Part shown: positions 1-64,000 of the stretch, piece by piece | Position numbering within the stretch: position 1 is the first letter of the stretch | Layout: the number at the start of each line of letters is the position of its first letter | IMG/VR virus record: IMGVR_UViG_3300044611_001018 | Length of the DNA stretch: 64,000 bases | Direction: 5' to 3' (one strand) | From: a virus | Taxonomy: Duplodnaviria; Caudoviricetes | Made by a program: the position numbers and the translations under genes | Notes under the pieces: model-generated | Seen by the model: the letters and a program-made list of their open reading frames with translations, nothing else | What the model was told of the DNA's origin: nothing | The model's database searches: none

Positions 1-2718
1 TTTAGCTGGCTTCAAGAATATATCAGCTCTAAATTCATTGTTATCAATAATATCTGGAGTGTTGTTGGTTTCGTCGCAAATTACAAGGAAGTCATAGATT
101 CCACGCTTAGCTTGGATATCACGTAAGTATGGTTCGACGATATTTACAAAATTAGATCTCGTAATTTGATCATTAAATTCAAAGAGTTGAGCTTCTGCTG
201 CTCTTTCGAGTGCTTGTTCAACAGTTAAGAATAATCTACGAACGTTAATTCTATCAAATGCAGATGCATATGATAATGCAGTTTTATCTCCGAATAGAAG
301 AATACCTGCACCATTTTGATTTACGATAGAATTAATTCTCGCTGAGTATAAAGCATCTCTTTGAGTTTTATTTGGATTGAATGCCAACTTGATAGCATTC
401 TTCAGAACACCTCTTTGCTGACCAGCAGGTGAGAACCATGGATAAGCAATTAAGTTTGTTCTTGCCATTAGACCAGCAACGTCTGGGTTGCAAGGAATAT
501 ATCGGAATAAGTTATTAAATCTATCATAAGTGTACTTATAACCACTATCAAAAATTGCATATGATGAAGATTGAAGTGGACCAAAGAATTCAATAATATT
601 ATTAGTTTGAACAATTGGGTTTGTTAGATCAACAACAGATGCTCTGTGTGGAGATACTACCGCAATACAATCTTTTCTACCGTCAGCGATAGAAATTAGT
701 TTATTTGCCTTTGCTTGGGAATCACTAAGAGAATCCAATCCTGGTCCCATAAGCAGGTAGTCTACAGCAACATCTTCTTTATTATTGAATAACTCATATG
801 ATTCAATAATATCTCCTAGGGTAGATTTTAAATTACCTTGAGTTGTGTAATTTTTACCCTTGCCTAAGTCATAAACAACTCTACCAATGGAAGAGAATAC
901 TGAATCCTTAGAGTTTCTATCCCAAACTGTATTTGCTAATGATGGAACACTAAACGTAGTTGCTGGATCTGATAAATTATAAATTGTTTGAGTTGCTGCT
1001 AAATTAAATATTGTTGATGTTGGGAATGTATTCCAAACTATATCATTTTGAGTTGATTGGTTGGCACCAGCGTACAGATAGTTTGAATAATTTGCAAGAT
1101 AATTCTTGTACCACATTTTTTGTGGAGAATTAACTTCAGATACAGTGTCCTTTGCTTTGGACATAAAGAGATGCTTCTCAAGAATATTTCCCTTTACGCC
1201 AGTTAATGTACCATCGTCATCAACAACTATAACGTGCATCTCATCATTTTCTCCACCTCTTTCAGAAACATAATTTGATGTTCCTGGTTTTGGTGCAACT
1301 GTTCTCCAATAAATGGTTGAATTACTTAATCCTAAAGTTTGAGAATCATACCAGTCATCAACGCCTGCAATCACAACTCTCGAATTGCTATTTGTTACTG
1401 TAAGAACAACTTTATCATCCCTTAAAGATGTGATGGTTAAAGTTGCATTATCTCCAGGAGTTACACCACCAATTGATGCTCCAGGAATAGTAACAACTGT
1501 ATTTGAACCATATCCTAGTCCAGGATTGACCATTGTAACAGTTCCAATTCCACCAGAACTATTTCTATAAACATTAAACGACACACCAGTTCCAACTGTG
1601 CTTACTCCAGCAACAGCAAGATATACTCCATTAGATGCTGCTACAACTACAGGAGCAGTTGTAAGTCCAATATTGTTAATAACACCTTGGGATAAATTGT
1701 AACCACCGACTGCAGTTCCAGCAATAGATACTGTGTCACCTACAGTGTAACCTAATCCTGCATTTACAATACTTGCACTCAAAACATTACCATCAGTATT
1801 ATTTCTAGTGATGGTGAATGTTGCTCCAGACCCAGTTCCCGCAGTTGTTCCACCAACTCCAGTATATGATTGTCCTTGTTGACCATTTATTGCGGTAGAT
1901 GATGTAACTCCTACTGCAGAAATAGAATCTGTTGGTGAGGCAACTTCTCCATTATTATCAATAACGGTAATCCTTTGATCTTTTAAGAAAGATGCAAAAG
2001 CACTATTTTGGGTATAATATGTTCTAAAATGTCTTCCAGGCTCAGTTCCACCAGTAGAAACTCTAGAATGAATTTTTACGACTACAGCACTAACACCAGT
2101 TTCTGGAGAATCAATTGCTTGAGTAATAACTCCTTTTAAATATCCTTGGAAGACAGCAGTCGTTCCAGTTCCAGGAATAACTTGACCACTAATATCTACT
2201 GTTACTGCATATCCAACTTGAACACCAATGCTGCTTAAAGCAGTTGTTGCAATACCAAGAATTTGATCTCCTAAATCATCAATGTAGCAAACCTTTAACC
2301 CATTTGCCCATGTTCCTGGGTTTTTTGCAGCGTAGTAAAAACTTGCTGCAGTATTTGTGAAGTTTGCATTAAAATCATCAAAGTTTTTGATTTTAACACC
2401 AGTTACGCTAGTTGTACCAACACCAACGTTAGCGTTTGAAAGGTTAGCACCATCAGTTCTAACGACCTTTAGAACACCGCCATATGAGAGGTAAGATGAA
2501 CCACTCATCCAATATTCATACTGGTTATCTGCTGTTTGTGGCTTACCAAAGTTGTTGATTAGTTCCTGTTCCGTAGCAACAGTAATTGGTTCGTTTACAG
2601 GACCAATTTCAAAAGGTCCTGCAATACCTCCAATATTATCTAATACGTTGTCAGCTCTTCCTACGGTTAAATCAACCTCTCTAGTCAGTACACCAGGAGA
2701 TAATTGAGGAGTCGCCAT
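1..2718 (-). CDS. gp18: Contractile tail sheath protein (3' end runs off the window; at least 906 aa)
   Basis: Manually translated from ATG 2718: MATPQLSPGVLTREVDLT...GPFEIGPVNEP...FGKP... to ...CDETNNTPDIIDNNEFRADIFLKPAK at base 1. These are typical T4 gp18 N- and C-terminal motifs; follows gp17. Absent from the ORF track because there is no stop in the window. Confidence 0.95.
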   Translation of the reverse strand, partial: MATPQLSPGVLTREVDLTVGRADNVLDNIGGIAGPFEIGPVNEPITVATEQELINNFGKPQTADNQYEYWMSGSSYLSYGGVLKVVRTDGANLSNANVGVGTTSVTGVKIKNFDDFNANFTNTAASFYYAAKNPGTWANGLKVCYIDDLGDQILGIATTALSSIGVQVGYAVTVDISGQVIPGTGTTAVFQGYLKGVITQAIDSPETGVSAVVVKIHSRVSTGGTEPGRHFRTYYTQNSAFASFLKDQRITVIDNNGEVASPTDSISAVGVTSSTAINGQQGQSYTGVGGTTAGTGSGATFTITRNNTDGNVLSASIVNAGLGYTVGDTVSIAGTAVGGYNLSQGVINNIGLTTAPVVVAASNGVYLAVAGVSTVGTGVSFNVYRNSSGGIGTVTMVNPGLGYGSNTVVTIPGASIGGVTPGDNATLTITSLRDDKVVLTVTNSNSRVVIAGVDDWYDSQTLGLSNSTIYWRTVAPKPGTSNYVSERGGENDEMHVIVVDDDGTLTGVKGNILEKHLFMSKAKDTVSEVNSPQKMWYKNYLANYSNYLYAGANQSTQNDIVWNTFPTSTIFNLAATQTIYNLSDPATTFSVPSLANTVWDRNSKDSVFSSIGRVVYDLGKGKNYTTQGNLKSTLGDIIESYELFNNKEDVAVDYLLMGPGLDSLSDSQAKANKLISIADGRKDCIAVVSPHRASVVDLTNPIVQTNNIIEFFGPLQSSSYAIFDSGYKYTYDRFNNLFRYIPCNPDVAGLMARTNLIAYPWFSPAGQQRGVLKNAIKLAFNPNKTQRDALYSARINSIVNQNGAGILLFGDKTALSYASAFDRINVRRLFLTVEQALERAAEAQLFEFNDQITRSNFVNIVEPYLRDIQAKRGIYDFLVICDETNNTPDIIDNNEFRADIFLKPAK

Positions 2719-2755
2719 GGATAATTCTCCGTAAAATTCTCAGTTTATCTGAAAA

Positions 2756-2761
2756 TATTTA
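2756..2761 (-). promoter_or_regulatory. T4-type late promoter (TAAATA) upstream of gp18
   Basis: Minus strand CTAAATAT about 40 nt before the gp18 ATG; resembles the T4 gp55-dependent TATAAATA. Confidence 0.55.
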
Positions 2762-2805
2762 GGAAAATGGGTAATTACATGGGGGAAATTGTGGGTGAAC
2801 ATTAA

Positions 2806-3036
2806 TTACCAGTCAGGATATTCCCATTCAGCAACTTTGACTAGTTTTTTTCTAGAATTTACAATTCTTTTTACCGTGCAATCTTTACATTCATAGGAAT
2901 ATGATGATGCAACTGTTCCCCTTTTTTTACGAGTTCTGTAAAATCCATCAATTAAATTTTTATTTTCTCCACATACTCTGCATTTTCTATCTACAAGCAA
3001 TAAGTGACTTAGTTTTATCTGCTTGTCTAACTCCAT
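2806..3036 (-). CDS. Small CxxC...CxxC (Zn-binding) hypothetical protein
   Basis: RKCRVCG...YECKDC; ATG 3036 overlaps the gp17 stop (TAATG). Confidence 0.75.
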   Translation of the reverse strand: MELDKQIKLSHLLLVDRKCRVCGENKNLIDGFYRTRKKRGTVASSYSYECKDCTVKRIVNSRKKLVKVAEWEYPDW

Positions 3037-4682
3037 TATTTGTACTCCCACATGTAAGACATATCCCCATATTCATCAGTAAACCATCTATCACCATCAC
3101 CATCAACAAAACTATTTGAATCTAAACCATCAACAATAAATCCAAATGGTGCCATATCTTGTTCTATTTGATTTTTTTGCTCTTCATACAATCTTTTCCT
3201 AACATCTTGATCTGTAAGTTCTTTAAAATAATCCTGAACAACTAACCAAGCATATATTACTAGGCACATTGCTAAATCATCATTACACCCATCTTCCGCT
3301 TCAAAGGAATTTGATTTTTGAATGAATGTAGTTAATTCACTAATAATATCGTAATCTTTAAATAAAAGTTTACTTTCTTCAACTAAAGTTTTAAGGTTAA
3401 GACATCCAACTTTTTTAACAGTTTTTGACATCTTGACACCAAGTTGGGTCTTTTTGCCAGAAAAACCTTGCCCAACAATTTGACCTGCTCTACCCCTCAT
3501 TGAACACATAAGCAGGTTGTTGTACTCTAAATCATATTGTAAAATACTAGCAACTTGATCTCCAACATCATTTACTTCACATAATATGTAAGCATCATTG
3601 TAATTTTTAGCCACCTCATGAATAATACTGGGAAATATCATTGGTTTTATTTCATTATCTCTATACTTTGCTACTAAAGTATGTGGGAATTGTGTTATAT
3701 CAATAACAGTAAACGCTGAATAATCACTACCAACTCCTCTAGCAACGTCAACGGTTATGACATAATTGTGCTCTTCCTTAGAATCTTCAAAAACATCAAG
3801 TCCCTGGTTACTAATTGCTGGAGATTCGTAAACCAAATTTCTTAGTTTACTTGGACTAATCAATGTATCAACAGATCCTAAGAATTCACATTCAAACTCA
3901 ACCCTGAATTGCTGCTCTGATGTATTTGCAATAGTTTGCTTCTTCCATACTTCATCTCTCCCAGGAACATCACTCCAATGAACCTCAGTCGGAATATATT
4001 CATTTTTACCCCTTTCTGCATCATGCCAAAGTTTATAAAAATGATTCATACCATGTGGGGTAGAAACAATTATAACCTTTGTATTTTTACCAGACGAAAT
4101 TGTAGGATAAACTGAGCTAAAAAACTGATCAGCAATATGATTTGCAACGAACGCAAATTCGTCAAGGAAAATAATATTATAAGATCCACCTCGAACTGCA
4201 GATGCGGATGTTGATGCTGCAATAATTTTAGATCCGTTTTCTAGTTCAAGAGATGCCTTGTTCCATGTCAAAACACCTTGTTGTAACCAACGAGGTAAAT
4301 TTTCATATGCAGTCTGTAGTCTATCTAGCAAGTCTTTTGCAGTAGATGCTTTGTTAGCAAGAATTGCAATATTTACATTATCATTAAAAATAGCATAATG
4401 TAGAAGATAAGAAACAACAATTGTTGATTTACCAGACTGTCTAGGAAGTTTACAAATATTGAATCGATTATTGTGAAATCGGTCCAACATTGTTTCTTGG
4501 AATGGATATGGATTAAATGTTTGTAATCCATGGTCCAAAGTAACAATATTAATATAATTTCTTGCAAAATAAACTGGGTCATCAATACACTTAGCAAATT
4601 CAATAACCTGCTCTTCAGTAAATCCCTGAGAAGTATTTGCTTTTTTTAATAGTGGATTGCCAAGATAATGATCAACTGCCAT
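3036..4682 (-). CDS. gp17: Terminase large subunit
   Basis: 548 aa; N-term YLGNPLLKK, Walker A PRQSGKST, Walker B IIFLDEFAF, nuclease VDVARG and DDLAM motifs. Confidence 0.97.
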   Translation of the reverse strand: MAVDHYLGNPLLKKANTSQGFTEEQVIEFAKCIDDPVYFARNYINIVTLDHGLQTFNPYPFQETMLDRFHNNRFNICKLPRQSGKSTIVVSYLLHYAIFNDNVNIAILANKASTAKDLLDRLQTAYENLPRWLQQGVLTWNKASLELENGSKIIAASTSASAVRGGSYNIIFLDEFAFVANHIADQFFSSVYPTISSGKNTKVIIVSTPHGMNHFYKLWHDAERGKNEYIPTEVHWSDVPGRDEVWKKQTIANTSEQQFRVEFECEFLGSVDTLISPSKLRNLVYESPAISNQGLDVFEDSKEEHNYVITVDVARGVGSDYSAFTVIDITQFPHTLVAKYRDNEIKPMIFPSIIHEVAKNYNDAYILCEVNDVGDQVASILQYDLEYNNLLMCSMRGRAGQIVGQGFSGKKTQLGVKMSKTVKKVGCLNLKTLVEESKLLFKDYDIISELTTFIQKSNSFEAEDGCNDDLAMCLVIYAWLVVQDYFKELTDQDVRKRLYEEQKNQIEQDMAPFGFIVDGLDSNSFVDGDGDRWFTDEYGDMSYMWEYK

Positions 4683-4702
4683 AATATAAACCTTTTAATT
4701 TT

Positions 4703-6604
4703 TTAGTTACAATTCCAACGACGAAGTGCTTTGTTGATTCTAGAATCTGGATCTCTAGAAGTTTCTGCAGAAGTCAATTTTGACTTCATGCCTTTCATGC
4801 GACTACAAAAATTTGAACGACGTTTTGCTCTTTTTCCTTCTGGATTTTTTTCAGTTACTGCAGTTTGTAACTTTGAACCTGGATTTTCACGACGATATGC
4901 ATTTACTGCTTTTTTGCTCAATCCATCGGTTTTATCTTGACGATTAACTTTTTGCCAATCTTCATCAACCTCGAATTCTTCGCCCATTGGCTTTACATAA
5001 TTTTTATTTGGTCCTGGTTTACCAAGATTTCCTCCATGATAACCAACTCTAACGATTGGAGCATCAATTGCAGAATAGTTGCTTGCAATATCAGTAATAC
5101 CAAAGGTAATTACTTTTCCACCAGGATAAATCTTTTCAACTTCCCTTTGAACATCTTTTTTAGATGGCATTTTTGCCTGAGGGAAGAACATTGTAAGTTG
5201 TTGTGTTCTTCCTCTCCACATTACAATTGCTGCAATTAAATTACCAAATTCTGCAGGAAGTCTTACTGCTTCTCCAATTTCATGCTCTTCCTTATTCATT
5301 AATTGTCGAGCAAGATCATTTGCTCTTCTTTGTTGTCCACGATAAAGTTTTTGTCTTGCATCAGAACTTGCTCTGGCAGTATCACGATCCGCAACTGTTT
5401 TAATTTTGCTACGAATTGTATTTGCTTGTCTGCGCTTTTTGGGATCTGGTGAATTACTTAAAACTTTTGCTCTTCTTTCTGCTTTCTCTTCACCAGTCTT
5501 TCCTGAATATCTAAATTCACCTGCTTGACGAGTCACAGGAATTTTTGCTTCGTCAATTTCATATTCTTCATTTTTACCTGCCATATAATTTGCTGCAGAA
5601 TCCATGTAGTCTGTAGCAAGAGTAATTTTTGATTGTACCCAAGCAGGCACTTGCATTTTTGGATTTTTAATCTCTTCCCTCAAACGCTTACAATGCATTT
5701 CAATTTGTTCTAATTGATTTAGAATCATTGAACCTTCATCATCCAGTTCTTTACCCATAGCAATATCGACATGGTTTTCAACATTCAATGTTTTTGGATA
5801 ACCTTTTTGTCCTGGTTTTTTGCGAGGTAGTCCTTTTTCTCTACGATCATGAATGTTATCCCACAATCCTTTTTTCTCATCTATTACATCTTGTGGTGTA
5901 ATTAGATCAATAAATTCTACAAATTTATTGCCAAACATATCTTCTATTGTCACACTTTCTGAAGTTGTAGATTTTGATTCAACTTTTTTTAATTTTGTAT
6001 AATAATCTGGAACTTCATCTAAATGCTGAAGTGCAGTAATCCTTGCTGCAGTTTTATTTGAAGTATGTTCTCCTTCTACCTTAATACCCATCTCAAGTTG
6101 CTTTTTAATTTCTTCAACTGATACATTATGCTTTGCAGCAATTTCTTTTGGAGATTTATATTTTTTAACTGGTCCTTTAGGATCTCTTTCTTCCTTTACT
6201 GTACAATCATCATTCCCATGAATTGGACAATTTTTTCCTTTTTTAGAATGATTGCATTCTTTCTCTTCTGCGACTGGTTTACCAATTCCTACTTCAGTTC
6301 TTTTAGTTCCAGTTGGTTGTCCATCAATCTTAAATCCTGATGGAATTTTTTTACATTGTTTATCTGTATTGCACCAATAGTGACCCTTACCACACATCTC
6401 TTCACCAAGAACTAACTCTGCTAAAGATGGTTGATATTCATTTTTTAATGGTAAAGACACCGCTGCTGAAGGTCTTAATTTTTTTGCAGCAACCTTTGCT
6501 TCATTTTCATTAGGAGATTTTGTCATACTCCTAATTTTTTCTTGTTTTTGTGCATCTTTATGGGTTGCTTTATTAATATTAAAACTCGTCATCTTTTTGG
6601 ACAA
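4703..6604 (-). CDS. Conserved cyanophage hypothetical, modular 633-aa protein between gp16 and gp17
   Basis: Long ORF; modules MGIKVEGEH...ALQHLDEVPDYYTKL, VPAWVQSKITLATDY and C-terminal RRSNFCSRMKG...INKALRRWNC; own late promoter. Confidence 0.85.
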   Translation of the reverse strand: MSKKMTSFNINKATHKDAQKQEKIRSMTKSPNENEAKVAAKKLRPSAAVSLPLKNEYQPSLAELVLGEEMCGKGHYWCNTDKQCKKIPSGFKIDGQPTGTKRTEVGIGKPVAEEKECNHSKKGKNCPIHGNDDCTVKEERDPKGPVKKYKSPKEIAAKHNVSVEEIKKQLEMGIKVEGEHTSNKTAARITALQHLDEVPDYYTKLKKVESKSTTSESVTIEDMFGNKFVEFIDLITPQDVIDEKKGLWDNIHDRREKGLPRKKPGQKGYPKTLNVENHVDIAMGKELDDEGSMILNQLEQIEMHCKRLREEIKNPKMQVPAWVQSKITLATDYMDSAANYMAGKNEEYEIDEAKIPVTRQAGEFRYSGKTGEEKAERRAKVLSNSPDPKKRRQANTIRSKIKTVADRDTARASSDARQKLYRGQQRRANDLARQLMNKEEHEIGEAVRLPAEFGNLIAAIVMWRGRTQQLTMFFPQAKMPSKKDVQREVEKIYPGGKVITFGITDIASNYSAIDAPIVRVGYHGGNLGKPGPNKNYVKPMGEEFEVDEDWQKVNRQDKTDGLSKKAVNAYRRENPGSKLQTAVTEKNPEGKRAKRRSNFCSRMKGMKSKLTSAETSRDPDSRINKALRRWNCN

Positions 6605-6613
6605 ACCTTTTTT

Positions 6614-7057
6614 CTATTTATCTGGAAGATCATTTCCCTTTTGTTTCTTTAGAAATTTAGATAACTCATCAGTAGAACCAAAAAATACTGAATTATTGGT
6701 AACATTAGTTGTGCTCCCTCTTTTAGAATTATTATCATCAAGATCTTTTAATTTCTTTTGAAGGTCTAATAACTTATCAGTTGCATCTGCAACATTTTTA
6801 ATTAACTGTCCAACAACTTCATATGCTCTAGGTTGACCACCATCAATAGCTAATTCTAAAGCACTGTTTAGTGCTTCTTGTCCCTTCTCTATAATTGAAT
6901 ACAAATTACCTCTAGTATATTCATAATCTTTAGTTACATCAAAGTCATCACTTTTAATATCTTTAGATACCTCGGCAGTTTCTTTTTTTACTATTGATGA
7001 TTCAACATCAAAAGCACTACTTAAATTTTCAAATTTATCTTTCATAACATTATCCAT
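6614..7057 (-). CDS. gp16: Terminase small subunit (start could be 7045, 7057 or 7081)
   Basis: DYEYTRGNLYSIIEKGQEAL...PRAYEVVGQLIKNVAD...TNNSVFFGST; position upstream of gp17. Confidence 0.9.
   Translation of the reverse strand: MDNVMKDKFENLSSAFDVESSIVKKETAEVSKDIKSDDFDVTKDYEYTRGNLYSIIEKGQEALNSALELAIDGGQPRAYEVVGQLIKNVADATDKLLDLQKKLKDLDDNNSKRGSTTNVTNNSVFFGSTDELSKFLKKQKGNDLPDK
6615..6621 (-). promoter_or_regulatory. Late promoter ATAAATA
   Basis: Plus strand TATTTAT overlapping the gp16 stop, just upstream of the 633-aa ORF. Confidence 0.6.
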
Positions 7058-8039
7058 TAAATCCAAAATCGTCTCCAGCAATAATTAAACTATTATCTGC
7101 TGAAGAAATTAAATAAACACCACTTCCACCAACGTGCTCAACATTATCTGTTTTATAAGCACCTCTAGTTACAGTTAGAGTATTGCCATTTTTTGATCTT
7201 ACATAAATTGTTTCATCATCAATTGTAATGTAAGATTGCTCTGGAATATTTGATGCATTAGTTACTTCAAGTGTCGATAATGTATCTGTAATGTCAATTG
7301 CTAAATTTGTTACCAAGTTACCTGCATAACTCTTTGTAGCAACTGGTTCTTTGTAGATTAATCCTCTTGATGCTGCAGTGCTGTATTCTCCACCAGCAAT
7401 ACCAATAGAAACCTTTTTGATAATATCTTTTGAAGAATCTGGAACTGGTCCAAACAAATATGTTTTAGCAACAAATTTTAAGGTATAAAGTAAAACTCTT
7501 CTTGAATTGTAATCACCATCATAGTTATCTTGGAATGATACATTTTCTAAAGATATTGGAATATCTCTTTTTTCACCTATAGATTCTACAAGATCAATTG
7601 TAAGAGTAAAATTTGGTTGAAAATATGGAAGTATTTGTTCAATAATTTGAAGAGCATCATCATTCAAAAGAGTCATTATGGATAACTCAAATTCCATATT
7701 GTATGGAACTGGGAAATACATTCTACGTATTTCTTTACCGTCATTCTTTAAACTAGTAGTAAAAGCTTGTGTTGCTGCCAACTTTCTGGTATTGTCATAA
7801 GAAATGCCAGTAAACTCAAATGACATTCTTGGCAAACTAATTTGAACAGGTTTATTCAAATCTGGTTCTTGTTCAATTCTAGCCAGAAATTTTTGTGTTG
7901 GACCATAAGCTAAAGGAACTTGTATTATTTCAGAAGGATCATTACCAGAACCATCTCTTTTTATTGTAATACCATTAAAAAGTGTTCCGAATGCAATAAC
8001 AGTTTTTCTAAAGACTTGGTGATAAAAATGATCAAACAT
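7050..8039 (-). CDS. gp15: Tail sheath stabiliser / tail terminator
   Basis: YHQVFRKTVIAFGTLFN...VPLAYGPTQKFLAR...LPRMSFE...PVPYNMEFEL. Confidence 0.93.
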   Translation of the reverse strand: MFDHFYHQVFRKTVIAFGTLFNGITIKRDGSGNDPSEIIQVPLAYGPTQKFLARIEQEPDLNKPVQISLPRMSFEFTGISYDNTRKLAATQAFTTSLKNDGKEIRRMYFPVPYNMEFELSIMTLLNDDALQIIEQILPYFQPNFTLTIDLVESIGEKRDIPISLENVSFQDNYDGDYNSRRVLLYTLKFVAKTYLFGPVPDSSKDIIKKVSIGIAGGEYSTAASRGLIYKEPVATKSYAGNLVTNLAIDITDTLSTLEVTNASNIPEQSYITIDDETIYVRSKNGNTLTVTRGAYKTDNVEHVGGSGVYLISSADNSLIIAGDDFGFNG

Positions 8040-8055
8040 TGTTTATATCTCTCCT

Positions 8056-9456
8056 TTATGGAATCCCAAATGGATTTGTTTCACTAAAATCTATAATTTG
8101 ATCTGCTTCGATTTCAATATCTTGATTTTGAGCAAATTTATTTTCAGGGATATTATTCTTATTTAGAATTGTAACTGCATATGCTGCTCCACTAACTTGT
8201 CCAATTATTGCTTCACCTTCAATAAAATCACCTAAAATATTACCAAGTTTTAGTATTTTATTGACGCCATCCCAAGATTTGACTTTTGCTCTAGAACTAC
8301 TTGCAGCACCGATTACATTTTCATTGTATAAGTACGTTCCATACCCAACTGTTTGTTGTGGACCTGCAATAATAATTGTTGGAATCCCTTCATAAAAACC
8401 ACCAGCATCTTCAAGAATAATTCCAGTTACAGTTCCTGCAGTTGACACAATTGCTTTACCGACAGCATTAATTGTAGTACTTCCAATACCAGGTTTTACA
8501 AATGTGACTGTAGGAATACCAATATATCCACTACCACCACTAGTTATTGTAATAATTCCAACTGCTCCATCAGATATTGATGCAGTAGCGTATGCGCCCT
8601 TACCACCTCCACCAACAAAAGTAACTCTTGGTGGAGTTGTATAACCATATCCTGAATTAATAATGTTGACTGCTTGAACTCTTGAAGTGTCTGGACTTGT
8701 ATCACAAAAATCAACAATTCCTTTAATCATTGAGGCAATGCCAACAGCAGTTAATCCACCAGAAGGTGCAGAAGTAATTGCAACCCTAGGAATAGAACTA
8801 TATCCAGATCCTCTTCTAGATACAGCAATTCTCCTTACGGAACCATTTCGTAGACTTGTGATCGCAGTAGCGGTCGAACCCAAACCAACCATGTTGAAAG
8901 TTTGAATATAACCTTCATCACTAATATTATCATCAATCTCAAGAATTCCAGTATCAATTTCTTCATCATTATATGCATATAGTTCACATCTCAATTCATA
9001 AACATAATTTTTTTGCAGCTGATAAAATGGTTTTTCATGCTCAACATACTTAATTTCAAATAAACGATCACCTAAAGGAAAATATATCAAATCTCCTTCT
9101 TTAGGTCTACTTGTTAATTTTGATTTATTTCTTATTTCTATAAATGGTCTAACAGCAATCTCGTAACGTTCTTGTGATATTATTAAATTTAAATCATCAA
9201 CTTCTTGAACTCCAAATTTGGATAGTAAAGTTCCAGCACCACTATATCCATCATAAGTATCTACATACGCTTCTATAGGAATAGCATCTCTAAATTCTGA
9301 TCTAGATACTTCTTCCATAATAGTTTTTTCATTTACAAAGATTCTGGGGATGTAATATATTTCAACCCCAAACATTTTTAAATGTTCATTTACTAAATCT
9401 TGGATTAAATTCTGTTCTCCAGAAGAACCATGTAAAAAAAATGGATTTAATGCCAT
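8056..9456 (-). CDS. gp14: Neck protein with Gly-rich beta-repeat insertion
   Basis: EQNLIQDLVNEHLKMFG...PKEGDLIYFP...LFEIKYVEHEKPFYQL; C-term DFSETNPFG. Confidence 0.92.
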   Translation of the reverse strand: MALNPFFLHGSSGEQNLIQDLVNEHLKMFGVEIYYIPRIFVNEKTIMEEVSRSEFRDAIPIEAYVDTYDGYSGAGTLLSKFGVQEVDDLNLIISQERYEIAVRPFIEIRNKSKLTSRPKEGDLIYFPLGDRLFEIKYVEHEKPFYQLQKNYVYELRCELYAYNDEEIDTGILEIDDNISDEGYIQTFNMVGLGSTATAITSLRNGSVRRIAVSRRGSGYSSIPRVAITSAPSGGLTAVGIASMIKGIVDFCDTSPDTSRVQAVNIINSGYGYTTPPRVTFVGGGGKGAYATASISDGAVGIITITSGGSGYIGIPTVTFVKPGIGSTTINAVGKAIVSTAGTVTGIILEDAGGFYEGIPTIIIAGPQQTVGYGTYLYNENVIGAASSSRAKVKSWDGVNKILKLGNILGDFIEGEAIIGQVSGAAYAVTILNKNNIPENKFAQNQDIEIEADQIIDFSETNPFGIP

Positions 9457-9460
9457 ATGA

Positions 9461-10300
9461 TTAACCTATCATATCTAATGGTGGTAATTCATAAGTTGAT
9501 GACATCTTCGACATAATTTCACTCAATTCCTTTTCACCATCATCATAAATCTGTCTTCCATTTAATTCCACGCCACCTGGTAATTTAACTCCTTGGAATT
9601 TTATGAGGTTTTGTCCCCATTGCTTTTTAATTAATGCTGTTAAGTATGGTTTTAAAAAGGAATCATTCCAAATTCTTGGAGATTCGGTAGGGTCTAAGAT
9701 TCTATAACAATCTATAATTAGATACTGTCCTGGAGTAATAGCAGACCAGTCTACATCAAGATATAACCTATCTTGTCTTTGATTAAATCTAATTTGTTTT
9801 TGCGTTGTCAATAAGAAATCAATATCTTCCAAATATCTTTTAACCATTGAATATGTCAATAATTCAACTGACCCCCAATAGTAAATATCATTCAAAAATA
9901 ATTGATATTTAATACTAAACATTCCGCTTGATAATGAATTAGAACCCTCAAAACTAAGAACCTTATTAACACCAATTACATGAGGTGGTATTTGAATATA
10001 GTTACTTGTTTCAAAGTAATTAAAAGTTTTTGCAACACCAACAATATTAGTTGTTGTTGAAGTTACTGCTATTCCAGGACCACCAAATTTAGCTCGTCCC
10101 CTATCAATATCTTCTTGAGTTACTTGATACTTTAGATAAGTTTGGGTTACTCCATCAAAATGACGCTCATAAAAAAATTGCAAGGCATCATCAACTAAGT
10201 CTTCAATCTGCTCATCAGCAACATTTATTTCAAGGACTGGATATCCAAGTTTTCTCTTGCAGTAATCTATAAGTTCTTGTCTAGATGTTGGTTGAGCCAT
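9461..10300 (-). CDS. gp13: Neck protein / head-tail adaptor
   Basis: PTSRQELIDYCKRKLGYPVLEINV...KQWGQNLIKFQGVKLPGGVELNG. Confidence 0.95.
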   Translation of the reverse strand: MAQPTSRQELIDYCKRKLGYPVLEINVADEQIEDLVDDALQFFYERHFDGVTQTYLKYQVTQEDIDRGRAKFGGPGIAVTSTTTNIVGVAKTFNYFETSNYIQIPPHVIGVNKVLSFEGSNSLSSGMFSIKYQLFLNDIYYWGSVELLTYSMVKRYLEDIDFLLTTQKQIRFNQRQDRLYLDVDWSAITPGQYLIIDCYRILDPTESPRIWNDSFLKPYLTALIKKQWGQNLIKFQGVKLPGGVELNGRQIYDDGEKELSEIMSKMSSTYELPPLDMIG

Positions 10301-10322
10301 GTTTTAGTACCTTTATTGATTA

Positions 10323-10550
10323 TTATTTTAATAATGATTTCAATAAATCTTTAATTTCATTAATGTCATTTTTTAAAGAGGACAAATCAGACTCAATTTG
10401 ATCCATCCTCATTTTTTCCAAAGACTTTGTTTTTTTCAAAGATTTATAATGGTCATATCCTTTTTTATCAGTATTAATAATTGCATTGCTACGAATATCT
10501 CTTACGAGATTGCTGTGATTTTCTACCTTTACGTGATAGTTGTCGTTCAT
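10323..10550 (-). CDS. Small coiled-coil hypothetical protein
   Basis: KVENHSNLVRD...AIIN...C-terminal heptad pattern; lies between the VrlC-like gene and gp13. Confidence 0.75.
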   Translation of the reverse strand: MNDNYHVKVENHSNLVRDIRSNAIINTDKKGYDHYKSLKKTKSLEKMRMDQIESDLSSLKNDINEIKDLLKSLLK

Positions 10551-10551
10551 G

Positions 10552-13500
10552 TTATGCAAGTGCAATTACTCTTAAATCTTTAATTCTTGGAGGATATGCT
10601 TGATTTGTTGAAGAACCAATTATTTTAATACTAAAGTATCTAAATTCTGGTAATCCATCAATACTAAATTCATAATCTCTAAATACCAAGTTTGCAGAAT
10701 CTGCAGATAAAATGTCAGTTTTTGGTACATTTTTATCTGGTTTACCACTATTTTGACCCACATTAATAATATTTCCATTAGTATCTAAATTATCATATCC
10801 AGGGAATGGATAATAAATTGGTTCAACAGATGGATCATTACTAATTGAATAGAGTACTCTTACATCATTATATGTGTTAACATATGCAGCAAATATAACT
10901 TTTATTGAAGTAGCTGCATTTTCCAATTCAACTGGTTTATTTGCATATATGAATGCTGATGGATCTTCTGTAATAGAGGAAACTCTAGGGTCATTTATAT
11001 AATCTGTTATTTGACTATCAATTCTATTTGATATAAGAACCATACCAATTCTATCAAGGTCAATAACAGGAGAGATTTTTGGATTTGAAGTTGATAATGT
11101 AAATGTTAACTCCATTGACTTATTTCCTGGGAAATTAGTTGTTTGAGTTAATTCATTGACTCTAGATGCAATTATTCTTGGTTCTGGTAAATATGTATCC
11201 TCACTTAAATTAATTGGAGTTGCCTCTGTTTCGACAAATGAGATTTCATTACCATCAACACTTGTACCAGTAATTCCTTTTAAAGTTGCCTTAACTGATG
11301 TTCCAGGTAAAACCATAGTTTGAACTATTGGATTTACAGTTTCATATTGTATATTTTGTGTTGCTTGAATAGCATCTCCACCACTAGACTTCGATGAATT
11401 AATATAAAGTTTAGGGAAGGAAGACCCAGAACTTCTATCTATTCCATTTTCACTTGTGTTAATTCTAATATAATAACTATCAAGGTCTACTGGTCTTTCA
11501 ACTAAAGCATCTTGTAAATAATGGAGTTTATTGATTCTTCTTAATGAAATGCCATTGTTTTCATATTTTTGAATACTAGTTCTGTTTGGATAACTGAATG
11601 CTCCAGTTCCCTCAACAGATCTTGTAATACCAATTAATTGACCATTTGCAACACCAGTATATGAAATAATTTCATTATCCAAAAGTGCATATCCTGGATT
11701 TGTGGCACCAATTGATACATTTTCAAATACTTCAAATCCAGTAGTATTTGCAATACTAATCGGACCAGAGTCGGAATTATTATAATCAGCAGTTAATACT
11801 GTTGGTTTAGAATCTCCTTTAACGCCACTAATTCTAACAACGTTTGTTGTAGAGTGCATAGCATGATTCTTATGATTTATTTTAATATGTAAACCATCTT
11901 CAGAAAGAGATGCTAATTCAAAATCGTTTATAACAGAGTTTGACCCAGTAGCATTTAATATTGTAGTTATTCCTGTGGTAGGACTTATATATTGTAATGG
12001 TTTAGAAGCATTAATTTCAAATTCTCCCTGAACATTATCGAGTATTAATTGATTTGCTCCAACAACATTTGATAAAGATAATTGAAGATTTCTACCTAAA
12101 GAATCATTTCCAATTGAAGGAACTGTCAACACGTCTCCAATTTGATATCCATATCCACCATCTCGTATTGTTGCTGCAAGAGCAACTCCATTTACTCCAC
12201 TTGCCTGTCCAATGGTAATATCTGCAGTAGCATTTTTACCATTTCCACTAAAAGAACTTAGTGGTACATTATTAAATGTGAATGATGTACCATTCGATGG
12301 AGTATAACCAATACCAGCATTAATAATAACTAATGAACCAGTTGCAGATCCTCCTACACCAACATAATCACCTCTAGCAGTAGTATTTTGTTGAATAATA
12401 GTATTTCCAAGAACTAATGGAGATGTGTTGATAATATTATTTGTGCTAATAATAAGTTTTTTAGCATCAAATTCCAAAGCGTCCTTAACTAAGGTTGCAA
12501 TTTGCTTATTACCAGTATTTAATTCTGGATTATAGAATGATACTGTTCCTGATTCTTCTATAAACGATGCTGAATAAAGATTAAACTTTAAATCTTCATA
12601 TTGGCTTGGTGTCCATGATGATCCATTTTGAGATTTAAATAATGACCCCAAATATGGTTGAGCAGAAACAATAACTTGTCTAGATTCTGGTTGAAGTAAT
12701 GTAGAAATATCAGTCTCTCCCATTCTTGAAATCCAAACTGTGTATTCGTTTGAATTTGACAGCAATACGACAGCATGATCTGTATTTGTATGCAGATATA
12801 CTGGTGATGGGAAATTAACCCTAGTTGGTCTAGTAGCGTCAAATGTTTCAATAACATCATCAGATTCTACAACTGCTTCTCCAAAAGGATATATTTGGTC
12901 AGAAGGAACTCCATTAACCATAGGACGCAACTGAACAGTTACTGGCAGTAATGGGTCTTTAGTTCTGAAATAAAGATCTACTCCCGTAATGAATGCTCCA
13001 GCCTCATCATTAACTGTAAATGATTGTGCAAGAGGATCTTTTCCACCCCTTGGTCTTGGGGGATCGGGTGGATTTCTTGGCGGTGGTGGTGGCGGTGGTG
13101 GTGGCGGCGGTGGTGGCGGCGTGGGTGGTCTAGGTGTAACTGGAGTTCCTGGGAAACTAACTTGAGGTGTTGGTGGTGGTGGAGATGGAGATGGTGGTGG
13201 TGGTGGAGGTGGTGGTGGAAGCGGCGTAATACTTTGGGTAGTAGAGTTACTAACTGTAGTTGTTGATTGAACATCAGTAGCGGGTCTACTTTCGCTTGAA
13301 GCAACGACATCAAATCTTGGTTTTCTTGTAGATCTTATCGTTTCTTGCATATTATTAATTGTTCCAGAAGCAAAATATGCCTCTTGTCCAGAAGTTGATG
13401 TTAAACCACCTAAAGAACTATTTGAAGACTGTGATGTTAATCTAAAGATTTTTGTTCCAACTTCAAAAGATGGATTTGAAGGTAGATTGGGATCTGGTAT

Positions 13501-16500
13501 AAAGAATGAACCAAGAACGGTTCCTACATTATCACTAAACAATCTAACAGAAATAACTTCTGCTTCAGCTGAAGCACTTCTCAACCTCATTCCAGTGCGA
13601 ATAAATCCACTATATAATGATTGATTATTTTCTGCCAAAGTTCTTGTATCGACATTTAACAAAATACTAGAACTCGAATAATTTGCAGGAATAGTATAAC
13701 TTTCATCATATGGACTTGTAACAAAAATATCAGTAGGATTTGATATTGGACCATATTTATGATTAGAGTTTGCAACTCTAAATCTTATAGATGGTGTAGA
13801 ACCTGTTGTTGCTGTTGTAGAACCAGTTGTCATGGTTCCAGTAACTAATTCGCCTACAGTAAATGAACCACTAAGCATTCTAATTTCAATTAGTTTTGGA
13901 ATAATAAAATTGTTTACATCTTCACCATCAAAAAATCCATAGAGTCTTGTATATGGTCTAAATTTCCTACCAGTGAATTCAATATTTCTAGACCTCATAA
14001 ATGGAATTGTTGAGGTACTTACAACTCTATCCCCTTCATTTGTAGTTTGTACTTGCTCAGAAACTCTAAGTTGACTTCCAGATCTATTTTCTGTGCCCGT
14101 TCTTGTTGTAGTAACAACTGTTGTAGTTTGTAATTGATTTGTAGTTACTAAAGCACTACCAGTATTTTGTGTACTAGAACCAGTTACAACAGTATTGCTA
14201 GTTGTCGATGTACTAGATCCTGTCCAAGTAGATTGCCATGCTCCCCATCTAATAGGACCTAAACCAGTTTGTTGATCATATCCAGCATACTCTAATTGTA
14301 ATCTGGTTTGTGTATAATCATCAACATCTATCCTAAGTGATTGTAGTCTAACCTGGTCTACCCAAATATCAGAAGATGGGAATAATTGAATATTTCCAGT
14401 ATATGTTACAACCAGGTATGGAGTAACATTTTCAACTCTTGTTGCAAAAGGTTGTGCAAATTGTAAAAATTCGCCATAATCTAGGGTAATAAGTTGACCT
14501 GTTCTCCTGATATTTGAACCAATAATATCAGTTACAAAAGCAGGATCTGCTGTTGGACTTGCTGTTGTTCCTATACCAAGAAGAGATTTTGAACCAACTA
14601 AAAGATCTATAGATGTTGTAAAGTGAGATGGTCTCAATTCAAGATTTATAGGATCGATACTATTGGTAACTTTACCAATTTTAAGTTGAGATTTAGTTCC
14701 ACTAAAATTATCTACATAAATTCCAGATTTAAATCTTGTCAGACCACTTTCATCAGGAATGAATAAAGATTCTGTTTTGGATTCTAAAATTGATAACGCT
14801 GTATAATATTCTAAATTTTTAATTCTATCTTCAAGTAAAGAGATATCTTGCATTCTATATCTCTTATGGGCATTTAATGATACTTGCACATTTTCTGTGC
14901 TACAAATATAAGGTGGCAGATTTATTGTAGCAACTTCAAGAGAGTCTTCTAAAGCAATTGGAGGTAAAGGAGTTTCGGAAGGAACTCCTTTAATCAATTG
15001 AAATCCACCATCAATCTTCAAGAACAGTTTATCAATTCTTGGCAAATAGTGTGAATATGTAAGGATGATTGATTCATCCGAAGCTAAAATATTTTTAGAT
15101 GAATTAGTTGCATCTTCAAATGCTCTAGAGGAAAATTCAAATGGAGAATAACTAGTTGAACTTGAATTAAATTTACGAACTCTTGGACGTATATCAAGTA
15201 CATCAGTTAATCTTTCATTATTTTTAATTAATGGCAAATCACAATAATTAAATTGGTTATAAGAAGAAACTGTTGTAATATCTCCTTCTGTAGAATCACT
15301 ATAAGTTGCAGACTCATATATAACTCTTAACTTTCTTCTTGGTTCTTTAGTATTTGGTTTTCTTACCAACCTAGAATAATCACAAATAGTTTCTCTTTGA
15401 CCAGAATCCAAAGTAAACCTATCAATAATATTTTCATCCCCAGGATCAAAATCATTTATAGAACCAGAAATTCCACTAGTCTCAGACCTAATTACCTCAC
15501 CAATTTCAAATCTAAGGTCATTTAGATATACTAATCCTATGGTAGAAGTTCCAACTTTTTCAACATAAAGTGCTACAGCACCACTTGTAGTTCCTATTAA
15601 TTCTTCGCCAACAATAAAGTCATCAACCTTTCCAGTTGGACCATCAAGATTAAATAAACTTATAGAGGGTAGAGTGGGATTATTTGTATCATTTGCCTCA
15701 TAAACAGCATACACTTTAGTTACATCTGGTTCAAGTAAACAAATTTCTTTATCTTGAACTCGTAAACCATACCCAAAACTACCATATTCTAATCCATCAT
15801 CTAAAGTAGTTGAACCAATTCCAGATGCAGAAAGTATAGACTTATTAACAATAACTGAACCAGTTCTGTTTAAAGATTTTACCTTATTAGTTACATTTAT
15901 TTTACTAAGTGTTGCGATTAATCTTGCAGAACCAGAAACATTCAAACCAAATATTCTTAATTCTTTTCCACCATTACTAAATCTAAATTTATCTTCAGTT
16001 AGTTCCTCAAATCCACCAGTAGAATTTATTAAAACATATCTTTCTTCATCAAATGGTAAAAAGGTTTCATTTGACCCTGCTTGAATTGTATTAGTTGCAT
16101 TTGCAGTAATAATAACATTAAATTCTTTTCTAATTGATAATGTAGATTTTGTTAGATCGACATTAGCAATGAATTTTTTAGGTAATGGTGTATATAATGA
16201 ATTGTCTATGGATGATCTTAAATTTGCTCCAATTAAACTAAAATTATTGACTGATATTGAAGACGTTGGAAGTCCACCATCATTGATATTTGCAACTGTA
16301 GTTATCCCAGCAATAACAATAGAATTACTGCTATTAATACTGGAAATTCTGGCATATGTTTTTACATTTGTGCTTCCTAAAAGTGGATTGCTAAATGATA
16401 CCAAATCCCCAACTTTAGCAATAGTTCTAAAATCAAAATCAGAACTAGTTACAGTAGACACTCCTGGAGCAGTTCCAGATTTTGCAGAGATACTAACTCC

Positions 16501-18207
16501 ACCAATTGAAAAAATATCAGATAATTTTGTATCTCCATTAAATGTTTGCCCAGTTCCAACAGAACTATAAAGAGACTTAACATCAGATATTTTATACTCT
16601 ACAGGAGAGGTAACTATTCTATTACTATCAATACCATTAAATATTAGTTTTTCCCCATTAATAAAAGATCCATTTGTACAATATGCAGTAACAATTCCTG
16701 TAGTTGTATTAAATTTTAAATGTCCTGTTGCTCCACTTGACTTTCCAACTATAAAAGTTGGAACATTCAATGTTATTGGTTCATTCAAAGTTAAATCAGT
16801 ATATGTTTGGATATCATATAATGAGATGTCCCATTCATTTAGGTCACCGACAACAGATGAATATGAACCAGACTCTAAAGCATAATCATAAACTCTGGCA
16901 ACTCCTATTTCTTTTCCCGAAGCAGTTGTTGAAGTAACACCTATTCTAGAGTCCCTTAAACTAATTACTGATGATGTACTAAATCCAATTCTAGGAGCAC
17001 CAATAACCCTATTTAAAGATAGTGTGGGACCAGTGTAATAATTAACTGCTTGATCTTCTAAAGTTTTAGTTGTTCTTGTTTTCTCAAAATCCAAATAATG
17101 TATAGTTCTTGAATCTACTTCAAATCCCCGAATAAAAGCTTTTCCTGGAGATATTTTATATGTTCCTAACTCTTCTGCTGGAATATTATTATTGTACGTT
17201 AACTGACCTTTTAAAAATATGCCGTTATTGCCCTTTCTATTATTTAAAGACTCTCTAGCAGTAATAGAAAATGGTTTTACATAAAAATTACCAGATTCAT
17301 TGTAAGTTCTTCTTGCTAACTCTTGTGCTAACTCATTATATTGAGATTTATCTTCAATATGTTGTATATTACCTTGTCTTAATACTAAGAGTTCAACAAA
17401 ATTCTCATTTTTTTCAGATTCTAATGGTTTTTTTGTTAAAACTGCAGTTATTTTTAATCTATCTGCGCCAGGAGCTGCGAAATTATTAAATCCTTTAGCA
17501 TTATCTGTAAGACTTGAATCTAATCCAGATGTTACAATTTCTTCAAATATTTCTAAACCAACTCTGTAAGTTGGAAATTGACCATGTGCATCAAGAATTA
17601 ATGTTTGTGGAAATACTTTTACAAATGTTCCTCTAAGATAGTATACACCCTCAGATAAAAATACTGCAGAACCTATTGAAGTTGAATCAACTGCCGCAGT
17701 AATTCCAAATCCTTGTCCTGCCTGAAAATTTATAATCGAAGTTGAAAGATTTGATTCCAAAGATAAAACTTCATTATCATCAAAAACTTCTTTCCCATCT
17801 ATACCAGTAGATACATAACTAACAAATAAAGTGTAGTAACCTCTAGTAGAATATTCTGGACCAACAGTGGAAACAATTTTTGCTTTTACATTAGAAGATT
17901 GACCTCTAATGTAGACATTAACAAGGTTAATTGCATAACTGGAAATTGGTATTCCAAGGTACTCCTTCTCAATTTCTACAGCAAAAAGTGTATTGTTATA
18001 ATTAATTTGACCTGGAATTACTACAGATCCTTCCTTAAACAAATGAGTTCCGACTTGCTCAATTTGATTTTGGAGAATTGATTGTAAAGAAGTTAATTCC
18101 CTAGATTGAACTGGCAATCCTGGTTTAAAAAGTACTTTATAATATCCTTTGTTTGGATCAAAGTCATCAAAATATGGAGATACATTTAAATTAGTTTCTT
18201 GTGGCAT
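10552..18207 (-). CDS. Large virion structural protein, VrlC-like
   Basis: 2551 aa; N-term TNLNVSPYFDDFD...VLFKPG.PVQ.RELT.LQS.LQNQ, ELARRT..ESG.F.V, KDPLAQSF, SLFKSQN motifs typical of VrlC-like myovirus proteins; contains a poly-Pro linker. Confidence 0.85.
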   Translation of the reverse strand: MPQETNLNVSPYFDDFDPNKGYYKVLFKPGLPVQSRELTSLQSILQNQIEQVGTHLFKEGSVVIPGQINYNNTLFAVEIEKEYLGIPISSYAINLVNVYIRGQSSNVKAKIVSTVGPEYSTRGYYTLFVSYVSTGIDGKEVFDDNEVLSLESNLSTSIINFQAGQGFGITAAVDSTSIGSAVFLSEGVYYLRGTFVKVFPQTLILDAHGQFPTYRVGLEIFEEIVTSGLDSSLTDNAKGFNNFAAPGADRLKITAVLTKKPLESEKNENFVELLVLRQGNIQHIEDKSQYNELAQELARRTYNESGNFYVKPFSITARESLNNRKGNNGIFLKGQLTYNNNIPAEELGTYKISPGKAFIRGFEVDSRTIHYLDFEKTRTTKTLEDQAVNYYTGPTLSLNRVIGAPRIGFSTSSVISLRDSRIGVTSTTASGKEIGVARVYDYALESGSYSSVVGDLNEWDISLYDIQTYTDLTLNEPITLNVPTFIVGKSSGATGHLKFNTTTGIVTAYCTNGSFINGEKLIFNGIDSNRIVTSPVEYKISDVKSLYSSVGTGQTFNGDTKLSDIFSIGGVSISAKSGTAPGVSTVTSSDFDFRTIAKVGDLVSFSNPLLGSTNVKTYARISSINSSNSIVIAGITTVANINDGGLPTSSISVNNFSLIGANLRSSIDNSLYTPLPKKFIANVDLTKSTLSIRKEFNVIITANATNTIQAGSNETFLPFDEERYVLINSTGGFEELTEDKFRFSNGGKELRIFGLNVSGSARLIATLSKINVTNKVKSLNRTGSVIVNKSILSASGIGSTTLDDGLEYGSFGYGLRVQDKEICLLEPDVTKVYAVYEANDTNNPTLPSISLFNLDGPTGKVDDFIVGEELIGTTSGAVALYVEKVGTSTIGLVYLNDLRFEIGEVIRSETSGISGSINDFDPGDENIIDRFTLDSGQRETICDYSRLVRKPNTKEPRRKLRVIYESATYSDSTEGDITTVSSYNQFNYCDLPLIKNNERLTDVLDIRPRVRKFNSSSTSYSPFEFSSRAFEDATNSSKNILASDESIILTYSHYLPRIDKLFLKIDGGFQLIKGVPSETPLPPIALEDSLEVATINLPPYICSTENVQVSLNAHKRYRMQDISLLEDRIKNLEYYTALSILESKTESLFIPDESGLTRFKSGIYVDNFSGTKSQLKIGKVTNSIDPINLELRPSHFTTSIDLLVGSKSLLGIGTTASPTADPAFVTDIIGSNIRRTGQLITLDYGEFLQFAQPFATRVENVTPYLVVTYTGNIQLFPSSDIWVDQVRLQSLRIDVDDYTQTRLQLEYAGYDQQTGLGPIRWGAWQSTWTGSSTSTTSNTVVTGSSTQNTGSALVTTNQLQTTTVVTTTRTGTENRSGSQLRVSEQVQTTNEGDRVVSTSTIPFMRSRNIEFTGRKFRPYTRLYGFFDGEDVNNFIIPKLIEIRMLSGSFTVGELVTGTMTTGSTTATTGSTPSIRFRVANSNHKYGPISNPTDIFVTSPYDESYTIPANYSSSSILLNVDTRTLAENNQSLYSGFIRTGMRLRSASAEAEVISVRLFSDNVGTVLGSFFIPDPNLPSNPSFEVGTKIFRLTSQSSNSSLGGLTSTSGQEAYFASGTINNMQETIRSTRKPRFDVVASSESRPATDVQSTTTVSNSTTQSITPLPPPPPPPPPSPSPPPPTPQVSFPGTPVTPRPPTPPPPPPPPPPPPPPRNPPDPPRPRGGKDPLAQSFTVNDEAGAFITGVDLYFRTKDPLLPVTVQLRPMVNGVPSDQIYPFGEAVVESDDVIETFDATRPTRVNFPSPVYLHTNTDHAVVLLSNSNEYTVWISRMGETDISTLLQPESRQVIVSAQPYLGSLFKSQNGSSWTPSQYEDLKFNLYSASFIEESGTVSFYNPELNTGNKQIATLVKDALEFDAKKLIISTNNIINTSPLVLGNTIIQQNTTARGDYVGVGGSATGSLVIINAGIGYTPSNGTSFTFNNVPLSSFSGNGKNATADITIGQASGVNGVALAATIRDGGYGYQIGDVLTVPSIGNDSLGRNLQLSLSNVVGANQLILDNVQGEFEINASKPLQYISPTTGITTILNATGSNSVINDFELASLSEDGLHIKINHKNHAMHSTTNVVRISGVKGDSKPTVLTADYNNSDSGPISIANTTGFEVFENVSIGATNPGYALLDNEIISYTGVANGQLIGITRSVEGTGAFSYPNRTSIQKYENNGISLRRINKLHYLQDALVERPVDLDSYYIRINTSENGIDRSSGSSFPKLYINSSKSSGGDAIQATQNIQYETVNPIVQTMVLPGTSVKATLKGITGTSVDGNEISFVETEATPINLSEDTYLPEPRIIASRVNELTQTTNFPGNKSMELTFTLSTSNPKISPVIDLDRIGMVLISNRIDSQITDYINDPRVSSITEDPSAFIYANKPVELENAATSIKVIFAAYVNTYNDVRVLYSISNDPSVEPIYYPFPGYDNLDTNGNIINVGQNSGKPDKNVPKTDILSADSANLVFRDYEFSIDGLPEFRYFSIKIIGSSTNQAYPPRIKDLRVIALA

Positions 18208-18216
18208 GATTCTCTA

Positions 18217-19800
18217 TTAAAATTGCAAAATAACTTTGATATCTTCTCTTTGATTCACAGACCTGGTAATGGATGGTCTATTATCAACATATAAAATGGT
18301 TCCAGAATATTTTTGAACTTCTGGTGATGCTATACCTTTGATAAAAGTTTGACCCAAGTAGTAGGTCTTATTATTTATCACAGTACTGATACCAGGATTA
18401 CTATCAGTTCCAAATCCATCATCAATATAAAGATCTTTAGAACCTCCAACAATTCTTAAGGAACCTCCAGCAGTAATAGTTGGCGTAAAACCATTAAGTT
18501 TATAACCATAAGTTGGATTTAATTTTTGAGTTCCATCTGTGTTAAATCCAACCAATGATCTATCTTGCCAATACTTCAATACTCCAGTTTGAGCATCATA
18601 AGATACCACTCTACCAATAGCTGTGGCACCTGTTCCGACAGTTTGAGTAATATATGAATTTTGTATAAAAGTAGTCAACTTGTAATCATCAACATTTGGT
18701 GCAAGACCCTTTAATTTTATTGCATATAAAGAACTGACCCTATCTTCAGTAATTACTGTAGAAGACTCAAAAGCTTGTGGATTTTCAACAATACCAATCC
18801 TTGCAATAGAAGTTCCTGTCACAAAGTCTGGATTTTGCTCATCATTTTCAATTCTTGAATAAATCAAGACATTTGTTGCACCCAACTCTTTATATACATC
18901 ATACCCATGCCCACCAGGAGGCGGAATAATTACATCAAACACTGGTGTAAGAGACCCAGTAGGAACGTTGCCTCCAATTAAATCAATGCTTGCGTAAGTA
19001 TATCCACTTCCCCCATTGGAAATTGTTACTGATTCTACTTTTGCGTCATTGTTAACTACAATTGTACATTCTGCACCATTACCATCACCTTTAATTGGAA
19101 CTCTTGTGTACGTTGTATTTGGAGGACCAACCAAGTATCCTCTATTTTTTATAGTAACAGTCTTTAATTGTCCACTTGTTTCTGCATTATTTCTAATCGT
19201 CACATAATCAGAATTAGTTTCCCAATCAACTGGTAGTGGAATAAAATTCAAGGAATCAAACTTAATAACATCACTTGGACTGATTGTATAAAGATACTTC
19301 CAAACATATCCATCACCACTGGTTCCAGCAGCTCTTGGTTCTAAATCCGTAAATTTTGGTTCATCGAGAGATGGTTTTCCATTGGGATTTTCTGGGTCAA
19401 TTCCATTATTTAAACAAATATAAACTCTAAATTCACTATTTACTACAAAATAATTTGAGGAATATAAACTTGTTTTATTTGATGGTTTAGATAAGTTATT
19501 TCTATTAACATCATGTCTGTACATATCATAAATTGTTGCTGAAGCCCATTGTATCTTTCTAACAACTGGTCTAATGTCATCGGCAGCAATTTTTTTCAAA
19601 GCAATCATAGTATCCCAATAAAAATTGGTATCATCAAAACAATCTCTTGGAGATGGTGGAGTAGTATTCCAATTATCTTGTACTTCAGTTGCGTTGGGCA
19701 ATCCAATAAAAGTATAATAGGAATTGCTAGGGTCTCTAATTTTATCAATAAAACTTCTAGCGTTCTTAACTCTCAATAAATCAGTTATAATTGCTGCCAT
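18217..19800 (-). CDS. gp8: Baseplate wedge subunit
   Basis: YYTFIG...WDTMIALKKI...WASATIYDMY...DGYVWKYLYTI...ILYVDNRPSITRSVNQREDIKVILQF. Confidence 0.9.
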   Translation of the reverse strand: MAAIITDLLRVKNARSFIDKIRDPSNSYYTFIGLPNATEVQDNWNTTPPSPRDCFDDTNFYWDTMIALKKIAADDIRPVVRKIQWASATIYDMYRHDVNRNNLSKPSNKTSLYSSNYFVVNSEFRVYICLNNGIDPENPNGKPSLDEPKFTDLEPRAAGTSGDGYVWKYLYTISPSDVIKFDSLNFIPLPVDWETNSDYVTIRNNAETSGQLKTVTIKNRGYLVGPPNTTYTRVPIKGDGNGAECTIVVNNDAKVESVTISNGGSGYTYASIDLIGGNVPTGSLTPVFDVIIPPPGGHGYDVYKELGATNVLIYSRIENDEQNPDFVTGTSIARIGIVENPQAFESSTVITEDRVSSLYAIKLKGLAPNVDDYKLTTFIQNSYITQTVGTGATAIGRVVSYDAQTGVLKYWQDRSLVGFNTDGTQKLNPTYGYKLNGFTPTITAGGSLRIVGGSKDLYIDDGFGTDSNPGISTVINNKTYYLGQTFIKGIASPEVQKYSGTILYVDNRPSITRSVNQREDIKVILQF

Positions 19801-19828
19801 TTTAGTAATTTAAACCTTCTATATCTTA

Positions 19829-19835
19829 TATTTAT
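19829..19835 (-). promoter_or_regulatory. Late promoter ATAAATA upstream of gp8
   Basis: Plus strand TATTTAT at the gp7 stop, about 30 nt before the gp8 ATG. Confidence 0.6.
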
Positions 19836-22800
19836 TAACCAAGGTAACCCAAATATTTTAAAGAATTTTTTCTTCGTATAACTGGATTAGTGCCTATACC
19901 AGATTGCTTTGTACCATGCTGAGCTAAGAATTCAGCGGGACTTACTCTTACTGGCATATTTATTTTACCCCAAGTATATTTACCATAAAATGCTGTTGTT
20001 CCAAACCCAACTATATTACTTGGAGGATTGTTTAATAGTTTAACAACAACAGTTGTTACAGTAGTTGCAATTCCAACAGTTGAAGCTAAACCACTAATAC
20101 CAGGTGGTATAACTGCTTGTTTTGTGTACCAATGTGTACACTCAAAAGTCATATTAACAAACTGAGTAGAAATTCCTAGAATAGACCCATCACTTCTTAA
20201 AGATGTTTGTGGTGCTGTTCCAAAACCAGAATCAACGACGTTGAATAGATATCCAGTAGTAATTCCAGTCTTTGATATATTTAAACTCTTTCTAATTCTA
20301 GAATCTAGAGGAATGAATAAATCAAGTTCTAATCCTAAACATGTAGTAACTCCTGAGCATGATGTTGTTCCAACTCCAACAATAATTCCATAATCACCCT
20401 CATAATCAACTCTAATTACTTCTTCAACTGATCTTTTTGGTGGTGCAATTAAAACTGGGGGTGGTAAAATTGAAGATACGCTAAATTTCATTGGTGATCT
20501 TAATGCCCACTTTCTAGAAGTAGTTGCCAATCCAACATTGTCAAACGTATCAACATATAAAATATCTCCTACAGCATAATTTGCACCACCATTAGTAATT
20601 GATATTGAGGCAATATTAAAGTTTAATACGCTAATCTGGATATCTGCAGTTGCTCCTCTACCAATACCACTTTGAGACTTTAATTTTGCATTATAGAAAG
20701 TGTTTTGTCCAACTTGCAATGGTGGGAATCCACTACCTTGCTGTGATATTGACAATGAACCTAAAGGACCATAATAATAATTCGTTCCACCTGTTCCTAC
20801 AGTTATTGAAGTTATTGACCCCCCAGCACCAATAGTTGCAGATGCAGTTGCCTGGGTTCCAAACCCATATGGTCTCTGTACTGTTATCTCTGGAGCAATA
20901 GTATATCCATATCCAGGATTTGTTATTGTAATATTACTAATTGAACCACCAGCGCCGATTGTTGCAGTTGCAGTTGCAGTATCAAGATTTTCTTGATTAA
21001 TTATTTCTATAATTGATCTTTCTTGAAGAGGAATACCCTCAAAAGAATCATCAAATAGTGGTCTAATATTATAGACAAAGACATATGTTGATCCAATTCC
21101 AACAGATTCAATTATATTTGTACTTGGATTAATTATTGGTTCATAATAAATGCGGTCTTTACCAACAAATTCATTGTCAATAATCTTATCAACAGTTTGT
21201 TTAAACCAGCTGATTGGTCTAGAGAATAATTCATTAAGAGTTACACCTTGACCACCATAGTTATTGGTAATAATTTTATCTGCTGATACTACATCCATTA
21301 CCAATCTTTGTTCCTCTGTAAAGGTATCATCAGTATCACTGTACAATTGAACATCATCACCAACTTTAACACTTGGCAACACATCAACTGTTTTAACGTC
21401 AATTGATTGAGTTCCAGTGTACATTAAAACTTTAGCTTTATCGCCAATAGTACTAAACCCAGCGACTGCACCCTTAGGTGCTTCAGTAAATCTTAAAGTA
21501 CTTCCTCCATTAAATTGGTATCCTTCTCCTGGTGTTTGTAAGGTATCGTTTATAAAAACAAGTAAATTGGATTGTAAATTAATTCCAGAATTTGCTTTAG
21601 CAAAGAAAGATATACTTTCACCATTTATAGTTAATGGGAATAATCTTCTTCTTCCATTAAAATAAACTGAAATATCATCAAGAACAATAAACTCACCAAC
21701 ATTCCATCCAGAGAATTTACTTTGATATGTTCTATCAATTGTAAGTTCAAAGTTTTTAAACGTCGAAATTCCTGTAGTTGGAATTCCAGTTGTTCCTCCA
21801 ATAGCAACTGTTAATATCTCTCCAGAACCATACCCATATCCAAAGTTATTGATCTCAAAATTTAAAATTGTACTATCTTGACTTGGGACCAAATCAACTG
21901 TTGCTCCTGTTCCAAATCCAACAACACCTTGTTTGTAAATTAATGGTATATTGTAATAGTTTAAAGGATTGTCAAATATTACATCTAAGGGTTTTGTAAC
22001 ACTTCCACACTTTTTATAAAAATGAGTGTATGGGGATGTTCCTGAATTAATAATAAATGTATAATCATCAACAATTTTAACCACACCTGTTCCGTTTGCT
22101 GCAGGATCTTGACCAGTTGGAGAATTATTAATTTGTCTAGGAGCAATAATAATCTCTTCAACCGTTCCTCCAGAAACATATGTTAGTGGAGTAGATCCAA
22201 CTCCAACATTAAGTTCAAATTGACTTATATTATTAATTCTTGTTACTTGAGTTCCACAATAATCTGTAGTGTTTATATTTGGGTGTGTAACTATTCCAAG
22301 AGAACCTGTAAATCCTAGTCCTGTTAAAATTATATCAGTTCCAACTTTTAACTTGTGTCCAAGAGTTAAAGTTCCACCACTCACATATGAATGTGGAATT
22401 GTAGATATTCCAGAATTAAAAGTAAATGTATAATAATCTGGTGCTGAAAGAACTTTAAAGGTATTTCCCAATGGAGATACTGTTAGGTCTCCAGGGAATA
22501 TATCAGTGTTAATACCAACTTGAACTACACCACCAGAAACATAGGTGTGTGGTATGGTAGATGCCCCAACATTAACAGTAAATGAAGTTGTTGTTCCTAC
22601 TGTATTGACTGTGAAGAAATAACCTTGAGTTCCATCTGGGAATATTGTTGTGGTTACTCCTGAAGGACCTGTGCAGGAAAATTCCAATTCTCTCATTTTA
22701 AAATTATCACCTGGATTTAATCCATGATTTCCAACAATGAACACTGTAGATAAACCAGTTGTATTATCATAAATGAAATCATAAACTGCAAAGGTTTGTC

Positions 22801-25800
22801 CATAACCAACACAAGTCAATGCTAATCCAGCAAGACTAAAGCTTCTACCAATTGCTGTTTGAGTTATTAAATTATGAGGCTGTGACGTGACAACGGTAGA
22901 TAAACCAGTTGTATTGTCATATGTAAAGTTAACAACATTTAAAGTTGTTAATCCAACAGTAGTAACTGTCATTATTCCAGTTAGATTATCATATATTGCT
23001 GTGCTAACCCCAATTGGTGGGTAATAATCACAGGTAAACGCTGCTCCAACTATAGATATTTCTTCACCTAATTGCAATCCATGTGGAGTTGAAGTTGTTA
23101 CTGTAGTAACTCCAGTAATGGAACTATAACCAATATTGGTAACCTGTCTTGGGACATAAAATACTTTTGAATTAGTTATTGCAACGCCAACAATATGTCC
23201 ATCTAAAACCGACGCAATACCAATATAAGTTATATTCGCAGAACCATAACTAGCAGTTTGAATACCAACTTTTACCGTTTGTAAACCAGATCTATATCCA
23301 GAACCAGAATTACCTATGGAAATTTGGGTTATTGTTCCTGCTGATGAAACTAATGCTGTTCCTCCAGCAGCAACTAATGGTTGATAACCAAATCCTTCTG
23401 TAGATCCAACACTAACTATAATTCCTCCTCTAGGAGTATTATTTACATTAATATCATTAGTTATGGATGGATTTGCAATTGGTCCACCAAAACCTACTTG
23501 CAACTGTCCACCACCACTGATTAGTTTATAATCACCAGGAATATTTGTTAAAACATTACCCAGTCTTTGTGGTCCTTGGAAAATATCATTTATTAAAATA
23601 ATTGTGTTATCTGATGTAATATTATCAATGTCATTACCTTGATATTTTAAAGTAAATGTTGTTGTAATTCCATTGAATTGACTTGAAATATCATCAAAAA
23701 CATAATTATTATCATATGCTTTTATAAAACTAGTTGTAAACGCTTGAGTTAGTGCCGATCTTAAAAATACTCTACCACTAAATCTGGAACTAGTTGTTAA
23801 ACCAGTATAATCAACATCATTTGCTGAAGTTGCAGTTGTACCAAACCCAACAGGGATATTTCCCCACATAGGTTCAGAAAAATGAAGTTTATTCTGTGCT
23901 ACATTATAATTACCAACAAATTTTGTGACTACTGTGTTGGTTGTATGGGTGGTTTCTGTGGTCCCCATCCATGCTCTTTTAACATTTAATACATTAGTAA
24001 CTGAATTAACAGCAGAAACTAACATGATTTCATTATCAATCTGAATTAAATCTCCACTAAAGATAGAGGTTACACCAACAACATTAATATTAGTTGTTCC
24101 AATTCCAACACTAGAAGTAGTTGCTATTGTGTATGCTGTTCCTACAAGTGGAGATTGAATTGTTCCATTGATAGTAACCAACATCCTATTATTTGGTGAT
24201 ATTGATCTAAAAGTATGAGTACTTCCTATTCCAACACCAGTAATTCCAACTCCAATTGGGTTAAAGAGTAGTGCATCCGTTGCCGAAACAGCAACTCTTA
24301 TTTTTTGATTATCTTGTTTAATTACAATAAATTTTGAAGGAAGAAAACTTGTAGTTCCAATTCCAGGTCCAAAATTAGTTGGTGTAATTTTGATAGCTTT
24401 TGTAAAATCATTATCTGGTGGAATGTATTCAATCTCTTCTCCACTAACAAAATAATGATTTGTCAAATTCAGTGTGCCGTCTGTAAAGGAAATCAAATTA
24501 GGATCGCTACCATTTAAAGTAACTTCAAAAATTGGATAGTTTCCAGACTTTAATTCAAATCCTCTTTGAACTCCATTAAACTGATCACTAAAATCATCTA
24601 CAGTCAGAACTCGATTTCCTATAAATTCTTGGTATTGTGCCAAAAATGGAAGATTGAATAAAATTTCATTTGATACTAAAGTATCGTTTACTTGGATACT
24701 CTTTTCTCTAGCAATATCAAAGTCTTTAATGGAATTTAAATCAACAATTTCAGTTAAGTCTGAAATTGCCACTAAAGCATTTAAATTTTGAGCAGTTGAA
24801 ATTCCACCTACTGTTGGATCGTATGAGTCAATGATCAACTCACTAAACTTTTTAAATCCTGCAGTATGAGTTAAATTACTTACCAAAGGATTCCAAACTT
24901 GATATTCTATTGGAGATCTAACAGAGTATGAAAAATATTGATAATAATCATTATCATGCAATCTCTGGAATGATTGATTTAGTTTTCCTGTTTCTCTTAA
25001 CCAACCTTTTTTGGTTATACTATTTGAATCTATCAAATATTTTGCTCTAATTCCATCTACAGAAGATATTAATCCTTTGTTTTGTGAAGAAGAACCGATT
25101 ATAAGATCATCAACTTTAAATATTTTTTTAGATCTAATTTTTAGATATTCATTTCTCCTATCGTAAGATTGAACTATACCAAAATTTCCATCCTGTGCTA
25201 CTATTATTTCACCATCCCTAAAACTATCTTTTTCTAGATCAATATCAAAAATTGGAAAATATGATTCTGGAGTTGCTGTACCAAAAGATTCAAATCCATC
25301 GAAAAGTCCAGGATCTTCTCCTGGTGATAAAAATCCAGTTAAATTAAATGTTAAAGTTGGATTATCTCCACCAATATCTGGATCTGCTGCTGTAATTCTA
25401 AATAACCTATAATCATACGCTGCAGAGTTATATCCCCTACCACCAAAATTAATGTCAACGTTTGTGTTTTCAACAATAATTTTTTCACCAACGATGAATG
25501 GATAATCTTGAGATGATGCGAATGTAACTGCAAATGATACTGTTACATTTAAAGTTCCAGGATCAAATACAATATTATCAATTCTTACACCATTTGGGTT
25601 ATTAATTGGAATAATTTTTGGTGTAACATTATATAAACCAGTAGTATTACGTACAACTCTAACTTCAGTATCCCCAATATCATATTCAAGAGAAACTTCT
25701 GTATTTACTCTCCCAGTAAATCCATCAACAACTGCAAGTTGTGGGGCAACAAAATAATTTATACCAGGATTAACTATTTGTATACGTTTAAATTTTGATA

Positions 25801-28800
25801 GAGGTTCAATTTTGTATGTGTATGGAAAATTAGCTAAAGGTCTTAAAGTTTTATCTGATGGATAATCAAATCCAATGTCAGTGAGAACTACGCTATTAAC
25901 TTTTCCAATTGTTTTACTTCTAGGTAAGAATAAAGCTGCTGTACCTAAACCACTAACAACTTGAGCCACGTTTGGTAAACGGATGTAATTTCTACCACCA
26001 GAATCAATATTTATTTTTGCTACTGGTCCTATAGCACTGGAAGATTTTGTAGTATAGTTAATTTTTGCTTCTGTTTTATTGTAATTAATTCTTTCTGGCG
26101 TTTGTTCTAATGCATATGTGAATGAATTTGTTGTAATACCAGATACTGGAGTAATCTCGTTAAATTTACTGTTAATTAGTGATAACTTATTTCCATTTTT
26201 AATATTAAATTTATCACTAATAATCTCTAATTTTGATGCAGTTGCTCCAGAATAATCAATAGGAGTTAAATTGTAATATAGTGATGATGGGACAAAATCA
26301 TCTATGACTAATTCTAATTTAGCACCTGGTTCACCAATTACTCCACTTTTTCTAATATTAAATGCTCCTTTATTGCTATCTGTAGTATAGAATTCTTTTT
26401 GGAATAAAGCATCAAAATAAAAATTGAATTCAAATGCTGGGACTGAATTTGATGCTAAAGTTGGATCTGATAAATCAAATACTAGTGTTGAATTTTTTAC
26501 CCCAAATAATTCTGGATTGACTGGTGCTATAGTTCCTGCTGCTTGAGTTCCTATTTCGACAATTTCAATAGCATCATTAGATGAAATAATATCATAGTAA
26601 TAATTTGATAATAAAATAGTATTATCGTCAGAAACAACAATATAGTACAATTTAGAATTAACCAATCCTGCAGATGGAGTTGCTGAATTATAAATTACCT
26701 TTTGCCCATTTATTAAACCATGATTTGGTATTGTTATAGTATTTCTGGATAAATTGATATCAGTGTCTATAAATGATCTTGGGTTAATTAACATTCTTCT
26801 GTTAATGTCATCATATGTCACATAAAAATTAGTAGAAACTCCAGAAATTACTTTCAAATCAACAATATCACCATTTGTTAATCCATGCTCTCTTTCAGTT
26901 ATAACTGTTGCAGTCTTTTTATAAACATCTCCACGAATAGTTAAAGGTAGATCTGTTTTAATACTGTGTACTTCACCTGTTCCATAATTAGCAATTTTAA
27001 AAATCTCTAAAACATCTGAACCTATTCCAACAAATCCACCAGTGCTTCCAATTCCGATTCTCTGAGTTGATACCCCGATAAAGTCAGAATCATATGAGGC
27101 AATATACAAAGTTTGTGAATTTAAAAGTGGTGTTGTTGTTGTTCCATAAGATACACTAACTCCTGTATATCCATGTCCAACGTTATATTTTACTTTATCT
27201 CCAGTTTTAAATCCATGATTTGGTAAATAAAATGTATTTGGAATTGTTTTAATTCCTTTTTTCTGGGTAACTCCTGGGTTACTAAAAAACAATAATCCAG
27301 ATTTTTGAGATGCTCTTGATAATGGACTACCCGAAGTTGAATAATATGAACTAGTTAAAGACCCAAGTTCAACTTGAGCACCCCAAACATAAAACGTAGG
27401 AGATGAATTTAGAGTAAGACCTTGAGGACCATATGTTCCTATTCTTATTCTATGGAGTCCAGCACCAGTCAATACAGTAAGACTATATCTTCTCCAATTT
27501 GTTGTTAAAGTTACTAATTGAGAATAATATGAACCACCATCGTCCAAAATAAAATAGACTTGTTCTCCACCAGTATGACCTCTTAAAAATACTGAAAATG
27601 TATTATTACCAGAGGACAAAGATACTGATTCATATTTTATTCCAAATGCATCACTTGAACCTGTAGTAGAAGCAAATGCCACTTTTGCAGCATTATTTGA
27701 ACCATCTGGAGAATTATCACTAAAATATTCTACAGATCCAGTTCCTACTCCCACAGAATAATAATCCCAAGCTGTTGGAACAAGTGACGGAGGTATTGGG
27801 TTTGAATACAGGATTAAATTTTCTGAAGGGATTATTGCACTTTCTCTAGGATCAAAATAATATTCTGAGTTAAGTTTATATTCTGTAGAAGTGCTGAATC
27901 CACTATTGAAAGTAATTTTTCTACTTAATTCAATTAAACTATCACCTGCAGTGTGTGCAATAGAAGTACTTCCACCAAAAGATCTATATACTTTTATTCT
28001 AGAATCTTGAGGATATACATTAATAATCTTAACTCTTTCTGGTCCAATTTTGTAAACATCATTTACTGATGCTACGGGAAAATTTAAATTACCAGAAACA
28101 TTTAAATAAGTTACAATTCCAGTTTGTGAAGCATTTGGAGTATTATTTGATAGTGTTAGTGTATTTGTTGAGATACCTACTACATAAGAAGATGCAAAAT
28201 TTGTTGAAAGAATATTTAAATTCTGTACAGATACAATATCTCCATTGATTAAAGAGTGAGATGTACTTGCAAATCCAACAAATTTACCAAGAGATCCAAA
28301 TGGAGTAAACTCAACATCAACTAATTTACTGAAAGAATATGATATTGAACTTACATCCCTACCTTTAATTTCTGATATTCTAGCATAAGCACCAGAACCA
28401 CCTGTGCCTTGACTATTGAAGAATATATTATCCTGTATTGAATAATTATCACCAGGGGAAATAATTTGTAACTCTGTTAATTCTCCAGAACTGACACTAC
28501 TAACCTCAGTGAATCCCCTACTAAAAGTATCTGGTTGAATAAATCCCTGATATCTTGTTTTATTTAATAGTAACCCTAATGGTGTTGTATATCTAATCCA
28601 TCCAGTATTATTTAAATCTACAAAAGACAAGTTTGAATATTGATCAAAATTATAATCAATTATTTTTGATTTAAAAGTGTCCCCAATAATGTATGGGAAA
28701 ACAGGTTTTAAAAATCCGTTAAATGGTCCAGAAGCATTTTTTATGGAATTTACAGTAGCAAAATATGCATAAACACCATTTGGAAATTCTGGAGTTTTAC

Positions 28801-31800
28801 AATATCTTCCATTGTGTATATCTAAATCTCCATTGTTAGTGAATTCATAATCTTGTATAAAATATCCTGGTGGGAAAGATGATGTTGATGGTCTATATGC
28901 TTGTAAGTTTAATTCATACCCACTATTTAATCTTACAACAGCACCTCCCTCTTTATCCGCATATCCGTATGGTCCATAAATTGGATTTCCATCATATGCC
29001 CACCCTATGATAGGTGAATGATATTTAACTGGATTGTTATCATTCTCAATATCCTCCCGATAAACAGTATTACCAACAAGATCTAAAGAAGTTGCTAGTA
29101 ATTTTTTACGCAGTTCTCTAGCAGCATATGCGTGAGTAAACTGTAAACCTCTTTCTGATGCAAGGGGTGTAGTGATTATTCCATCATCTGAATTTACTTG
29201 ATCTGATTGGAAAATTCTTTCAACAACATTAATATTCCAAGATTTAATTTTAGCTTCAAATCTAGCATTGCTTCCTGTTGGAACTACTTTTACAGTAGTA
29301 TCTACTTGAGAATAATTAAATCCACTTTCAATAATTTTTACGTCTACAATTGCTCCATTAACAATTATTGGAACCAATATTGCACCAGAACCAGAACCTA
29401 AAACTTCTAGTAATGGTGGTGAATTATAATTTGAACCAGGATTATTTACAATAGCACCAATAATTTTACCTTGAGAAGATACAATAACACTTATTTGTGC
29501 ATTTTCTCCATTTAATAAACTTATGTCAGGTTGTCTATTGTAATTTACAACGTTTGGATCTCCATAATTATCACCTTTATTTTTTAATGATACTGATTGT
29601 ATTGAACCAGTAAATATTGGTCTAACCTTAGCATTGAAGTCTTGACCAGCAAAAGTTGTGACTCCAATTGGGGATTCAATTTTTAAAGTAATTGATTGAT
29701 ACTTTATACTATGCTGCCCCAATCCACCATCATTAAAATCAATAAATCTTCTATTAACATAATTATAGTCACTAGATATAGTACTACCAACACCAACAGG
29801 TTCAACACTAGCAACTCTGAAAGTATTTTTATCAACTACTTTTACATAATATTCAGAATTTGTATTTAATCCAACAGGTAATACACCATCAGAGTTAAAA
29901 AGAATAATTTCTTTGTCAGTATATCCGTGATTTATTATTTTAATTGTATTATTAAAAGTACTGATAGAATCTTTATCAAAAAATAAAGTCTTATTTGTAT
30001 AATTTCTACCAGGGGTAATTACTTCTATTGATGAAATTACTTTCTTCTTATCCGAAGAAGTTAATTTCTGTAATCCTTCGCCATATGAACCAAGAATAAC
30101 AGTATTTATTCCAGTAATGGCATCATCTAAAGTATTATGTAATTTAATTTTAGTTGGTGTAATTATTTTAACAAAATAAATGGCATCATCAACTAAATTA
30201 CTAATCTTAGGTTGATTCTGTGAATTATAAATTACTCTTTCAAAATCTCTAAATTTATGATAAGTAGTGAAACCTATACTATTTTCAGATAAATTTACCT
30301 GGTCATATAAACTTCCAGCATTAAATGATACCGAATGAATTATTTTAGATAAGTTTGCCTTTGCTTCGGCACCAGTACCGTTTCCGCCAGAAATTGTAAT
30401 TTTTGGTTCGTCTGTATAATCAAATCCTTTATCTAAAATATTAATTCTAGATAAAGTTCCTACAACATTACAAATTCCCTCAGCACCAGATCCAAAAATA
30501 GTATTTCCAACACCAACATTATCCGATATAACCATCACAGGAGGGTTGATAACGTCGTAATTAGCATCTCCCACGGAAGAAACTACTATTTCTTCAATTG
30601 GACCAGAATAAATGGTATCAGAAGATTTATAATTTAATGCTTCAACACCATTTAAAAACAATCCAACAGTTCCTGGTTTTGTAATTCTATTTTCAATGAT
30701 ATCATCATCAACACTAGGAGAGAATTTTCTAATTATGTCTTGAGACTGTAATCTCCTATTATAATACTTCAATAATGATATTTTATTATTAAGTACAGTA
30801 CCAAAAACGTAAACGAACTGACCACTTCTAATATTAGCTCTACTGGTAGCTAATCTTATTGTGCTGGAGTTTACTTTATAAACAAAATAAGGTCCCTCTG
30901 CAATATTTAACCCAACATTATTATTTCTAGAATAATATACTGCCTCGCCACTAATAAAAGAGTTAGAACCAATATTAATATCAAATCCATCATACTGTCC
31001 AGTAAAAGTTACAGACAAATCTTCAACAATTATTGGAGTATTATAATAATTTGGCAGAGAAGAACTTACAACGTAAGTGTCATCATCGTCTGTATATACA
31101 TTTTGAATATCTGCTGATATAATATTAATTTCTGGTTGATTATTACTCTTAGTTTTTGATATACCCTTTCTAATAGAATATCTTACATCAGATGTATTAA
31201 TTCTAGTAGTTAAGTTTACGTCAAATTCGTACTTATTTGATACCGCGATTACAAAAATATCATATTGATTACCATCACTACCTTTTATGGTTCCAATATC
31301 ACCCAAAGTGAAGATATTGGGGTCATATGTTTTTATTCTATATTGTGCTGCTCCATTTAATTTTAATGCAACCTGAGTAATTTGTTCAATTTCATACTCT
31401 GGTGATACATTATTAATCCAACTGCTTCTTATTTGCTCCTCACTATCTGCACCTAAAGAAACAATTTCAACCTGGTCTTCTAATTCATAATAATATGAAG
31501 ATTCTCTATCTAATTCCAAATCTCCAAGAACACCTGTAATCTTAACTCTAATTTGGTCTCCAGATTCTGAAATTGCATACGCATAATCTGGAGTTGTTAT
31601 ATCTTGATTTAAATTTATTGCAATAGGAGAAGACAATCCAAAAAATTGTGTGCAACTTTTACCACTATATGTAAATTTATATTCTACATTATTATCAAAT
31701 ACTACAAGTGTTCCTGAGTTTGTAAAGCTCAGTGTTGAATCAACATCAAGATAAGTCTGTCCAAGACCTACTGGATTGGTAATTTTTGTTTTTGGGTGTA

Positions 31801-32698
31801 CTGTAAAATTAAATGTTTCTAACTCTGGATTATAGTCCAAACTTAATCTAAAGTACTCTTCACCGTCTTTAAAAAGTTGCTCTACATTAGTAATAGATCC
31901 AGCTGCTTTTGGAATGGTTTGAGTCTCATCTTGATATAATGTTTTATTAACTAACTCTTGAGGATTTCCAGATAATCTTTTAATAACAAGATCTCTAGTA
32001 ATTCTATAATCAGCATCAGATGGTTGAATTAAGAAATCTCTAGGTTTAATGATTTGTACGGGTGAACCCCAAATGGATTTAAATAAAATATCAAAAGAAC
32101 TATTTGCTCCTTTTGAAGCGTAAAAATCTTTTAAGTTTGATACTAATATTTTTTCATTTAGTTCTTTATAAAATTCAATATCTTCAAATCCTGGAGCGTA
32201 TTGATATTTAAATTTTTTATAAAGTTCTGCTAAAAATAAGGAATGTAAATTATATACAATTGTATTACCTGTATGTGCGTCTATAATACTTGTACTAAAA
32301 GTCAGAGTTTCACTTTCTGGACTTGTATAGGTGGTAATTCCACTAAACCCTCTTTTACAATTTAAAAAAGTGGTTTGGTTTTTGGATTCATATAGAATTA
32401 TTTCATTATCAATTTGTAAAAGACCATTATATAATGGGAATCCATCAGTGCTACTCACACTAATATCAACCGCACCGTAATCAACATTTGCGGTTAATTC
32501 AGTATAATAAGTTAATTCTGTTATATTATCTAATTTGGTATATTCATCAATATTATTTAAAATATCTACAGGACCACCAGGAAACTCTAAAGAATCATAG
32601 TAATCTTTTAAAAACTCTACAAATTCTGGATACCCATCCCTAACAAAACTGGGAAGTTGGTCAGAAACTAAATTTTTAATATTAACTCTGTTCTTCAT
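19835..32698 (-). CDS. gp7: Giant baseplate wedge initiator / fibre-like structural protein (4287 aa)
   Basis: N-term QLPSFVRD.YP.FVEFLKDYY, NLKDFYASKG..SSF..LF; LHDNDYYQYFSY...HTAGFK; located between gp6 and gp8. Confidence 0.85.
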   Translation of the reverse strand: MKNRVNIKNLVSDQLPSFVRDGYPEFVEFLKDYYDSLEFPGGPVDILNNIDEYTKLDNITELTYYTELTANVDYGAVDISVSSTDGFPLYNGLLQIDNEIILYESKNQTTFLNCKRGFSGITTYTSPESETLTFSTSIIDAHTGNTIVYNLHSLFLAELYKKFKYQYAPGFEDIEFYKELNEKILVSNLKDFYASKGANSSFDILFKSIWGSPVQIIKPRDFLIQPSDADYRITRDLVIKRLSGNPQELVNKTLYQDETQTIPKAAGSITNVEQLFKDGEEYFRLSLDYNPELETFNFTVHPKTKITNPVGLGQTYLDVDSTLSFTNSGTLVVFDNNVEYKFTYSGKSCTQFFGLSSPIAINLNQDITTPDYAYAISESGDQIRVKITGVLGDLELDRESSYYYELEDQVEIVSLGADSEEQIRSSWINNVSPEYEIEQITQVALKLNGAAQYRIKTYDPNIFTLGDIGTIKGSDGNQYDIFVIAVSNKYEFDVNLTTRINTSDVRYSIRKGISKTKSNNQPEINIISADIQNVYTDDDDTYVVSSSLPNYYNTPIIVEDLSVTFTGQYDGFDINIGSNSFISGEAVYYSRNNNVGLNIAEGPYFVYKVNSSTIRLATSRANIRSGQFVYVFGTVLNNKISLLKYYNRRLQSQDIIRKFSPSVDDDIIENRITKPGTVGLFLNGVEALNYKSSDTIYSGPIEEIVVSSVGDANYDVINPPVMVISDNVGVGNTIFGSGAEGICNVVGTLSRINILDKGFDYTDEPKITISGGNGTGAEAKANLSKIIHSVSFNAGSLYDQVNLSENSIGFTTYHKFRDFERVIYNSQNQPKISNLVDDAIYFVKIITPTKIKLHNTLDDAITGINTVILGSYGEGLQKLTSSDKKKVISSIEVITPGRNYTNKTLFFDKDSISTFNNTIKIINHGYTDKEIILFNSDGVLPVGLNTNSEYYVKVVDKNTFRVASVEPVGVGSTISSDYNYVNRRFIDFNDGGLGQHSIKYQSITLKIESPIGVTTFAGQDFNAKVRPIFTGSIQSVSLKNKGDNYGDPNVVNYNRQPDISLLNGENAQISVIVSSQGKIIGAIVNNPGSNYNSPPLLEVLGSGSGAILVPIIVNGAIVDVKIIESGFNYSQVDTTVKVVPTGSNARFEAKIKSWNINVVERIFQSDQVNSDDGIITTPLASERGLQFTHAYAARELRKKLLATSLDLVGNTVYREDIENDNNPVKYHSPIIGWAYDGNPIYGPYGYADKEGGAVVRLNSGYELNLQAYRPSTSSFPPGYFIQDYEFTNNGDLDIHNGRYCKTPEFPNGVYAYFATVNSIKNASGPFNGFLKPVFPYIIGDTFKSKIIDYNFDQYSNLSFVDLNNTGWIRYTTPLGLLLNKTRYQGFIQPDTFSRGFTEVSSVSSGELTELQIISPGDNYSIQDNIFFNSQGTGGSGAYARISEIKGRDVSSISYSFSKLVDVEFTPFGSLGKFVGFASTSHSLINGDIVSVQNLNILSTNFASSYVVGISTNTLTLSNNTPNASQTGIVTYLNVSGNLNFPVASVNDVYKIGPERVKIINVYPQDSRIKVYRSFGGSTSIAHTAGDSLIELSRKITFNSGFSTSTEYKLNSEYYFDPRESAIIPSENLILYSNPIPPSLVPTAWDYYSVGVGTGSVEYFSDNSPDGSNNAAKVAFASTTGSSDAFGIKYESVSLSSGNNTFSVFLRGHTGGEQVYFILDDGGSYYSQLVTLTTNWRRYSLTVLTGAGLHRIRIGTYGPQGLTLNSSPTFYVWGAQVELGSLTSSYYSTSGSPLSRASQKSGLLFFSNPGVTQKKGIKTIPNTFYLPNHGFKTGDKVKYNVGHGYTGVSVSYGTTTTPLLNSQTLYIASYDSDFIGVSTQRIGIGSTGGFVGIGSDVLEIFKIANYGTGEVHSIKTDLPLTIRGDVYKKTATVITEREHGLTNGDIVDLKVISGVSTNFYVTYDDINRRMLINPRSFIDTDINLSRNTITIPNHGLINGQKVIYNSATPSAGLVNSKLYYIVVSDDNTILLSNYYYDIISSNDAIEIVEIGTQAAGTIAPVNPELFGVKNSTLVFDLSDPTLASNSVPAFEFNFYFDALFQKEFYTTDSNKGAFNIRKSGVIGEPGAKLELVIDDFVPSSLYYNLTPIDYSGATASKLEIISDKFNIKNGNKLSLINSKFNEITPVSGITTNSFTYALEQTPERINYNKTEAKINYTTKSSSAIGPVAKINIDSGGRNYIRLPNVAQVVSGLGTAALFLPRSKTIGKVNSVVLTDIGFDYPSDKTLRPLANFPYTYKIEPLSKFKRIQIVNPGINYFVAPQLAVVDGFTGRVNTEVSLEYDIGDTEVRVVRNTTGLYNVTPKIIPINNPNGVRIDNIVFDPGTLNVTVSFAVTFASSQDYPFIVGEKIIVENTNVDINFGGRGYNSAAYDYRLFRITAADPDIGGDNPTLTFNLTGFLSPGEDPGLFDGFESFGTATPESYFPIFDIDLEKDSFRDGEIIVAQDGNFGIVQSYDRRNEYLKIRSKKIFKVDDLIIGSSSQNKGLISSVDGIRAKYLIDSNSITKKGWLRETGKLNQSFQRLHDNDYYQYFSYSVRSPIEYQVWNPLVSNLTHTAGFKKFSELIIDSYDPTVGGISTAQNLNALVAISDLTEIVDLNSIKDFDIAREKSIQVNDTLVSNEILFNLPFLAQYQEFIGNRVLTVDDFSDQFNGVQRGFELKSGNYPIFEVTLNGSDPNLISFTDGTLNLTNHYFVSGEEIEYIPPDNDFTKAIKITPTNFGPGIGTTSFLPSKFIVIKQDNQKIRVAVSATDALLFNPIGVGITGVGIGSTHTFRSISPNNRMLVTINGTIQSPLVGTAYTIATTSSVGIGTTNINVVGVTSIFSGDLIQIDNEIMLVSAVNSVTNVLNVKRAWMGTTETTHTTNTVVTKFVGNYNVAQNKLHFSEPMWGNIPVGFGTTATSANDVDYTGLTTSSRFSGRVFLRSALTQAFTTSFIKAYDNNYVFDDISSQFNGITTTFTLKYQGNDIDNITSDNTIILINDIFQGPQRLGNVLTNIPGDYKLISGGGQLQVGFGGPIANPSITNDINVNNTPRGGIIVSVGSTEGFGYQPLVAAGGTALVSSAGTITQISIGNSGSGYRSGLQTVKVGIQTASYGSANITYIGIASVLDGHIVGVAITNSKVFYVPRQVTNIGYSSITGVTTVTTSTPHGLQLGEEISIVGAAFTCDYYPPIGVSTAIYDNLTGIMTVTTVGLTTLNVVNFTYDNTTGLSTVVTSQPHNLITQTAIGRSFSLAGLALTCVGYGQTFAVYDFIYDNTTGLSTVFIVGNHGLNPGDNFKMRELEFSCTGPSGVTTTIFPDGTQGYFFTVNTVGTTTSFTVNVGASTIPHTYVSGGVVQVGINTDIFPGDLTVSPLGNTFKVLSAPDYYTFTFNSGISTIPHSYVSGGTLTLGHKLKVGTDIILTGLGFTGSLGIVTHPNINTTDYCGTQVTRINNISQFELNVGVGSTPLTYVSGGTVEEIIIAPRQINNSPTGQDPAANGTGVVKIVDDYTFIINSGTSPYTHFYKKCGSVTKPLDVIFDNPLNYYNIPLIYKQGVVGFGTGATVDLVPSQDSTILNFEINNFGYGYGSGEILTVAIGGTTGIPTTGISTFKNFELTIDRTYQSKFSGWNVGEFIVLDDISVYFNGRRRLFPLTINGESISFFAKANSGINLQSNLLVFINDTLQTPGEGYQFNGGSTLRFTEAPKGAVAGFSTIGDKAKVLMYTGTQSIDVKTVDVLPSVKVGDDVQLYSDTDDTFTEEQRLVMDVVSADKIITNNYGGQGVTLNELFSRPISWFKQTVDKIIDNEFVGKDRIYYEPIINPSTNIIESVGIGSTYVFVYNIRPLFDDSFEGIPLQERSIIEIINQENLDTATATATIGAGGSISNITITNPGYGYTIAPEITVQRPYGFGTQATASATIGAGGSITSITVGTGGTNYYYGPLGSLSISQQGSGFPPLQVGQNTFYNAKLKSQSGIGRGATADIQISVLNFNIASISITNGGANYAVGDILYVDTFDNVGLATTSRKWALRSPMKFSVSSILPPPVLIAPPKRSVEEVIRVDYEGDYGIIVGVGTTSCSGVTTCLGLELDLFIPLDSRIRKSLNISKTGITTGYLFNVVDSGFGTAPQTSLRSDGSILGISTQFVNMTFECTHWYTKQAVIPPGISGLASTVGIATTVTTVVVKLLNNPPSNIVGFGTTAFYGKYTWGKINMPVRVSPAEFLAQHGTKQSGIGTNPVIRRKNSLKYLGYLG

Positions 32699-32702
32699 GT
32701 TC

Positions 32703-34607
32703 TTACAGTCTTATGAACTCGCCGTTTAAGTAGCTAGATGATACTATGTATTGTGATCCTGATATATCAATTCCAGAAGAGATTACATCATTAATCATAT
32801 TTACCATAGATTTAGAATTGTCTAATTGTAAGTATAAATCTTGTTTACCAATAACATCATTAGATTTTGGTATAGCAGAAAATTCAACTATATTATCACC
32901 AAAAGATTTTTTACTAGTTGCTATAATATTCAAAGCATTTATTTTAATCTCACCTTTTTTATAATCTATAGTTCCAACTTTTCTTCTAACAATAACTGGT
33001 TGATTTGAAGCATCCAATTTAAATAAAAATACTGCTCCAAATCCTTCAGCATGTGGAATGTCTGAAAGATAAACTGTACCAGTAATTCCATCAACAGAAA
33101 ATCCACTTGTTTTAAAATTATACCCACTTGGATTTTTGATATGGAATTCATTACCAAAGCAGATTTCATATTCGGTAAATTGACCTAATATAATTTTCAA
33201 GTCTCTCCTTATTTGTAAGGTTGTAATATTTGATGTAATTGCTATAGAAGAATCATCAATTAATTTTAGGAATTTGCTATACTTGAATCTAGATCCATAT
33301 CTATTTAACTCATCAGATTTAGCGAATTTTTCTAATGTTTGTTGGACTTGAGTTTTTAAAAAATCTGCATTACCTTGATTACTATTGTAGTAAACTTTTG
33401 TTTGATATTCAATATACAAATACTTTAAATCTATAAATTCTGGAATTATTCCCGCAACTGCATACTTTCTAAGAGTTGTTTTTAAGTTATCTTTAATAGC
33501 ATTTGGCAAATATGAACCGTTTTTTGGTTTAACTGTAATATATACTTTGCCAAATTTTGGGGGGTCCAATTCTTCTCCACCATAAACAGATACAGATTCT
33601 GTTTCTGGATAAATTAATGGTATTAGTGATTCATAATCTGATGCAGTAACTGCTCTATTTTGTGAAGAGTATACTCTTGGAGCTAATTTTTTAATCGATG
33701 CGATGGATTCGATATCTGACCCATATCCTGCCGCTTCTACGGTTGTTAATAGGGGTTCATCAACGGTAACTGGACTGCCGTTGTTATCTACTAGTCTTCC
33801 AGCAAAACTAAAAGCATTTATACCGTTTGCAATTGTTCCATTAGTTGTAACGTAACTTACCAAAATAAAGTTATCGTTTTCTAATTTGCTGCCAAATGTA
33901 TTATCTCCAAAAATTAATTCATATCTCTGGTCTTCAATTTCATTTAAGAAAAATACATCATCTGTTGATTTGACTGCAGTTAAATTATCGGCAAATTTAT
34001 AAACTCTAGAAATATTACTATTTTTACTTTCTCTAACAGTAACTCTTATCAAACTGGTATCAATATTTTCATTGTTTAAAATAAATCTTTGATTTTTATT
34101 TAAACTATTTACGGTAAAGTTGTCTTCAATATAAGAACCTTCATAAATTACAATATTATCAAAAGTAGCGATTCCATTTGATACAGGAACTGTTACATCG
34201 TCAGGAATTGAATAGATATAATTTAAATTTGAGAATGATGCATTAGATGTTGCAACTATTCCTTTACGTAAAGTAATTGAAATTGGATTTGTGGCAAATC
34301 CAGAAAGATTTACAAAGAATGATATCTTTGCTCTAGAAGATCTTACTGATCTTGGTAGATACCCTAAATTTCTAGCAAGAGAAACTACATTTTCTCTTAG
34401 AGTTGCTCCATCTAAGAATACCTCATTAGTTAACATATTTGCATTATATGAACTAATGTAAGTATTATATGCTAGGGTATCAATTAAAATACTAAAATTT
34501 GATCCTTCAAAATCATAATCTGTAAATCTACCATCAGCTCTCAAGAAACTTTTGATAGATTCCCTTATATCATTAAAATCTAGTGATGATACGTTAACTA
34601 ATGACAT
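32703..34607 (-). CDS. gp6: Baseplate wedge subunit
   Basis: LDFNDIRESIKSFL...FTDYDFEGSNFSILIDTLAYNTY...QNRAVTASDYE. Confidence 0.95.
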   Translation of the reverse strand: MSLVNVSSLDFNDIRESIKSFLRADGRFTDYDFEGSNFSILIDTLAYNTYISSYNANMLTNEVFLDGATLRENVVSLARNLGYLPRSVRSSRAKISFFVNLSGFATNPISITLRKGIVATSNASFSNLNYIYSIPDDVTVPVSNGIATFDNIVIYEGSYIEDNFTVNSLNKNQRFILNNENIDTSLIRVTVRESKNSNISRVYKFADNLTAVKSTDDVFFLNEIEDQRYELIFGDNTFGSKLENDNFILVSYVTTNGTIANGINAFSFAGRLVDNNGSPVTVDEPLLTTVEAAGYGSDIESIASIKKLAPRVYSSQNRAVTASDYESLIPLIYPETESVSVYGGEELDPPKFGKVYITVKPKNGSYLPNAIKDNLKTTLRKYAVAGIIPEFIDLKYLYIEYQTKVYYNSNQGNADFLKTQVQQTLEKFAKSDELNRYGSRFKYSKFLKLIDDSSIAITSNITTLQIRRDLKIILGQFTEYEICFGNEFHIKNPSGYNFKTSGFSVDGITGTVYLSDIPHAEGFGAVFLFKLDASNQPVIVRRKVGTIDYKKGEIKINALNIIATSKKSFGDNIVEFSAIPKSNDVIGKQDLYLQLDNSKSMVNMINDVISSGIDISGSQYIVSSSYLNGEFIRL

Positions 34608-35009
34608 TTATCTGGTTGGCAGTAATACAAATTCTAGTTGTTGTGGTAGGGCATCTATTCCAACTATTAAATATATCACTTTAACATCCATTGCTCCTTC
34701 ATCATAATTTGGAGTTACAGTAACTTCAACTAATTCAACCCTAGGTTCATTATTCCTTATAACACTTTCTATTTCGCTTTTTAATAATTCTGCGGTAGAA
34801 AAATCAATATTTTCAAATAATAATGCATTTGTGAGAGTTCCAATAGTAGGTTCAAAAAATTTCTCCCCTCTAGAGGTCAATACCAAATTCTGGACCGAAC
34901 GTGCTATGGCAGATTCATTCTTTAAAATAGATAAGTCTCTCGTCAGAGGATTTGCCCTTAACGAGAGACTAATATCCTTAAATCCAACACTAATACGCTC
35001 TAGCGGCAT
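34608..35009 (-). CDS. gp25: Baseplate wedge subunit, sheath initiator
   Basis: FKDISL...AIARSVQNLVLT..GEKFFEP.IG...NEPRV. Confidence 0.93.
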   Translation of the reverse strand: MPLERISVGFKDISLSLRANPLTRDLSILKNESAIARSVQNLVLTSRGEKFFEPTIGTLTNALLFENIDFSTAELLKSEIESVIRNNEPRVELVEVTVTPNYDEGAMDVKVIYLIVGIDALPQQLEFVLLPTR

Positions 35010-35031
35010 TATTTCGAGTATTATTATGATT

Positions 35032-35039
35032 TATTTATA
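35032..35039 (-). promoter_or_regulatory. Late promoter TATAAATA heading the baseplate operon
   Basis: Exact T4 late consensus 23 nt upstream of the gp25 ATG. Confidence 0.75.
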
Positions 35040-35047
35040 GTGGTTTT

Positions 35048-35299
35048 TTACCACTTATGTCCCCAACTTGGTTCAGTGCCGTAGGACCAATCATCATAAT
35101 CTTCATCATTACGAATTTTTTCATGAAGTTCATTTTGAACTTCAAAATCATGCTTTTTTGGGGTTTTATCATCGTTTGCGATCTCTCGCAACATCTTTTT
35201 TTCTTTAATTACTTCTGTTGAATTGTAATCTGAGATTAAACTAGTTGTTCCCCACATATTATACATGTAGTTTACATCACGATCTGCTGGTTTACCCAT
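35048..35299 (-). CDS. Hypothetical protein
   Basis: 83-aa ORF in the co-directional gene run. Confidence 0.7.
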   Translation of the reverse strand: MGKPADRDVNYMYNMWGTTSLISDYNSTEVIKEKKMLREIANDDKTPKKHDFEVQNELHEKIRNDEDYDDWSYGTEPSWGHKW

Positions 35300-35350
35300 T
35301 TTGCTCTCCTGATTTGTTAAATCAGAACTTTTTACGGGGTTGCTATCCCG

Positions 35351-35950
35351 TCAATCAATATAAAAACCAGTTCTTAAGTAATCTTCATCCTTAATATAGT
35401 TATAATTTTTGTCAATTGGTGCATTTTCATCCTTCCAAACTGGTATTGCAACAGTGTTACCATACCTAAAATCTGGGTTTTGTCTAAAATGAACCTCTAT
35501 TAGACGATTTCCAATAAATTCACAATTAATATACTCATAACTACCGACCAAATCATTTAAAATTTCAGGAAAAGTAACCTCTTGGTCCATTCTTTCCCAT
35601 TTTTCCCATTTATAGAGAGGACTGAATGGTTCTCGTGTACCTAAAACCACCAATTCAGACTTCTTATCCCTAAAATCTACACTTAAGTGTGGTCCATGGA
35701 ATATTTCACACCAAAACTCTCCTGGATGGTATTGGTCGGTGTACTTGTAAATCCATTCTTTGCGAGCATACCGACCCATTCCAAGCATATTCATCATTGG
35801 GCGAACAATATAAAAGTCGGGTTTAGGAACTGAAGACCCAATTGGTCCACAAGTATATCCTAAAACCCGACTTAAAAATAATTTATTGTAAACCCACAAA
35901 TCAGAAGTATGAATATTCTCCCACTCTTCCTGTGAATCTAAAAAATACAT
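35351..35950 (-). CDS. Hypothetical protein, possible ATP-grasp fold
   Basis: 199 aa; YIVRPMMNMLGMG, WCEIFHGPHLSVD, INCEFIGNRLIEVHFR pattern. Confidence 0.7.
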   Translation of the reverse strand: MYFLDSQEEWENIHTSDLWVYNKLFLSRVLGYTCGPIGSSVPKPDFYIVRPMMNMLGMGRYARKEWIYKYTDQYHPGEFWCEIFHGPHLSVDFRDKKSELVVLGTREPFSPLYKWEKWERMDQEVTFPEILNDLVGSYEYINCEFIGNRLIEVHFRQNPDFRYGNTVAIPVWKDENAPIDKNYNYIKDEDYLRTGFYID

Positions 35951-35975
35951 GAATTATAGTTAATTCTTATAGTAT

Positions 35976-36116
35976 TTAACCTTGTCCTCTATACCTCTTA
36001 CGTGCTCCGTTACGAGACGTTGCGGCGTACTTTGTATGTTTACCCATACCTTGCCGAGTTTTTTTGGGTTTTGATTCAATAACAACTTTACTAGTCAGTG
36101 AAGGTCTTTTTGCCAT
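35976..36116 (-). CDS. Small basic protein (46 aa)
   Basis: Manually translated MAKRPSLTSKVVIESKPKKTRQGMGKHTKYAATSRNGARKRYRGQG. Confidence 0.65.
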   Translation of the reverse strand: MAKRPSLTSKVVIESKPKKTRQGMGKHTKYAATSRNGARKRYRGQG

Positions 36117-36118
36117 AG

Positions 36119-36289
36119 TTAATTTTCAAATAATGGTTCAAGTGAAATCAAATTGGGGTCGATATCTTCCCCCGAGAAAAAGCGTTCAGAGAACTCTTGA
36201 AGAATCTCAGTACAGTCTTCAAGAGTCATACTCTGATATAACGCTCTACCATTATAACACACGTTATAAAGTTTCTCAGAGGTACTCAT
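36119..36289 (-). CDS. Hypothetical protein (56 aa)
   Basis: Manually translated MSTSEKLYNVCYNGRALYQSMTLEDCTEILQEFSERFF...; fills the gap exactly. Confidence 0.6.
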   Translation of the reverse strand: MSTSEKLYNVCYNGRALYQSMTLEDCTEILQEFSERFFSGEDIDPNLISLEPLFEN

Positions 36290-36290
36290 A

Positions 36291-37076
36291 TCAGATTACG
36301 CGAGTCTTCTCATGTCCAACGCGAATCCGTGGGTCACACCACGTTTCAATGCCTGCCTCTTTTGCATCTAGACAGAACGATACGTCCTCTCCACACATAT
36401 CTTGAACTGCACCAGATTCAAAGACTTGCATCTTAGGAGCAAACCAAGGATATTCAAGACGTTCAAAGACACCATGACGAATCATAACCCATCCAAAACC
36501 TGTGTAATCCACGGTGAATGGTTTGCGTCTCTTTGCCATAGATTCAGTGGTTTCATGATTCATAACACCACCGTTCTTACGGAAGTCATCCTCTTCCAAC
36601 CAGTGAGCAACTGAAGTAGTTACCCCATCCTCAGTGGCATACCAACCAGCAACGATTTCTTTTTCTTGCTGTGGGATACCTTCTTTGTCTGGTCCAGGTA
36701 CTGCGAGATCGCACAGTTGCCAGAATTTTTCTGTATTAAACACAATGTCATTATCAATCCAAAGTTGATAATCGTATTGTAGCTTACCGTCCCAAGGAAT
36801 TTGCTTAGGTCCACGAAGAACGTTTGCACCAAGACACTTGCAACGTGCAAAGTTAACCATGGAAGAATAATCTTGAGAGATCTGAATACTCATACCATTT
36901 TGTACAAGGTCAAAACACAGTTGTACAAATGATTTCAGAAATTGATAGGAGCAACCACGTCCTGGGAGACAAAAGACGATGCTCTTGCCCCTCATTCTCT
37001 CCCTAATTGCATCATAGTCCCACTGCTCTTGTGGTTGAGTCGGAGCTGTGGCTTTTACGGTGAATCCTTTTGCCAT
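36291..37076 (-). CDS. Glycosyltransferase (GT-A / GT2-like)
   Basis: IVFCLPGRG, WIDNDIVF (DxD), VDYTGFGWVMI, GEDVSFC, RVGHEK. Confidence 0.8.
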   Translation of the reverse strand: MAKGFTVKATAPTQPQEQWDYDAIRERMRGKSIVFCLPGRGCSYQFLKSFVQLCFDLVQNGMSIQISQDYSSMVNFARCKCLGANVLRGPKQIPWDGKLQYDYQLWIDNDIVFNTEKFWQLCDLAVPGPDKEGIPQQEKEIVAGWYATEDGVTTSVAHWLEEDDFRKNGGVMNHETTESMAKRRKPFTVDYTGFGWVMIRHGVFERLEYPWFAPKMQVFESGAVQDMCGEDVSFCLDAKEAGIETWCDPRIRVGHEKTRVI

Positions 37077-37099
37077 GTTAATTAAGTTTCTTCAGGTCA

Positions 37100-37128
37100 A
37101 TTCTAACGTTTAGTTTTTAGTTTGTCAA
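37100..37128 (-). promoter_or_regulatory. Sigma70-type promoter TTGACA-N17-TAGAAT
   Basis: Near-consensus hexamers with a 17-nt spacer upstream of the glycosyltransferase. Confidence 0.75.
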
Positions 37129-37286
37129 TAGGAAGACTCTACCATGAGTTGTCGATTTACTTCGACTTCCTCATAATCAAACTCTTTGTCTTTGAGTTCT
37201 TCCCACTTCTCTATGAATTCGTCTTCAGAGAGAACTGCGTCAACACAATGATTATCTTTGTCATAGATGTGATAAACTTTGTCCAT
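37125..37286 (-). CDS. Hypothetical protein (53 aa)
   Basis: MDKVYHIYDKDNHCVDAVLSEDEF...; GAGG SD before ATG 37286; extended -10 TGCTATAAT at 37321-37329. Confidence 0.65.
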   Translation of the reverse strand: MDKVYHIYDKDNHCVDAVLSEDEFIEKWEELKDKEFDYEEVEVNRQLMVESSY

Positions 37287-37544
37287 ATTAAATCCTCTTG
37301 ACATTTTTATGTATAATGGTATTATAGCATACCCTTTAGGGTTTATACGACCTTCTGAGGGAAATTTTTTTCCCAAAAATTTTTCATATGAAAGTGAAAT
37401 CACTCACTCGAATTGTCACCTCTGTAGGTTAGGGTAGTGATCGATTTTATATACGGGGGGGGCGCAGGGGGCCGCATTAGTATAACTTATGAATCGATTT
37501 AACTGCCATAACGGATACTGATGAATGAAAGTGTCCGCACGAAT

Positions 37545-37572
37545 ATAAAAAACCCCCTCACGAATGAGGGGG
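37545..37572 (-). terminator. Rho-independent terminator closing the early-gene block
   Basis: Minus strand CCCCCTCA-TTCG-TGAGGGGG followed by TTTTTT (UUCG tetraloop). Confidence 0.85.
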
Positions 37573-37583
37573 CAAAGTGTTAA

Positions 37584-37754
37584 TCAGGGCAGGCAACCTT
37601 TGGAGTCAAGTATACCAATGTGTAGAACATTGTTATACAAACCAGCATAAAGTCTGCCGATTGATAACCCGAACTGCTCATCATCTTTCCATGCCTTTGT
37701 ATCAACGCCAAAGTAGAAGATGGCGGCGAATTGTTGAGGAGTAGAGAAGCGCAT
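37584..37754 (-). CDS. Hypothetical protein (56 aa)
   Basis: Manually translated MRFSTPQQFAAIFYFGVDTKAWKDDEQFGLSIGRLYAGLY...; ends just before the terminator. Confidence 0.55.
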   Translation of the reverse strand: MRFSTPQQFAAIFYFGVDTKAWKDDEQFGLSIGRLYAGLYNNVLHIGILDSKGCLP

Positions 37755-37805
37755 TGTGGTGATGATAGTGTTAACGAAGGGGGGGCATTTCTGCCCCCGT
37801 TAAGT

Positions 37806-37946
37806 TTACTCCTCAGGACCGAAAGCACACTCTAGAGAGTACATTTCCAGTTCCTGATCATCATCATAGAATGATGCCCAATCATCCTCAGTGGGGATAT
37901 AAACATCCTCAATCTGAGGGTCACAAACGAAAGAATCGAAGTTCAT
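37806..37946 (-). CDS. Small acidic hypothetical protein
   Basis: MNFDSFVCDPQIEDVY...LECAFGPEE; TAAGAT -10-like box at 37988-37993. Confidence 0.6.
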   Translation of the reverse strand: MNFDSFVCDPQIEDVYIPTEDDWASFYDDDQELEMYSLECAFGPEE

Positions 37947-38034
37947 TTTCAGGTGTGGGGTTGTGCGGGTGTGTCCCGCTTGAATGTATCTTAAGGGGTG
38001 GGGGCACCCTATGGGCACCCCCTGTCACATTTCG

Positions 38035-38295
38035 TTAGATTCCAGAGAGGGCAGCAATCAGGCGGTCACGCTTGCGGATTTGCTCAAAGTTCACAAACCA
38101 CAGATCCCGCTTTCCGTTATCGGAACGGGTGGCACCTAGAACGCCATCCTTTTCGAGGTCAACCATAAGGGCGTGAATGGTGCCCTTATGGCGACGGGGG
38201 TCAAGACCCATAGAGCGCACAAGGTCGCTGCAGGTCTGGGGTCCGTCGTTGATCAGGCGGGTACGGATTGCGGCGCGGATGATGGAAGCGAACAT
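38035..38295 (-). CDS. Putative winged-helix DNA-binding protein
   Basis: GPQTCSDLVRSMGL...KGTIHALMVDLEKDGVL resembles the MarR/IclR-type HTH plus wing pattern. Confidence 0.55.
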   Translation of the reverse strand: MFASIIRAAIRTRLINDGPQTCSDLVRSMGLDPRRHKGTIHALMVDLEKDGVLGATRSDNGKRDLWFVNFEQIRKRDRLIAALSGI

Positions 38296-38359
38296 GGTCG
38301 GTTTGGGGTTGGGCGAGGTCCGTTTGCCTCGCTTGACAGTATCCTAGACGGTCGGGCGG

Positions 38360-38527
38360 TCAGGTCGTGACCAGAACGGGCGAATCGTTACAATCGGAAA
38401 TAATGTTAACTTGCTCAAAAAATTGCATCCATTCCTCATCACTTAAGACGGTGCAGTTCTTTTCAACAAGTTCAGCGATTCTTTCGGCGGGAAGTTTAAA
38501 CCGAAGGCGGGAGGGATAGTGTGTCAT
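38360..38527 (-). CDS. Hypothetical protein (55 aa)
   Basis: Manually translated MTHYPSRLRFKLPAERIAELVEKNC...; ATGA overlap with the upstream ORF. Confidence 0.55.
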   Translation of the reverse strand: MTHYPSRLRFKLPAERIAELVEKNCTVLSDEEWMQFFEQVNIISDCNDSPVLVTT

Positions 38528-38631
38528 TCTTGAATGATGTTAGCGACGGTGTGCAATGTTGCAGCGGTGGTGTTTCTAACTGGTGATGAGAATAGAAACG
38601 CAACCGCAAAAATCAGAAAGAATGTTCTCAT
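38524..38631 (-). CDS. Small hydrophobic protein (35 aa)
   Basis: MRTFFLIFAVAFLFSSPVRNTTAATLHTVANIIQE; ATGA overlaps on both sides. Confidence 0.55.
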   Translation of the reverse strand: MRTFFLIFAVAFLFSSPVRNTTAATLHTVANIIQE

Positions 38632-38789
38632 TTTTGACCCTCACTGAAAGTAACAACCTCAGCAGGAGAACCACAGGAACGATAGAAATCTACCATACGC
38701 TTTGCCTCATCAATTGTGGGGAAAGTTTGCTCCCGCCATTCACAAGAATTGTAGGGAGTTTGGTAGCGAATGGTGATACCGAGTGCCAT
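38628..38789 (-). CDS. Hypothetical protein (53 aa)
   Basis: MALGITIRYQTPYNSCEWREQTFPTIDEAKRMVDFYRSCGSPAEVV... Confidence 0.65.
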   Translation of the reverse strand: MALGITIRYQTPYNSCEWREQTFPTIDEAKRMVDFYRSCGSPAEVVTFSEGQK

Positions 38790-38850
38790 GATCTTGTGGG
38801 TTTGAAGGTGAAGAATTGGGGGGGAATTTCACCCCCCGTTGTTGTTAACC

Positions 38851-39036
38851 TCAGGCAGTTACAACTGCCACAGTGTAACTAGGACCGCCAAGATTGAAGG
38901 TGCCAATCTTAACAGGAACTCCACCGAGTTCAGCACTCCAATCAAACGCGGCATCGTATGCCTGATCTTGAGTGTAGAACCATTCCTGATCAGCAGGAAC
39001 GAAATCGGTGTGGTCGGGGAGAATGTAGAACCGCAT
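38851..39036 (-). CDS. Hypothetical protein (61 aa)
   Basis: MRFYILPD...AYDAAFDWSAELGG; TAGGAT -10 at 39062-39067. Confidence 0.65.
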   Translation of the reverse strand: MRFYILPDHTDFVPADQEWFYTQDQAYDAAFDWSAELGGVPVKIGTFNLGGPSYTVAVVTA

Positions 39037-39109
39037 GGGGGTGTCCCGTGTTGACCTTGGTATCCTACAGCATGGGAGGGGGGCACCCGTGCCCCCCGTT
39101 AACAAAGGT

Positions 39110-39727
39110 TCACACTAGACCTTTGTGTATCCTACGATACGCGACCCATGTAATCGCCTGAACTTGTGCCGCTGAATGATACTTTTCGGTGACGCTTGAG
39201 ATTAACTTAGCAGCGTCACGGTAAGCATCTTGAATCAGCAGGAAAGTTTTGTCTGACATAGAAGGAACTTCTTTCAGGTTAGAAACACTTCCGTTCCAAA
39301 TGTTGTAGGCGTGACCATCAATGCAGGGAGTGTCAGAATTGCCATCCTTTGCAATACAATTGTAGAAGGCAATTGTTTTGTTTCCGCGTAGAACTTTCTC
39401 GATATACTGATCAGAATCGAGTTGCAGTTCAATGATAGTCCGCGCCTTATCTTTGTTGATAGAATAGGTTGAGACTTTCACATTCTCAAACGGAATTTCA
39501 TAACAATAGGCGCGGAGCATTGTTTCAGCATCCTCTACATTTTGATCCCATTTGTTGTTAGGAGAAAGTGCAGCGATAACACCTGCCACGGTGTTAGGGC
39601 AGAAACCATACTTTTCGCCTAAAGTAACACAAACCATGTAGGCGTTGTGATACCATTGGGCGCCCATCTGCCGATCCAGAGTGTTGCTCTGGAAATAGGT
39701 TGCGATGATCGAATCGGTGTGTGCCAT
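39110..39727 (-). CDS. Hypothetical protein, possible HhH-GPD glycosylase-like fold
   Basis: 205 aa; AGVIAALSPNNKW, GNKTIAFY, PCIDGHAYNIW, VQAITWV. Confidence 0.7.
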   Translation of the reverse strand: MAHTDSIIATYFQSNTLDRQMGAQWYHNAYMVCVTLGEKYGFCPNTVAGVIAALSPNNKWDQNVEDAETMLRAYCYEIPFENVKVSTYSINKDKARTIIELQLDSDQYIEKVLRGNKTIAFYNCIAKDGNSDTPCIDGHAYNIWNGSVSNLKEVPSMSDKTFLLIQDAYRDAAKLISSVTEKYHSAAQVQAITWVAYRRIHKGLV

Positions 39728-39900
39728 GGGGGTGGGTTGGCGTTGCCAGAATCCTACAGCATCGGGGGCACCCTGCAACGGGTTTTACCATCAGGGTTTC
39801 TTATGGGTGACATCAGAAATACTTATGAGCCAGGGGTTGACTTTTAGGGGGCACCGCCCCTACGCTAGAGGGCGGGAGGGGTGGGAAGCATACAGGTATA

Positions 39901-39929
39901 AAAAAACCCCGCCATCGGCGGGGTTTTGT
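39901..39929. terminator. Bidirectional Rho-independent terminator
   Basis: AAAAAAA-CCCCGCC-ATC-GGCGGG(G)-TTTTGT: GC stem flanked by A- and T-tracts. Confidence 0.8.
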
Positions 39930-39935
39930 GTTAGA

Positions 39936-40124
39936 TTAGAACTCTACAATCCAGTCAGGATCTTTGTTTAGATTAACCCAGAAGTGGTTTCTACCGTTGT
40001 GACTGGTGAGGAATACTTTATCCCCTTTGTGTTGTTCTACAATACATTCATCAATTCCATCCATTAAATTAGCAAATCTGTTTTTTGCTTTTTTAGATAC
40101 AGGCGTGACGAATGCGGTGTCCAT
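39936..40124 (-). CDS. Hypothetical protein
   Basis: 62 aa; VTPVSKKAKNRFANLMDG...HFWV...DPDW. Confidence 0.7.
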   Translation of the reverse strand: MDTAFVTPVSKKAKNRFANLMDGIDECIVEQHKGDKVFLTSHNGRNHFWVNLNKDPDWIVEF

Positions 40125-40128
40125 GGTG

Positions 40129-40260
40129 TCAGAAATCGATTGGTTCTAGAGTCGCTTGCATTGTATCATCAGAAGCGGCGATGGTGTCAAGAATCTTGAG
40201 GATTTCTTCACCATTGTTACCCTGACGAAGCATTGAAATCAGAATCGAAGCGTTTTCCAT
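40129..40260 (-). CDS. Hypothetical protein (43 aa)
   Basis: Manually translated MENASILISMLRQGNNGEEILKILDTIAA... Confidence 0.6.
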   Translation of the reverse strand: MENASILISMLRQGNNGEEILKILDTIAASDDTMQATLEPIDF

Positions 40261-40272
40261 GATACGTGATAC

Positions 40273-40334
40273 CTAGTCGAGATTTGTAAGTGTGATAAAC
40301 TCGTCGAGATTAAATGTGATAATCTCGACGAGAT
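40273..40334. repeat. Three copies of the palindrome (AT)CTCG[A/T]CGAGAT
   Basis: 40273 CTAGTCGAGATTT, 40300 CTCGTCGAGATT, 40321 AATCTCGACGAGAT; intergenic. Confidence 0.85.
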
Positions 40335-40343
40335 CTGTTGCTA

Positions 40344-40556
40344 TCAGGCAGCGACCAGTTGCTCGCTCTTGATGGCAGCGTTAACAAAGCGACCCACGCT
40401 ACCCTGAGCATTGATGGTGCTGGTCAGTTCGCTAACAAACTGATCAACTTGGGGCACAGCGTAGGTATACTCACGACCACCGTTGAAGGTGATGGTCACT
40501 TTACCATCTTGCACGTCGCTGATGGACTCGATGGCGGAAGAAGTGAAGTTAAACAT
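40344..40556 (-). CDS. KTSC-domain-like protein
   Basis: SSAIESI...ITFNGGREYTYAVP...GSVGRFVNAAIK matches the KTSC pattern. Confidence 0.6.
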   Translation of the reverse strand: MFNFTSSAIESISDVQDGKVTITFNGGREYTYAVPQVDQFVSELTSTINAQGSVGRFVNAAIKSEQLVAA

Positions 40557-40626
40557 AATGAATTCAAAAAGTAAAGGTTTGAGTGAAGTGTTTTGAGCGG
40601 GATGCTTCACCCCCGCTTGTGAACCT

Positions 40627-40655
40627 AGATTAGCATCACCGCCGTGCGGTGTCAA
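40627..40655 (-). promoter_or_regulatory. Sigma70-type promoter TTGACA-N17-TAATCT, with a dyad element just upstream
   Basis: Plus strand AGATTA 40627-32 and TGTCAA 40650-55. Confidence 0.65.
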
Positions 40656-40779
40656 CCTCTTGGACCACTTCGACAACTGTCACAATCTGTTTATCTTCGT
40701 TGAGATAATTTGTTGTGATTTCATTCGGTCCTGTAATTACTTGACCGACAACGTATGCAACAAGCAAGGATTCAATCAT
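40636..40779 (-). CDS. Hypothetical protein (47 aa)
   Basis: MIESLLVAYVVGQVITGPNEITTNYL...; C-terminus reads through the dyad and promoter. Confidence 0.55.
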   Translation of the reverse strand: MIESLLVAYVVGQVITGPNEITTNYLNEDKQIVTVVEVVQEVDTARR

Positions 40780-40782
40780 GAT

Positions 40783-40923
40783 TCAATAATGATGGCGAGA
40801 CATGACACAGTTGGGGTCATTATACCAATCAGAATCTTCATAATCTTTGTATTCTGTTTCTTGATAATCTTCTTCCAACATTGTGGGCATTGGAATGTCG
40901 TTAACCCAGGTGATGTCAGTCAT
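40783..40923 (-). CDS. Small acidic protein (46 aa)
   Basis: MTDITWVNDIPMP...DWYNDPNCVMSRHHY. Confidence 0.6.
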   Translation of the reverse strand: MTDITWVNDIPMPTMLEEDYQETEYKDYEDSDWYNDPNCVMSRHHY

Positions 40924-40944
40924 GAATCTGTGTTGAACAAACGT

Positions 40945-40986
40945 AGTATGGAATGGATTGGGTCAGAAGTCAACCCCCTGACCCAT
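40945..40986 (-). promoter_or_regulatory. Promoter TTGACT-N17-CATACT (copy 1 of a repeated promoter)
   Basis: AGTATG 40945-50, AGTCAA 40968-73; AGTCAACCCCCTGACCCAT is identical to 41668-41686. Confidence 0.7.
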
Positions 40987-40998
40987 AAGGATTGGTTA

Positions 40999-41457
40999 TC
41001 AATCCAGGGTGAATCGCTCAACCCCCATCATGTCGTTATACTGTTGCAACATGGTTTTCAGGGTTTGACCAGCACGATCGAACGATTTCGTGATGACATC
41101 GTTATACTGATCGTAGTATGCAATTTGTCCATGAATACCCATTGCCGAAGCAACAGGATTCTTTCGGAACGATTGAATACCTGTAGCAGCAAGTTTGCGG
41201 TCAAAAACTTTTGCTTGACCGTTGAGAGTATAAGCGCACAGATACTCTTCAAACACAGGTGCAATTTCTTCCTTTGTAAAAGGAACACGCTTTTGATCCT
41301 CAATCGTCAGAGAATCAATTTGTTCTTGAATTGCTTTAGAAACTGCACGGAATCGAATCCGTTCTTCACGCTCATCAAAAGTGTTAATCATGCCAAATTG
41401 CATGACACTGTTGTAGTTGTCCTCGTAGAAGTTCAGATCTTCTTGAGTGAGAGTCAT
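40999..41457 (-). CDS. Hypothetical protein (152 aa)
   Basis: Co-directional ORF from the track. Confidence 0.7.
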   Translation of the reverse strand: MTLTQEDLNFYEDNYNSVMQFGMINTFDEREERIRFRAVSKAIQEQIDSLTIEDQKRVPFTKEEIAPVFEEYLCAYTLNGQAKVFDRKLAATGIQSFRKNPVASAMGIHGQIAYYDQYNDVITKSFDRAGQTLKTMLQQYNDMMGVERFTLD

Positions 41458-41488
41458 AATAAAGAAAAAAGTTGCGGTGGGTGAGCAA

Positions 41489-41620
41489 TCAAATCATACC
41501 ACGGCGACCGAGGTCTGCCCACACATGGGACGGGGCAGCAGCTGGCACACCAGTGGCGGTGGTGTTCTTGACCCATACCATTTGGCGGGTCTTGAGGTCG
41601 GAGGCGCAAACCAGAGTCAT
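41489..41620 (-). CDS. Hypothetical protein (43 aa)
   Basis: MTLVCASDLKTRQMVWV...; downstream of promoter 41645-41673. Confidence 0.55.
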   Translation of the reverse strand: MTLVCASDLKTRQMVWVKNTTATGVPAAAPSHVWADLGRRGMI

Positions 41621-41644
41621 GGGGTGTTCCCGTGAACTGATGTC

Positions 41645-41686
41645 AGTATGGGTCAGAACGGCAGCAAAGTCAACCCCCTGACCCAT
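41645..41686 (-). promoter_or_regulatory. Promoter TTGACT-N17-CATACT (copy 2)
   Basis: AGTATG 41645-50, AGTCAA 41668-73. Confidence 0.7.
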
Positions 41687-41695
41687 TAGCGTTTC

Positions 41696-41869
41696 TTATC
41701 CTTCCAGAAGTTCAGGATAGTATTCTTCACATTCAGTGATCAATTCTTCTTCAGAATACTTATCATAACCCTCCTCAAGATAATCATAACAAAGTTGGGT
41801 CATTGTCTTAAGGTCCATGTCATCCAACATCTGCTGAATAAGTGCAGTTTGAAGTTCAGAACGGTTCAT
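41696..41869 (-). CDS. Hypothetical protein (57 aa)
   Basis: MNRSELQTALIQQMLDDMDLKTM...EEYYPELLEG. Confidence 0.65.
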   Translation of the reverse strand: MNRSELQTALIQQMLDDMDLKTMTQLCYDYLEEGYDKYSEEELITECEEYYPELLEG

Positions 41870-41871
41870 GA

Positions 41872-42051
41872 TCAAAAACGAATGATAGGGTGGTCAAGAT
41901 CGAGGACATCACATTCCTCAGTTGAAAACACTAACTCTACACTTGCTTGATAATACTCATCGGGTTCATCTTCAGAGCAGATAGCAACATCCTGATTCAG
42001 TTGATCTTCACTAAGTTGTTGCAACTGTTCGAGCAGTTCTTTGTATTTCAT
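41872..42051 (-). CDS. Hypothetical protein (59 aa)
   Basis: MKYKELLEQLQQLSEDQLNQDV...VLDLDHPIIRF; ATGA overlap. Confidence 0.65.
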   Translation of the reverse strand: MKYKELLEQLQQLSEDQLNQDVAICSEDEPDEYYQASVELVFSTEECDVLDLDHPIIRF

Positions 42052-42263
42052 TGAAGAACGTGACGGTAATCGATGGACTTAATGCACCAACCTGATGCAG
42101 TAGAGATTTCCTCTACAAGGTCATCCTCATCATCAGCATCCCAGATTTGACCAACATAAACCTCATTGAGGCGTTCTTCAGTCATAATCTGGTCTGATTC
42201 ATCCCAACCCTCTTCATCATCAAGAGAGCAATCGAATTGAATTGAAGTGATTTGATACTTCAT
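42048..42263 (-). CDS. Hypothetical acidic protein
   Basis: 71 aa; WDADDEDDLVEEISTASGWCIKSIDY. Confidence 0.7.
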   Translation of the reverse strand: MKYQITSIQFDCSLDDEEGWDESDQIMTEERLNEVYVGQIWDADDEDDLVEEISTASGWCIKSIDYRHVLQ

Positions 42264-42344
42264 GATGTTCTGGTGGTGAACAAATGAATGATAGCGCGTG
42301 TGCGCGTCTCGTCGAGATTTTATGGACAGTTCACTGACTGTCCA

Positions 42345-42494
42345 CTAGACAAAAAATTCCTCCAGATAATAGTCTACAGTGACTTCCAGTTTTGCTGCTT
42401 CTTCTTCAATTGCAGCAGTGAATGCCTCATCAATTGACATCACTTCCCTTACAGATTGATGTTCACAAAAGAGGTCAAGAGTAGAATCATTCAT
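42345..42494 (-). CDS. Hypothetical protein (49 aa)
   Basis: EEEAAKLEVTVDYYLEEF; stop abuts the dyad element. Confidence 0.6.
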   Translation of the reverse strand: MNDSTLDLFCEHQSVREVMSIDEAFTAAIEEEAAKLEVTVDYYLEEFFV

Positions 42495-42711
42495 TGGTGT
42501 AAGGTTTGAGAGTGATACGATCTGCCACACACATGATCAGTTCTGCTAGAATTTCATCATCAACTTGACCAAGTTTGTCAACAATGATGCCACCAATGTT
42601 GGTGTGAAGAAATTCAATCCAATCACATGTTTCTACAAGTTCTTCTGCAACTTCTTCAACAAGTGCTGCAGCAATTCTGTTGACTGATTTGTTAGAGAGT
42701 GACATGATCAA
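42487..42711 (-). CDS. Hypothetical protein
   Basis: 74-aa ORF overlapping its neighbours. Confidence 0.65.
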   Translation of the reverse strand: MIMSLSNKSVNRIAAALVEEVAEELVETCDWIEFLHTNIGGIIVDKLGQVDDEILAELIMCVADRITLKPYTNE

Positions 42712-42857
42712 CCCTCCCCTGCAATGTTCATTGCGTCAATGACCTTATCATAAAGATCAGAGACATCGCAACCCACACGCTCACTCACCTCATCCCAATC
42801 ATCATGGAAGGAGATTAAATCAGCAAGGGCACTGAGTTCGTTGATGGTGAAGTTCAT
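42708..42857 (-). CDS. Hypothetical protein (49 aa)
   Basis: MNFTINELSALADLISFHDDWDEVSERVG...; follows the TATACT -10 at 42880-85. Confidence 0.6.
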   Translation of the reverse strand: MNFTINELSALADLISFHDDWDEVSERVGCDVSDLYDKVIDAMNIAGEG

Positions 42858-42923
42858 TGGAGTGGTGTGAACTGAAGTCAGTATAAGGGGTGGAGGGGCG
42901 CCTGTGCGCCCCGTTGTGGACAG

Positions 42924-43388
42924 TTACGCTGCTGTCACATACCCAGGGATTTCGACACGCTCTACAGGTCCCCAACCAATCTTATATGCCTTCCAGTTAC
43001 CATTGAGGTCATACAGGTAAGCATACTCTTCGCCACCCATTTTACCAGAGACAAACATATCGAAGTCGGTGACATCTGGTTCATTATTCTCACCACGCTC
43101 TGAATGATACAGCGGTTGTGCATCACGAGTGTGGGAATAAGACCAACTGCCAGCATCATCTTCGATGATCTTGCCATTCTCATCACGAAGAGCAGCACTC
43201 TCCCACGTATGAGTTGTGCGAAGAGATGACATTGAACCACCGTCGATGAGATCTTGCACATCATCGCGGTTCTGATAATGATCTACCAGAATGCGACCGT
43301 TGCCTTCTACGTAACCATCCCAGTGGCAGTAAACGCTAACCACAGAATGGTCGGGGAGTTCGTAACCGATGCGTGAACGGGTTCCCAT
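42924..43388 (-). CDS. Conserved phage hypothetical protein
   Basis: 154 aa; MGTRSRIG...SVYCHWDGY...EEYAYLY. Confidence 0.8.
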   Translation of the reverse strand: MGTRSRIGYELPDHSVVSVYCHWDGYVEGNGRILVDHYQNRDDVQDLIDGGSMSSLRTTHTWESAALRDENGKIIEDDAGSWSYSHTRDAQPLYHSERGENNEPDVTDFDMFVSGKMGGEEYAYLYDLNGNWKAYKIGWGPVERVEIPGYVTAA

Positions 43389-43637
43389 GGGGTGTTGTGT
43401 TCAGGACTCCGCCAATATAACCGCTGCAGACCCACCCTGCAACCAACCAGTGGACTGTCCAAAAACTGGCACATCATCGGATTAATTCCGATCTTCTATG
43501 GTATCTTATAAGGACAACCAGCGCCCTTATAGGGAACGGCAGAGGGGTATCTGCCTGATCAATACATCGTCACTGAACCTGCAAACTTTTTTATAAAAAG
43601 TATACAAAAACATAAAAAGACCTTATGTGCCCCCACC

Positions 43638-43667
43638 TTGACACATAAGGCCCTTCTATGTTATACT
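43638..43667 (+). promoter_or_regulatory. Counter-oriented sigma70-type promoter TTGACA-N18-(TGT)TATACT
   Basis: -35 lies inside the inverted repeat CCTTATGTG (43621-29) / CACATAAGG (43642-50); extended -10. Confidence 0.55.
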
Positions 43668-43677
43668 GAGGAGTTAA

Positions 43678-43848
43678 CTACCAGATATCAGAATCCAAAT
43701 CCTCAATATAAGCATCGCACCTCTCACCAGATTCAAGTTTAAACATCTTCTCCCAATTAATATTATGGGGGTCAAAGTCACCAAGAACGTCGAGTTCCAG
43801 AGTGACGCGATAACGATGCTTACGTGCTTGATCGTAAATGGTTGCCAT
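43678..43848 (-). CDS. Hypothetical protein (56 aa)
   Basis: Manually translated MATIYDQARKHRYRVTLELDVLGDFDPHNINWEKMFKLE...; has its own promoter. Confidence 0.7.
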   Translation of the reverse strand: MATIYDQARKHRYRVTLELDVLGDFDPHNINWEKMFKLESGERCDAYIEDLDSDIW

Positions 43849-43872
43849 GAGAACTTTGTGCGAACTGTAGTA

Positions 43873-43901
43873 ATCTTACCCCACACTCACCGTTGTGTCA
43901 A
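43873..43901 (-). promoter_or_regulatory. Sigma70-type promoter TTGACA-N17-TAAGAT
   Basis: Plus strand ATCTTA 43873-78 and TGTCAA 43896-901. Confidence 0.7.
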
Positions 43902-43995
43902 TACCTTATAAGAATGTATTGATAACGATGGTTTATATATGACATAAGGAGACCTTATATGATACTGTGTGCTTGTTATATCATGATTCGCACAC

Positions 43996-44145
43996 ATCTC
44001 GACGAGATTCTTATATAATGATTCTATGATACTGTGTGCGTCTCGTCGAGATTTATGATGCGTGTCTCGTCGAGATTCTTATATAATGATTCTGTTATAC
44101 TATGATATACTCGTCGAGATTCTCATCGCGGGTCTCGTCGAGATT
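43996..44145. repeat. Iteron-like array: five TCTCG[A/T]CGAGAT palindromes in a degenerate 68-bp tandem duplication
   Basis: Centres at 44002, 44046, 44070, 44114, 44138 (spacing 44/24/44/24); CGAGATTCTTATATAATGATTCT repeated at 44003 and 44071. Confidence 0.9.
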
Positions 44146-44178
44146 TATGTGAGAATCCTTATATTTTTTTCGCGGGTC

Positions 44179-44207
44179 TTGACGTTTTTTTGCGGTTGTG
44201 CTATAAT
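44179..44207 (+). promoter_or_regulatory. Strong counter-oriented promoter TTGACG-N17-(TGC)TATAAT
   Basis: Near-consensus hexamers plus extended -10; no plus-strand ORF follows. Confidence 0.65.
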
Positions 44208-44387
44208 ACGCTGTCTAAGATCACAAGGATTCAGAGGGATTATAAGAGAGTTATAAAAAGATTCCACACGATTATAAGGCAATAATAAGATATAACAATA
44301 CTGTAATACTATATGTTATTGATAATGATTATCAGTAACAACAAAACACTTTTATATTTAAAAATACATTTAATTAATAAAATAAAC

Positions 44388-45365
44388 CTATTTTAACCAT
44401 AATTTGTCAATTTTCATCCTATTTTCAAAGATATTATATCTTAATGCACAATGATGACTTTGAGGTGGTACAATGATTGGATTATAATAACCAGTGAATT
44501 CTCTATAACATTTTTTAAAATCTAATATATGTTCACCAGACCTTAAAAATGGATGAACTACAATCAAATAAGGTTCATCAGTCTCTGGTAATTTAAACTG
44601 AATGACACGATTTGATTGATAATGATCTGGATTATTTGCATCAAATATATGAACACCTATATGTTCAAATTGATGAGTTTGATAGATGTTTTGTAATGCA
44701 TTAATAACATTATTCTCATTAATTGGTTTATCCATAATATGTGTATAATGATGAAAATGACTTGATGATTGAATCACCTCATTATAATACTCAGCAAACT
44801 TAGGAGATAAACCAAGATCTAATGTTACACCTTCTGAGATACCTGGATTATGCTCAACATTAACCAAATGAGAATATTCTTTAGGTGTAAGTCTTACAAT
44901 ACTAAACTGAATGATATATTCAGATGGTAGCATTTTAAATGGCAATGGTACATCAAATGCTGTACCCATCATATCATTCCAAATATAAGACCCTACCAGT
45001 TCATGAAAGAGAATATCAATATCTTTGACATTATACGAATTAAATTTAGATGCAATAAACTCAGTATTAATGACTTCAATCTTTTTAGACAATCCCATTC
45101 TTTTTGCTACATTTTGAATATGTGCCGCAGACTTAGGATTTTGTTCAAAACACGTTACATGCTTTGCTCCATGCTTTAATGCTAAAAATGCTAATACACC
45201 ACTACCTGACCCTACATCAATGCAACGTTTACCCTTACACTCTTTAAGTATCTGATCATAATATCCTAAACGCATTGATTCATTGATCAATGCAATTCCG
45301 TTATACTGAGAACTCATTCTATTTTGTTGTCTCATTCTTAAACTATAATTCCGATCAAAGTCCAT
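44388..45365 (-). CDS. SAM-dependent methyltransferase, protein-arginine-methyltransferase-like
   Basis: Motif I IDVGSGSGVL, post-I HVTCFE, DILFHELVG, followed by a beta-rich C-terminus. Confidence 0.8.
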   Translation of the reverse strand: MDFDRNYSLRMRQQNRMSSQYNGIALINESMRLGYYDQILKECKGKRCIDVGSGSGVLAFLALKHGAKHVTCFEQNPKSAAHIQNVAKRMGLSKKIEVINTEFIASKFNSYNVKDIDILFHELVGSYIWNDMMGTAFDVPLPFKMLPSEYIIQFSIVRLTPKEYSHLVNVEHNPGISEGVTLDLGLSPKFAEYYNEVIQSSSHFHHYTHIMDKPINENNVINALQNIYQTHQFEHIGVHIFDANNPDHYQSNRVIQFKLPETDEPYLIVVHPFLRSGEHILDFKKCYREFTGYYNPIIVPPQSHHCALRYNIFENRMKIDKLWLK

Positions 45366-45627
45366 TAAACGGTATTTGCTGATTCTCTGGTAATTTATAA
45401 ATCTTCTGACCCTCTATCTTATAACTTCCTGGTGGTAGTCCTATTTGACCAGGTAGAGCGTTCTCTACAATACTCTCTACATCAATCACAGCATCATTCA
45501 ATGGTGTCACTTTACGATATGCTCGATTGACAGGATTCAATGCTACCATCATCTGTGCATCCTCTAGCAATGCACATTGACATACATTCTCTCCTGTATT
45601 TAAATTCACAACAACATAATAACTCAT
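45355..45627 (-). CDS. Hypothetical protein
   Basis: 90-aa ORF overlapping the methyltransferase start. Confidence 0.7.
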   Translation of the reverse strand: MSYYVVVNLNTGENVCQCALLEDAQMMVALNPVNRAYRKVTPLNDAVIDVESIVENALPGQIGLPPGSYKIEGQKIYKLPENQQIPFNGL

Positions 45628-45633
45628 GATAAA

Positions 45634-46023
45634 TTAATCCAATTTTGATACTATTTGATTACCATTGAAATGATTTTTCAATTTCATTACTTGATCTCTA
45701 AACTTATTTTCTGGACAACGCTGCCTACCCAAATTAAATAACCTCAAAGCAATAACAACATTATTGGGAATATAACCTTTAGATTCATCCAATCTTTCTA
45801 AACTAGGTGCAAGTGGATTATTCCTCTCATAAACACCGTAAGGGTCAATTGGATATTCAGTCCAATAGCATTTACCATTTTGTTGTTTATATTGTTTTAT
45901 AAGATAAAATTCATCTATACTAACATCTAATGGTTCTGTTCTTTTAATACCATTCTTTTTTTCTTGTCCAGGTCGGGCGGCAGTCTTTGCTTTTGCTATG
46001 AGAGTCTTCCAAGGATTTCTCAC
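45634..46023 (-). CDS. HNH-like endonuclease
   Basis: QQNGKCYWT...PSLERLDESKGYIPNNVVIALRLFNLG resembles the SxDRIDxxKGY..dNv..c...N HNH variant. Confidence 0.65.
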   Translation of the reverse strand: MRNPWKTLIAKAKTAARPGQEKKNGIKRTEPLDVSIDEFYLIKQYKQQNGKCYWTEYPIDPYGVYERNNPLAPSLERLDESKGYIPNNVVIALRLFNLGRQRCPENKFRDQVMKLKNHFNGNQIVSKLD

Positions 46024-47201
46024 ACCTTTACCTCAATCACTTGACTTGCACATTTACCACCAAAACCAAAACTATTGTTCACAGTCCTTAGAACCTTTGA
46101 TGTTGTCTTCAAATCACATGAAGTCCTTACAAGTTGCTTTGAGACATCATACTCTGCATTCTCCAAATTATAACATCCAGGAATCACACAATTCCTCATG
46201 GATAGGATAGAGTAAATACACTCCAATACAGATGCAGCAGCAAGTGTATGACCAATCTTTGACTTTGGTGCATAGATTGGAACATCAGGCAAATAATCTT
46301 GCAATACCTGATATTCAATCTCATCACCAATCGGTGTACTCGTAGCATGTGCAGAGATTGCATCAATTGTATCAGGTTCAATACCATCCAATGCCTTATC
46401 CAATGCAAGTTTTGCACCAACACCATTTGTTGCAGGACTTGTTAAATCAAATGCATCACTTGCACAACCAACAGGATATAACTTTGCATACACATTTGAA
46501 TCATATTGTTGTACTTTATCTTTTGATTGCAAAATTAAAATACCCGCGCCTTCTCCCATCACAAACCCTTCACGATTCTCATCAAAAGGACAATTGTGAT
46601 TACCCAGTGCGCCAATGCCTGCGAAATACTTCAATGCCATCTCAAATACACCAGCATCAGCACCACCTACCACAACATAGTCATACTCATCCAATATCCT
46701 CATTGCATAATCAATTGAATACATTCCAGTCGCACACGATGCATACAATGCCACTGATGCACCATGAAACTTATAATGACTCGTAATCTGACCTACAATC
46801 ATATCTGGAATACGATTGACAATCTTGAATGGATTCACTCTCTTATTCTCTTTAAACCGTTGGAAGTTACCATCAAGGAACTCCACATCATTAGAGACAC
46901 TTGATACAATCACGGCAACATTCGATGAGTGTTTTAGATTTGCCATCTTCAATGCCTGCTCAGTTGCATGAAGTGCCATCTGTTGCGCTCTGGTCATGTT
47001 AGCGGTTATTTTCGGCGTAAACGCCTCGGGAAGTAGAATATCATGCAAACATGGAATACCATACTGAATCTTATGCTCACCCATAAAATCAAGTTTCTGA
47101 ATCGGATTATAATCATTAATCATATTCAGAAAACAATTCCCAGGTCGATTACCCAATGCATCGACCATACCATAACCAACAACATAAGCAGGATTGACCA
47201 T
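46020..47201 (-). CDS. fabF: Beta-ketoacyl-ACP synthase (KAS II/I, thiolase fold)
   Basis: Catalytic Cys (ASCATG), His (ISAHATSTPIGD), His (KSKIGH); GEGAG; C-terminal NSFGFGG. Confidence 0.9.
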   Translation of the reverse strand: MVNPAYVVGYGMVDALGNRPGNCFLNMINDYNPIQKLDFMGEHKIQYGIPCLHDILLPEAFTPKITANMTRAQQMALHATEQALKMANLKHSSNVAVIVSSVSNDVEFLDGNFQRFKENKRVNPFKIVNRIPDMIVGQITSHYKFHGASVALYASCATGMYSIDYAMRILDEYDYVVVGGADAGVFEMALKYFAGIGALGNHNCPFDENREGFVMGEGAGILILQSKDKVQQYDSNVYAKLYPVGCASDAFDLTSPATNGVGAKLALDKALDGIEPDTIDAISAHATSTPIGDEIEYQVLQDYLPDVPIYAPKSKIGHTLAAASVLECIYSILSMRNCVIPGCYNLENAEYDVSKQLVRTSCDLKTTSKVLRTVNNSFGFGGKCASQVIEVKV

Positions 47202-47209
47202 ACTCTGTA

Positions 47210-47413
47210 TTAACCTCCAAATCCCTTGACTGGTTTCTTCTTCTCTATTCTATCAAGAACTTCTACATGTGACAACTCATCGGATTGCATCCAAATCTGA
47301 TACACTTCCATATAATCATCTACAATGATACGCTCACCCTGATTTGATACAATCGCATAACGATGTTTGTCATACGGTGCATCAGATGTTCCAGTAAAGT
47401 TCCTCAATTTCAT
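47210..47413 (-). CDS. Hypothetical protein
   Basis: 67 aa; DAPYDKHRY...KGFGG. Confidence 0.65.
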   Translation of the reverse strand: MKLRNFTGTSDAPYDKHRYAIVSNQGERIIVDDYMEVYQIWMQSDELSHVEVLDRIEKKKPVKGFGG

Positions 47414-47607
47414 TTACCTGTGTAATGGAATAGTTTGTACTTTGGTTTATGTCGTTGAATATACTTCGTTGCATGTTCTTCACATTCAAACCAACATACT
47501 CTCTTCTCATCTAAATTGTCTAATCTCCATAAAAAAGATTGCCACGGGAATAATTCCTTATCCCGTGACTTTGTAATCTTAATCGTTGATTCCTTCTTCA
47601 TGTTCAA
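47410..47607 (-). CDS. Hypothetical protein
   Basis: FPWQSFLWRLD...KRVCWFECEEHATKYI. Confidence 0.65.
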   Translation of the reverse strand: MNMKKESTIKITKSRDKELFPWQSFLWRLDNLDEKRVCWFECEEHATKYIQRHKPKYKLFHYTGK

Positions 47608-47685
47608 TCAACCTCCGTGGTCCTTGAATAAAATAATTTGCAATCATAGACAAAATAATCATTGTCAAATAATATGCAAGAAAAC

Positions 47686-47871
47686 TCATTGAGAGAACCT
47701 CTTTGCCCAAAGTTGATAGGATTTGTCACGCACACGCTTCAGTATCAGTGTACGCTCATTCTCATCAACACTCATCTCCATTGATGCATCCAGAAGATGA
47801 TTCAATGCAATGTTAATCATTTCTTGTTCCTCTGCATCAACGCAGAGATTCATTTCGGATTCAATTATCAT
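47686..47871 (-). CDS. Hypothetical protein
   Basis: 61 aa; ATGA overlap with the upstream ORF. Confidence 0.6.
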   Translation of the reverse strand: MIIESEMNLCVDAEEQEMINIALNHLLDASMEMSVDENERTLILKRVRDKSYQLWAKRFSQ

Positions 47872-48044
47872 GGTTTTGGGTTGCAATTGGGGTGAAAGGT
47901 TTTAAACTGTGAGCAACGTTGTTCTGTTGCCTTCATACTATCATAACCCTCAAACATCTTTTTGTCACGTTGAATAATCAGTGCATTCCATCCAAGAATT
48001 ACAATGAGTACAAAAAAGATGTAACTGATTTTCTTACTGGTCAT
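47868..48044 (-). CDS. Small membrane-anchored protein
   Basis: N-terminal hydrophobic helix YIFFVLIVILGWNALII. Confidence 0.6.
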   Translation of the reverse strand: MTSKKISYIFFVLIVILGWNALIIQRDKKMFEGYDSMKATEQRCSQFKTFHPNCNPKP

Positions 48045-48045
48045 T

Positions 48046-48258
48046 TTATGACCCTCCGTAAACATAATCTATAATACCAGCAGCATGATTCACACCTTCG
48101 ATGATAGTGAACTTAGCATACCTGTCAAACTCATCAACATGATACTCACTAAACTCTTTGACAAACAACTCACGGGCGTGGTCTTTGGATTCAGCAGCAA
48201 GAACTACCATCCCACTGGTCCAGTCGGAGAGAATGTTGTTGATGATGTAAAGATTCAT
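48046..48258 (-). CDS. Hypothetical protein
   Basis: 70-aa ORF in an overlapping run. Confidence 0.65.
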   Translation of the reverse strand: MNLYIINNILSDWTSGMVVLAAESKDHARELFVKEFSEYHVDEFDRYAKFTIIEGVNHAAGIIDYVYGGS

Positions 48259-48446
48259 TTGATGTCGCCTTCAGCAATCAGACCCATGATTTCACGAGCA
48301 GTGGCAGCAAAGTTAATGTGGTCCTCAAGACCCTCTTTAGCATAAATGTCAAAGACATCAGACTCACGATAGGTGTCCATAATCAGAGCACAGGCATCAT
48401 ACAGAGCAGCGATGTGATGTGCCTTGGATTGGAATGAGAGTGCCAT
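48255..48446 (-). CDS. Hypothetical protein
   Basis: 63 aa; follows TATAAT at 48472-77. Confidence 0.65.
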   Translation of the reverse strand: MALSFQSKAHHIAALYDACALIMDTYRESDVFDIYAKEGLEDHINFAATAREIMGLIAEGDIK

Positions 48447-48484
48447 GGGGTGTTCCCTTGATTACTTTGTAATTATAGGGTGCC

Positions 48485-48619
48485 TCAGAACTCCCGCAGC
48501 AGTTCATGGGGCAGTTCTTCAACTGGCCACTCCTCATCCAGGAGAGCATCCAGTTCCATGTCAGTGTCAATCACGGAGCGCAGTTGGTGTTCGTTGTAAT
48601 CGTAATCCATGAGGTTCAT
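48485..48619 (-). CDS. Small acidic protein (44 aa)
   Basis: Manually translated MNLMDYDYNEHQLRSVIDTDMELDALLDEEWPVEELP...; follows TATAAT at 48637-42. Confidence 0.55.
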   Translation of the reverse strand: MNLMDYDYNEHQLRSVIDTDMELDALLDEEWPVEELPHELLREF

Positions 48620-48692
48620 AAGTTGACTACTTTTAAATTATAAGGGGTGCTTCAGCAAATCAAAGCGCCCAGTGTGCCAGTTATTGAATTGT

Positions 48693-48917
48693 CTATTTCT
48701 TCTCTGGTTTTGCTGCTGGTGGTGCAGTGTAAGGAACCTTACCAGTCTCATTATACATCAGAATGTCATATTTAAATTTACATTCCAATGGTTTTTGATT
48801 GCAAAGTTTAAGCGTATCTTGATGAGAACTATGTGTGCCTACATTACCACCCAATGCAAATCCGATTATACCAGCAAGGGCAAATCCAACATAAGAAACA
48901 TAATAAGTTTTAATCAT
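48693..48917 (-). CDS. Membrane-anchored hypothetical protein
   Basis: TM segment YVGFALAGIIGFALGG; CNQKPLECKFKYDILMY. Confidence 0.65.
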   Translation of the reverse strand: MIKTYYVSYVGFALAGIIGFALGGNVGTHSSHQDTLKLCNQKPLECKFKYDILMYNETGKVPYTAPPAAKPEKK

Positions 48918-48920
48918 AAT

Positions 48921-49304
48921 TCAATCCCAAGAAACATTTTGAAGAAGGAACCCAGGCATTACATATGTCCAGGAACCAGACTCTTGACTACCACCGACTT
49001 TATATTCCCACTTGTATTCGTACTTATTATGACTATCCCAAGTCATATATCCCTTCTCTTTATCAAATCGTCCTTTAATAGTGAGACCAAACTTATTAGA
49101 GAAGATATTGCGAGTACGCAATGCACCACCAGTCTCACGAGTTTCTACTACTTTACATGTGTCAGGATAGGTTTGAAGTCCTGCTTCAAGTACACATGGA
49201 GTTTCATATGCAAATGGACGATAGACCTTTGGTTTTGGTGGTGCATTCTGTGCAAATGCAGGTGCAGTCAACAGAAGAGATGCAAGAATTAGAAGTTTGT
49301 TCAT
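48921..49304 (-). CDS. Secreted hypothetical protein
   Basis: Signal peptide MNKLLILASLLLTAPAFA. Confidence 0.7.
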   Translation of the reverse strand: MNKLLILASLLLTAPAFAQNAPPKPKVYRPFAYETPCVLEAGLQTYPDTCKVVETRETGGALRTRNIFSNKFGLTIKGRFDKEKGYMTWDSHNKYEYKWEYKVGGSQESGSWTYVMPGFLLQNVSWD

Positions 49305-49498
49305 TTGTCCTTCAGTAGATTGTGATAATGTTGTACTTCTGAGTTTTCAAAATCTTTACATCGTGGATAGAATACACCATCTCGATAGCAAGACTTCTCT
49401 GGTTCATAGTAAACCTGAGATGATTTGGTGTAATTTCTCTCACAGACGTAAGTTCCATTCACACACAATTGCAAAAGAGTGAATAGTGTGGAGTACAT
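49301..49498 (-). CDS. Hypothetical protein
   Basis: TAATG overlap with the RlpA stop; CYRDGVFYPRC. Confidence 0.6.
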   Translation of the reverse strand: MYSTLFTLLQLCVNGTYVCERNYTKSSQVYYEPEKSCYRDGVFYPRCKDFENSEVQHYHNLLKDK

Positions 49499-49806
49499 TA
49501 TACCACAACTCTCCAACAAACAGTAGCATTACCTCTTTTAGAAGATTCGATGTGAGCAAATGCAGCGTAACTCAAATCCAAATCAGCATGTGAGTAAGGA
49601 CCACGGTCATTCACTCTCACAATTACTTGTTTACCATTATCTTGATTGGTCACTCGTATGCGTGTACCCATAGGTAGATAAGGATGAGCTGCAGTCCAAC
49701 GATAAGCATTAAACCGCTCACCATTTGCCGTAATTTGTCCATGAAATCCATCTCCAATTCCATAAAAAGTGGCGATACCACAAGCAAGACCAGCAATGAT
49801 TGACAT
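49498..49806 (-). CDS. rlpA: RlpA-family lytic transglycosylase (DPBB domain)
   Basis: ATFYG...TANGERFN...TAAHPYLPMGTRIRVTN..NGK.VIVRVNDRGPY...DLS. Confidence 0.85.
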   Translation of the reverse strand: MSIIAGLACGIATFYGIGDGFHGQITANGERFNAYRWTAAHPYLPMGTRIRVTNQDNGKQVIVRVNDRGPYSHADLDLSYAAFAHIESSKRGNATVCWRVVV

Positions 49807-49886
49807 GTTTGGTGAATGAGGCATAAGCATCATAACCTCACCAGAGGTGCCTACGTGCCCCTGTGTGCCACTTGTTTTGCTGTCTA

Positions 49887-50090
49887 CTATAGATTCTCCA
49901 GTTCCTCTGCTATTTTGAACATCTCTTGGGCAGTCTTAAGATTCATTTGTGGGCACTCATCAATTAAGGTCCGAACAAATGCTGCCAATGCTTTTGCACC
50001 TATTTTATCTTTCTTATCATGAGTTGTTCTGAGTAGAGTATTCATAGAATTTAAATACTCTTGCTCTAATCTTTTTGCTCTGCTTGACAT
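49887..50090 (-). CDS. Hypothetical protein
   Basis: 67-aa ORF directly after the GT11 stop. Confidence 0.6.
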   Translation of the reverse strand: MSSRAKRLEQEYLNSMNTLLRTTHDKKDKIGAKALAAFVRTLIDECPQMNLKTAQEMFKIAEELENL

Positions 50091-50091
50091 T

Positions 50092-51231
50092 TTAACTGAC
50101 AACTGTAAATGAACGTTGGTCGGGATTCTCTAATCCTATGTAGTGTGGTTTATCAAAAAATAATGCTGCAAGATCTCTAGTTTGGTCATAACCATCAAGA
50201 TCGATTTTAATAGCACCTAATCCAATCTCTGCAAAGGCATTTCTAGTATCCTCATCATGCCCTTGCATCCAATATTTTGGATAGATAACTTTCTTACTAT
50301 TAGATAATTCTACGCCCCACATACCAAAAGAACTATTTGCTGCAATATGATAATCACACATAGACATCAAGCATAGTTCAAATGAATAATTATACAAATT
50401 ATTTGCAATTTTCTCTTTATATGTTGGATGCAATTCTTTTACAAGTCTCACCATCTCTTGATTCAATTCTTCTTGAGTTGGAGTAGATGGCATCAAATTA
50501 TCATAGGCATGTTTAGCTAATGCTACTTTGTAATCAAATCTACATTCTCCAGAAGCATCTACTAACCTATCCAATTCTTGACCAACATCACAATTAATTA
50601 ATTCATTATCGTTGAATATATCAAGAACAAACGTAAATCTTTCTGGATCACTTGCTGTTAAAATTGGATTTGTTAGAATATAATCTTTAACGTTACAAAA
50701 GATTAGAACTGGGATGTTTGGTGGCAGTAATTCCAATGCCTCTTTATAATAATCATCATCAATTAAAAACATTCCAGATCTAATATCTTCAAAATCACCT
50801 CTACGAAGATGCATTGAGATTACTTCTTGACCATCAAACTTTGACATAAACTGACGGCATTTATCCACAACTTCTGGTCTAAACCGCAATTCTTTTTTAA
50901 CAGATTCAAAATTAATAGAATCAACCATACTTTTAACAGTAGGATACCCATATAATTCACAGTTGTCCTCTACCATTGCAACAACTTCTTCAAAAGAATG
51001 GTCATCCAAAAACTCAATGGACTTTAAATCAGCATCAAGTTCATCTTTAATACTGTTAAATTGCAAATTAGTAAATGTATTTCTAAGTGCCTTTAATCCA
51101 TTTGTATTGATAGTATAACTATACCCTGTTCTATTTGCAATAGAACGCATCAATACATATGAAGATATCTGGTATCCCAATCCAGTTCCAGTAGCAGCAA
51201 ATTCTTGATGATATTTAATCATATTGCACAA
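50092..51231 (-). CDS. Glycosyltransferase family 11 (alpha-1,2-fucosyltransferase-like)
   Basis: GTGLGYQ, SMHLRRGD, DYYKEA, IAANSSFGMWG motifs of GT11. Confidence 0.8.
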   Translation of the reverse strand: MCNMIKYHQEFAATGTGLGYQISSYVLMRSIANRTGYSYTINTNGLKALRNTFTNLQFNSIKDELDADLKSIEFLDDHSFEEVVAMVEDNCELYGYPTVKSMVDSINFESVKKELRFRPEVVDKCRQFMSKFDGQEVISMHLRRGDFEDIRSGMFLIDDDYYKEALELLPPNIPVLIFCNVKDYILTNPILTASDPERFTFVLDIFNDNELINCDVGQELDRLVDASGECRFDYKVALAKHAYDNLMPSTPTQEELNQEMVRLVKELHPTYKEKIANNLYNYSFELCLMSMCDYHIAANSSFGMWGVELSNSKKVIYPKYWMQGHDEDTRNAFAEIGLGAIKIDLDGYDQTRDLAALFFDKPHYIGLENPDQRSFTVVS

Positions 51232-51249
51232 ATTATCCAGTGTTACTAT

Positions 51250-52038
51250 TTAGAAATATATCTCCCAAACTCCATCACACTTGACCCCATGCCCCTGTAG
51301 TGTGATTCTACGGTCATTCAATGACAAATTATATGCAGGTGCAATTTGGTGTTGAAGTGGACCAATAAAATAGAACATTTTACCTGGAATATAAGGAATC
51401 ACTGTTGGTGTTCCATATGCACCATATTCAAGTGATTTAATTGCTTTGGAATAATCATCATTGATTTCATAGCATTTAATTGCATCTTCATTCCAAGTAT
51501 TAAGACCAGCACCAGTTTTAGGAACTTCTAAACATAGAGTGAATGACAAACAATTTTCAAGGTCTACCTCACCATATTGACTCCATACTGATTTATGCTT
51601 TTCTTGTTGAAGATCTACATGAATAGTTGCACTTGGACGTTCCATGTATTCTTTTGTTGCTACTTTTGGTTCCTCTCCAGGTTTACAACCAAATATATGG
51701 AATCCAGGATATGCTAAAGAATCATTTAACCGACAGGGACCAATCTCATAATAGATGTGATATACAATGGTATCATACAACCAACCAAAATATTCTTTAA
51801 GTAAAGGATTGGTCTGCATTGTCATCATAGTATACATCTGAGTATTGAGCATACAATCAATATATGTTGCAGGACCCAAAGTATAAAAATCCACTGGATT
51901 CTCAGCATCATGAGAGAATCCAGTGTTAGCAGAGTAAATCCCCCTTGGAATCCACCAATTACTCAATAAATCAATTCTTTCCAATGCCGCATCGATTCTT
52001 TCTTTATCTAATACATCCAGATATCCTGCCGTTATCAT
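51250..52038 (-). CDS. 2OG-Fe(II)-dependent oxygenase-like protein
   Basis: HxD (IHVD), SFTL, distal His (QHQI) and RITLQGH. Confidence 0.7.
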   Translation of the reverse strand: MITAGYLDVLDKERIDAALERIDLLSNWWIPRGIYSANTGFSHDAENPVDFYTLGPATYIDCMLNTQMYTMMTMQTNPLLKEYFGWLYDTIVYHIYYEIGPCRLNDSLAYPGFHIFGCKPGEEPKVATKEYMERPSATIHVDLQQEKHKSVWSQYGEVDLENCLSFTLCLEVPKTGAGLNTWNEDAIKCYEINDDYSKAIKSLEYGAYGTPTVIPYIPGKMFYFIGPLQHQIAPAYNLSLNDRRITLQGHGVKCDGVWEIYF

Positions 52039-52280
52039 TCAAACTCTCCTCTTTGATTTTTAGTTAAAAGATTTGGTACAATAGGTTCTTCCACCTTTAT
52101 TTCAACATAGACATTAGTCTCATCATTCCAATGTCTTACGACCCCTGCGATAATGCAAATATTAGTAATGAGATAAGTGAGGAATATAACAGTACGTATA
52201 TGAGCAATGTGGTCTGATTCTCTGTCATCATTTGATGCCTTCTCTCCCAGTGCCTTTGCCCACATTCTCCAAATCTTCAT
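52035..52280 (-). CDS. Small membrane protein
   Basis: WAKALGEKAS...IRTVIFLTYLITNICIIAGVVRHW. Confidence 0.7.
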   Translation of the reverse strand: MKIWRMWAKALGEKASNDDRESDHIAHIRTVIFLTYLITNICIIAGVVRHWNDETNVYVEIKVEEPIVPNLLTKNQRGEFE

Positions 52281-52503
52281 AAATGGATTCTCTCGTTGCA
52301 ATGTATTTAAGTTCTTTCCATTGACTTGCATAACACAAAACAAGTAGTCTATCATTCCTATGAAGACGACATGCTTTATAATTTACACAGTCTTTTGGAC
52401 GGACAGATACTTCAATGGTAATGTATTCTTTACCTTTGAAGTAAACCCATCCTTCTACCCCCTTAGTCCACTCAACATAATCATTAACTTCTGGTTCATA
52501 CAT
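52228..52503 (-). CDS. Hypothetical protein
   Basis: YEPEVNDYVEW...GWVYF...YITIE. Confidence 0.7.
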   Translation of the reverse strand: MYEPEVNDYVEWTKGVEGWVYFKGKEYITIEVSVRPKDCVNYKACRLHRNDRLLVLCYASQWKELKYIATRESIYEDLENVGKGTGREGIK

Positions 52504-52684
52504 CGGTTAAATCATTGATAAACAACCAATCATCTGGTTCCTCACCATCAACTACAAATTCACAGTGAAGGGCATCTGCATCATCAATGTTAAACTCATC
52601 AACAAGTTGACTAATGCGATCCATGAAGAACTCTTCACAGTGAGTAATGCACCTTTCATGCATCAGATCTGACTTTATACTCAT
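52496..52684 (-). CDS. Hypothetical acidic protein
   Basis: 62 aa; ADALHCEF. Confidence 0.6.
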   Translation of the reverse strand: MSIKSDLMHERCITHCEEFFMDRISQLVDEFNIDDADALHCEFVVDGEEPDDWLFINDLTDV

Positions 52685-52793
52685 TTAAAAACTCCTGAAT
52701 TTGGGTCATTTCTTTCAGAATGCATTCTAGTTGGGATTCAAGATGTGTCAACCTGTGCTGCTGGGCAGCAATGAAGTCTGGGTCTTTAATCAT
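52656..52793 (-). CDS. Small coiled-coil protein (45 aa)
   Basis: Manually translated MIKDPDFIAAQQHRLTHLESQLECILKEM... Confidence 0.5.
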   Translation of the reverse strand: MIKDPDFIAAQQHRLTHLESQLECILKEMTQIQEFLNEYKVRSDA

Positions 52794-52795
52794 AA

Positions 52796-53041
52796 TCATG
52801 TGGTAAACTGCTCCACAACACAAGAAGTGATGTCATCTTCAGAAACAGCATAGATGCGAGCATTCATAATGTTCTCCCTCAAATCACTGTAATACTGTTC
52901 ATAGTAATTACCATCGTCTTCAGCAGCGATGAGATCAAAACATTCATCATCGTTCTCAGCAATTACATTCCACAAACCACCATACTCAGAAGAGGGGAAG
53001 GGAACGTAATGATCAACGATGTAAAGATACTTTTGTGCCAT
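52796..53041 (-). CDS. Hypothetical protein
   Basis: YIVDHYVPFPSSEYGGLWNVIA; has its own promoter. Confidence 0.75.
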   Translation of the reverse strand: MAQKYLYIVDHYVPFPSSEYGGLWNVIAENDDECFDLIAAEDDGNYYEQYYSDLRENIMNARIYAVSEDDITSCVVEQFTT

Positions 53042-53064
53042 TTTTGTAGTTAAAGAACTCCTTA

Positions 53065-53093
53065 ATTGTAAAAGAAAAGAATCGTGATGTCAA
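53065..53093 (-). promoter_or_regulatory. Sigma70-type promoter TTGACA-N17-TACAAT
   Basis: Plus strand ATTGTA 53065-70 and TGTCAA 53088-93. Confidence 0.75.
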
Positions 53094-53272
53094 GCAGCAA
53101 ATTCTACATTAAACTGCTCACACCACTCATTGTACTCATCCAAGCAACCATGCTCCATAGCATCCATCTCCTCATAGGTGTATGGACGCTCTTCAAGGGT
53201 CAGCAGCATACCAGTTGTAGGACACTGCCACAGACCAGAGGTGTAGAGATCAAGGTGTTGTTGGATGGTCAT
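53090..53272 (-). CDS. Hypothetical protein
   Basis: MTIQQHL...; follows TATAAT at 53296-301. Confidence 0.6.
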   Translation of the reverse strand: MTIQQHLDLYTSGLWQCPTTGMLLTLEERPYTYEEMDAMEHGCLDEYNEWCEQFNVEFAA

Positions 53273-53340
53273 TGGAATCTCTTGAGTACCCACTCATTAT
53301 AGGGGTGATTCCACCCCAATCTGGGGTGGTGTGTGCCAGT

Positions 53341-53778
53341 TTACAGACCTGTCCACACCCTTCCAGTGTCACACATGAATGTGAGTAGATACTTCTCTTC
53401 ATTTTCATGTGCTTCTACTTCATGAGGTTGATTGGAGTAATCCATCTCCTCAACATTGATTCCCCTGTAAATTCTATTGCCACCACGAAGACGCAGTGTG
53501 CCATCAACCCATTGTTTTACATGGATAAGTTCATGCAAAAGCGTAAGCGCATACAATCTTTTATTCATGTTAGATTGCAGTTCAATTAAGAATGTGCGTG
53601 GATTGCGTTCTCCACCTTCAATATCACAATATCCATATGCACATTCACGCTTCATGCCACGATGAGTGACTGTAATATCAATCTTATGACGAGGATAAAA
53701 TTTGGTGATAAACCAAACTAAAATATCTTCGCATAGTTTTTTATGGGCACCATACCCATTGATTTCATAGTAAAACAT
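53341..53778 (-). CDS. Zincin-like metallopeptidase (HExxH)
   Basis: LLHELIHVKQW...PHEVEA. Confidence 0.7.
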   Translation of the reverse strand: MFYYEINGYGAHKKLCEDILVWFITKFYPRHKIDITVTHRGMKRECAYGYCDIEGGERNPRTFLIELQSNMNKRLYALTLLHELIHVKQWVDGTLRLRGGNRIYRGINVEEMDYSNQPHEVEAHENEEKYLLTFMCDTGRVWTGL

Positions 53779-53863
53779 TAAAAATCACCTGCGTAAGACG
53801 GGTTCCCCAATGCATGAGCCAAATGAATGACCCAATAAAAATGAGTTTGTCAGTCTTTGTCAT
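53765..53863 (-). CDS. Small hydrophobic protein (32 aa)
   Basis: MTKTDKLIFIGSFIWLMHWGTRL... Confidence 0.45.
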   Translation of the reverse strand: MTKTDKLIFIGSFIWLMHWGTRLTQVIFNVLL

Positions 53864-53950
53864 GTTTGTGCTCATCAAGGTAATTAAAGAATGGGGAGAA
53901 TAGTACGAATCCTCCCCATGCAAATCCTGCAAGGATAATCAGTGCATAAA

Positions 53951-54400
53951 TCATCGTGCGTAAAGATAACCACCTGCCCAATCACAATTTGCAAGAGCAT
54001 TCTCACGTTGCTCAATGATACGCAAATCATAGCGAACTCCCTTAGCAGGTGCCTTCCAAGATGCAGACTTGTAGAGTTCACCAGTCTTGCGATCTACAAA
54101 AGCATGAACAGAACGAGAACCACCACCATCAATCATAATGATTTTGTGATACTTCTTACCACTTTCAATCACATAATCAATGTCAGACTTGCCAGACTTG
54201 AGTTCATCAATCTTACGTTGATGATACTCATGAGTGTCAGCATCAGTGCCAACAAACTTCTGATGTCCACGGACAGCATACTCCCTATAGTTGTCCTTGA
54301 GAGCATCAATCAACATGTAGCACCACTTGGTCACGTTGAGTTGAATGGTGTTACGAGCATCCTGCTCAGCAACAAACTGATCGAAGGTGGAAGCAGTCAT
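53951..54400 (-). CDS. Conserved cyanophage hypothetical protein
   Basis: GKKYHKII...SVHAFVD..TG..YK.ASWKAPAKGVRYDL. Confidence 0.8.
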   Translation of the reverse strand: MTASTFDQFVAEQDARNTIQLNVTKWCYMLIDALKDNYREYAVRGHQKFVGTDADTHEYHQRKIDELKSGKSDIDYVIESGKKYHKIIMIDGGGSRSVHAFVDRKTGELYKSASWKAPAKGVRYDLRIIEQRENALANCDWAGGYLYAR

Positions 54401-54437
54401 GAGAGGTGTTTGTTTGAACTGAAATCAGTATAATGGG

Positions 54438-54575
54438 TCAGATAACTCCCGATGTGTAATGCTGTGACGGTTTTTCAACTGGCACACTCTCACGGGACGA
54501 ACCAACATTCCATGTAAACACGGTATGAACCATCATACCAATAGTCACAAAGAATACAAATTTAATTACCTTCAT
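54438..54575 (-). CDS. Small membrane protein (45 aa)
   Basis: Manually translated MKVIKFVFFVTIGMMVHTVF...VPVEKPSQ; reads through the dyad. Confidence 0.5.
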   Translation of the reverse strand: MKVIKFVFFVTIGMMVHTVFTWNVGSSRESVPVEKPSQHYTSGVI

Positions 54576-54748
54576 GCACTGTAACCTTCAGACTTCAAAA
54601 TAGCACGACGAGCATCATATGCTTGAAATTGAGATGCAAACTCAGCAATCTTCTGATACGGATTCTTACGATACAATCCCCATCGAGTAGTGCCAAGAAT
54701 AGCACGAATCATGTATGGATTATCAAGACCCAGAGGATAGGGTTTCAT
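54572..54748 (-). CDS. Hypothetical protein
   Basis: MKPYPLGLDNPY...GTTRWGLY. Confidence 0.65.
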   Translation of the reverse strand: MKPYPLGLDNPYMIRAILGTTRWGLYRKNPYQKIAEFASQFQAYDARRAILKSEGYSA

Positions 54749-54971
54749 CTTCTGCATTTGTAGGACTCTCTGATATTACTACCTGAGTCGGTTCCTCGTC
54801 AACGGTAGGTGGACACTCTTGAGATTGTCCCAACAACTCATTACATCTTTTCATAATACAATCAATAAAATCCTGTTCAGTCCATGTGTTAAACATAGAT
54901 TCTAGTGGATCATTCTCATCCCATGATATTGTAAATGATCCATCTTGTTCTTCTTTAACATCAATTGCCAT
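54723..54971 (-). CDS. Hypothetical protein
   Basis: IDVKEEQDGSFTISWDENDP...WTEQDF. Confidence 0.65.
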   Translation of the reverse strand: MAIDVKEEQDGSFTISWDENDPLESMFNTWTEQDFIDCIMKRCNELLGQSQECPPTVDEEPTQVVISESPTNAEDETLSSGS

Positions 54972-55305
54972 AATCGTCATCCCATGGTGCTTTACGACTT
55001 AAAACTCTTGCAATTTTTTTCATTACTTCTGGGTCTGGTGGTTCATGCAACCTTTCTACAAGAGCATCAAAGTCTTTTGCTGGTAATACAATCCGTTCAG
55101 GTTTTGCTCCTTTACCCCAGAACTTCTCAAACTCCCACTTGTAGTTCATATCCAACCACCCACCATTCAAAGAACTCCAAAACTCTCCCCAAATGTGATA
55201 ATCATCAAAGCGAAATCCTTCGTGTGACATCAAACGATACCACCACCAGAACGGAGTATAACGAAGAAATCTATTTGAGATAATCCATCTATTAATTAAG
55301 ACCAT
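54961..55305 (-). CDS. Hypothetical protein
   Basis: Trp-rich N-half; C-terminal IVLPAKDFDALVERLHEPP resembles DUF1778-type antitoxin tails. Confidence 0.6.
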   Translation of the reverse strand: MVLINRWIISNRFLRYTPFWWWYRLMSHEGFRFDDYHIWGEFWSSLNGGWLDMNYKWEFEKFWGKGAKPERIVLPAKDFDALVERLHEPPDPEVMKKIARVLSRKAPWDDDYGN

Positions 55306-55523
55306 CTTCCCAACCTCAGCTTTCGTTCAGGTGAAATCCACGGATTATATGGATCATCATAGGGATAGATGTATTCGCACATCCAACCCCAGGATAATGC
55401 CTCCCAGAAGTCATCAGGGAAATGCTCAACAGTTTCATGACAATCTATGATATATCTAATGTTGAAAAATCCCTCACGGAACCATTCCCACTTACTCATA
55501 CCCCAGTATTCATCGTGCGTCAT
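55296..55523 (-). CDS. Hypothetical Trp-rich protein
   Basis: 75-aa ORF in an overlapping run. Confidence 0.6.
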   Translation of the reverse strand: MTHDEYWGMSKWEWFREGFFNIRYIIDCHETVEHFPDDFWEALSWGWMCEYIYPYDDPYNPWISPERKLRLGRWS

Positions 55524-55708
55524 GCTGTTTCATCACTCCAGTAGTATTTTAGTTGATCACCAGTGATATTCAAATGATAAATCTTACCATCTTGCCCATA
55601 AACACCAATCCACAGTGCTCGTTCATTCATACTTTCCAGATGAAACAACTTCACCTCTTCCAGTACAATCTCATCTGGGTTTTCAGTCCAATTTACTAAT
55701 TTAGTCAT
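55520..55708 (-). CDS. Hypothetical protein
   Basis: ATGA overlaps with neighbours. Confidence 0.6.
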   Translation of the reverse strand: MTKLVNWTENPDEIVLEEVKLFHLESMNERALWIGVYGQDGKIYHLNITGDQLKYYWSDETA

Positions 55709-55875
55709 TTTTTCCACTCCCATTCACTCTTGATACTCCACTCTGTTCTAATGTAAGAGTAGTTTAGATAATCCCAAAAAATACCTTGATAATCTTCAAA
55801 GTCCCATTCAGGGTCACGACCATCATAAGTCATCAGTTGCTTCCACAACTCAAAACATATTTTAAATGCTTTCAT
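55705..55875 (-). CDS. Hypothetical protein
   Basis: ATGA overlaps with neighbours. Confidence 0.6.
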   Translation of the reverse strand: MKAFKICFELWKQLMTYDGRDPEWDFEDYQGIFWDYLNYSYIRTEWSIKSEWEWKK

Positions 55876-56090
55876 TTTGCCTCCCAAAATCTACCATCAG
55901 GACCACAAGAGTAATCAAGTGATTCCCAACATTTAGCACGGAGCATATCACAGAACCTGCTCTCATTACCAGTCACAAGGTTATGAGAAGTATTTGGTGA
56001 TACACAAGTATCGTGTCGGTGTCCCATTCCAAATAGATGAGAGAACCAATCCTTACGATAATACTTGCAATCTTTACAGAGTTTGGTCAT
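55872..56090 (-). CDS. Cys-rich hypothetical protein
   Basis: KLCKDCKYY...C...FC..LR...CGPDGRFWE. Confidence 0.7.
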   Translation of the reverse strand: MTKLCKDCKYYRKDWFSHLFGMGHRHDTCVSPNTSHNLVTGNESRFCDMLRAKCWESLDYSCGPDGRFWEAK

Positions 56091-56257
56091 AGTAACTCGT
56101 GCTTCATTCCCATCAGTTTACCATAGATTTTGGCATAAAACAAATGAATAAACTTATCGTTATCATCTCGCAGTATTTGGGCCTTCACTAGTGCCATCAG
56201 TGCTTCAATTTCAGCAATCTGTAAATCAGAGTCTATATTGTGTTCTGTGACTTCCAT
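56087..56257 (-). CDS. Hypothetical protein (56 aa)
   Basis: Manually translated MEVTEHNIDSDLQIAEIEALMALV...; TAATG and ATGA overlaps. Confidence 0.6.
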   Translation of the reverse strand: MEVTEHNIDSDLQIAEIEALMALVKAQILRDDNDKFIHLFYAKIYGKLMGMKHELL

Positions 56258-56559
56258 TATGAGTAATTAAAGTGTAAATGTGTTTCCCAAGTGAATGCTG
56301 GTTGGTCTTTCCTTTGCATCATTTCTGCAACAAAATATGGAATGAACCTTGTGTATTTGTCCAGAAACTCCCTCTCCGTGAGTTCATCAAATCCGTGCAT
56401 ATAATGATCACAATCAACAAACTTTGCAAACTTTTCATATTCACGGTCTCTATCATCAACTCTTTGATAGTTGCGACAGATTTTCAACCAGAATGAACGA
56501 CCTTCACCAGTGGCACAGTAATCAATCGCAAAGAAACGATAGAATGGTTTGTCACTCAT
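56257..56559 (-). CDS. Hypothetical protein
   Basis: 100 aa; IDYCATGEGRSFW. Confidence 0.7.
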   Translation of the reverse strand: MSDKPFYRFFAIDYCATGEGRSFWLKICRNYQRVDDRDREYEKFAKFVDCDHYMHGFDELTEREFLDKYTRFIPYFVAEMMQRKDQPAFTWETHLHFNYS

Positions 56560-57073
56560 TGTTCTTCCTCACTCTTGCAAGAAACTCATTACTCTGTTGA
56601 TACAATCCTGCAATCAAATCCTTGATGTCATCAATTGCAATCACAGTATACTCCACATTCATATTTTCACAGATGAGTGCGTCAACCATACATTCCAATG
56701 TCATTGCTTGCATATGCTCTGGTGTGATTGGTGTGCCATGTGGCATCCCAGAGCATTCATCATTGTAAAATGCATTATATCGTCGAAGAACAGTTTCACT
56801 TCGTTCTTTGCGTTCCCATTCTTCTTTTTCAATTGCTGCAAGTTGTTGAAGTGCATCACCATTTTCATCATAAAGTTTATCAAGAGCATCAAGTGCCTTG
56901 CGTTCTTTCTCACGACGCTCTGCTTCTTCAAACATAGCATCAGGATAGGGTTCTTGGTTTCTCATAAGTTCTTTTAACCTTTGTTTACCATACTCTGTAA
57001 GTTCATGTTTCTTGGTGCGAAGTTCATCAACTTCCTCTTGTGTGAGATTTACCCATGGCATGTCTTCATTCAT
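56552..57073 (-). CDS. Hypothetical protein
   Basis: 173-aa helical ORF in an overlapping run. Confidence 0.7.
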   Translation of the reverse strand: MNEDMPWVNLTQEEVDELRTKKHELTEYGKQRLKELMRNQEPYPDAMFEEAERREKERKALDALDKLYDENGDALQQLAAIEKEEWERKERSETVLRRYNAFYNDECSGMPHGTPITPEHMQAMTLECMVDALICENMNVEYTVIAIDDIKDLIAGLYQQSNEFLARVRKNNE

Positions 57074-57312
57074 TTGTTCTTCTCACAATACAGGAAATAC
57101 TTGTACTCTGCAACTTGATGTGGTGCATATCTTACGACATCACACTCTTTATACTTATCAACCACTTCAAATGATGCAGAGTTGATTGGGTTATCCCCAG
57201 AGGCAAAGTAAGCAAGTGCAATCAGAATAATGATGAATACAGCAGAGGCACCAAGAAATACACCAACACCACGCAGAAACTCTTTGAGAGCATACTTATC
57301 TTCTTCAGTCAT
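57070..57312 (-). CDS. Membrane protein
   Basis: TM helix VGVFLGASAVFIIILIALAYF; FEVVDKYKECDVVRY. Confidence 0.7.
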   Translation of the reverse strand: MTEEDKYALKEFLRGVGVFLGASAVFIIILIALAYFASGDNPINSASFEVVDKYKECDVVRYAPHQVAEYKYFLYCEKNK

Positions 57313-57493
57313 TTTGCTCCACAGCATACTCTTCCTGCTGTTCTAACTTTCTTTCAAGTTTCTCAATCCTATCACACAACTCGGTGATAATACAAATCAA
57401 AGAAGGATAGCAAATAGTTTCAGTATCATTCCCATCCTCCATATCAATATAGCGGTGATGGCAAAGTTCTTTGGCAAAGTTGCGTTCAGTCAT
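57305..57493 (-). CDS. Hypothetical protein
   Basis: 62-aa ORF in an overlapping run. Confidence 0.65.
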   Translation of the reverse strand: MTERNFAKELCHHRYIDMEDGNDTETICYPSLICIITELCDRIEKLERKLEQQEEYAVEQND

Positions 57494-58221
57494 CGTAGCA
57501 TCCCTTTAATTTTTTCAAGACAATGATTAAATCCATCCACAAGCAGTTCAGTATTTACATTCTGACTTCCTGCTGCTGATTGTTCTTTAGGCAACCAACT
57601 CTCCACCAAATCTACAATATCATTACAAGCATCAAAATCATAACCAAGTTCATCTACCAATCTATTAAAAAGTTTTTGTGCTTCGTATTTTTTCACCAAC
57701 CTATTCACAACCTCATCCATAGGTTTTGGGTTGTCTTTCTCATCCCACTCTACTTCATCATATTCAGGAGGTTCATCAGGACAATAAGGTTCATCATCAT
57801 ACTTCCCCTTCTTCACATCATTAAACCATACACCTTCAAGAAGACGAAGAGTTTCACCATCAATAATAGCAACCATCAGCAAACCCTCATCAGAATACTT
57901 TTTTTTATACCAATAAAATTCATCAGGAAATTCAAGACGATAATAAACCTCATCATTATAAGAGACGACCTCAAACTTACCACCAAAACTAAATTCCATT
58001 TTGGGTTGAGATTTATGTGTCTCAATCTCTTTGAGGAGTTCCAGTTTCTTTTGAAGCACTTTGATTTCTGCTTCGGTCTTTTCAATATCAGATTTGAAAG
58101 TCATTTGTTTAAAATAAGGAGTAGCATCCATCACACCATCTTTGATTGCTTGTCTAAAAGCATTACGCAATCCATCGGCAACTTCTTCGTGTGTCTGTGG
58201 TTTTGGTTGAAAGTCAGTCAT
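57490..58221 (-). CDS. Hypothetical protein
   Basis: 243 aa; C-term WLPKEQSAAGSQN...GFNHCL. Confidence 0.75.
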   Translation of the reverse strand: MTDFQPKPQTHEEVADGLRNAFRQAIKDGVMDATPYFKQMTFKSDIEKTEAEIKVLQKKLELLKEIETHKSQPKMEFSFGGKFEVVSYNDEVYYRLEFPDEFYWYKKKYSDEGLLMVAIIDGETLRLLEGVWFNDVKKGKYDDEPYCPDEPPEYDEVEWDEKDNPKPMDEVVNRLVKKYEAQKLFNRLVDELGYDFDACNDIVDLVESWLPKEQSAAGSQNVNTELLVDGFNHCLEKIKGMLR

Positions 58222-58459
58222 TATTCGTCAGTCCTACTTCAAGTCCTTCCATTCTTCCCATATTATACCCTACAACGAACGCAGAGTGCAACCACTTGTG
58301 CATCAGGTCTTTGCGAGTATTCACATCTTCCACCTCACAATCACCAAAGAAGTACTCACTGCGAAGTGAAAAACCTCCATAAAGGTCGTGAAACCATTCC
58401 TGAAATGCGACTTCGGCAGTTTCTTCCCACTCCCAATCGTTTGCTGGATGTTTAGTCAT
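58214..58459 (-). CDS. Hypothetical protein
   Basis: 81 aa; FSLRSEYF. Confidence 0.7.
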   Translation of the reverse strand: MTKHPANDWEWEETAEVAFQEWFHDLYGGFSLRSEYFFGDCEVEDVNTRKDLMHKWLHSAFVVGYNMGRMEGLEVGLTNND

Positions 58460-58824
58460 TCCTTATCATCCTCCCAGTCAAGACTCACATTATCCCAATC
58501 ACTATAATCAGGTTCTATATCACCAAGAAGTTCTTGTGCATACCGTAGAGTTCCCCTCTCAAAGTATCCATTACGGAAGTCATCAGTTGCTCCACGATGC
58601 TTATACCAAGACAGAACACCGTGCCCAACATCACAACGACGCACAATCTTCATATAATTATCATCACACCATACATCATCACCTTCCATATCACGGAGAG
58701 CATTTAGAGTTGCACACATCCAGTTGCGTTCAAGAAAGTTTCCATTCTCATCAAATCCACATTTAGCGTCATCACCATACCAATCTTTTACTCTGGTGGA
58801 ACAACGAGGGCATTTGTAAGTCAT
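58456..58824 (-). CDS. Cys-containing hypothetical protein
   Basis: MTYKCPRC...NWMCATLNALR...LSWYKHRG. Confidence 0.7.
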   Translation of the reverse strand: MTYKCPRCSTRVKDWYGDDAKCGFDENGNFLERNWMCATLNALRDMEGDDVWCDDNYMKIVRRCDVGHGVLSWYKHRGATDDFRNGYFERGTLRYAQELLGDIEPDYSDWDNVSLDWEDDKE

Positions 58825-59006
58825 AGATCGTAAGGTTGTTGGGGGTCTCTTTTCCAAACTTCTTTGTAGATAATCCAAGGTTCTTCTTGGTGTGTCATTT
58901 GTGCAGACCAATGGTATCCATTCTCATCAACAGCATCAAGATAATGAATGCGTGTCTTTGGGTCAATCACTCGTGTGATAGTTTTGAATTTAACTCGTTC
59001 AGTCAT
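58821..59006 (-). CDS. Hypothetical protein
   Basis: RVIDPKTRIHYLDAVDENGYHW. Confidence 0.65.
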   Translation of the reverse strand: MTERVKFKTITRVIDPKTRIHYLDAVDENGYHWSAQMTHQEEPWIIYKEVWKRDPQQPYDL

Positions 59007-59226
59007 TTTCTTTCATACAAGGGTATTCAAACTTTTCACCAATACATTCTAACATAGTGCGGGCAAAGGTAATCTCACCATAAGCACAACCATCTTCAAA
59101 GGCATCATCATAACTACCAGCACTTGGAGTATAATCATCTCCAAATAGACCTTCATAGCAGTGTTTTACCTCTGCTACTTCTTTGAGAACCTTGAGGAGA
59201 AGTGTGAGTTTTTCTTCGGTAGTCAT
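58999..59226 (-). CDS. Hypothetical protein
   Basis: 75-aa ORF in an overlapping run. Confidence 0.65.
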   Translation of the reverse strand: MTTEEKLTLLLKVLKEVAEVKHCYEGLFGDDYTPSAGSYDDAFEDGCAYGEITFARTMLECIGEKFEYPCMKEND

Positions 59227-59549
59227 TTTACCCCCAGAAGTTTTTTTTCTTCATCAGTCAAACGAGCAAGAAGTTCTTGTCGTTTTTGTTCTTTGATTTT
59301 CTCTTGTCGTTTTTCTTCCAACTGTACATCAAGAATATCCATCATACCATCAATAGTGTATGATGCCTTATTCCAGTTGCTCTCACCCTTTTGAGTGATG
59401 AACATTTTTTCATCAAATCCTTCTGAACGGAACATTTCGTAAATGCGAATTACATAATCACCATCTTTGTCCTCACAAACCCCAGCAGTCAAATCAAGTT
59501 TTTCTGCTTTGGAAAGGAGTTTGAGAAGTTCAGTTACTTTGATAGTCAT
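59223..59549 (-). CDS. Hypothetical protein
   Basis: 108 aa; C-term QELLARLTDEEKKLLG. Confidence 0.7.
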   Translation of the reverse strand: MTIKVTELLKLLSKAEKLDLTAGVCEDKDGDYVIRIYEMFRSEGFDEKMFITQKGESNWNKASYTIDGMMDILDVQLEEKRQEKIKEQKRQELLARLTDEEKKLLGVK

Positions 59550-59869
59550 TTCAGTTCTCCATAAGAAAGTTGTTTAATTTCTTCTATATTCAAAGTTTTA
59601 ACATAACCACGAGGATAGTCATTATCATAAGCATTAAAGACAAAAACAGGAATGTTTCGTTCTTTACAGATTTGTTTGAACTTGTCTTCATTCAGTTCAA
59701 ACTTACCAACATACTCAACATTTGGATACTTGTCCCAAGAAGTTACAAGTCCTCCTGGATAATAACCCCACTCAAACTCATCAAGTTCTTGAATGATGTT
59801 TTCTACCTCTTGAATGTTCTCTGGATTAGTGTAGATGCGTCCGTATCCTTTGTAATTGAAGGCAGTCAT
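59546..59869 (-). CDS. Hypothetical protein
   Basis: MTAFNYKGYGRIY...VYVGKF-like motif. Confidence 0.7.
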   Translation of the reverse strand: MTAFNYKGYGRIYTNPENIQEVENIIQELDEFEWGYYPGGLVTSWDKYPNVEYVGKFELNEDKFKQICKERNIPVFVFNAYDNDYPRGYVKTLNIEEIKQLSYGELK

Positions 59870-59870
59870 T

Positions 59871-60089
59871 TCAGTTCTTAAAGAATTTGTAGATGGCATC
59901 AGCAATAGCAAGTGCTTCTTCTTTATTCATACAAATATGTTGAACTCGTTTATCTCCTTTTTCTTTATCAAACTCCCAATAAGAAACAGTAAACCCCTCA
60001 CATCCAACATCAAGATGAGTGTCTTCGGCAGTATACCAATAGTCAGAATGTTCTTGAATACGAACTTGATTGGTGATTTCAATAGTCAT
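59871..60089 (-). CDS. Hypothetical protein
   Basis: 72-aa ORF in the junction-repeat run. Confidence 0.7.
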   Translation of the reverse strand: MTIEITNQVRIQEHSDYWYTAEDTHLDVGCEGFTVSYWEFDKEKGDKRVQHICMNKEEALAIADAIYKFFKN

Positions 60090-60283
60090 TTCAGTTCCTC
60101 CAGTTCATTCGCAAGTTCAAGAATGTTCTTTTCAGTAATACCAATCCACTTGAGTTCTTCTACAACTTTACGAAGAGTAGCAACAGCAATAGTATGAGGA
60201 TGAGATTGTTCCATATCACCCCAGTCAAATCTCACTTCTTCAATAGCATCTGCGACTGCTTGTGCCTCTTTAGTCATTTTCAT
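60086..60283 (-). CDS. Hypothetical protein
   Basis: 65 aa; ends ELANELEELK. Confidence 0.65.
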   Translation of the reverse strand: MKMTKEAQAVADAIEEVRFDWGDMEQSHPHTIAVATLRKVVEELKWIGITEKNILELANELEELK

Positions 60284-60284
60284 T

Positions 60285-60497
60285 TCAGTTGTCCTCTATC
60301 AAACGAATGTTGTCTTCAATCTCACCTCTCATATCATAAAAATACGATTTTCCCCTATCAAGAATAAAAGTATCATAATCTTCTTGGGTTGGTTCATCTT
60401 CCATTTCCATATCCTTCCAAACTTCCAAGAAATCTTCAACAGACATATGGTATTCCAGAGGAATGTATGCGACTTTGGGAATGATGTGGTTAGTCAT
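60285..60497 (-). CDS. Hypothetical acidic protein
   Basis: 70-aa ORF in the junction-repeat run. Confidence 0.65.
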   Translation of the reverse strand: MTNHIIPKVAYIPLEYHMSVEDFLEVWKDMEMEDEPTQEDYDTFILDRGKSYFYDMRGEIEDNIRLIEDN

Positions 60498-60679
60498 TTC
60501 AGTCCAATCAGTTTAGAAAATTCAGGAGTAATGGTGAGGTTTTGTTCTCTTACAAGATTACGAACTTCTTTACGAAGATTTATCCACTTGTTGTAGTAAT
60601 CTTGTGATGCTTTTTGTGCTCTGTTTTTAGCATCAAAGTCGCACTGGTGTTCGTAGGTTCTACTTTCGTAGTATCTCAT
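60494..60679 (-). CDS. Hypothetical protein
   Basis: 61-aa ORF in the junction-repeat run. Confidence 0.6.
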   Translation of the reverse strand: MRYYESRTYEHQCDFDAKNRAQKASQDYYNKWINLRKEVRNLVREQNLTITPEFSKLIGLK

Positions 60680-60879
60680 TTCAGTTCTTGGAGGACAGAG
60701 ATAAAGGTTTCAAGGCAATCTTTGGGAATGTGAAAAGGTTCCCCCGTTTTAGTTTCTTCAATTCCGTGAGATGTGTATTGATTAATCTCTACAAGACCTT
60801 GACCATCATCAGTAAGTTGGTAGAACCAATCATCTTCAATGTTGTGAATACGAAGTTGTCGGGTGATTTGGTAAGTCAT
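60676..60879 (-). CDS. Hypothetical protein
   Basis: 67 aa; DWFYQLTDDGQG. Confidence 0.65.
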   Translation of the reverse strand: MTYQITRQLRIHNIEDDWFYQLTDDGQGLVEINQYTSHGIEETKTGEPFHIPKDCLETFISVLQELK

Positions 60880-61106
60880 TTGATAGTCACCGTTTGATTT
60901 TTGATTTGGCAAAGACGGGAAAGATTATCACCCGCAGTAGCAACTTGAAGGAAGTTGTAGTTAGTTCCACATTGCTCGTTGAGTGCTTTCTGAGTTGTGA
61001 GGACCTGCATGACCCCTGTGATGGGGGCAGCAAGAAGAACCAAAACAATACCACCAGTAATCACAGCAATCCAAGCATCCGTAAAATCAAAGTTGTTGCG
61101 TTTCAT
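60876..61106 (-). CDS. Membrane-anchored protein
   Basis: TM helix; ALNEQCGTNYNFLQVATAGDNLSRLCQ. Confidence 0.7.
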   Translation of the reverse strand: MKRNNFDFTDAWIAVITGGIVLVLLAAPITGVMQVLTTQKALNEQCGTNYNFLQVATAGDNLSRLCQIKNQTVTIK

Positions 61107-61115
61107 TTCAGTTCC

Positions 61116-61445
61116 TCAAAATTGATGTTTAATTTCTTCTTCTGTTGCTATCTCCACAATAGGATAACTCATATCTTCATAAGCACCAAAATCAAAATCA
61201 GTACTCAATCTTGAGGCAACATTATCGCACAGATAATCAGCAAAAATTCCTGGGTCAAGTTCTCCATCATCTGTAAGCATATCATCATCCTTATGCTTTT
61301 CGGGGTCAAACCTCACATAAAAAGTTACTTTATAACCTTTTAGATTTTCCAAAGCATCATTTACCTTCTGCTGTTCCTTATGCTTTTGGATTTGAAGTTC
61401 AAGTTCGTTGAGTTGTTCTTTGGTCAGTTGTGAAAGGTCAATCAT
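61116..61445 (-). CDS. Hypothetical protein
   Basis: 109 aa; follows TATAAT at 61469-74. Confidence 0.7.
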   Translation of the reverse strand: MIDLSQLTKEQLNELELQIQKHKEQQKVNDALENLKGYKVTFYVRFDPEKHKDDDMLTDDGELDPGIFADYLCDNVASRLSTDFDFGAYEDMSYPIVEIATEEEIKHQF

Positions 61446-61515
61446 CAGGTGTCTGTGTGTATGAGAGTATTATAAGGCATCCAGAGACACCCAGAGCATC
61501 CCATGTGCCAGTTCA

Positions 61516-61671
61516 TCAAGTGTCCTCACCCAAGTTCTTATAAATCGCATCCATCCATATCTTATCAATATATTTTCTATCTTCATCAGTAATCATATTT
61601 GCTCTCATATACTCTTCAAATGTAATGTTATTATCATCCAAGTATTTTTGAATTTCTTCAATACTATACAT
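61516..61671 (-). CDS. Hypothetical protein (51 aa)
   Basis: Manually translated MYSIEEIQKYLDDNNITFEEYMRAN...; stop lies inside the dyad spacer. Confidence 0.6.
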   Translation of the reverse strand: MYSIEEIQKYLDDNNITFEEYMRANMITDEDRKYIDKIWMDAIYKNLGEDT

Positions 61672-61945
61672 CCAAATAAACCTCAAAGGTGAGTTTATTC
61701 ATATGGTCTCCAAATTCCATATTCATACTTACTACCTGTGCTTTTCCTGTTTGGATTTGTCCTGCTACTTGTTGAAATGATGCTTTCAAGTCATCAAGGT
61801 CATAAGATTTGATTATTGGAGGTTTTGATTTCTTCAGTTCATCTGCGAATGTTTCTTCACCCTCATAATCTTCTATTCTTGGAAGTTTTGGTTTCTCTTT
61901 CTTTCCGTAGATTTCATTATATTTGTCTATAAGAGGATTAGTCAT
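61664..61945 (-). CDS. Hypothetical protein
   Basis: 93-aa ORF. Confidence 0.65.
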   Translation of the reverse strand: MTNPLIDKYNEIYGKKEKPKLPRIEDYEGEETFADELKKSKPPIIKSYDLDDLKASFQQVAGQIQTGKAQVVSMNMEFGDHMNKLTFEVYLDV

Positions 61946-62163
61946 TTTCGTTCCTCATAAGTCGTTTCACCCACACAGGTTTTTCCTTTCCACATTCTAC
62001 CACAAGAACCACAAGAAACCTCAAAAGTCGTTGTGTTTCTATCAGGATTGATATTCACTCCGTTCTTATCATAGATTGGAATGTATGCTACAAGAGTTGT
62101 CATTCCAAAACTTTGAGTAAATCTACAATCCTCTCTGGGACATTCTGGATTTGGGTTTCTCAT
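61942..62163 (-). CDS. Zinc-ribbon-like protein
   Basis: CPREDC...CGSCG. Confidence 0.7.
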   Translation of the reverse strand: MRNPNPECPREDCRFTQSFGMTTLVAYIPIYDKNGVNINPDRNTTTFEVSCGSCGRMWKGKTCVGETTYEERK

Positions 62164-62363
62164 CCTGCCACATCTCCACTCACTACAATAGGTTCTACAT
62201 CACCACAGACAACTTCTGCTTTCATTTGTTCCATAATAATAGACACCTTATCCATAACTCTTTCTCTGGTTTCTTGTGTCCAAATACTATTTCCAACGAC
62301 ACTCAAACTTTTATAAAGAGTGTTGTGAATTACCATAAGGTCTGCTGCTGATAGTTTAGTCAT
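62160..62363 (-). CDS. Hypothetical protein
   Basis: 67 aa; ATGA overlaps. Confidence 0.65.
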   Translation of the reverse strand: MTKLSAADLMVIHNTLYKSLSVVGNSIWTQETRERVMDKVSIIMEQMKAEVVCGDVEPIVVSGDVAG

Positions 62364-62530
62364 TTCTCATCCTTTCGTGGGTCTTTACCTTTATGCCAAA
62401 TCGTATGAAGTTCATCAACACGATTTTCCCAAATTATACTATCTACAATATAGTCATATGGGGTTTCATAAGTGTCTTCATACACTTCTCTAATGAAGAT
62501 AGATTTATTTACTGATTGGGGGTATTTCAT
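62360..62530 (-). CDS. Hypothetical protein (56 aa)
   Basis: Manually translated MKYPQSVNKSIFIREVYEDTYETPYDYIVD...; ATGA overlaps on both sides. Confidence 0.6.
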   Translation of the reverse strand: MKYPQSVNKSIFIREVYEDTYETPYDYIVDSIIWENRVDELHTIWHKGKDPRKDEK

Positions 62531-62769
62531 TCTTCATATTCTCCCAGTCTATAAAATGCTCTAAAACCTTTAGCAAGAGCACCTTCTGGTAAGTCCCGAT
62601 AATCTGGGTCAGAATGTTGAATCATTCCCAAAATTTGGGTTGCTGTTTCTACTGGGTCTGGGATTTCTCCACTCCATTTTACAAGAGACCCACCATCTCC
62701 ACCAATATGTTCTAAAAGATGAACCATTACTTTTTCCCAAGAATTATTAGGCAAATCACTGAACTTCAT
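62527..62769 (-). CDS. Hypothetical protein
   Basis: 80 aa; follows TATAAT at 62793-98. Confidence 0.65.
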   Translation of the reverse strand: MKFSDLPNNSWEKVMVHLLEHIGGDGGSLVKWSGEIPDPVETATQILGMIQHSDPDYRDLPEGALAKGFRAFYRLGEYEE

Positions 62770-62849
62770 AGGGTTTCTTTGTATATAAGAGTATTATACA
62801 CCAAAGGGCACCCAATTTCAAGTGCCCTTGTTCCAGTTTATAAAGTGTC

Positions 62850-63803
62850 CTATGATATTCTGCGTCTATTACTCTTGGATGTATCTATTCCTTTTCCTTT
62901 TTGATAAGAAACTACACCAGCAGCAGTTGATACATAACCAGTTATACAACATTCCCATCTTTGTGCGTTTATAATCTTTGAAGAAATAGAACCACCTTTT
63001 TTAGCATTTTCTACCAACTGCTCTGTTGTTAGTGCGAATATACCGACCTTATTTTCTTTATTTTTAGCAGAAACTTTCTTTCCATTTTCACTTCTCTGTT
63101 CGGCAGACAATCCAAAAAGTCCAGTTCCATTTTTCCTATTTACTTCTGCTGCCTTTTTACCATTTTCTCTTCTTTGTTCCGTTGTTAGTGCGAATATAGC
63201 AGTTTTATTTTTCATATGATTTTGTGCGGTTTTCTTACCATTTTCACTCATTTGTTCTTTTGTTAGAGTGAATATTCCCAGTCCAAGTTCTTTATTTTTT
63301 TGTCCTCCTATTTTTCCAGATTTTTTACTATATTCTCTCCTTTGTTCTGGTGTTATTGAGTATATACCTGTTTTATTCTTCCTGTTGGTCTTATCTGCCT
63401 TTTTCGCATTTATAACTCTTTGTTCTTTGGAAAATCCACATATACCAGTTCCAGTTTTTTTACGATTATTACCAGATTTTTTACCATTTTCAATTGCCTG
63501 TTCTTTTGTTGGAAAATAAGAAAATCCAGTACAAGTTTGTTTTGCCCTATTAGCAAAATGTGGATTTTTATCTACTTCAAAATAATCGTGTAAAATTACT
63601 TCATCTAATATTGCTTCTGTTCTTGTAGCATAATCATCTTTGAGTATTATTTTTTGAGTTGGTTTGAATGTTTTATCACCAAAAGAACCGAAATACTTTA
63701 CATCTTCTTTGGGTAAGCATCTACAAGTTCTTGAACCAAAATAACCTCTACCCCATTCTTCATAGGAATAATAGGTATAATGATACTCTTTTGGAGTTTC
63801 CAT
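62850..63803 (-). CDS. Free-standing GIY-YIG (Seg-like) homing endonuclease with C-terminal repeats
   Basis: YHYTY..YEEWGRGYFGSR...YFGSF...A..DE...H...F.N (GIY-YIG variant), then six GI(F/Y)xLTxEQxxENxKK repeats. Confidence 0.8.
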   Translation of the reverse strand: METPKEYHYTYYSYEEWGRGYFGSRTCRCLPKEDVKYFGSFGDKTFKPTQKIILKDDYATRTEAILDEVILHDYFEVDKNPHFANRAKQTCTGFSYFPTKEQAIENGKKSGNNRKKTGTGICGFSKEQRVINAKKADKTNRKNKTGIYSITPEQRREYSKKSGKIGGQKNKELGLGIFTLTKEQMSENGKKTAQNHMKNKTAIFALTTEQRRENGKKAAEVNRKNGTGLFGLSAEQRSENGKKVSAKNKENKVGIFALTTEQLVENAKKGGSISSKIINAQRWECCITGYVSTAAGVVSYQKGKGIDTSKSNRRRIS

Positions 63804-63812
63804 AGTTCTACT

Positions 63813-63902
63813 TTGTGTTTCGCATTACTATTTATACAAGAAAAGGTGCCCGAAGACACCTAATCTCTGCTATGGTTGCGAAACACAAGCACTACTATTT
63901 AT
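63813..63902 (-). promoter_or_regulatory. Late promoter TATAAATA inside a 12-bp inverted repeat that covers the endonuclease leader
   Basis: TATTTATA 63829-36; arms TTGTGTTTCGCA 63813-24 and TGCGAAACACAA 63877-88; second ATAAATA at 63896-902. Confidence 0.7.
63837..63861 (-). terminator. Intrinsic terminator with UUCG loop
   Basis: Minus strand AGGTGTC-TTCG-GGCACCT-TTTCTT. Confidence 0.7.
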
Positions 63903-63999
63903 CATCAATCCACTTGAACCCCAAGAGTTTATCCATACAAAAACGGATTACAAAATTCGGTTTATCAGGCATATAAAATCTCAAATAACCATTTCCAAT
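63895..63999 (-). CDS. Partial hypothetical protein (5' end beyond the window)
   Basis: ...IGNGYLRFYMPDKPNFVIRFCMDKLLGFKWIDDK*. Confidence 0.55.
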   Translation of the reverse strand: MGNGYLRFYMPDKPNFVIRFCMDKLLGFKWIDDK

Positions 64000-64000
64000 T

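Follow-up and report, generated by a model that had tools for sequence, protein, structure and literature searches.

A -35-less promoter cassette common to T4-like cyanophages carries half-sites of the host CGRE1 element, with PlmA as a candidate activator

Introduction

Doron et al. 2016 (ISME J 10:1437) reportedly found a novel early-gene regulatory element in the T4-like cyanophages Syn9 and P-TIM40; in that study, early genes are said to carry this element, and middle genes to have promoters of a host-like kind. No binding factor for this element was found named in the searchable literature. The PeSL (promoter-early stem-loop) cassettes of T4-type phages were reportedly described by Arbiol et al. 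2010; in these, a repeated early promoter with an adjoining stem-loop is said to punctuate hyperplastic regions of small ORFs. The promoters carried by PeSLs are reportedly of the complete sigma-70 type, -35 box included, and have no upstream dyad. The middle promoters of T4, which depend on MotA/AsiA, keep the -10 box, lack the -35 box and need an activator. Their MotA box, at -30, is 9 bp long and not palindromic, and a phage protein recognises it in concert with AsiA. Both motA/asiA and T4-type middle promoters are reported to be missing from T4-like cyanophages (PMC5780444).

On the host side, CGRE1 is a palindrome in the promoters of yfr2 sRNA genes of Prochlorococcus and marine Synechococcus; it is bound by the GntR regulator PlmA/PMM1637, which acts there as an activator (Lambrecht et al. 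2018, PMC6191309). The binding was demonstrated by pull-down and by EMSA with an R50A control, and a reporter showed activation, while a yfr5 promoter that keeps one CGRE1 half was unbound in EMSA (PMC6191309), indicating that lone half-sites are probably insufficient. PlmA is a dimer present at about 200 dimers per cell, is universal in and exclusive to cyanobacteria, and is essential in S. elongatus (PMC5083789).

Results and discussion

Twelve promoter cassettes in a small-gene region

The window, the whole 64-kb stretch of DNA analysed here, comes from an uncultured lake-water phage, a freshwater T4-like cyanomyovirus. It contains a small-gene hyperplastic stretch with all genes on the minus strand, in which a cassette heads a gene or a short operon 12 times, in line with the link to accessory genes drawn in an earlier note on this DNA. 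Each cassette consists of a 22-bp dyad with the consensus T-GTGnCAGTT-N4-AACTGnCAC-A, a GC-rich spacer, a sigma-70-type -10 hexamer on the coding strand and, in most copies, an ATG about 23 nt further on (22-26 nt from the hexamer to the first ATG in 8 of 12). The earlier note had listed 11 dyads, and their coordinates and sequences were all correct, as were the gaps to a minus-strand TAnnnT hexamer (29, 29, 31, 31, 30, 31, 30, 31, 31, 30 and 31 nt in ascending order of position). A twelfth copy, absent from that list, lies at 41527-41548.

All of the following features lie on the minus strand. Cassette 1 (62793..62851) comprises a dyad at 62830-62851, a gap of 31 nt with a hairpin and TATAAT at 62793-62798, and precedes an unknown ORF at 62527-62769 (80 aa). 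Cassette 2 (61469..61526; dyad 61505-61526, gap 30, TATAAT 61469-61474) precedes another unknown ORF (61116-61445, 109 aa), which is covered by RNA-library contigs, although such contigs cannot reveal transcription starts. Cassette 3 (54427..54485; dyad 54464-54485, gap 31, TATACT) heads an ORF with DUF7717 at 53951-54400. The dyad of Cassette 4 (53296..53355) at 53333-53355 has a 5-nt central spacer and is followed by a gap of 31 nt with a strong hairpin, TATAAT and an ORF of 60 aa (53090-53272). Cassette 5 (49829..49886; dyad 49865-49886, gap 30, TATGAT) heads an ORF ending at 49498 with a DPBB_1/RlpA-like domain. Cassettes 6 (48637..48695; dyad 48674-48695, gap 31) and 7 (48472..48529; dyad 48508-48529, gap 30) both have TATAAT and precede ORFs of 44 aa (48485-48619) and 63 aa (48255-48446), respectively. 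Hairpins are found again in Cassette 8 (43414..43472; dyad 43451-43472, gap 31, TATATT), which precedes a 154-aa ORF of phrog_1987 (42924-43388), and in Cassette 9 (42880..42938; dyad 42917-42938, gap 31, TATACT), where the hairpin is strong and GC-rich and the ORF encodes 49 aa (42708-42857). In Cassette 10 (42288..42344), the dyad at 42323-42344 is complementary at 8 of 9 positions and is followed by a gap of 29 nt, TATCAT and a 71-aa ORF of phrog_2460 (42048-42263). Cassette 11 (41493..41548) contains the newly found dyad with a gap of 28 nt and TATGAT, and its ORF (40999-41457) encodes 152 aa. Finally, Cassette 12 (40627..40683; dyad 40662-40683, gap 29) has a weak TAATCT and precedes an ORF of 70 aa (40344-40556); as had been noted before, TTGACA is confined to this copy, and its -35 spacing is 17 nt.

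The repetition of these units far exceeds chance. When we scored the 64 kb with leave-one-out matrices, 8 of the 10 sites with a 4-nt spacer scored above all non-site positions, and the remaining dyads, 49865 and 62830, were each outscored by two non-site positions. Twelve positions reached at least 15 bits, compared with about 0.2 per shuffled window expected by chance, and a -10-like hexamer was inside the correct 4-nt window for at least 11 of the 12 dyads (binomial P at most 2e-12). The structural region (1-36000) contained no copy above 12 bits; the earlier note had noticed none in the late region. The dyad and -10 units are thus real promoter cassettes, and 11 of the 12 lack a -35 box.

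Nature of the dyad

The dyad spans about -64 to -43 and has its centre near -53; it behaves as the binding site of a dimeric factor with symmetry, as the earlier note had supposed. Across 62 cassettes, the complementarity between the two halves was 0.631, compared with 0.640 expected under independent variation. Since the two halves vary independently, they do not make up an RNA stem: the dyad is a site in the DNA at which a protein with two-fold symmetry binds.

It is very improbable that the dyad instead acts as an RNA hairpin that terminates or processes read-through, or as a DNA repeat that mainly serves, like the PeSL cassettes, to shuffle genes between phages. This reading draws on GC hairpins in the spacers and on contigs from RNA libraries of related strains that join cassettes elsewhere (48488 to 54466, 48480 to 48668, 60497 to 61460 and, across a different dyad that lies between, 61486 back to 60498). 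All spacers are indeed GC-rich, but the hairpin attributed to them is significantly stable in only 5 of 11 copies. Moreover, compensatory variation across the dyad was not found in the 62 cassettes, the sequence itself is conserved beyond pairing, and the distance to the -10 box is fixed. The two sides of the contig joints are short (21-31 nt) and may stem from repeats, and any shuffling may be a by-product of repeated promoters and not their function. The window resembles the PeSL arrangement in its repeated promoters among small ORFs and in the cassette-to-cassette joints hinted at in its relatives. However, its cassettes lack the -35 box, a conserved protein-binding dyad is their defining part, and the hairpin is found in fewer than half of the copies.

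The same cassette in other cyanophages

A motif search in other cyanomyoviruses, which the earlier note had proposed, recovered the same cassette with its fixed -10 gap in Syn9, P-TIM40, P-HM2, S-PM2 and the freshwater S-CRM01. With a half-site matrix made solely from the window's own sites, we found 8-18 dyads per 100 kb in these five phages, compared with 1.0 in the host Synechococcus WH7803. The histogram of -10 gaps had a peak at 29-31 nt in each of the five phages, and in the same scan none of the WH7803 dyads had a -10 box at 29-31 nt. The cassette is therefore a promoter type common to T4-like cyanophages and not a new class, contrary to its description as undescribed-looking. The small genes that cassettes precede include gp55, gp68 and gp75 in Syn9, and cassettes likewise stand before small genes in P-TIM40.

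Its presence in Syn9 and P-TIM40 suggests that the window cassette is the regulatory element which Doron et al. 2016 reportedly described for early genes. The two would share the phage group, abundance and conservation among T4-like cyanophages, and the layout before small genes, in which about 30 nt separate the dyad from the -10 box and about 22 nt the -10 box from the ATG; they differ in that the copies in the window come from an uncultured phage.

The earlier note had placed the cassettes in a middle-type system with a phage- or host-encoded activator; the form considered here has the promoters switched on, once the early phase is over, by a phage factor that is newly made. Activator-dependent promoters without a -35 box do formally resemble the MotA-dependent ones of T4. 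However, the MotA box differs from a 22-bp palindrome at -53, and T4-like cyanophages reportedly lack motA/asiA. The genes driven here are small unknown ORFs of a hyperplastic region, typical of early genes, and the 2016 study reportedly assigns the element to early genes. The half-sites described below indicate a host protein present before infection, with which early timing fits and middle timing does not. We consider the middle-type reading quite improbable.

Similarity of the dyad to host CGRE1

The earlier note had seen no match of the dyad to the NtcA, CRP or T4 MotA boxes. However, the 9-nt phage half-site GTGnCAGTT is the half-site of CGRE1. In picocyanobacteria, AACTGnCAC-N1/2-GTGnCAGTT occurs upstream of Cyano-1/Yfr2 genes (Rfam RF01701), and this palindrome fits the published CGRE1 in its 21/22 nt, its CAAC/GTTG flanks and its proximal end near -55 or near -20 (PMC6191309). 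The half-site frequency matrices of host and phage were correlated at r = 0.95, a value reached in 0 of 20000 permutations. Both share an A/C ambiguity at position 4 and a preference for G over C at position 7, and the bases flanking the phage half-site (T before, A after) agree with the CGRE1 centre. When we used a matrix derived from host sites only, cassette dyads took the top 9 places in the window, led by that of Cassette 3 at 27.6 bits. With the same matrix, R-N4-H was the sole arrangement enriched across six phage sequences (9, 9, 26, 9, 13 and 13 sites), whereas each alternative arrangement or spacing gave mostly 0-4 and at most 7 sites.

Both elements are palindromic and precede a -10 box that has no -35 box to accompany it. 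In the phage, the distance from the end of the R half to the -10 box is 42-45 nt (42-44 in 11 of 12 copies); in four host promoters, which represent one host promoter class, it is 42-43 nt, with the R half in the same orientation. Detailed comparison also revealed differences. First, the order of the halves is swapped, from H-N1/2-R in the host (21-22 nt) to R-N4-H in the phage (22 nt), and the TGnCA core centres are 15 bp apart in the phage compared with 10 in the host. Second, the centre is near -65 in the host and near -53 in the phage. Third, copies number one to a few per genome in the host, where they precede sRNA genes, and at least a dozen in the phage, where they precede protein-coding genes. 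The WH7803 genome makes no use of the phage-type arrangement, so it has no host precedent there, and no cryptic outer half-sites were found in the phage flanks.

PlmA as a candidate activator

CGRE1 is an activator site in host promoters. The similarity makes PlmA a testable candidate for the factor that switches on the cassette genes. We give roughly even chances that the cassettes are -35-less early promoters activated by host PlmA. On injection, pre-existing PlmA would bind the dyad near -53, the bound protein would recruit the host RNA polymerase holoenzyme to the -10-only promoter, and the small early genes would be transcribed without new phage protein. The swapped half-sites might be bound by one dimer with re-oriented domains or by two dimers. 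Against PlmA, the DNA-binding domains of a canonical GntR dimer would have to re-orient if it were to fit both arrangements.

The same cassette could be bound by another factor, such as a different host protein, or a phage protein that is either brought in by the virion or synthesised very early, with the CGRE1 likeness reflecting mimicry of or competition with PlmA and not its use. The swapped order and the 15-bp core spacing misfit the host mode, R-N4-H is missing from the host genome, and a single conserved CGRE1 half was insufficient for PlmA in EMSA. On the other hand, no GntR domain was found in five complete cyanomyovirus genomes (Syn9, P-TIM40, S-CRM01, P-HM2 and S-PM2) or in the fragment G001, which is identical to the window where aligned (40000-42332), the search reaching window position 42332. 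There is exactly one GntR gene in each of five host genomes, and its winged helix is invariant at 60 of 62 residues. The match extends over 9-10 nt and to the ambiguous positions, which would be difficult to account for if the two sites were not read by the same DNA-binding domain, and the R half keeps the register seen in host promoters. We regard a different factor as unlikely, though the most serious of the alternatives.

It is improbable that the dyad is a shut-off operator through which PlmA or a phage middle protein silences constitutive -10-driven promoters later in infection. Palindromes beside promoters are often repressor sites, and in some yfr2 promoters of marine Synechococcus the -35 region is overlapped by CGRE1 (gap 7), which is where repressors typically sit. 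However, a dyad at about -64 to -43 clears the polymerase footprint on -10-only promoters, an activator should be needed where the -35 box is absent, the spacing is constant to within 1 nt as in face-of-helix activation, and PMM1637 activates at CGRE1 in the reporter (PMC6191309).

Returning to activation by PlmA, this protein is universal, essential where tested and near-invariant in its DNA-binding domain in picocyanobacteria, so that such promoters would work in any host; if this is true, host escape through PlmA loss would be difficult. Sequestration of PlmA by PII-PipX might in addition make early transcription track the carbon/nitrogen and energy state of the cell.

Variant and degenerate copies

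A variant with a 2-nt spacer, pointed out previously, is present at 38854..38882 and shows on the minus strand a partial half-site and, after 1 nt, a perfect R half, from which 2 nt separate a partial H half. Instead of a -10 box, which is absent both at 28-32 nt and at 42-44 nt, a G6/C7 hairpin comes next; we rejected the variant as a promoter cassette. A possible degenerate copy lies inside an ORF at 54810..54831 on the minus strand, with TAATAT at a gap of 31 nt and TTGACG upstream of this hexamer; it scores low with the host-derived matrix and may be a weak thirteenth copy.

A repeated promoter cassette in a freshwater T4-like cyanophage

The window has a G+C content of 35%, and its DNA was found in many lake-water metagenomes. 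Its large terminase is T4-like and 79% identical to those of the cyanomyoviruses S-SM2 and P-TIM68, its matches at the DNA level were to S-RIM and Syn1 cyanophages, and its minus strand carries all of its long open reading frames. The occurrence in lakes indicates an uncultured freshwater member of the T4-like cyanophages, which kill a large share of picocyanobacteria in oceans and lakes. In the structural region, two giant minus-strand frames of 4287 aa (19835-32698) and 2551 aa (10552-18207) presumably encode fibre or baseplate proteins. The part from 36 to 64 kb is filled with dense small frames on the minus strand.

The earlier note had listed eleven dyads upstream of -10 boxes on the minus strand, at 40662, 42323, 42917, 43451, 48508, 48674, 49865, 53333, 54464, 61505 and 62830, and every one was found there, with its distance to the hexamer reproduced exactly. 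Read along the minus strand, each cassette consists of a 22-bp imperfect palindrome, a spacer of 29-31 nt and a TAnnnT hexamer. Five of these eleven copies have TATAAT here, and five more have it with one mismatch. A twelfth copy, absent from that list, is present at 41527 with a gap of 28 nt, and a further doubtful copy at 54810. When we scored the window with leave-one-out matrices, eight of the ten sites with a 4-nt spacer between the halves scored above all non-site positions, and the remaining two were outscored by just two such positions. Twelve positions in the window reached at least 15 bits, compared with about 0.2 per shuffled window, and a -10-like hexamer lies within the correct 4-nt window at 11 of the 12 dyads (chance P <= 2e-12). 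Eight of the 12 copies have their first ATG 22-26 nt behind the hexamer. The statement that only the 40662 copy has TTGACA agrees with our finding of a -35 box in one copy out of 12, while the GC hairpins described for the spacers stood in part, as the spacers are GC-rich but a significantly stable hairpin was found in only 5 of 11 copies. We regard the cassettes as very probably being promoters.

The first frames behind the cassettes encode small proteins without a recognized function, plus one DUF7717 and one DPBB_1 (RlpA-like) protein. Longer cassette-led units in this accessory region include a beta-ketoacyl synthase with both KAS domains (46020-47201), a class I methyltransferase (44388-45365) and a family-11 glycosyltransferase (50092-51231), all on the minus strand and all uncommon cargo for a cyanophage. 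The leaders after the cassettes, viewed over the 16 nt before the ATGs, are short and C-rich, with no visible Shine-Dalgarno sequence in this stretch, and in two of them AACACCCC stands immediately 5' of the ATG.

The same cassette in reference cyanophages

A half-site matrix built from the window alone recovered dyads in Syn9, P-TIM40, P-HM2, S-PM2 and the freshwater phage S-CRM01. Per 100 kb, the phages had 8-18 dyads and the host Synechococcus WH7803 had 1.0, and the distance from dyad to -10 peaked at 29-31 nt in every phage, where no WH7803 dyad had a -10. A pattern search gave 8 hits versus 2 for controls in Syn9, and 6 versus 2 in P-TIM40. Among the small genes that follow Syn9 cassettes are gp55, gp68 and gp75, with 21-22 nt between hexamer and ATG, as in the window. 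Sites in Syn9 lie at 43114, 44775, 47205, 48559, 49079, 51001, 52997, 127493, 130354 and 148743. The phage-type dyad was not enriched in four marine Synechococcus genomes (4-8 matches versus 17-24 for the control). A matrix scan of the whole WH7803 genome returned 23-24 weak matches, of which none had a -10 at 28-32 nt; all four of the strongest were inside long open frames.

It was also in Syn9 and P-TIM40 that Doron et al. in 2016 reportedly described "a novel regulatory element" that controls early-gene transcription and is abundant among T4-like cyanophages, and we take the window cassette to be this element. Since the cassette occurs in these two phages, and is common to P-HM2, S-PM2 and S-CRM01 as well, its earlier description as an undescribed class is unsupported; the class is already known, and the window contributes a freshwater member. 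A middle-type transcription system, the timing proposed at first, conflicts with this reported early class, and we consider it very unlikely. The original interpretation is in sum partly supported.

The dyad as a DNA site

When we examined 62 cassettes from six phage sequences for covariation, the complementary fraction across the dyad was 0.631, compared with 0.640 expected when the right halves were randomly reassigned among the sites, and the four combinations at the ambiguous dyad position 4/19 were as frequent as independent halves predict. The lack of excess complementarity, together with these proportions, indicates that the halves drift independently towards one consensus, which marks the site of a symmetric DNA-binding protein and not a base-paired RNA. 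The cassettes are repeated promoters that lack a -35 box, and the protein site that they carry, centred near -53, is conserved and symmetric.

That the dyad serves at the RNA level or purely in recombination is highly improbable. We rejected action at the RNA level, given the absence of covariation in the 62 cassettes. As for recombination, contigs of related strains from lake and river RNA libraries do join cassettes to other places, either cassette to cassette or cassette to another gene (48480-48668, 48488/54466, 60091/61456, 60497/61460 and 61486/60498), and one joint carries a further dyad; however, the matching sides of the joints are short (21-31 nt), so that these only hint at gene shuffling with the cassettes as break points. 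The metatranscriptome contigs on the window show neither transcription starts nor strand. A recombinational or RNA-level role may still exist as a side effect.

Among known systems, the PeSL cassette combines a complete sigma-70 early promoter with a stem-loop in each copy, in contrast to the single -35 box and the five significant hairpins of the cassettes in the window. The MotA box is centred at -30 and replaces the -35 box in T4 middle promoters, whereas the cassette palindrome lies at about -64 to -43 and its -30 region is a variable GC-rich spacer. T4-like cyanophages have been reported to be without the T4 MotA/AsiA system (PMC5780444). The boxes of NtcA, CRP, LexA, Fur, SufR, HrcA/CIRCE and RpaB were set aside on sequence or geometry.

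Half-sites shared with the host element CGRE1

CGRE1 is the palindrome of the host yfr2 sRNA promoters. The GntR protein PMM1637 (PlmA) was pulled down by this element and shifted it in EMSA, the R50A mutation abolished binding, and PMM1637 activated the promoter in a reporter (PMC6191309). The element is given in prose in that study, and its sequence was read here from the regions upstream of host Yfr2-type sRNA genes, which were located with a Yfr2-type motif spotted in WH7803 and then with the Rfam family RF01701 (Cyano-1). Of 12 Yfr2-type copies in four marine Synechococcus genomes, six have AACTGnCAC-N1-GTGnCAGTT upstream, with C and G as the flanking bases. In small-genome relatives, probably Prochlorococcus, a centre of 2 nt separates the same halves. 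A perfect copy occurs in the freshwater Synechococcus UW140, and WH7803 has exactly one perfect copy in 2.37 Mb. These palindromes are 21 or 22 nt long, with CAAC/GTTG flanks 13-14 nt apart, and their proximal end lies near -55 or near -20, the latter position being reported for MIT9313 (PMC6191309). Since length, flanks, near-uniqueness and positions fit the published description, we took them as CGRE1. A reading in the wrong orientation, GTTG...GTGnCAC...CAAC, was rejected; it was not enriched in the host genomes and pointed to three repeated loci that are unrelated and have no Rfam match.

On comparison, the phage dyad proved to have the half-sites of the host PlmA element. First, the 9-mer half-site is identical in the two. 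Second, the host and phage half-site frequency matrices correlate with r = 0.95, a value reached by none of 20000 permutations, and both share an A/C ambiguity at position 4 and a preference for G over C at position 7. Third, a host-only matrix scored on the phage cassettes at offsets 0 and 13 only, within 100 nt, and its nine top matches in the window were cassette dyads. Finally, the base outside each phage half, T before and A after, agrees with the CGRE1 centre.

The two halves stand in swapped order. Where the host element reads AACTGnCAC (H), then 1 or 2 nt, then GTGnCAGTT (R), the phage dyad reads R-N4-H, so that the self-symmetric TGnCA cores are 15 bp apart in the phage and 10 in the host. 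With the host-only matrix, R-N4-H was the sole arrangement enriched in all six phage sequences (9, 9, 26, 9, 13 and 13 sites), compared with mostly 0-4 and at most 7 sites for each of the other arrangements and spacings. The host arrangement was enriched in no phage, and the few instances, which are in coding repeats, seem to be chance occurrences. The flanks showed no cryptic outer half-sites with which the phage dyad would become a pair of host-type sites. In P-TIM40, one cassette (L241, 50286-50317) has an extra upstream half and reads H-N1-R-N4-H, in which a host-type and a phage-type site are fused.

The phage R half is in register with the host. CGRE1 promoters and phage cassettes both place the site upstream of the -10 at a set distance without a -35 box. 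The R half ends 42-44 nt from the -10 in 11 of 12 phage copies and 45 nt in the 5-nt-spacer copy at 53333, and in four host promoters, which have the same orientation and no -35 box, it ends at 42-43 nt. In a second class of host promoters the CGRE1 gap is only 7 nt. That the phage dyad is a shut-off operator appears distinctly unlikely.

The 2-nt-spacer variant noted before at 38854 is present, but without a -10 at the proper distance. It belongs to a cluster of three half-site-like elements (38854-38930), followed by a G6...C7 hairpin and no -10 box, which may be a promoter-less PlmA-type site or a decayed cassette.

PlmA as the candidate factor

To our knowledge, the protein that reads the cyanophage early-gene element has not yet been named, and no report linking CGRE1 or PlmA to phages was found in the searchable literature. 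Each of five picocyanobacterial genomes, of marine, freshwater and small-genome types, contains one GntR-family gene, and 60 of the 62 residues of its winged-helix domain are invariant among them. No GntR domain was found in five complete cyanomyovirus genomes or in the overlapping 61-kb fragment G001, which is identical to the window where aligned (40000-42332), a search that within the window extended to 42332. PlmA is universal in and exclusive to cyanobacteria, essential in S. elongatus, and dimeric, with some 200 dimers in each cell under any nitrogen regime, and it is sequestered by PII-PipX (PMC5083789).

Judging from the sequence comparisons, we consider it an evenly balanced proposal that T4-like cyanophages hijack host PlmA for their early genes through swapped CGRE1 half-sites kept in the host register. 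Pre-existing PlmA would bind the dyad on the injected DNA and would recruit host RNA polymerase, allowing early transcription without new protein synthesis. The swapped site might be read by one dimer whose domains are re-oriented on flexible linkers, or by two dimers, each with one good half. Counting against this model, a host promoter that keeps one intact CGRE1 half was unbound in EMSA (PMC6191309). A different factor, for instance a virion-delivered phage protein, could instead bind a dyad that merely mimics the PlmA site, which we find rather unlikely.

If PlmA is the factor, the long-missing protein behind the cyanophage early element would be named. Its universal and near-invariant nature would explain how a single promoter type works for phages of Prochlorococcus, marine Synechococcus and freshwater hosts, and why hosts cannot easily evade it. 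The start of infection would be tied to the PII-PipX-PlmA network of carbon/nitrogen and energy signalling. PlmA could also account for a possible dependence of early infection on light and nutrient state, and a GntR dimer would read inverted and everted repeats alike. Because the half-sites are identical to those of the PlmA site, the question of the binding factor is directly testable with existing reagents, namely recombinant PMM1637, the R50A mutant and the GFP reporter system. The PlmA link, with its swapped half order and shared register, is the part that merits experiment.

Two further observations concern the host loci. Three marine Synechococcus yfr2 loci without CGRE1 (L217, L224 and L225) carry a single half-site about 60 nt 5' of the RNA, within a conserved block that reads AGGACAGTTGA..GAGCGCC, and this block may be a second kind of control region. 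At locus L273 of the 2.9-Mb genome G057, a perfect CGRE1 with a 2-nt centre lies about 45 nt 5' of a Yfr1/Yfr10-like CCTCACAC motif that has no Cyano-1 match, and PlmA control may reach beyond yfr2.

Follow-up and report, generated by a model that had tools for sequence, protein, structure and literature searches.

The window, i.e., the whole stretch of 64,000 nucleotides (64 kb) analyzed here, belongs to a T4-like cyanomyovirus. Nearly all of its genes are on the minus strand; the baseplate wedge protein gp6 corresponds to ORF 32703-34607 and gp25 to 34608-35009. At 43849-44387 a gap of about 530 bp is present. A comparison of the window ORFs with the loci of relatives disclosed no conserved ORF in this gap, in agreement with the original prediction, which had been made from the sequence of the window. 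Within the gap an array of five TCTCGWCGAGA palindromes spans positions 43997-44143. The array is located at the right end of a GC-rich island (42-51% GC at 36-44 kb, about 30-35% on either side; about 31% in the genome). The GC content is 0.445 at 43-44 kb and drops to 0.300 at 44-45 kb, i.e., the compositional boundary noticed earlier is real. The features of the locus and of its surroundings are listed in Table 1.

Table 1. Features of the palindrome array, the promoters, the leader and the neighboring genes (positions of the window)
Feature	Position	Strand	Remarks
Secondary array, three sites	40272-40333	.	40272-40282 (degenerate), 40299-40309, 40323-40333; motif scan
Small acidic ORF, 46 aa	40783-40923	-	homolog of P-SSM2 PSSM2_098; 3 kb from the array here, own promoter
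Single site	42307-42317	.	overlaps two predicted promoters of the minus strand, ahead of the 71-aa gene (42048-42263)
Small gene, 56 aa, 'RVTL' family	43678-43848	-	constant divergent neighbor of the module
P_L, leftward sigma70-type promoter	43873-43901	-	TTGACA-17-TAAGAT; promoter scan; 25 nt before ATG of the 56-aa gene
Palindrome copy 1	43996-44008	.	ATCTCGACGAGAT; core 43997-44007, TCTCGACGAGA; sole perfect 6-1-6 and sole A-centered copy
Tandem duplication, 68-bp unit x 2	43997-44132	.	halves 43997-44064 and 44065-44132, 76% identical, two palindromes each
Palindrome copy 2	44040-44052	.	GTCTCGTCGAGAT; core 44041-44051, TCTCGTCGAGA
Palindrome copy 3	44064-44076	.	GTCTCGTCGAGAT; core 44065-44075, TCTCGTCGAGA
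Palindrome copy 4	44108-44120	.	TACTCGTCGAGAT; core 44109-44119, ACTCGTCGAGA; one outer mismatch, A for T
Palindrome copy 5	44132-44144	.	GTCTCGTCGAGAT; core 44133-44143, TCTCGTCGAGA
P_R upstream element	44149-44178	+	CCTTATA word, T-run, GC-rich clamp; counterpart of GGTCTC / ATTTTT / G-rich stretch of relatives
P_R, rightward promoter	44179-44207	+	TTGACG-17-TATAAT, extended -10 TG; promoter scan
P_R transcript start	44215-44228	+	conserved CTAAGATCACAAGG; leader also in S-SM2, L063, L084, L331, L347
Short repeats around DnaA-like box	44238-44278	+	repeats GATTATAAG (44238, 44270); box GATTCCACA (44260-44268)
Perfect 7-1-7 palindrome, Fur-box type	44320-44334	.	TGATAATGATTATCA; position of ATTCTCA...TGAGAAT in relatives (23/61)
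AT-rich stretch, candidate unwinding element	44346-44400	.	92% A+T; duplex-stability ranking
Class I methyltransferase-like gene	44388-45365		abuts the module in the window

The centers of the five palindromes (44002, 44046, 44070, 44114 and 44138) are spaced 44/24/44/24, exactly as read before. All copies had been described as 6-1-6 palindromes. This is correct for copy 1; copies 2 through 5 are 5-1-5 palindromes with a conserved AT on one flank. The 44/24 rhythm exists because a 68-bp unit is tandemly duplicated, and the degenerate unit proposed originally is indeed present twice. Both repeated AT-rich spacer words were relocated, TTCTTATATAATGATTCT within the 68-bp unit and ATGATACTGTGTGC at 43955-43972 and again at 44022-44039. 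When up to one mismatch to TCTCGWCGAGA is allowed, the 64-kb window contains 8 matches vs. 0.20 expected from shuffled sequence, and none of 100 shuffles reached 8. This bears out the earlier argument that such palindromes are improbable by chance.

Two divergent promoters of the sigma70 type, P_L and P_R, had been predicted to the left and to the right of the array, and a promoter scan recovered both. P_R is directed against all flanking genes. It possesses a normal -35 box (TTGACG) and no MotA box. The distance from the center of copy 5 to this -35 box is 41 bp. The DNA downstream of P_R is ORF-free up to the AT-rich stretch, which lies 140-190 nt from the promoter; among 12,790 segments of 50 bp from the 64-kb stretch it ranks second in duplex instability. 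The leader of the window has a single imperfect DnaA-like box, matching TTTTCCACA in 7 of 9 positions, and its repeats are shorter than the tandem repeats of relatives. The palindrome at 44320-44334 was considered as a Fur box and dismissed, because its Fur-box character is not retained in other modules. A search of Rfam with 43500-44700 returned no meaningful match to an RNA family.

Homologs of the RVTL protein (50-56 aa) adjoin the array or the promoter in about 28 loci and in S-SM2. The methyltransferase-like gene on the opposite side of the gap has no matches in the array loci and is, therefore, not a conserved neighbor. The original prediction was correct with regard to the five copies of the main array and missed the secondary array and the single site (Table 1). 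On one side the secondary array is bounded by the stop codon of a 70-aa gene, on the other by the ATG of a 43-aa gene. Equivalent secondary arrays with 3-4 sites were found in the loci L032, L066, L068, L102, and L110. The secondary arrays adjoin a hairpin, and only a few bases separate their end from the start codon of a small gene. The minus-strand promoters which the single site overlaps are TGGACA-16-TAAAAT (42344-42317) and TCGACG-16-TATCAT (42315-42288). The acidic ORF of the PSSM2_098 type begins inside the array in P-SSM2 and in many contigs. In P-SSM2 one site fills the spacer of its TTGACA-17-TATAAT promoter and another one is located just before its ATG. Further copies of the site are inside the acidic ORF, where CTCGACGAG reads Leu-Asp-Glu.

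Distribution of array and module among cyanophages

When IMG/VR was scanned for pairs of sites separated by 8-20 nt, the pattern was identified in at least 118 contigs; by our own rough estimate chance alone would yield about one. The GC content is about 40% in nearly all of these contigs, and their 3-10 sites are clustered. They encode homologs of gp6, gp25 and the small ORFs of the window a few kb away; therefore, the arrays are syntenic with that of the window. A search for arrays at the syntenic position of related genomes had been suggested originally, absence from close relatives being named as the counter-evidence. What is observed is a recurrence in many relatives.

The cultured phage P-SSM2 has an array at 65995-66169 which holds five of the six relaxed matches in its genome. 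It is the one complete array-bearing genome examined, and it carries a single module. Palindrome arrays were not found in S-SM2, S-PM2, P-HM2, and P-SSM4. The sole palindrome match of Syn9 falls inside the primase gene and was discarded as a module; there is no array in Syn9. S-SM2 possesses P_R, the leader and DnaA boxes without the palindromes. The P_R-type promoter with its leader was not found in Syn9, S-PM2, P-HM2, and P-SSM4 when up to 3 mismatches were allowed. A pair of DnaA boxes in S-PM2 was rejected as a module; it is located in a tRNA gene cluster. As the module is missing from Syn9, S-PM2, P-HM2, and P-SSM4 it cannot be a universal origin of cyanomyoviruses.

The closest relatives of the window module, L063 and L084, contain 3-6 sites with different spacings. 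Thus, the array is conserved and the 44/24 rhythm is not. The "strict" periodicity claimed originally is specific for the window with its 68-bp duplication, as relatives have 3-10 sites with other spacings. Copy number and arrangement of the sites change quickly between relatives.

P_R is homologous to a promoter which is conserved in about 60 unique modules, in S-SM2 and in P-SSM2. The conserved layout of the relatives comprises a GGTCTC word, a T-run, a G-rich clamp, CTTGACAAACTGCGCGTCTTATG, a TAcgcT -10 box and the leader CGCTCGCTAAAC-TCACAAGAC. P_R and leader of the window are a variant of this layout which is shared by S-SM2, L063, and L084. We compared the leaders of 61 unique modules, that of the window included. 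In every one of them the region transcribed from P_R is ORF-free and opens with phage-specific tandem repeats of 10-35 nt, which nearly always have a TTATAAG-like core; the ORF-free leader is 200-300 nt long, and all 61 modules end in very AT-rich DNA. Two to four perfect DnaA boxes of the cyanobacterial type (TTTTCCACA) follow P_R in 12 modules, and in S-SM2 as well. An inverted repeat ATTCTCA...TGAGAAT is present in place of DnaA boxes in 23 modules, and 26, the window among them, have neither. In 984 kb of loci, 62 of 78 DnaA boxes are within 600 nt of an array, in zones which make up 17% of the length.

Beyond the module, a gene for a GIY-YIG-like homing endonuclease is encoded on the P_R strand in about 20 of 60 cases, i.e., after about a third of the modules. 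HNH-like or small zinc-ribbon-like genes follow some others, and further ORFs on the same strand occur elsewhere. The window, S-SM2, and P-SSM2 have no endonuclease-type gene after the module. Some of the endonuclease genes seem to carry a late-type TATAAATA-like box of their own before the ATG, as judged by eye.

Site model, helical phasing and the half-site

The motif derived from 628 unique sites is a 15-bp quasi-palindrome, AATCTCGACGAGATT. One of its outer flanks is far better conserved than the other. Among these 628 sites neither a -10-like box nor an ATG start codon is positioned at a fixed distance. Therefore, the site stands alone and is not a fixed promoter element, a reading which was rejected. 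Because the arms comprise 5 bp around a center of 1 nt, the site cannot form a hairpin and presumably is a binding site in duplex DNA.

The spacings between sites in 92 unique arrays fall into clusters of 21-24, 29-33, 39-43, and 59-68 bp with few values between. These clusters are whole numbers of helical turns. The window itself is only loosely phased, as 44 bp correspond to 4.2 and 24 bp to 2.3 helical turns. The distances which separate the -35 box of P_R from the last site are clustered, too (41-45, 52-54, 64, 72-77, 82-85, and 91-95 bp). A scan of this distance for periods of 7-15 bp gave a peak at 10.0-10.25 bp, with R values of 0.50-0.56. A Rayleigh test at 10.5 bp yields a nominal p of about 1e-6 to 1e-7; owing to the relatedness of the modules this value is inflated and not a true probability. 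A period of about 10 bp places the sites on one face of the helix relative to P_R. The direction shared by the majority of the sites is toward P_R in about 50 of 60 unique main arrays.

A set of contigs fetched via an unrelated winged-helix-like ORF, and so unselected for the motif, was used to examine the half-site. The contigs without palindromes contain direct repeats of (G/A)ATCTCG(T/A) or ATCTAG in the corresponding position ahead of P_R; some of these repeats have a period of 11 bp. At least three half-sites are present within 315 nt upstream in 20 of 25 promoter modules. The density upstream of P_R amounts to 19.9 half-sites per kb vs. a background of 1.3 per kb. Eleven of these modules are palindromic and about six are of the direct type. 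Since direct half-sites replace palindromes at the same spot, the half-site ATCTCG would be the unit which is recognized. One unit in two architectures is to be expected of selection for a binding protein, not of chance or copying alone.

Interpretation of the module

We propose that the five palindromes are binding sites, with ATCTCG as half-site, for a sequence-specific protein which would assemble along the DNA. Within T4-like cyanomyoviruses they would form the upstream portion of a conserved control module, a non-coding region of about 0.5 kb (43873-44400). Once bound, the protein may control two back-to-back host-type promoters, with P_R as the main target. Firing against the direction of the genes, P_R would read into the ORF-free leader, the short repeats, the DnaA-like box and the most meltable DNA of the region. 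By analogy to T4 oriE and oriF/oriG, the module most likely would serve as a transcription-activated origin in which the transcript opens and primes the AT-rich DNA, and the array would set the time at which P_R fires. The sites, their conservation and phasing, and the organization of the module are seen directly in the sequences, whereas we infer protein binding, regulation of P_R, and a start of replication at the module with unequal confidence. That the sites bind a protein and act on the P_R/P_L pair is quite probable, because they are conserved, are phased to each other and to P_R, and because the half-sites come in two arrangements. For the combined reading, a binding platform within an origin-like module, we estimate a probability of roughly 0.45. 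An origin function, taken by itself, is a tentative proposal. An even more specific version appears rather unlikely: the ATCTCG arrays would be iterons for an initiator or an origin-control protein encoded by phage or host, and the module would be the primary origin of a large clade which includes P-SSM2; host-factor sites, i.e., DnaA boxes, ATTCTCA inverted repeats and the Fur-type palindrome of the window, would be exchanged as interchangeable modules for sensing.

Several properties speak for an origin, i.e., the ORF-free leader, tandem repeats which evolve quickly, DnaA boxes in a fifth of the relatives, the AT-rich end, the single module in P-SSM2, and a P_R opposed to the direction of the genes. 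The lack of RepEA/RepEB homologs and the absence of the module from several cyanomyoviruses speak against it. In the window itself, the single imperfect DnaA-like box and the loose phasing of the sites count against the combined reading. The extra sites before other small genes (40272-40333, 42307) fit a transcription-factor regulon equally well. The cumulative GC skew, recommended originally as a check, rises monotonically in P-SSM2 and S-SM2 and has no turn at the module. As this is due to the location of nearly all genes on one strand, the skew is uninformative as an origin test. In the literature searched, the sole statement about a cyanophage origin concerns Syn9, for which a single origin was predicted (PMC2984593).

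We were unable to tie a DNA-binding protein to the motif using Pfam, co-occurrence of homologs and a structure model. Pfam reported no DNA-binding family among the neighboring small ORFs and no family for the 56-aa RVTL gene. A winged-helix-like ORF of 86 aa (38035-38295), with MarR_2 and DsrD as look-alikes, was discarded; 50,697 phage records, P-SSM2 included, contain no homolog, and of 32 carrier contigs with enough flank only 17 have arrays. The ORF for 62 aa (39936-40124) was excluded as well, being present in the array-less S-SM2 and absent from the array-bearing P-SSM2. The RVTL protein is not supported as a binder; it, too, is encoded in the array-less S-SM2, and its AlphaFold2 model (pLDDT 79.5) has almost no secondary structure, no ribbon-helix-helix and no other DNA-binding fold. 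A very acidic 71-aa protein is the sole ORF of the window shared with P-SSM2 but not with S-SM2; it is an unlikely binder. When bacterial genomes were scanned for the site pair the matches were single and mostly from bacteria of high GC content, for example Actinomycetota; they probably represent Leu-Asp-Glu codons read in frame. The 120 matches listed included no cyanobacterium, i.e., a host regulon did not emerge. The binder may be encoded outside of the window or by the host.

How do other explanations compare? A role restricted to transcription has to be taken seriously, although our estimate for it is clearly below even. The array then would be a multi-site operator or enhancer which times or shuts off the promoters of small genes and has no part in replication; P_R would make a non-coding or antisense RNA, or feed a variable slot for counter-oriented genes. 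This agrees with the site at 42307 in predicted promoters, with the secondary array directly before an ATG, and with the P-SSM2 sites in the promoter spacer and before the ATG of the acidic ORF. Sites which overlap strong promoters are at about -42, -24, and -2 with respect to the predicted start, typical positions of a regulator. DnaA boxes can act as transcription-factor sites, and a homing-endonuclease-like gene follows on the P_R strand after about a third of the modules, with other same-strand ORFs elsewhere. Yet an overlap with a strong promoter is limited to 57 of 1256 site instances, and the main array ends at least 41 bp upstream of the -35 box of P_R. Further, tandem repeats, DnaA boxes and an extremely AT-rich end are unusual for a simple untranslated leader; a matching RNA family was not obtained from Rfam, and some endonuclease genes seem, by eye, to have late-type boxes of their own.

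The exact coincidence of the array with the GC boundary at the right end of the 36-44 kb island could be taken as a sign of recombination. The locus might be a hotspot at which homing endonucleases or PeSL-like promoter cassettes shuffle genes, and the motif might persist by gene conversion and not because a regulator needs it. GIY-YIG-like genes directly after about 20 of 60 modules and HNH-like genes after others, the displaced acidic ORF in the window, and the fast change of copy number and arrangement among relatives would conform to a mobile cassette. We consider this improbable, however, because helical phasing, a half-site retained in two arrangements and the single locus of P-SSM2 point to selection on binding; moreover, arms of 5 bp around 1 nt do not permit a PeSL-type stem-loop. 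Very improbable are targets of modification or restriction, the reader of which would be a methyltransferase, a nuclease or a protein sensitive to methylation. TCGA is part of every site and GATC of about a third of them, GAGATC/GATCTC is enriched 9.5-fold upstream of P_R, and a class I methyltransferase-like gene abuts the window module. But the conservation extends over 11-15 bp, well beyond TCGA or GATC; the methyltransferase-like gene is without matches in the array loci, and methylation would not require phasing to a promoter. Packaging or segregation had been considered in the original prediction, next to an origin or a regulatory hub. Repeated protein-binding sites in non-coding DNA are typical of pac and par sites, too. 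Packaging in T4-type phages, however, follows the headful mode and requires no specific site, and a lytic phage has no need of partition. As terminase or Par genes were not found near the array, and the array is tied to a promoter, a pac or partition site is scarcely credible. What is retained of the earlier proposal is a conserved array of the protein-binding type in a regulatory or origin-like hub; nothing points to packaging or segregation.

We thus return to the binding platform in an origin-like module and to its significance. Few viruses of the oceans are as abundant as the T4-like cyanophages. As far as the literature was searched, neither their origins nor the proteins which time early and middle transcription are known. 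The module is compact, conserved, easily cloned and present in the cultured phage P-SSM2; therefore, the questions of origin and regulator are directly testable. New is that the array and the DnaA-box cassette belong to one module, that the array is phased to P_R, and that the half-site ATCTCG is the conserved unit. Its occurrence in two architectures offers a way to trace the binder through co-variation. The exchange of host-factor sites after P_R suggests that the phage may couple the locus to host physiology, such as the DnaA status. If the module were only a regulated promoter it still would be a new regulatory element, albeit of an ordinary kind.

Comparison with known systems

The element acts like an iteron or operator array, yet it lacks at least one defining feature of each of the named families with which we compared it. 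The literature searched contains no paper with the motif in a phage context, nor did we find a description of the array there, in line with the original suggestion of an uncharacterized cyanophage element. Doron and colleagues in 2016 reportedly defined a conserved, cyanophage-specific cis-element of early genes in T4-like cyanophages, in a region of small genes. To our knowledge, no factor that binds to it is known. Syn9, which we take to be the phage in which that element was defined, has no array and a single match in the primase gene; therefore, our array is different from it. Arbiol and colleagues are said to have described in 2010 PeSL promoter-stem-loop cassettes of T4-type phages. Similar to these, the sites discussed here are repeated and associated with promoters, and they are found among small early genes where the genome is plastic. 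In contrast to PeSL, a stem-loop is impossible (5-bp arms, 1-nt center), and in P-SSM2 there is essentially one locus.

The lambda operators OR and OL resemble the array in their short sites of variable number and orientation, in a spacing which looks cooperative, and in the location of some sites in promoter spacers or starts. Heptad arrays of the omega repressor of pSM19035 work in direct or inverted order. Unlike in multi-site operators, the main array is upstream of both promoters and overlaps neither P_R nor P_L, and no repressor gene was recognized among the ORFs neighboring the array. Theta origins with iterons and DnaA boxes (R6K gamma, P1 oriR, pSC101) likewise combine, in a compact module of non-coding DNA, repeated sites on one helical face with an AT-rich stretch; DnaA boxes are added here in about 20% of the relatives, and the window has its one 7-of-9 box. 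They differ in that a Rep-type initiator gene was not identified beside our array, that our sites may be palindromic or direct half-sites, depending on the phage, and that the DnaA boxes can be replaced by the ATTCTCA...TGAGAAT element or be absent.

T4 itself offers two comparisons. At oriF and oriG a promoter and a downstream unwinding element act together in R-loop priming (PMC3016281). The module shares with them a strong promoter which reads into an AT-rich, easily melted and ORF-free stretch. The T4 promoters are MotA-dependent, whereas P_R is a plain sigma70-type promoter with an array of sites upstream. Cyanophages lack motA and asiA (PMC5780444).

The second comparison is oriE. According to the original prediction T4 has no such iteron system; in fact, T4 does carry iterons, precisely at oriE. 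This origin, with repEA and repEB, comprises an early promoter, evenly spaced repeats of unproven function and tiny rep genes (PMC3016281). The oriE repeats (GTTGAAGGTAAT) are 12-nt direct repeats with a 24-bp period inside the coding sequence of gene 5 and share no sequence with ATCTCG; our module, on the other hand, is intergenic, and its small genes are co-directional with the flanking genes. When the window, the loci, P-SSM2, and S-SM2 were searched by tblastn for homologs of RepEA and RepEB, no significant match was obtained. The overall organization, nevertheless, is alike. In both instances a cluster of repeats is situated beside a host-type promoter which fires against the surrounding genes, tiny genes (45-56 aa) are attached, and the location is just upstream of the gp6 baseplate block, i.e., oriE at 79355 and gene 6 at 81081 in T4, and the module at 44 kb with gp25/gp6 at 32.7-35 kb in the window.

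The GC-rich block and its neighbours

Over 8 kb of the window (36000-44150), running into the module, i.e., the conserved non-coding control region which carries the palindrome array, the GC content is 42-51%, compared with ~30-35% for the genome. This island is densely packed with small ORFs, and its right boundary coincides with the position of P_R, the rightward sigma70-type promoter. The island looks like a segment that came from a cyanophage of higher GC (Synechococcus-type), and the conserved module looks like the point of crossover.

Three ORFs on this side merit description. The viral family of the 86-aa ORF has ~425 members; no homolog was found in any deposited phage genome searched. 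The 46-aa ORF is conserved in the cyanophages P-SSM2 and S-SM2 and in 29 loci. The very large ORF matches the corresponding stretch in both P-SSM2 and S-SM2, at 31-37% identity. On the right side the phage carries a beta-ketoacyl synthase, an uncommon type of metabolic gene in cyanophage.

Coordinates of features in the window and in two reference phages
Feature	Position	Strand	Remarks
Very large ORF, ~4,287 aa	19835-32698	-	directly downstream of gp6 in transcription direction
Extremely basic ORF, 46 aa	35976-36116	-	14 Lys/Arg, 1 acidic residue
Basic ORF, 86 aa	38035-38295	-	language-model look-alikes: winged-helix families MarR_2, DsrD
Hairpin, 20-bp stem	43659-43612	-	inside region 43612-43667
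Second strong promoter, TTGACA-18-TATACT	43638-43667	+	promoter scan
Perfect 7-1-7 palindrome TGATAATGATTATCA	44320-44334		classic Fur-box form; within P_R transcript region
Class I methyltransferase-like gene	44388-45365	-	near beta-ketoacyl synthase gene
Endonuclease VII/HNH-like gene	45634-46023	-	adjoins beta-ketoacyl synthase gene
Beta-ketoacyl synthase gene	46020-47201	-	matches to both halves in Pfam (E 5e-25, 4e-22)
PSSM2_098, small acidic Tyr/Asp-rich ORF	P-SSM2 66124-66279 (L248 3625-3780)		also in many loci
T4 oriE 'iterons', 24-nt period repeat GTTGAAGGTAAT...	NC_000866 79400-79570 (L354 4903-5070)		inside gene 5

Genes and signals around P_R

Of 60 modules, about 20 carry a homing endonuclease gene of GIY-YIG-like type on the P_R strand, directly past the AT-rich stretch; in others the position after the promoter is taken by HNH-like genes or by a small ORF of the zinc-ribbon kind. 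Such genes are located 180-360 nt after P_R (L100, L106, L108, L117, L118, L035, L049, L073, L089, and other loci). The site past P_R resembles a landing pad where selfish genes settle.

The Fur-type palindrome is the sole perfect 7-1-7 palindrome in 64 kb, and it is not conserved across the other modules compared. The second plus-strand promoter is contained in the hairpin region and, like P_R, is directed against the genes.

Repeats that are also coding sequence

In P-SSM2 and in many loci, copies of the array palindrome are in frame within the PSSM2_098-type ORF, where they encode Leu-Asp-Glu. Therefore, the putative binding sites and coding sequence overlap. In T4 the repeats of oriE, with their 24-nt period, fall in the repetitive C-terminal coding part of gene 5, and these 'iterons' may partly be a reflection of protein repeats.

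Follow-up and report, generated by a model that had tools for sequence, protein, structure and literature searches.

The locus analysed here raises three linked questions: whether a gene for a β-ketoacyl synthase (KS) belongs to the phage genome in which it is found, what kind of enzyme it encodes, and what such an enzyme could do during infection. The stretch of DNA under study (hereafter, the window) comprises 64,000 nucleotides of an IMG/VR virus record, and the source of its KS gene is an uncultured T4-like cyanophage (cyanomyovirus). The window encodes a T4-type large terminase, neck and sheath proteins, baseplate wedge proteins and two giant structural ORFs; its terminase is 79%–80% identical to those of S-SM2 and P-TIM68 (Synechococcus/Prochlorococcus myoviruses). 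No Rfam match and no tRNA was found in the whole window. The genes flanking the KS gene matched the phage families DUF7441/phrog_897, phrog_1609, phrog_3322, phrog_1987 and phrog_24927, and the region was colinear with two independent IMG/VR contigs at 82%–87% DNA identity. The earlier note had raised the possibility that the flanks are a misassembled bacterial fragment. An artefact of this sort, or a gene that is decaying and inactive, is hardly credible as an explanation: no evidence in support of either was found, and the GC content of the KS gene (39%), slightly over the window mean (35%), lies inside the local range of 30%–44%. Beyond the phage flanks and the gene order that recurs in independent contigs, the exact KS protein (P0001) occurs on 29 contigs of up to 258 kb, its ORF is intact with complete catalytic residues, and dN/dS is well below 1. 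The description of the gene as an auxiliary metabolic gene thus holds, as it is a metabolic gene with phage genes on both sides and under purifying selection.

The gene encodes a phage-type FabF-like β-ketoacyl synthase of 393 aa, identified by its ORF, Pfam domains and structure model, at 46020–47201 on the minus strand. The interval and the ORF given previously were correct, as was the claim of an intact ketoacyl synthase; the strand needs correcting to minus, where the frame runs from ATG to stop, whereas the plus-strand frame of the same interval contains many stops. A Shine–Dalgarno sequence, GGAGG (47214–47218, minus strand; read directly), lies 12 nt 5′ of the ATG at 47201 and overlaps the final codons of the small phage gene directly upstream (DUF7441, phrog_897; 47210–47413, minus strand). 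Because GGAGG sits within the end of the DUF7441 gene, the two genes are probably co-transcribed. When the ORFs around the KS gene were clustered for 81 viral loci, the DUF7441 cluster was present in 11 of them, and the gene lay directly 5′ of the KS in the closest relatives only.

Both ketoacyl-synthase domains, N- and C-terminal, were detected in the full-length protein (PF00109: 5e-25, 89 bits; PF02801: 4e-22, 79 bits; cut-off, 20.8 bits), as in the elongating β-ketoacyl synthases of the thiolase superfamily. Residues 6–388 aligned with solved FabF chains (phmmer, E 2e-48). An AlphaFold2 model built on 29 family sequences had a mean pLDDT of 94.3, and its best Foldseek matches were mostly bacterial and mitochondrial FabF/KAS II (TM 0.90–0.93); the list also held a few unspecified synthases, and FabB entered it from approximately rank 46 onwards. 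All four motifs quoted in the earlier note were found (LYASCATG, SAHATSTP, KSKIGH and NSFGFGG), and the full Cys-His-His triad that it had described was intact, formed by Cys156 (YASCATG), His285 (SAHATSTP) and His318 (KSKIGH). Lys313 (KSKIGH), Phe380 (NSFGFGG) and the malonyl-binding threonines Thr287 and Thr289 were also in place. The acyl-loading, decarboxylation and gating elements of elongating ketosynthases have been described previously (PMC9006962, PMC7138838). In a survey of 67 family members (34%–90% identity) mapped onto E. coli FabF, the P0001 residues C156, H285, H318, K313 and F380 were invariant in all 67, so that the decarboxylating-type triad is accompanied throughout by Lys335 and the Phe400 gate. 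In E. coli FabF numbering, the invariant positions comprised C163, H303, T305, T307, D311, E314, K335, H340, E349, F400 and G402, and D265, T270, P272, F202, N396 and S397 were nearly invariant. Basic residues were retained at the ACP-docking positions K65, R127 and K128 (for the role of K65, see PMC7138838), whereas conservation was lacking at the ACP-contact residues K69 and R206. The KS gene is under purifying selection, with dN/dS values of 0.07–0.28 between close phage copies (seven pairs). The predicted enzyme class, an elongating ketosynthase, is close to certain. Because the residues are kept and dN/dS is in this range, we read the phage KS as a putative working enzyme, possibly with a shifted substrate range.

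The designation ‘FabF-type’ is borne out for the fold and the triad, but not in the strict sense. The fabF equivalog model TIGR03150 scored P0001 at 245.3 bits, against a cut-off of 493.75, and NF005589 gave 245.8 bits (cut-off, 387). The FabB model NF005935 gave 146.5 bits (cut-off, 630), which does not place the protein in FabB/KAS I; the KasA model gave 146 bits (cut-off, 560), the polyketide synthase KS model NF005490 gave 140 bits (cut-off, 445), and all other NCBIfam KS models likewise scored far under their cut-offs. A type II polyketide KS-alpha/chain-length factor pair was considered and rejected, given the score with NF005490 and a window containing neither a second KS nor an ACP. 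P0001 was 28% identical to E. coli FabF, 26.5% to FabB and 26%–27% to the canonical FabF of Deinococcales metagenome-assembled genomes (MAGs), and identities of 26%–28% to canonical FabF/FabB do not indicate recent derivation from the host's own gene. Similarly, nothing pointed to a recent acquisition from a cyanobacterial host, the cyanobacterial comparison being the KAS II structure 1E5M alone (114 bits vs. 162–169 bits for Listeria and E. coli FabF; phmmer).

The departures from FabF are concentrated at recognisable sites. The FabF hallmark Ile108 (back gate) is replaced by Ser103 in P0001, with its partner F202 kept, and by Ser or Thr in the phage-type family (position 108: S 37, T 11, L 7, A 4). 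Furthermore, E. coli FabF GSGIGG corresponds to S-S/T-V-S/T-N-D, KSMTGH (M337/T338) to KSKIGH and GFGGTN (T403/N404) to GFGGKC; H268 is replaced by D, and F133, which we take to line the acyl pocket of FabF, by K or R. Because the back gate, GSGIGG, M337/T338 and T403/N404 are all changed, the substrate range of the phage-type KS may differ from that of FabF. In a phylogeny (91 rows; IQ-TREE quick search with a PMSF mixture model), P0001 grouped with neither FabF nor FabB. It fell in a strongly supported clade of its own (67 rows; SH-aLRT 100; stem length, 1.07 changes per column), although branches were long and the deeper order within the clade is unsure. This clade contained viral contigs, unnamed metagenome proteins and Deinococcales copies, and lay separately from the FabF and FabB of E. 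coli, the canonical FabF of Deinococcales and other KS of bacteria. Both the tree position and the features KSKIGH, GFGG[KR]C and Ser/Thr at position 108 mark P0001 as a member of this phage-type clade.

The family is large and its cellular carriers are few. Relatives of P0001 formed more than 120 clusters at 90% identity, 54%–98% identical to P0001, and more remote single-domain representatives showed 34%–51% identity; a pattern scan found at least 359 IMG/VR stretches encoding a phage-type KS relative. A search of 185,579 species genomes yielded matches above 40% identity in only 12–13 ‘Deinococcales bacterium’ MAGs (52%–60%) and one ‘Flavobacteriales’ contig. The latter (L100) was rejected as a second cellular lineage: its genes for a T4 gp5-type baseplate hub and a phage NifU-like protein show it to be a mis-binned T4-like phage fragment. 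The Deinococcales loci (L087–L098) are bacterial, with an MFS transporter, a subtilase, GidA, HrcA and a PASTA protein nearby. There, the phage-type KS is a stand-alone gene whose neighbourhood differs between MAGs, and each of the five MAGs examined also has a canonical FabF (559–574 bits). No phage-type KS turned up in 150 other genomes sampled from the same phylum. The Deinococcales copies were nested among viral sequences in the tree; an AU test of the alternative placement, with these copies outside every viral row, yielded p 0.066 (log-likelihood difference, 40.6). Transfer of the KS from a phage to a Deinococcales bacterium appears to be favoured, and is not established. In a phage collection, tblastn with the KS yielded matches of only ca. 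23%–35% identity, none from a cyanophage, and megablast with the 42–52 kb portion of the window yielded none; the nearest record (G001, a 31%-complete fragment) had no KS. Many of the tblastn matches were unannotated fragments or bacterial-assembly records filed as phages.

A broader reading of these patterns, which we put forward tentatively and consider rather unlikely, would make the phage-type clade an old virus-maintained family with a substrate range unlike that of any cellular FabF/FabB, used for infection-specific acyl chains and captured by Deinococcales. This reading is based on the Ser/Thr found in place of Ile108, on a charged residue where FabF has F133 and on the rewired gating loops. 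The users of such a family would be phages of cyanobacteria, of SAR11 relatives and of other hosts, with the KS alone or together with desaturases and hydroxylases.

The gene neighbourhood bears on a proposal of the earlier note, namely that the KS and a neighbouring methyltransferase may jointly make a small acyl or polyketide product. The methyltransferase, a SAM-dependent, protein-arginine-methyltransferase-like protein of 325 aa identified by matches to solved structures (44388–45365, minus strand), is encoded on the same strand and within 1.7 kb of the KS, both in the window and in a related locus (L008). However, its best solved relatives were PRMT7, CARM1 and PRMT1 (E 2e-6 to 1e-4) rather than methyltransferases acting on polyketides or fatty acids. 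It was found in only 2 of the 81 related loci and was absent from the other 79, including L007, where ca. 130 bp stand in its place beside a KS 91% identical to P0001. Two genes also intervene between the KS and the methyltransferase. One encodes an HNH/endonuclease VII-like free-standing endonuclease (45634–46023, minus strand), recognised by family match and locus comparison; it has been inserted (392 bp) precisely at the junction of the KS stop codon and the following ORF and is absent from L007 and L008. The other is a 90-aa ORF without a family match (45355–45627, minus strand), which in L007 and L008 directly adjoins the KS stop codon. In addition, no ACP, chain-length factor or thioesterase was found in the window. 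From this pattern, the methyltransferase is evidently a variable cassette whose adjacency to the KS is accidental, rather than part of an operon with a joint product. The idea of a joint, methylated product appears largely refuted by the missing synteny, and we regard it as very improbable.

A carrier protein was sought with E. coli single-sequence queries, using tblastn against the window and phmmer --max against 572 window ORFs. No AcpP, FabD, FabG, FabH, PlsX, FabZ, FabI, LpxA or LpxD was found in the window, the KS itself being the sole find, and the earlier statement that ACP, FabG and FabZ are missing from it is therefore confirmed at the sensitivity of single-sequence searches. Two ORFs were rejected as ACP candidates: the ORF at 42345–42536, with a weak AcpP match (E 0.14) and no DSL serine motif, and the 90-aa ORF, with neither a family match nor this motif. 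Nor was a PP-binding domain found in any of five related viral records, the longest of which spans 119 kb and is 59% complete. Because there is no carrier or other fab gene in the window, we infer use of the host acyl-ACP as the simplest reading.

With regard to the timing of expression, the T4-type late promoter word TATAAATA had just two occurrences in the window, at 35032 and 63829, and was absent between 35040 and 63828. The block from 36 to 63 kb consists of small minus-strand genes with sigma-70-like promoter candidates. The best of these candidates (TTGACA-16-TATCAT; 48101–48128, minus strand) has 11/12 matches and is identified by consensus match only; a strong terminator-like hairpin of 20 pairs followed by a T run (43612–43659, minus strand) lies downstream of the gene run. 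Because there is no late word near the KS and sigma-70-like candidates are present, the KS is probably expressed early or in the middle phase from host-type promoters.

Taken together, our preferred reading is that the protein is a stand-alone elongating KS that acts early on host acyl-ACP and malonyl-ACP and sustains or re-tunes acyl supply, to which we assign a probability of roughly 0.55. Under this model, the phage KS would be made early in infection from host-type promoters and would dock the acidic host acyl carrier protein. An acyl chain would be loaded onto Cys156 and condensed with host malonyl-ACP by decarboxylation, involving His285, His318, Thr287, Thr289 and the Phe380 gate. The enzyme could thereby supplement or replace the only irreversible reaction in the type II fatty-acid cycle of the host. 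The phage would probably benefit from a supply of acyl chains for membrane lipids that is sustained or re-tuned during the shutdown of host protein synthesis, although a gain from extra elongation is not self-evident for a non-enveloped phage; for this inferred physiological role, the odds are about even.

The surroundings of the KS in other branches of the family suggest a different role. There, the KS abuts tandem AspH/LpxO-family genes (PF05118), an unassigned tandem family of 208-aa proteins, a SpeD-like gene (PF02675) or a desaturase (PF00487). The KS could accordingly catalyse the condensation within a tailoring pathway specific to phages, one that yields a modified lipid or lipid-like small molecule. 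Its partners, encoded outside the window in the present case, would be oxygenases of the phage, a SpeD-like decarboxylase, an amidinotransferase or a desaturase. Arrays of the AspH/LpxO or 208-aa families were present within 3 kb of the KS in 32/81 viral loci, a SpeD-like gene followed the KS in 16 loci, and a fatty-acid desaturase was located within 5 kb in 24/81, all of which speak for such a pathway. However, none of the four families occurs in the 64-kb window, and in the clade nearest to it, in which the KS neighbours are small phage ORFs, they are absent near the KS. The five related viral records, including G001, contained no desaturase and a single sub-threshold AspH match. No partner gene was common to all 81 loci. 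Moreover, the adjacency of KS and AspH may be partly due to chance, because AspH-type genes are common in such phages (PMC7029224). A tailoring pathway is therefore possible but doubtful for this phage. The 208-aa family (c2) showed no relation to the AspH-like clusters in hhalign. A link to lipids is visible elsewhere in the KS family, with desaturases nearby and AspH/LpxO-family hydroxylases adjoining, and counts in favour of the preferred reading as well.

The isolated position of the gene also leaves room for a role in host take-over. An abundant phage KS might sequester the ACP or malonyl-ACP of the host, or act as a malonyl-ACP decarboxylase, and thus throttle host fatty-acid synthesis, so that carbon, ATP and NADPH become available to the replicating phage. 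In E. coli, fatty-acid synthesis is blocked when FabF is overproduced, and cyanophages redirect carbon and NADPH to nucleotides; both facts are in line with this mechanism, as is a KS gene that stands alone and is probably expressed early. In contrast, the full condensation machinery, including the acyl-loading Cys and the gating loops, is invariant across a deep family. A binder or simple decarboxylase would not require all of these elements, and decarboxylases of the chain-length-factor type replace the Cys. The co-occurrence with desaturases further points to the making of lipids rather than to its arrest. We therefore consider a take-over device improbable and retain the stand-alone elongating KS working on host substrates as the preferred reading.

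Overall, our analysis shows a cyanophage KS that, as judged from sequence comparison, is not a borrowed host FabF but belongs to a deep clade that is almost entirely viral, is maintained by selection and has signature residues of its own at the positions that gate the substrate. This distinction matters for viral ecology, since surveys of oceans and lakes count viral ‘fabF’ genes as evidence of phage lipid reprogramming, and KEGG ‘fabF’ matches in viromes should be equated with ordinary FabF activity only with caution. Should the enzyme alter chain length or contribute to modified lipids, acyl-chain elongation would join desaturases among the known means by which phages control host membranes.

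Virus-encoded ‘fabF’ has appeared in the gene lists of freshwater pelagimyophages PMP-D (PMC7029224), in virome surveys (PMC10653327) and in an ocean catalogue of auxiliary metabolic genes (PMC11360552), and fatty-acid biosynthesis has been named among these studies as a viral ‘hot-spot’ pathway that is well covered by viral genes. Like P0001, the published genes are FabF-like and are located on contigs of T4-like or other phages, sometimes with a desaturase; they differ in being known from automatic annotation only. In the literature searched, no paper was found that describes the phage-type KS as a viral clade in its own right, reports its signature residues or its occurrence in cyanomyoviruses, or gives an assay. 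Among cellular proteins, the second KS of Deinococcales is the closest counterpart, being 52%–60% identical to P0001, within its clade and likewise stand-alone. Unlike P0001, it is chromosomal and lies in ordinary bacterial surroundings, in genomes that keep a canonical FabF passing the model cut-off. FabB (E. coli 1FJ4) has the fold and the triad in common with P0001, which also resembles it in having Asp at the FabF H268 position and Gly at R206. In contrast, FabB has Gly at position 108, where P0001 has Ser, and the two do not group in the tree. The two-domain thiolase fold of FabF (E. coli 1KAS/2GFW, B. subtilis 4LS5, Listeria 5SXO and P. aeruginosa 4B7V) is likewise common to P0001 (TM 0.90–0.93), which keeps the triad, Lys335, Thr305/Thr307, Asp311/Glu314, the Phe400 gate, the GFGG motif of loop 1 and Asp265 of loop 2. 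Compared with FabF, however, P0001 is ca. 20 residues shorter, with several loops trimmed, is carried by a phage and belongs to a clade on a long stem.

In the window, a free-standing HNH/endonuclease VII-like gene (45634–46023, minus strand; phrog_3322, E = 4e-37) lies beside the phage-type FabF-like ketoacyl synthase gene (KS). It is carried by a 392-bp insertion placed exactly where the KS stop codon would otherwise adjoin the following ORF, which encodes 90 aa; the insertion was absent from both L007 and L008, the IMG/VR relatives colinear with the KS region. The phrog_3322 gene looks like a homing endonuclease that was inserted with neither adjoining gene damaged.

An unassigned family of approximately 208 aa (cluster c2) was located directly 5' of KS in 24 of the 81 viral loci (L017, L019, L050, L054 and 20 others), with up to four tandem copies. 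This family had no match in Pfam at E values up to 1, and hhalign did not relate it to the AspH-like clusters. In the window, genes for a DPBB/RlpA-like domain protein (49498–49833, minus strand; PF03330, 7e-23) and a GT11-like glycosyltransferase (50092–51231, minus strand; phrog_2644) were found 2–4 kb upstream of KS, and both were kept in the related loci L007, L011 and L012.

The T4-type late promoter word TATAAATA occurred twice in the 64-kb window, compared with 7.9 copies in shuffles. Both copies (35032–35039 and 63829–63836) were on the minus strand, each just upstream of a gene start, and none was found within the 36–63 kb block of small genes. Positions 36000–44000 were filled with very small minus-strand ORFs and had a GC content of 42%–49%, compared with approximately 31%–35% elsewhere; Rfam and tRNA searches of this stretch gave no matches.

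Chromosomal copies of the phage-type KS (52%–60% identity) were carried, together with a canonical FabF, by uncultured 'Deinococcales' MAGs that form a narrow clade (loci L087–L098 and L172–L176). Their surroundings differed between genomes, and the phage-type KS has no partner gene in these loci. The isolate codes suggest that the MAGs originated from stream or glacier samples. A further KS, on a 6.5-kb contig of a 'Flavobacteriales bacterium' MAG (L100; NYWQ01000054.1), was rejected as Flavobacteriales DNA; the contig also carries a T4 gp5-like baseplate hub/lysozyme gene and a phage NifU-like gene and is a mis-binned phage fragment.

The window also encodes a 325-aa methyltransferase (44388–45365, minus strand), a cassette present or absent among close relatives. 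Its closest solved structures were protein arginine methyltransferases, with the eukaryote-type PRMT7, CARM1 and PRMT1 as the top relatives (E = 2e-6 to 1e-4). A PRMT-like enzyme is unusual in a cyanophage.
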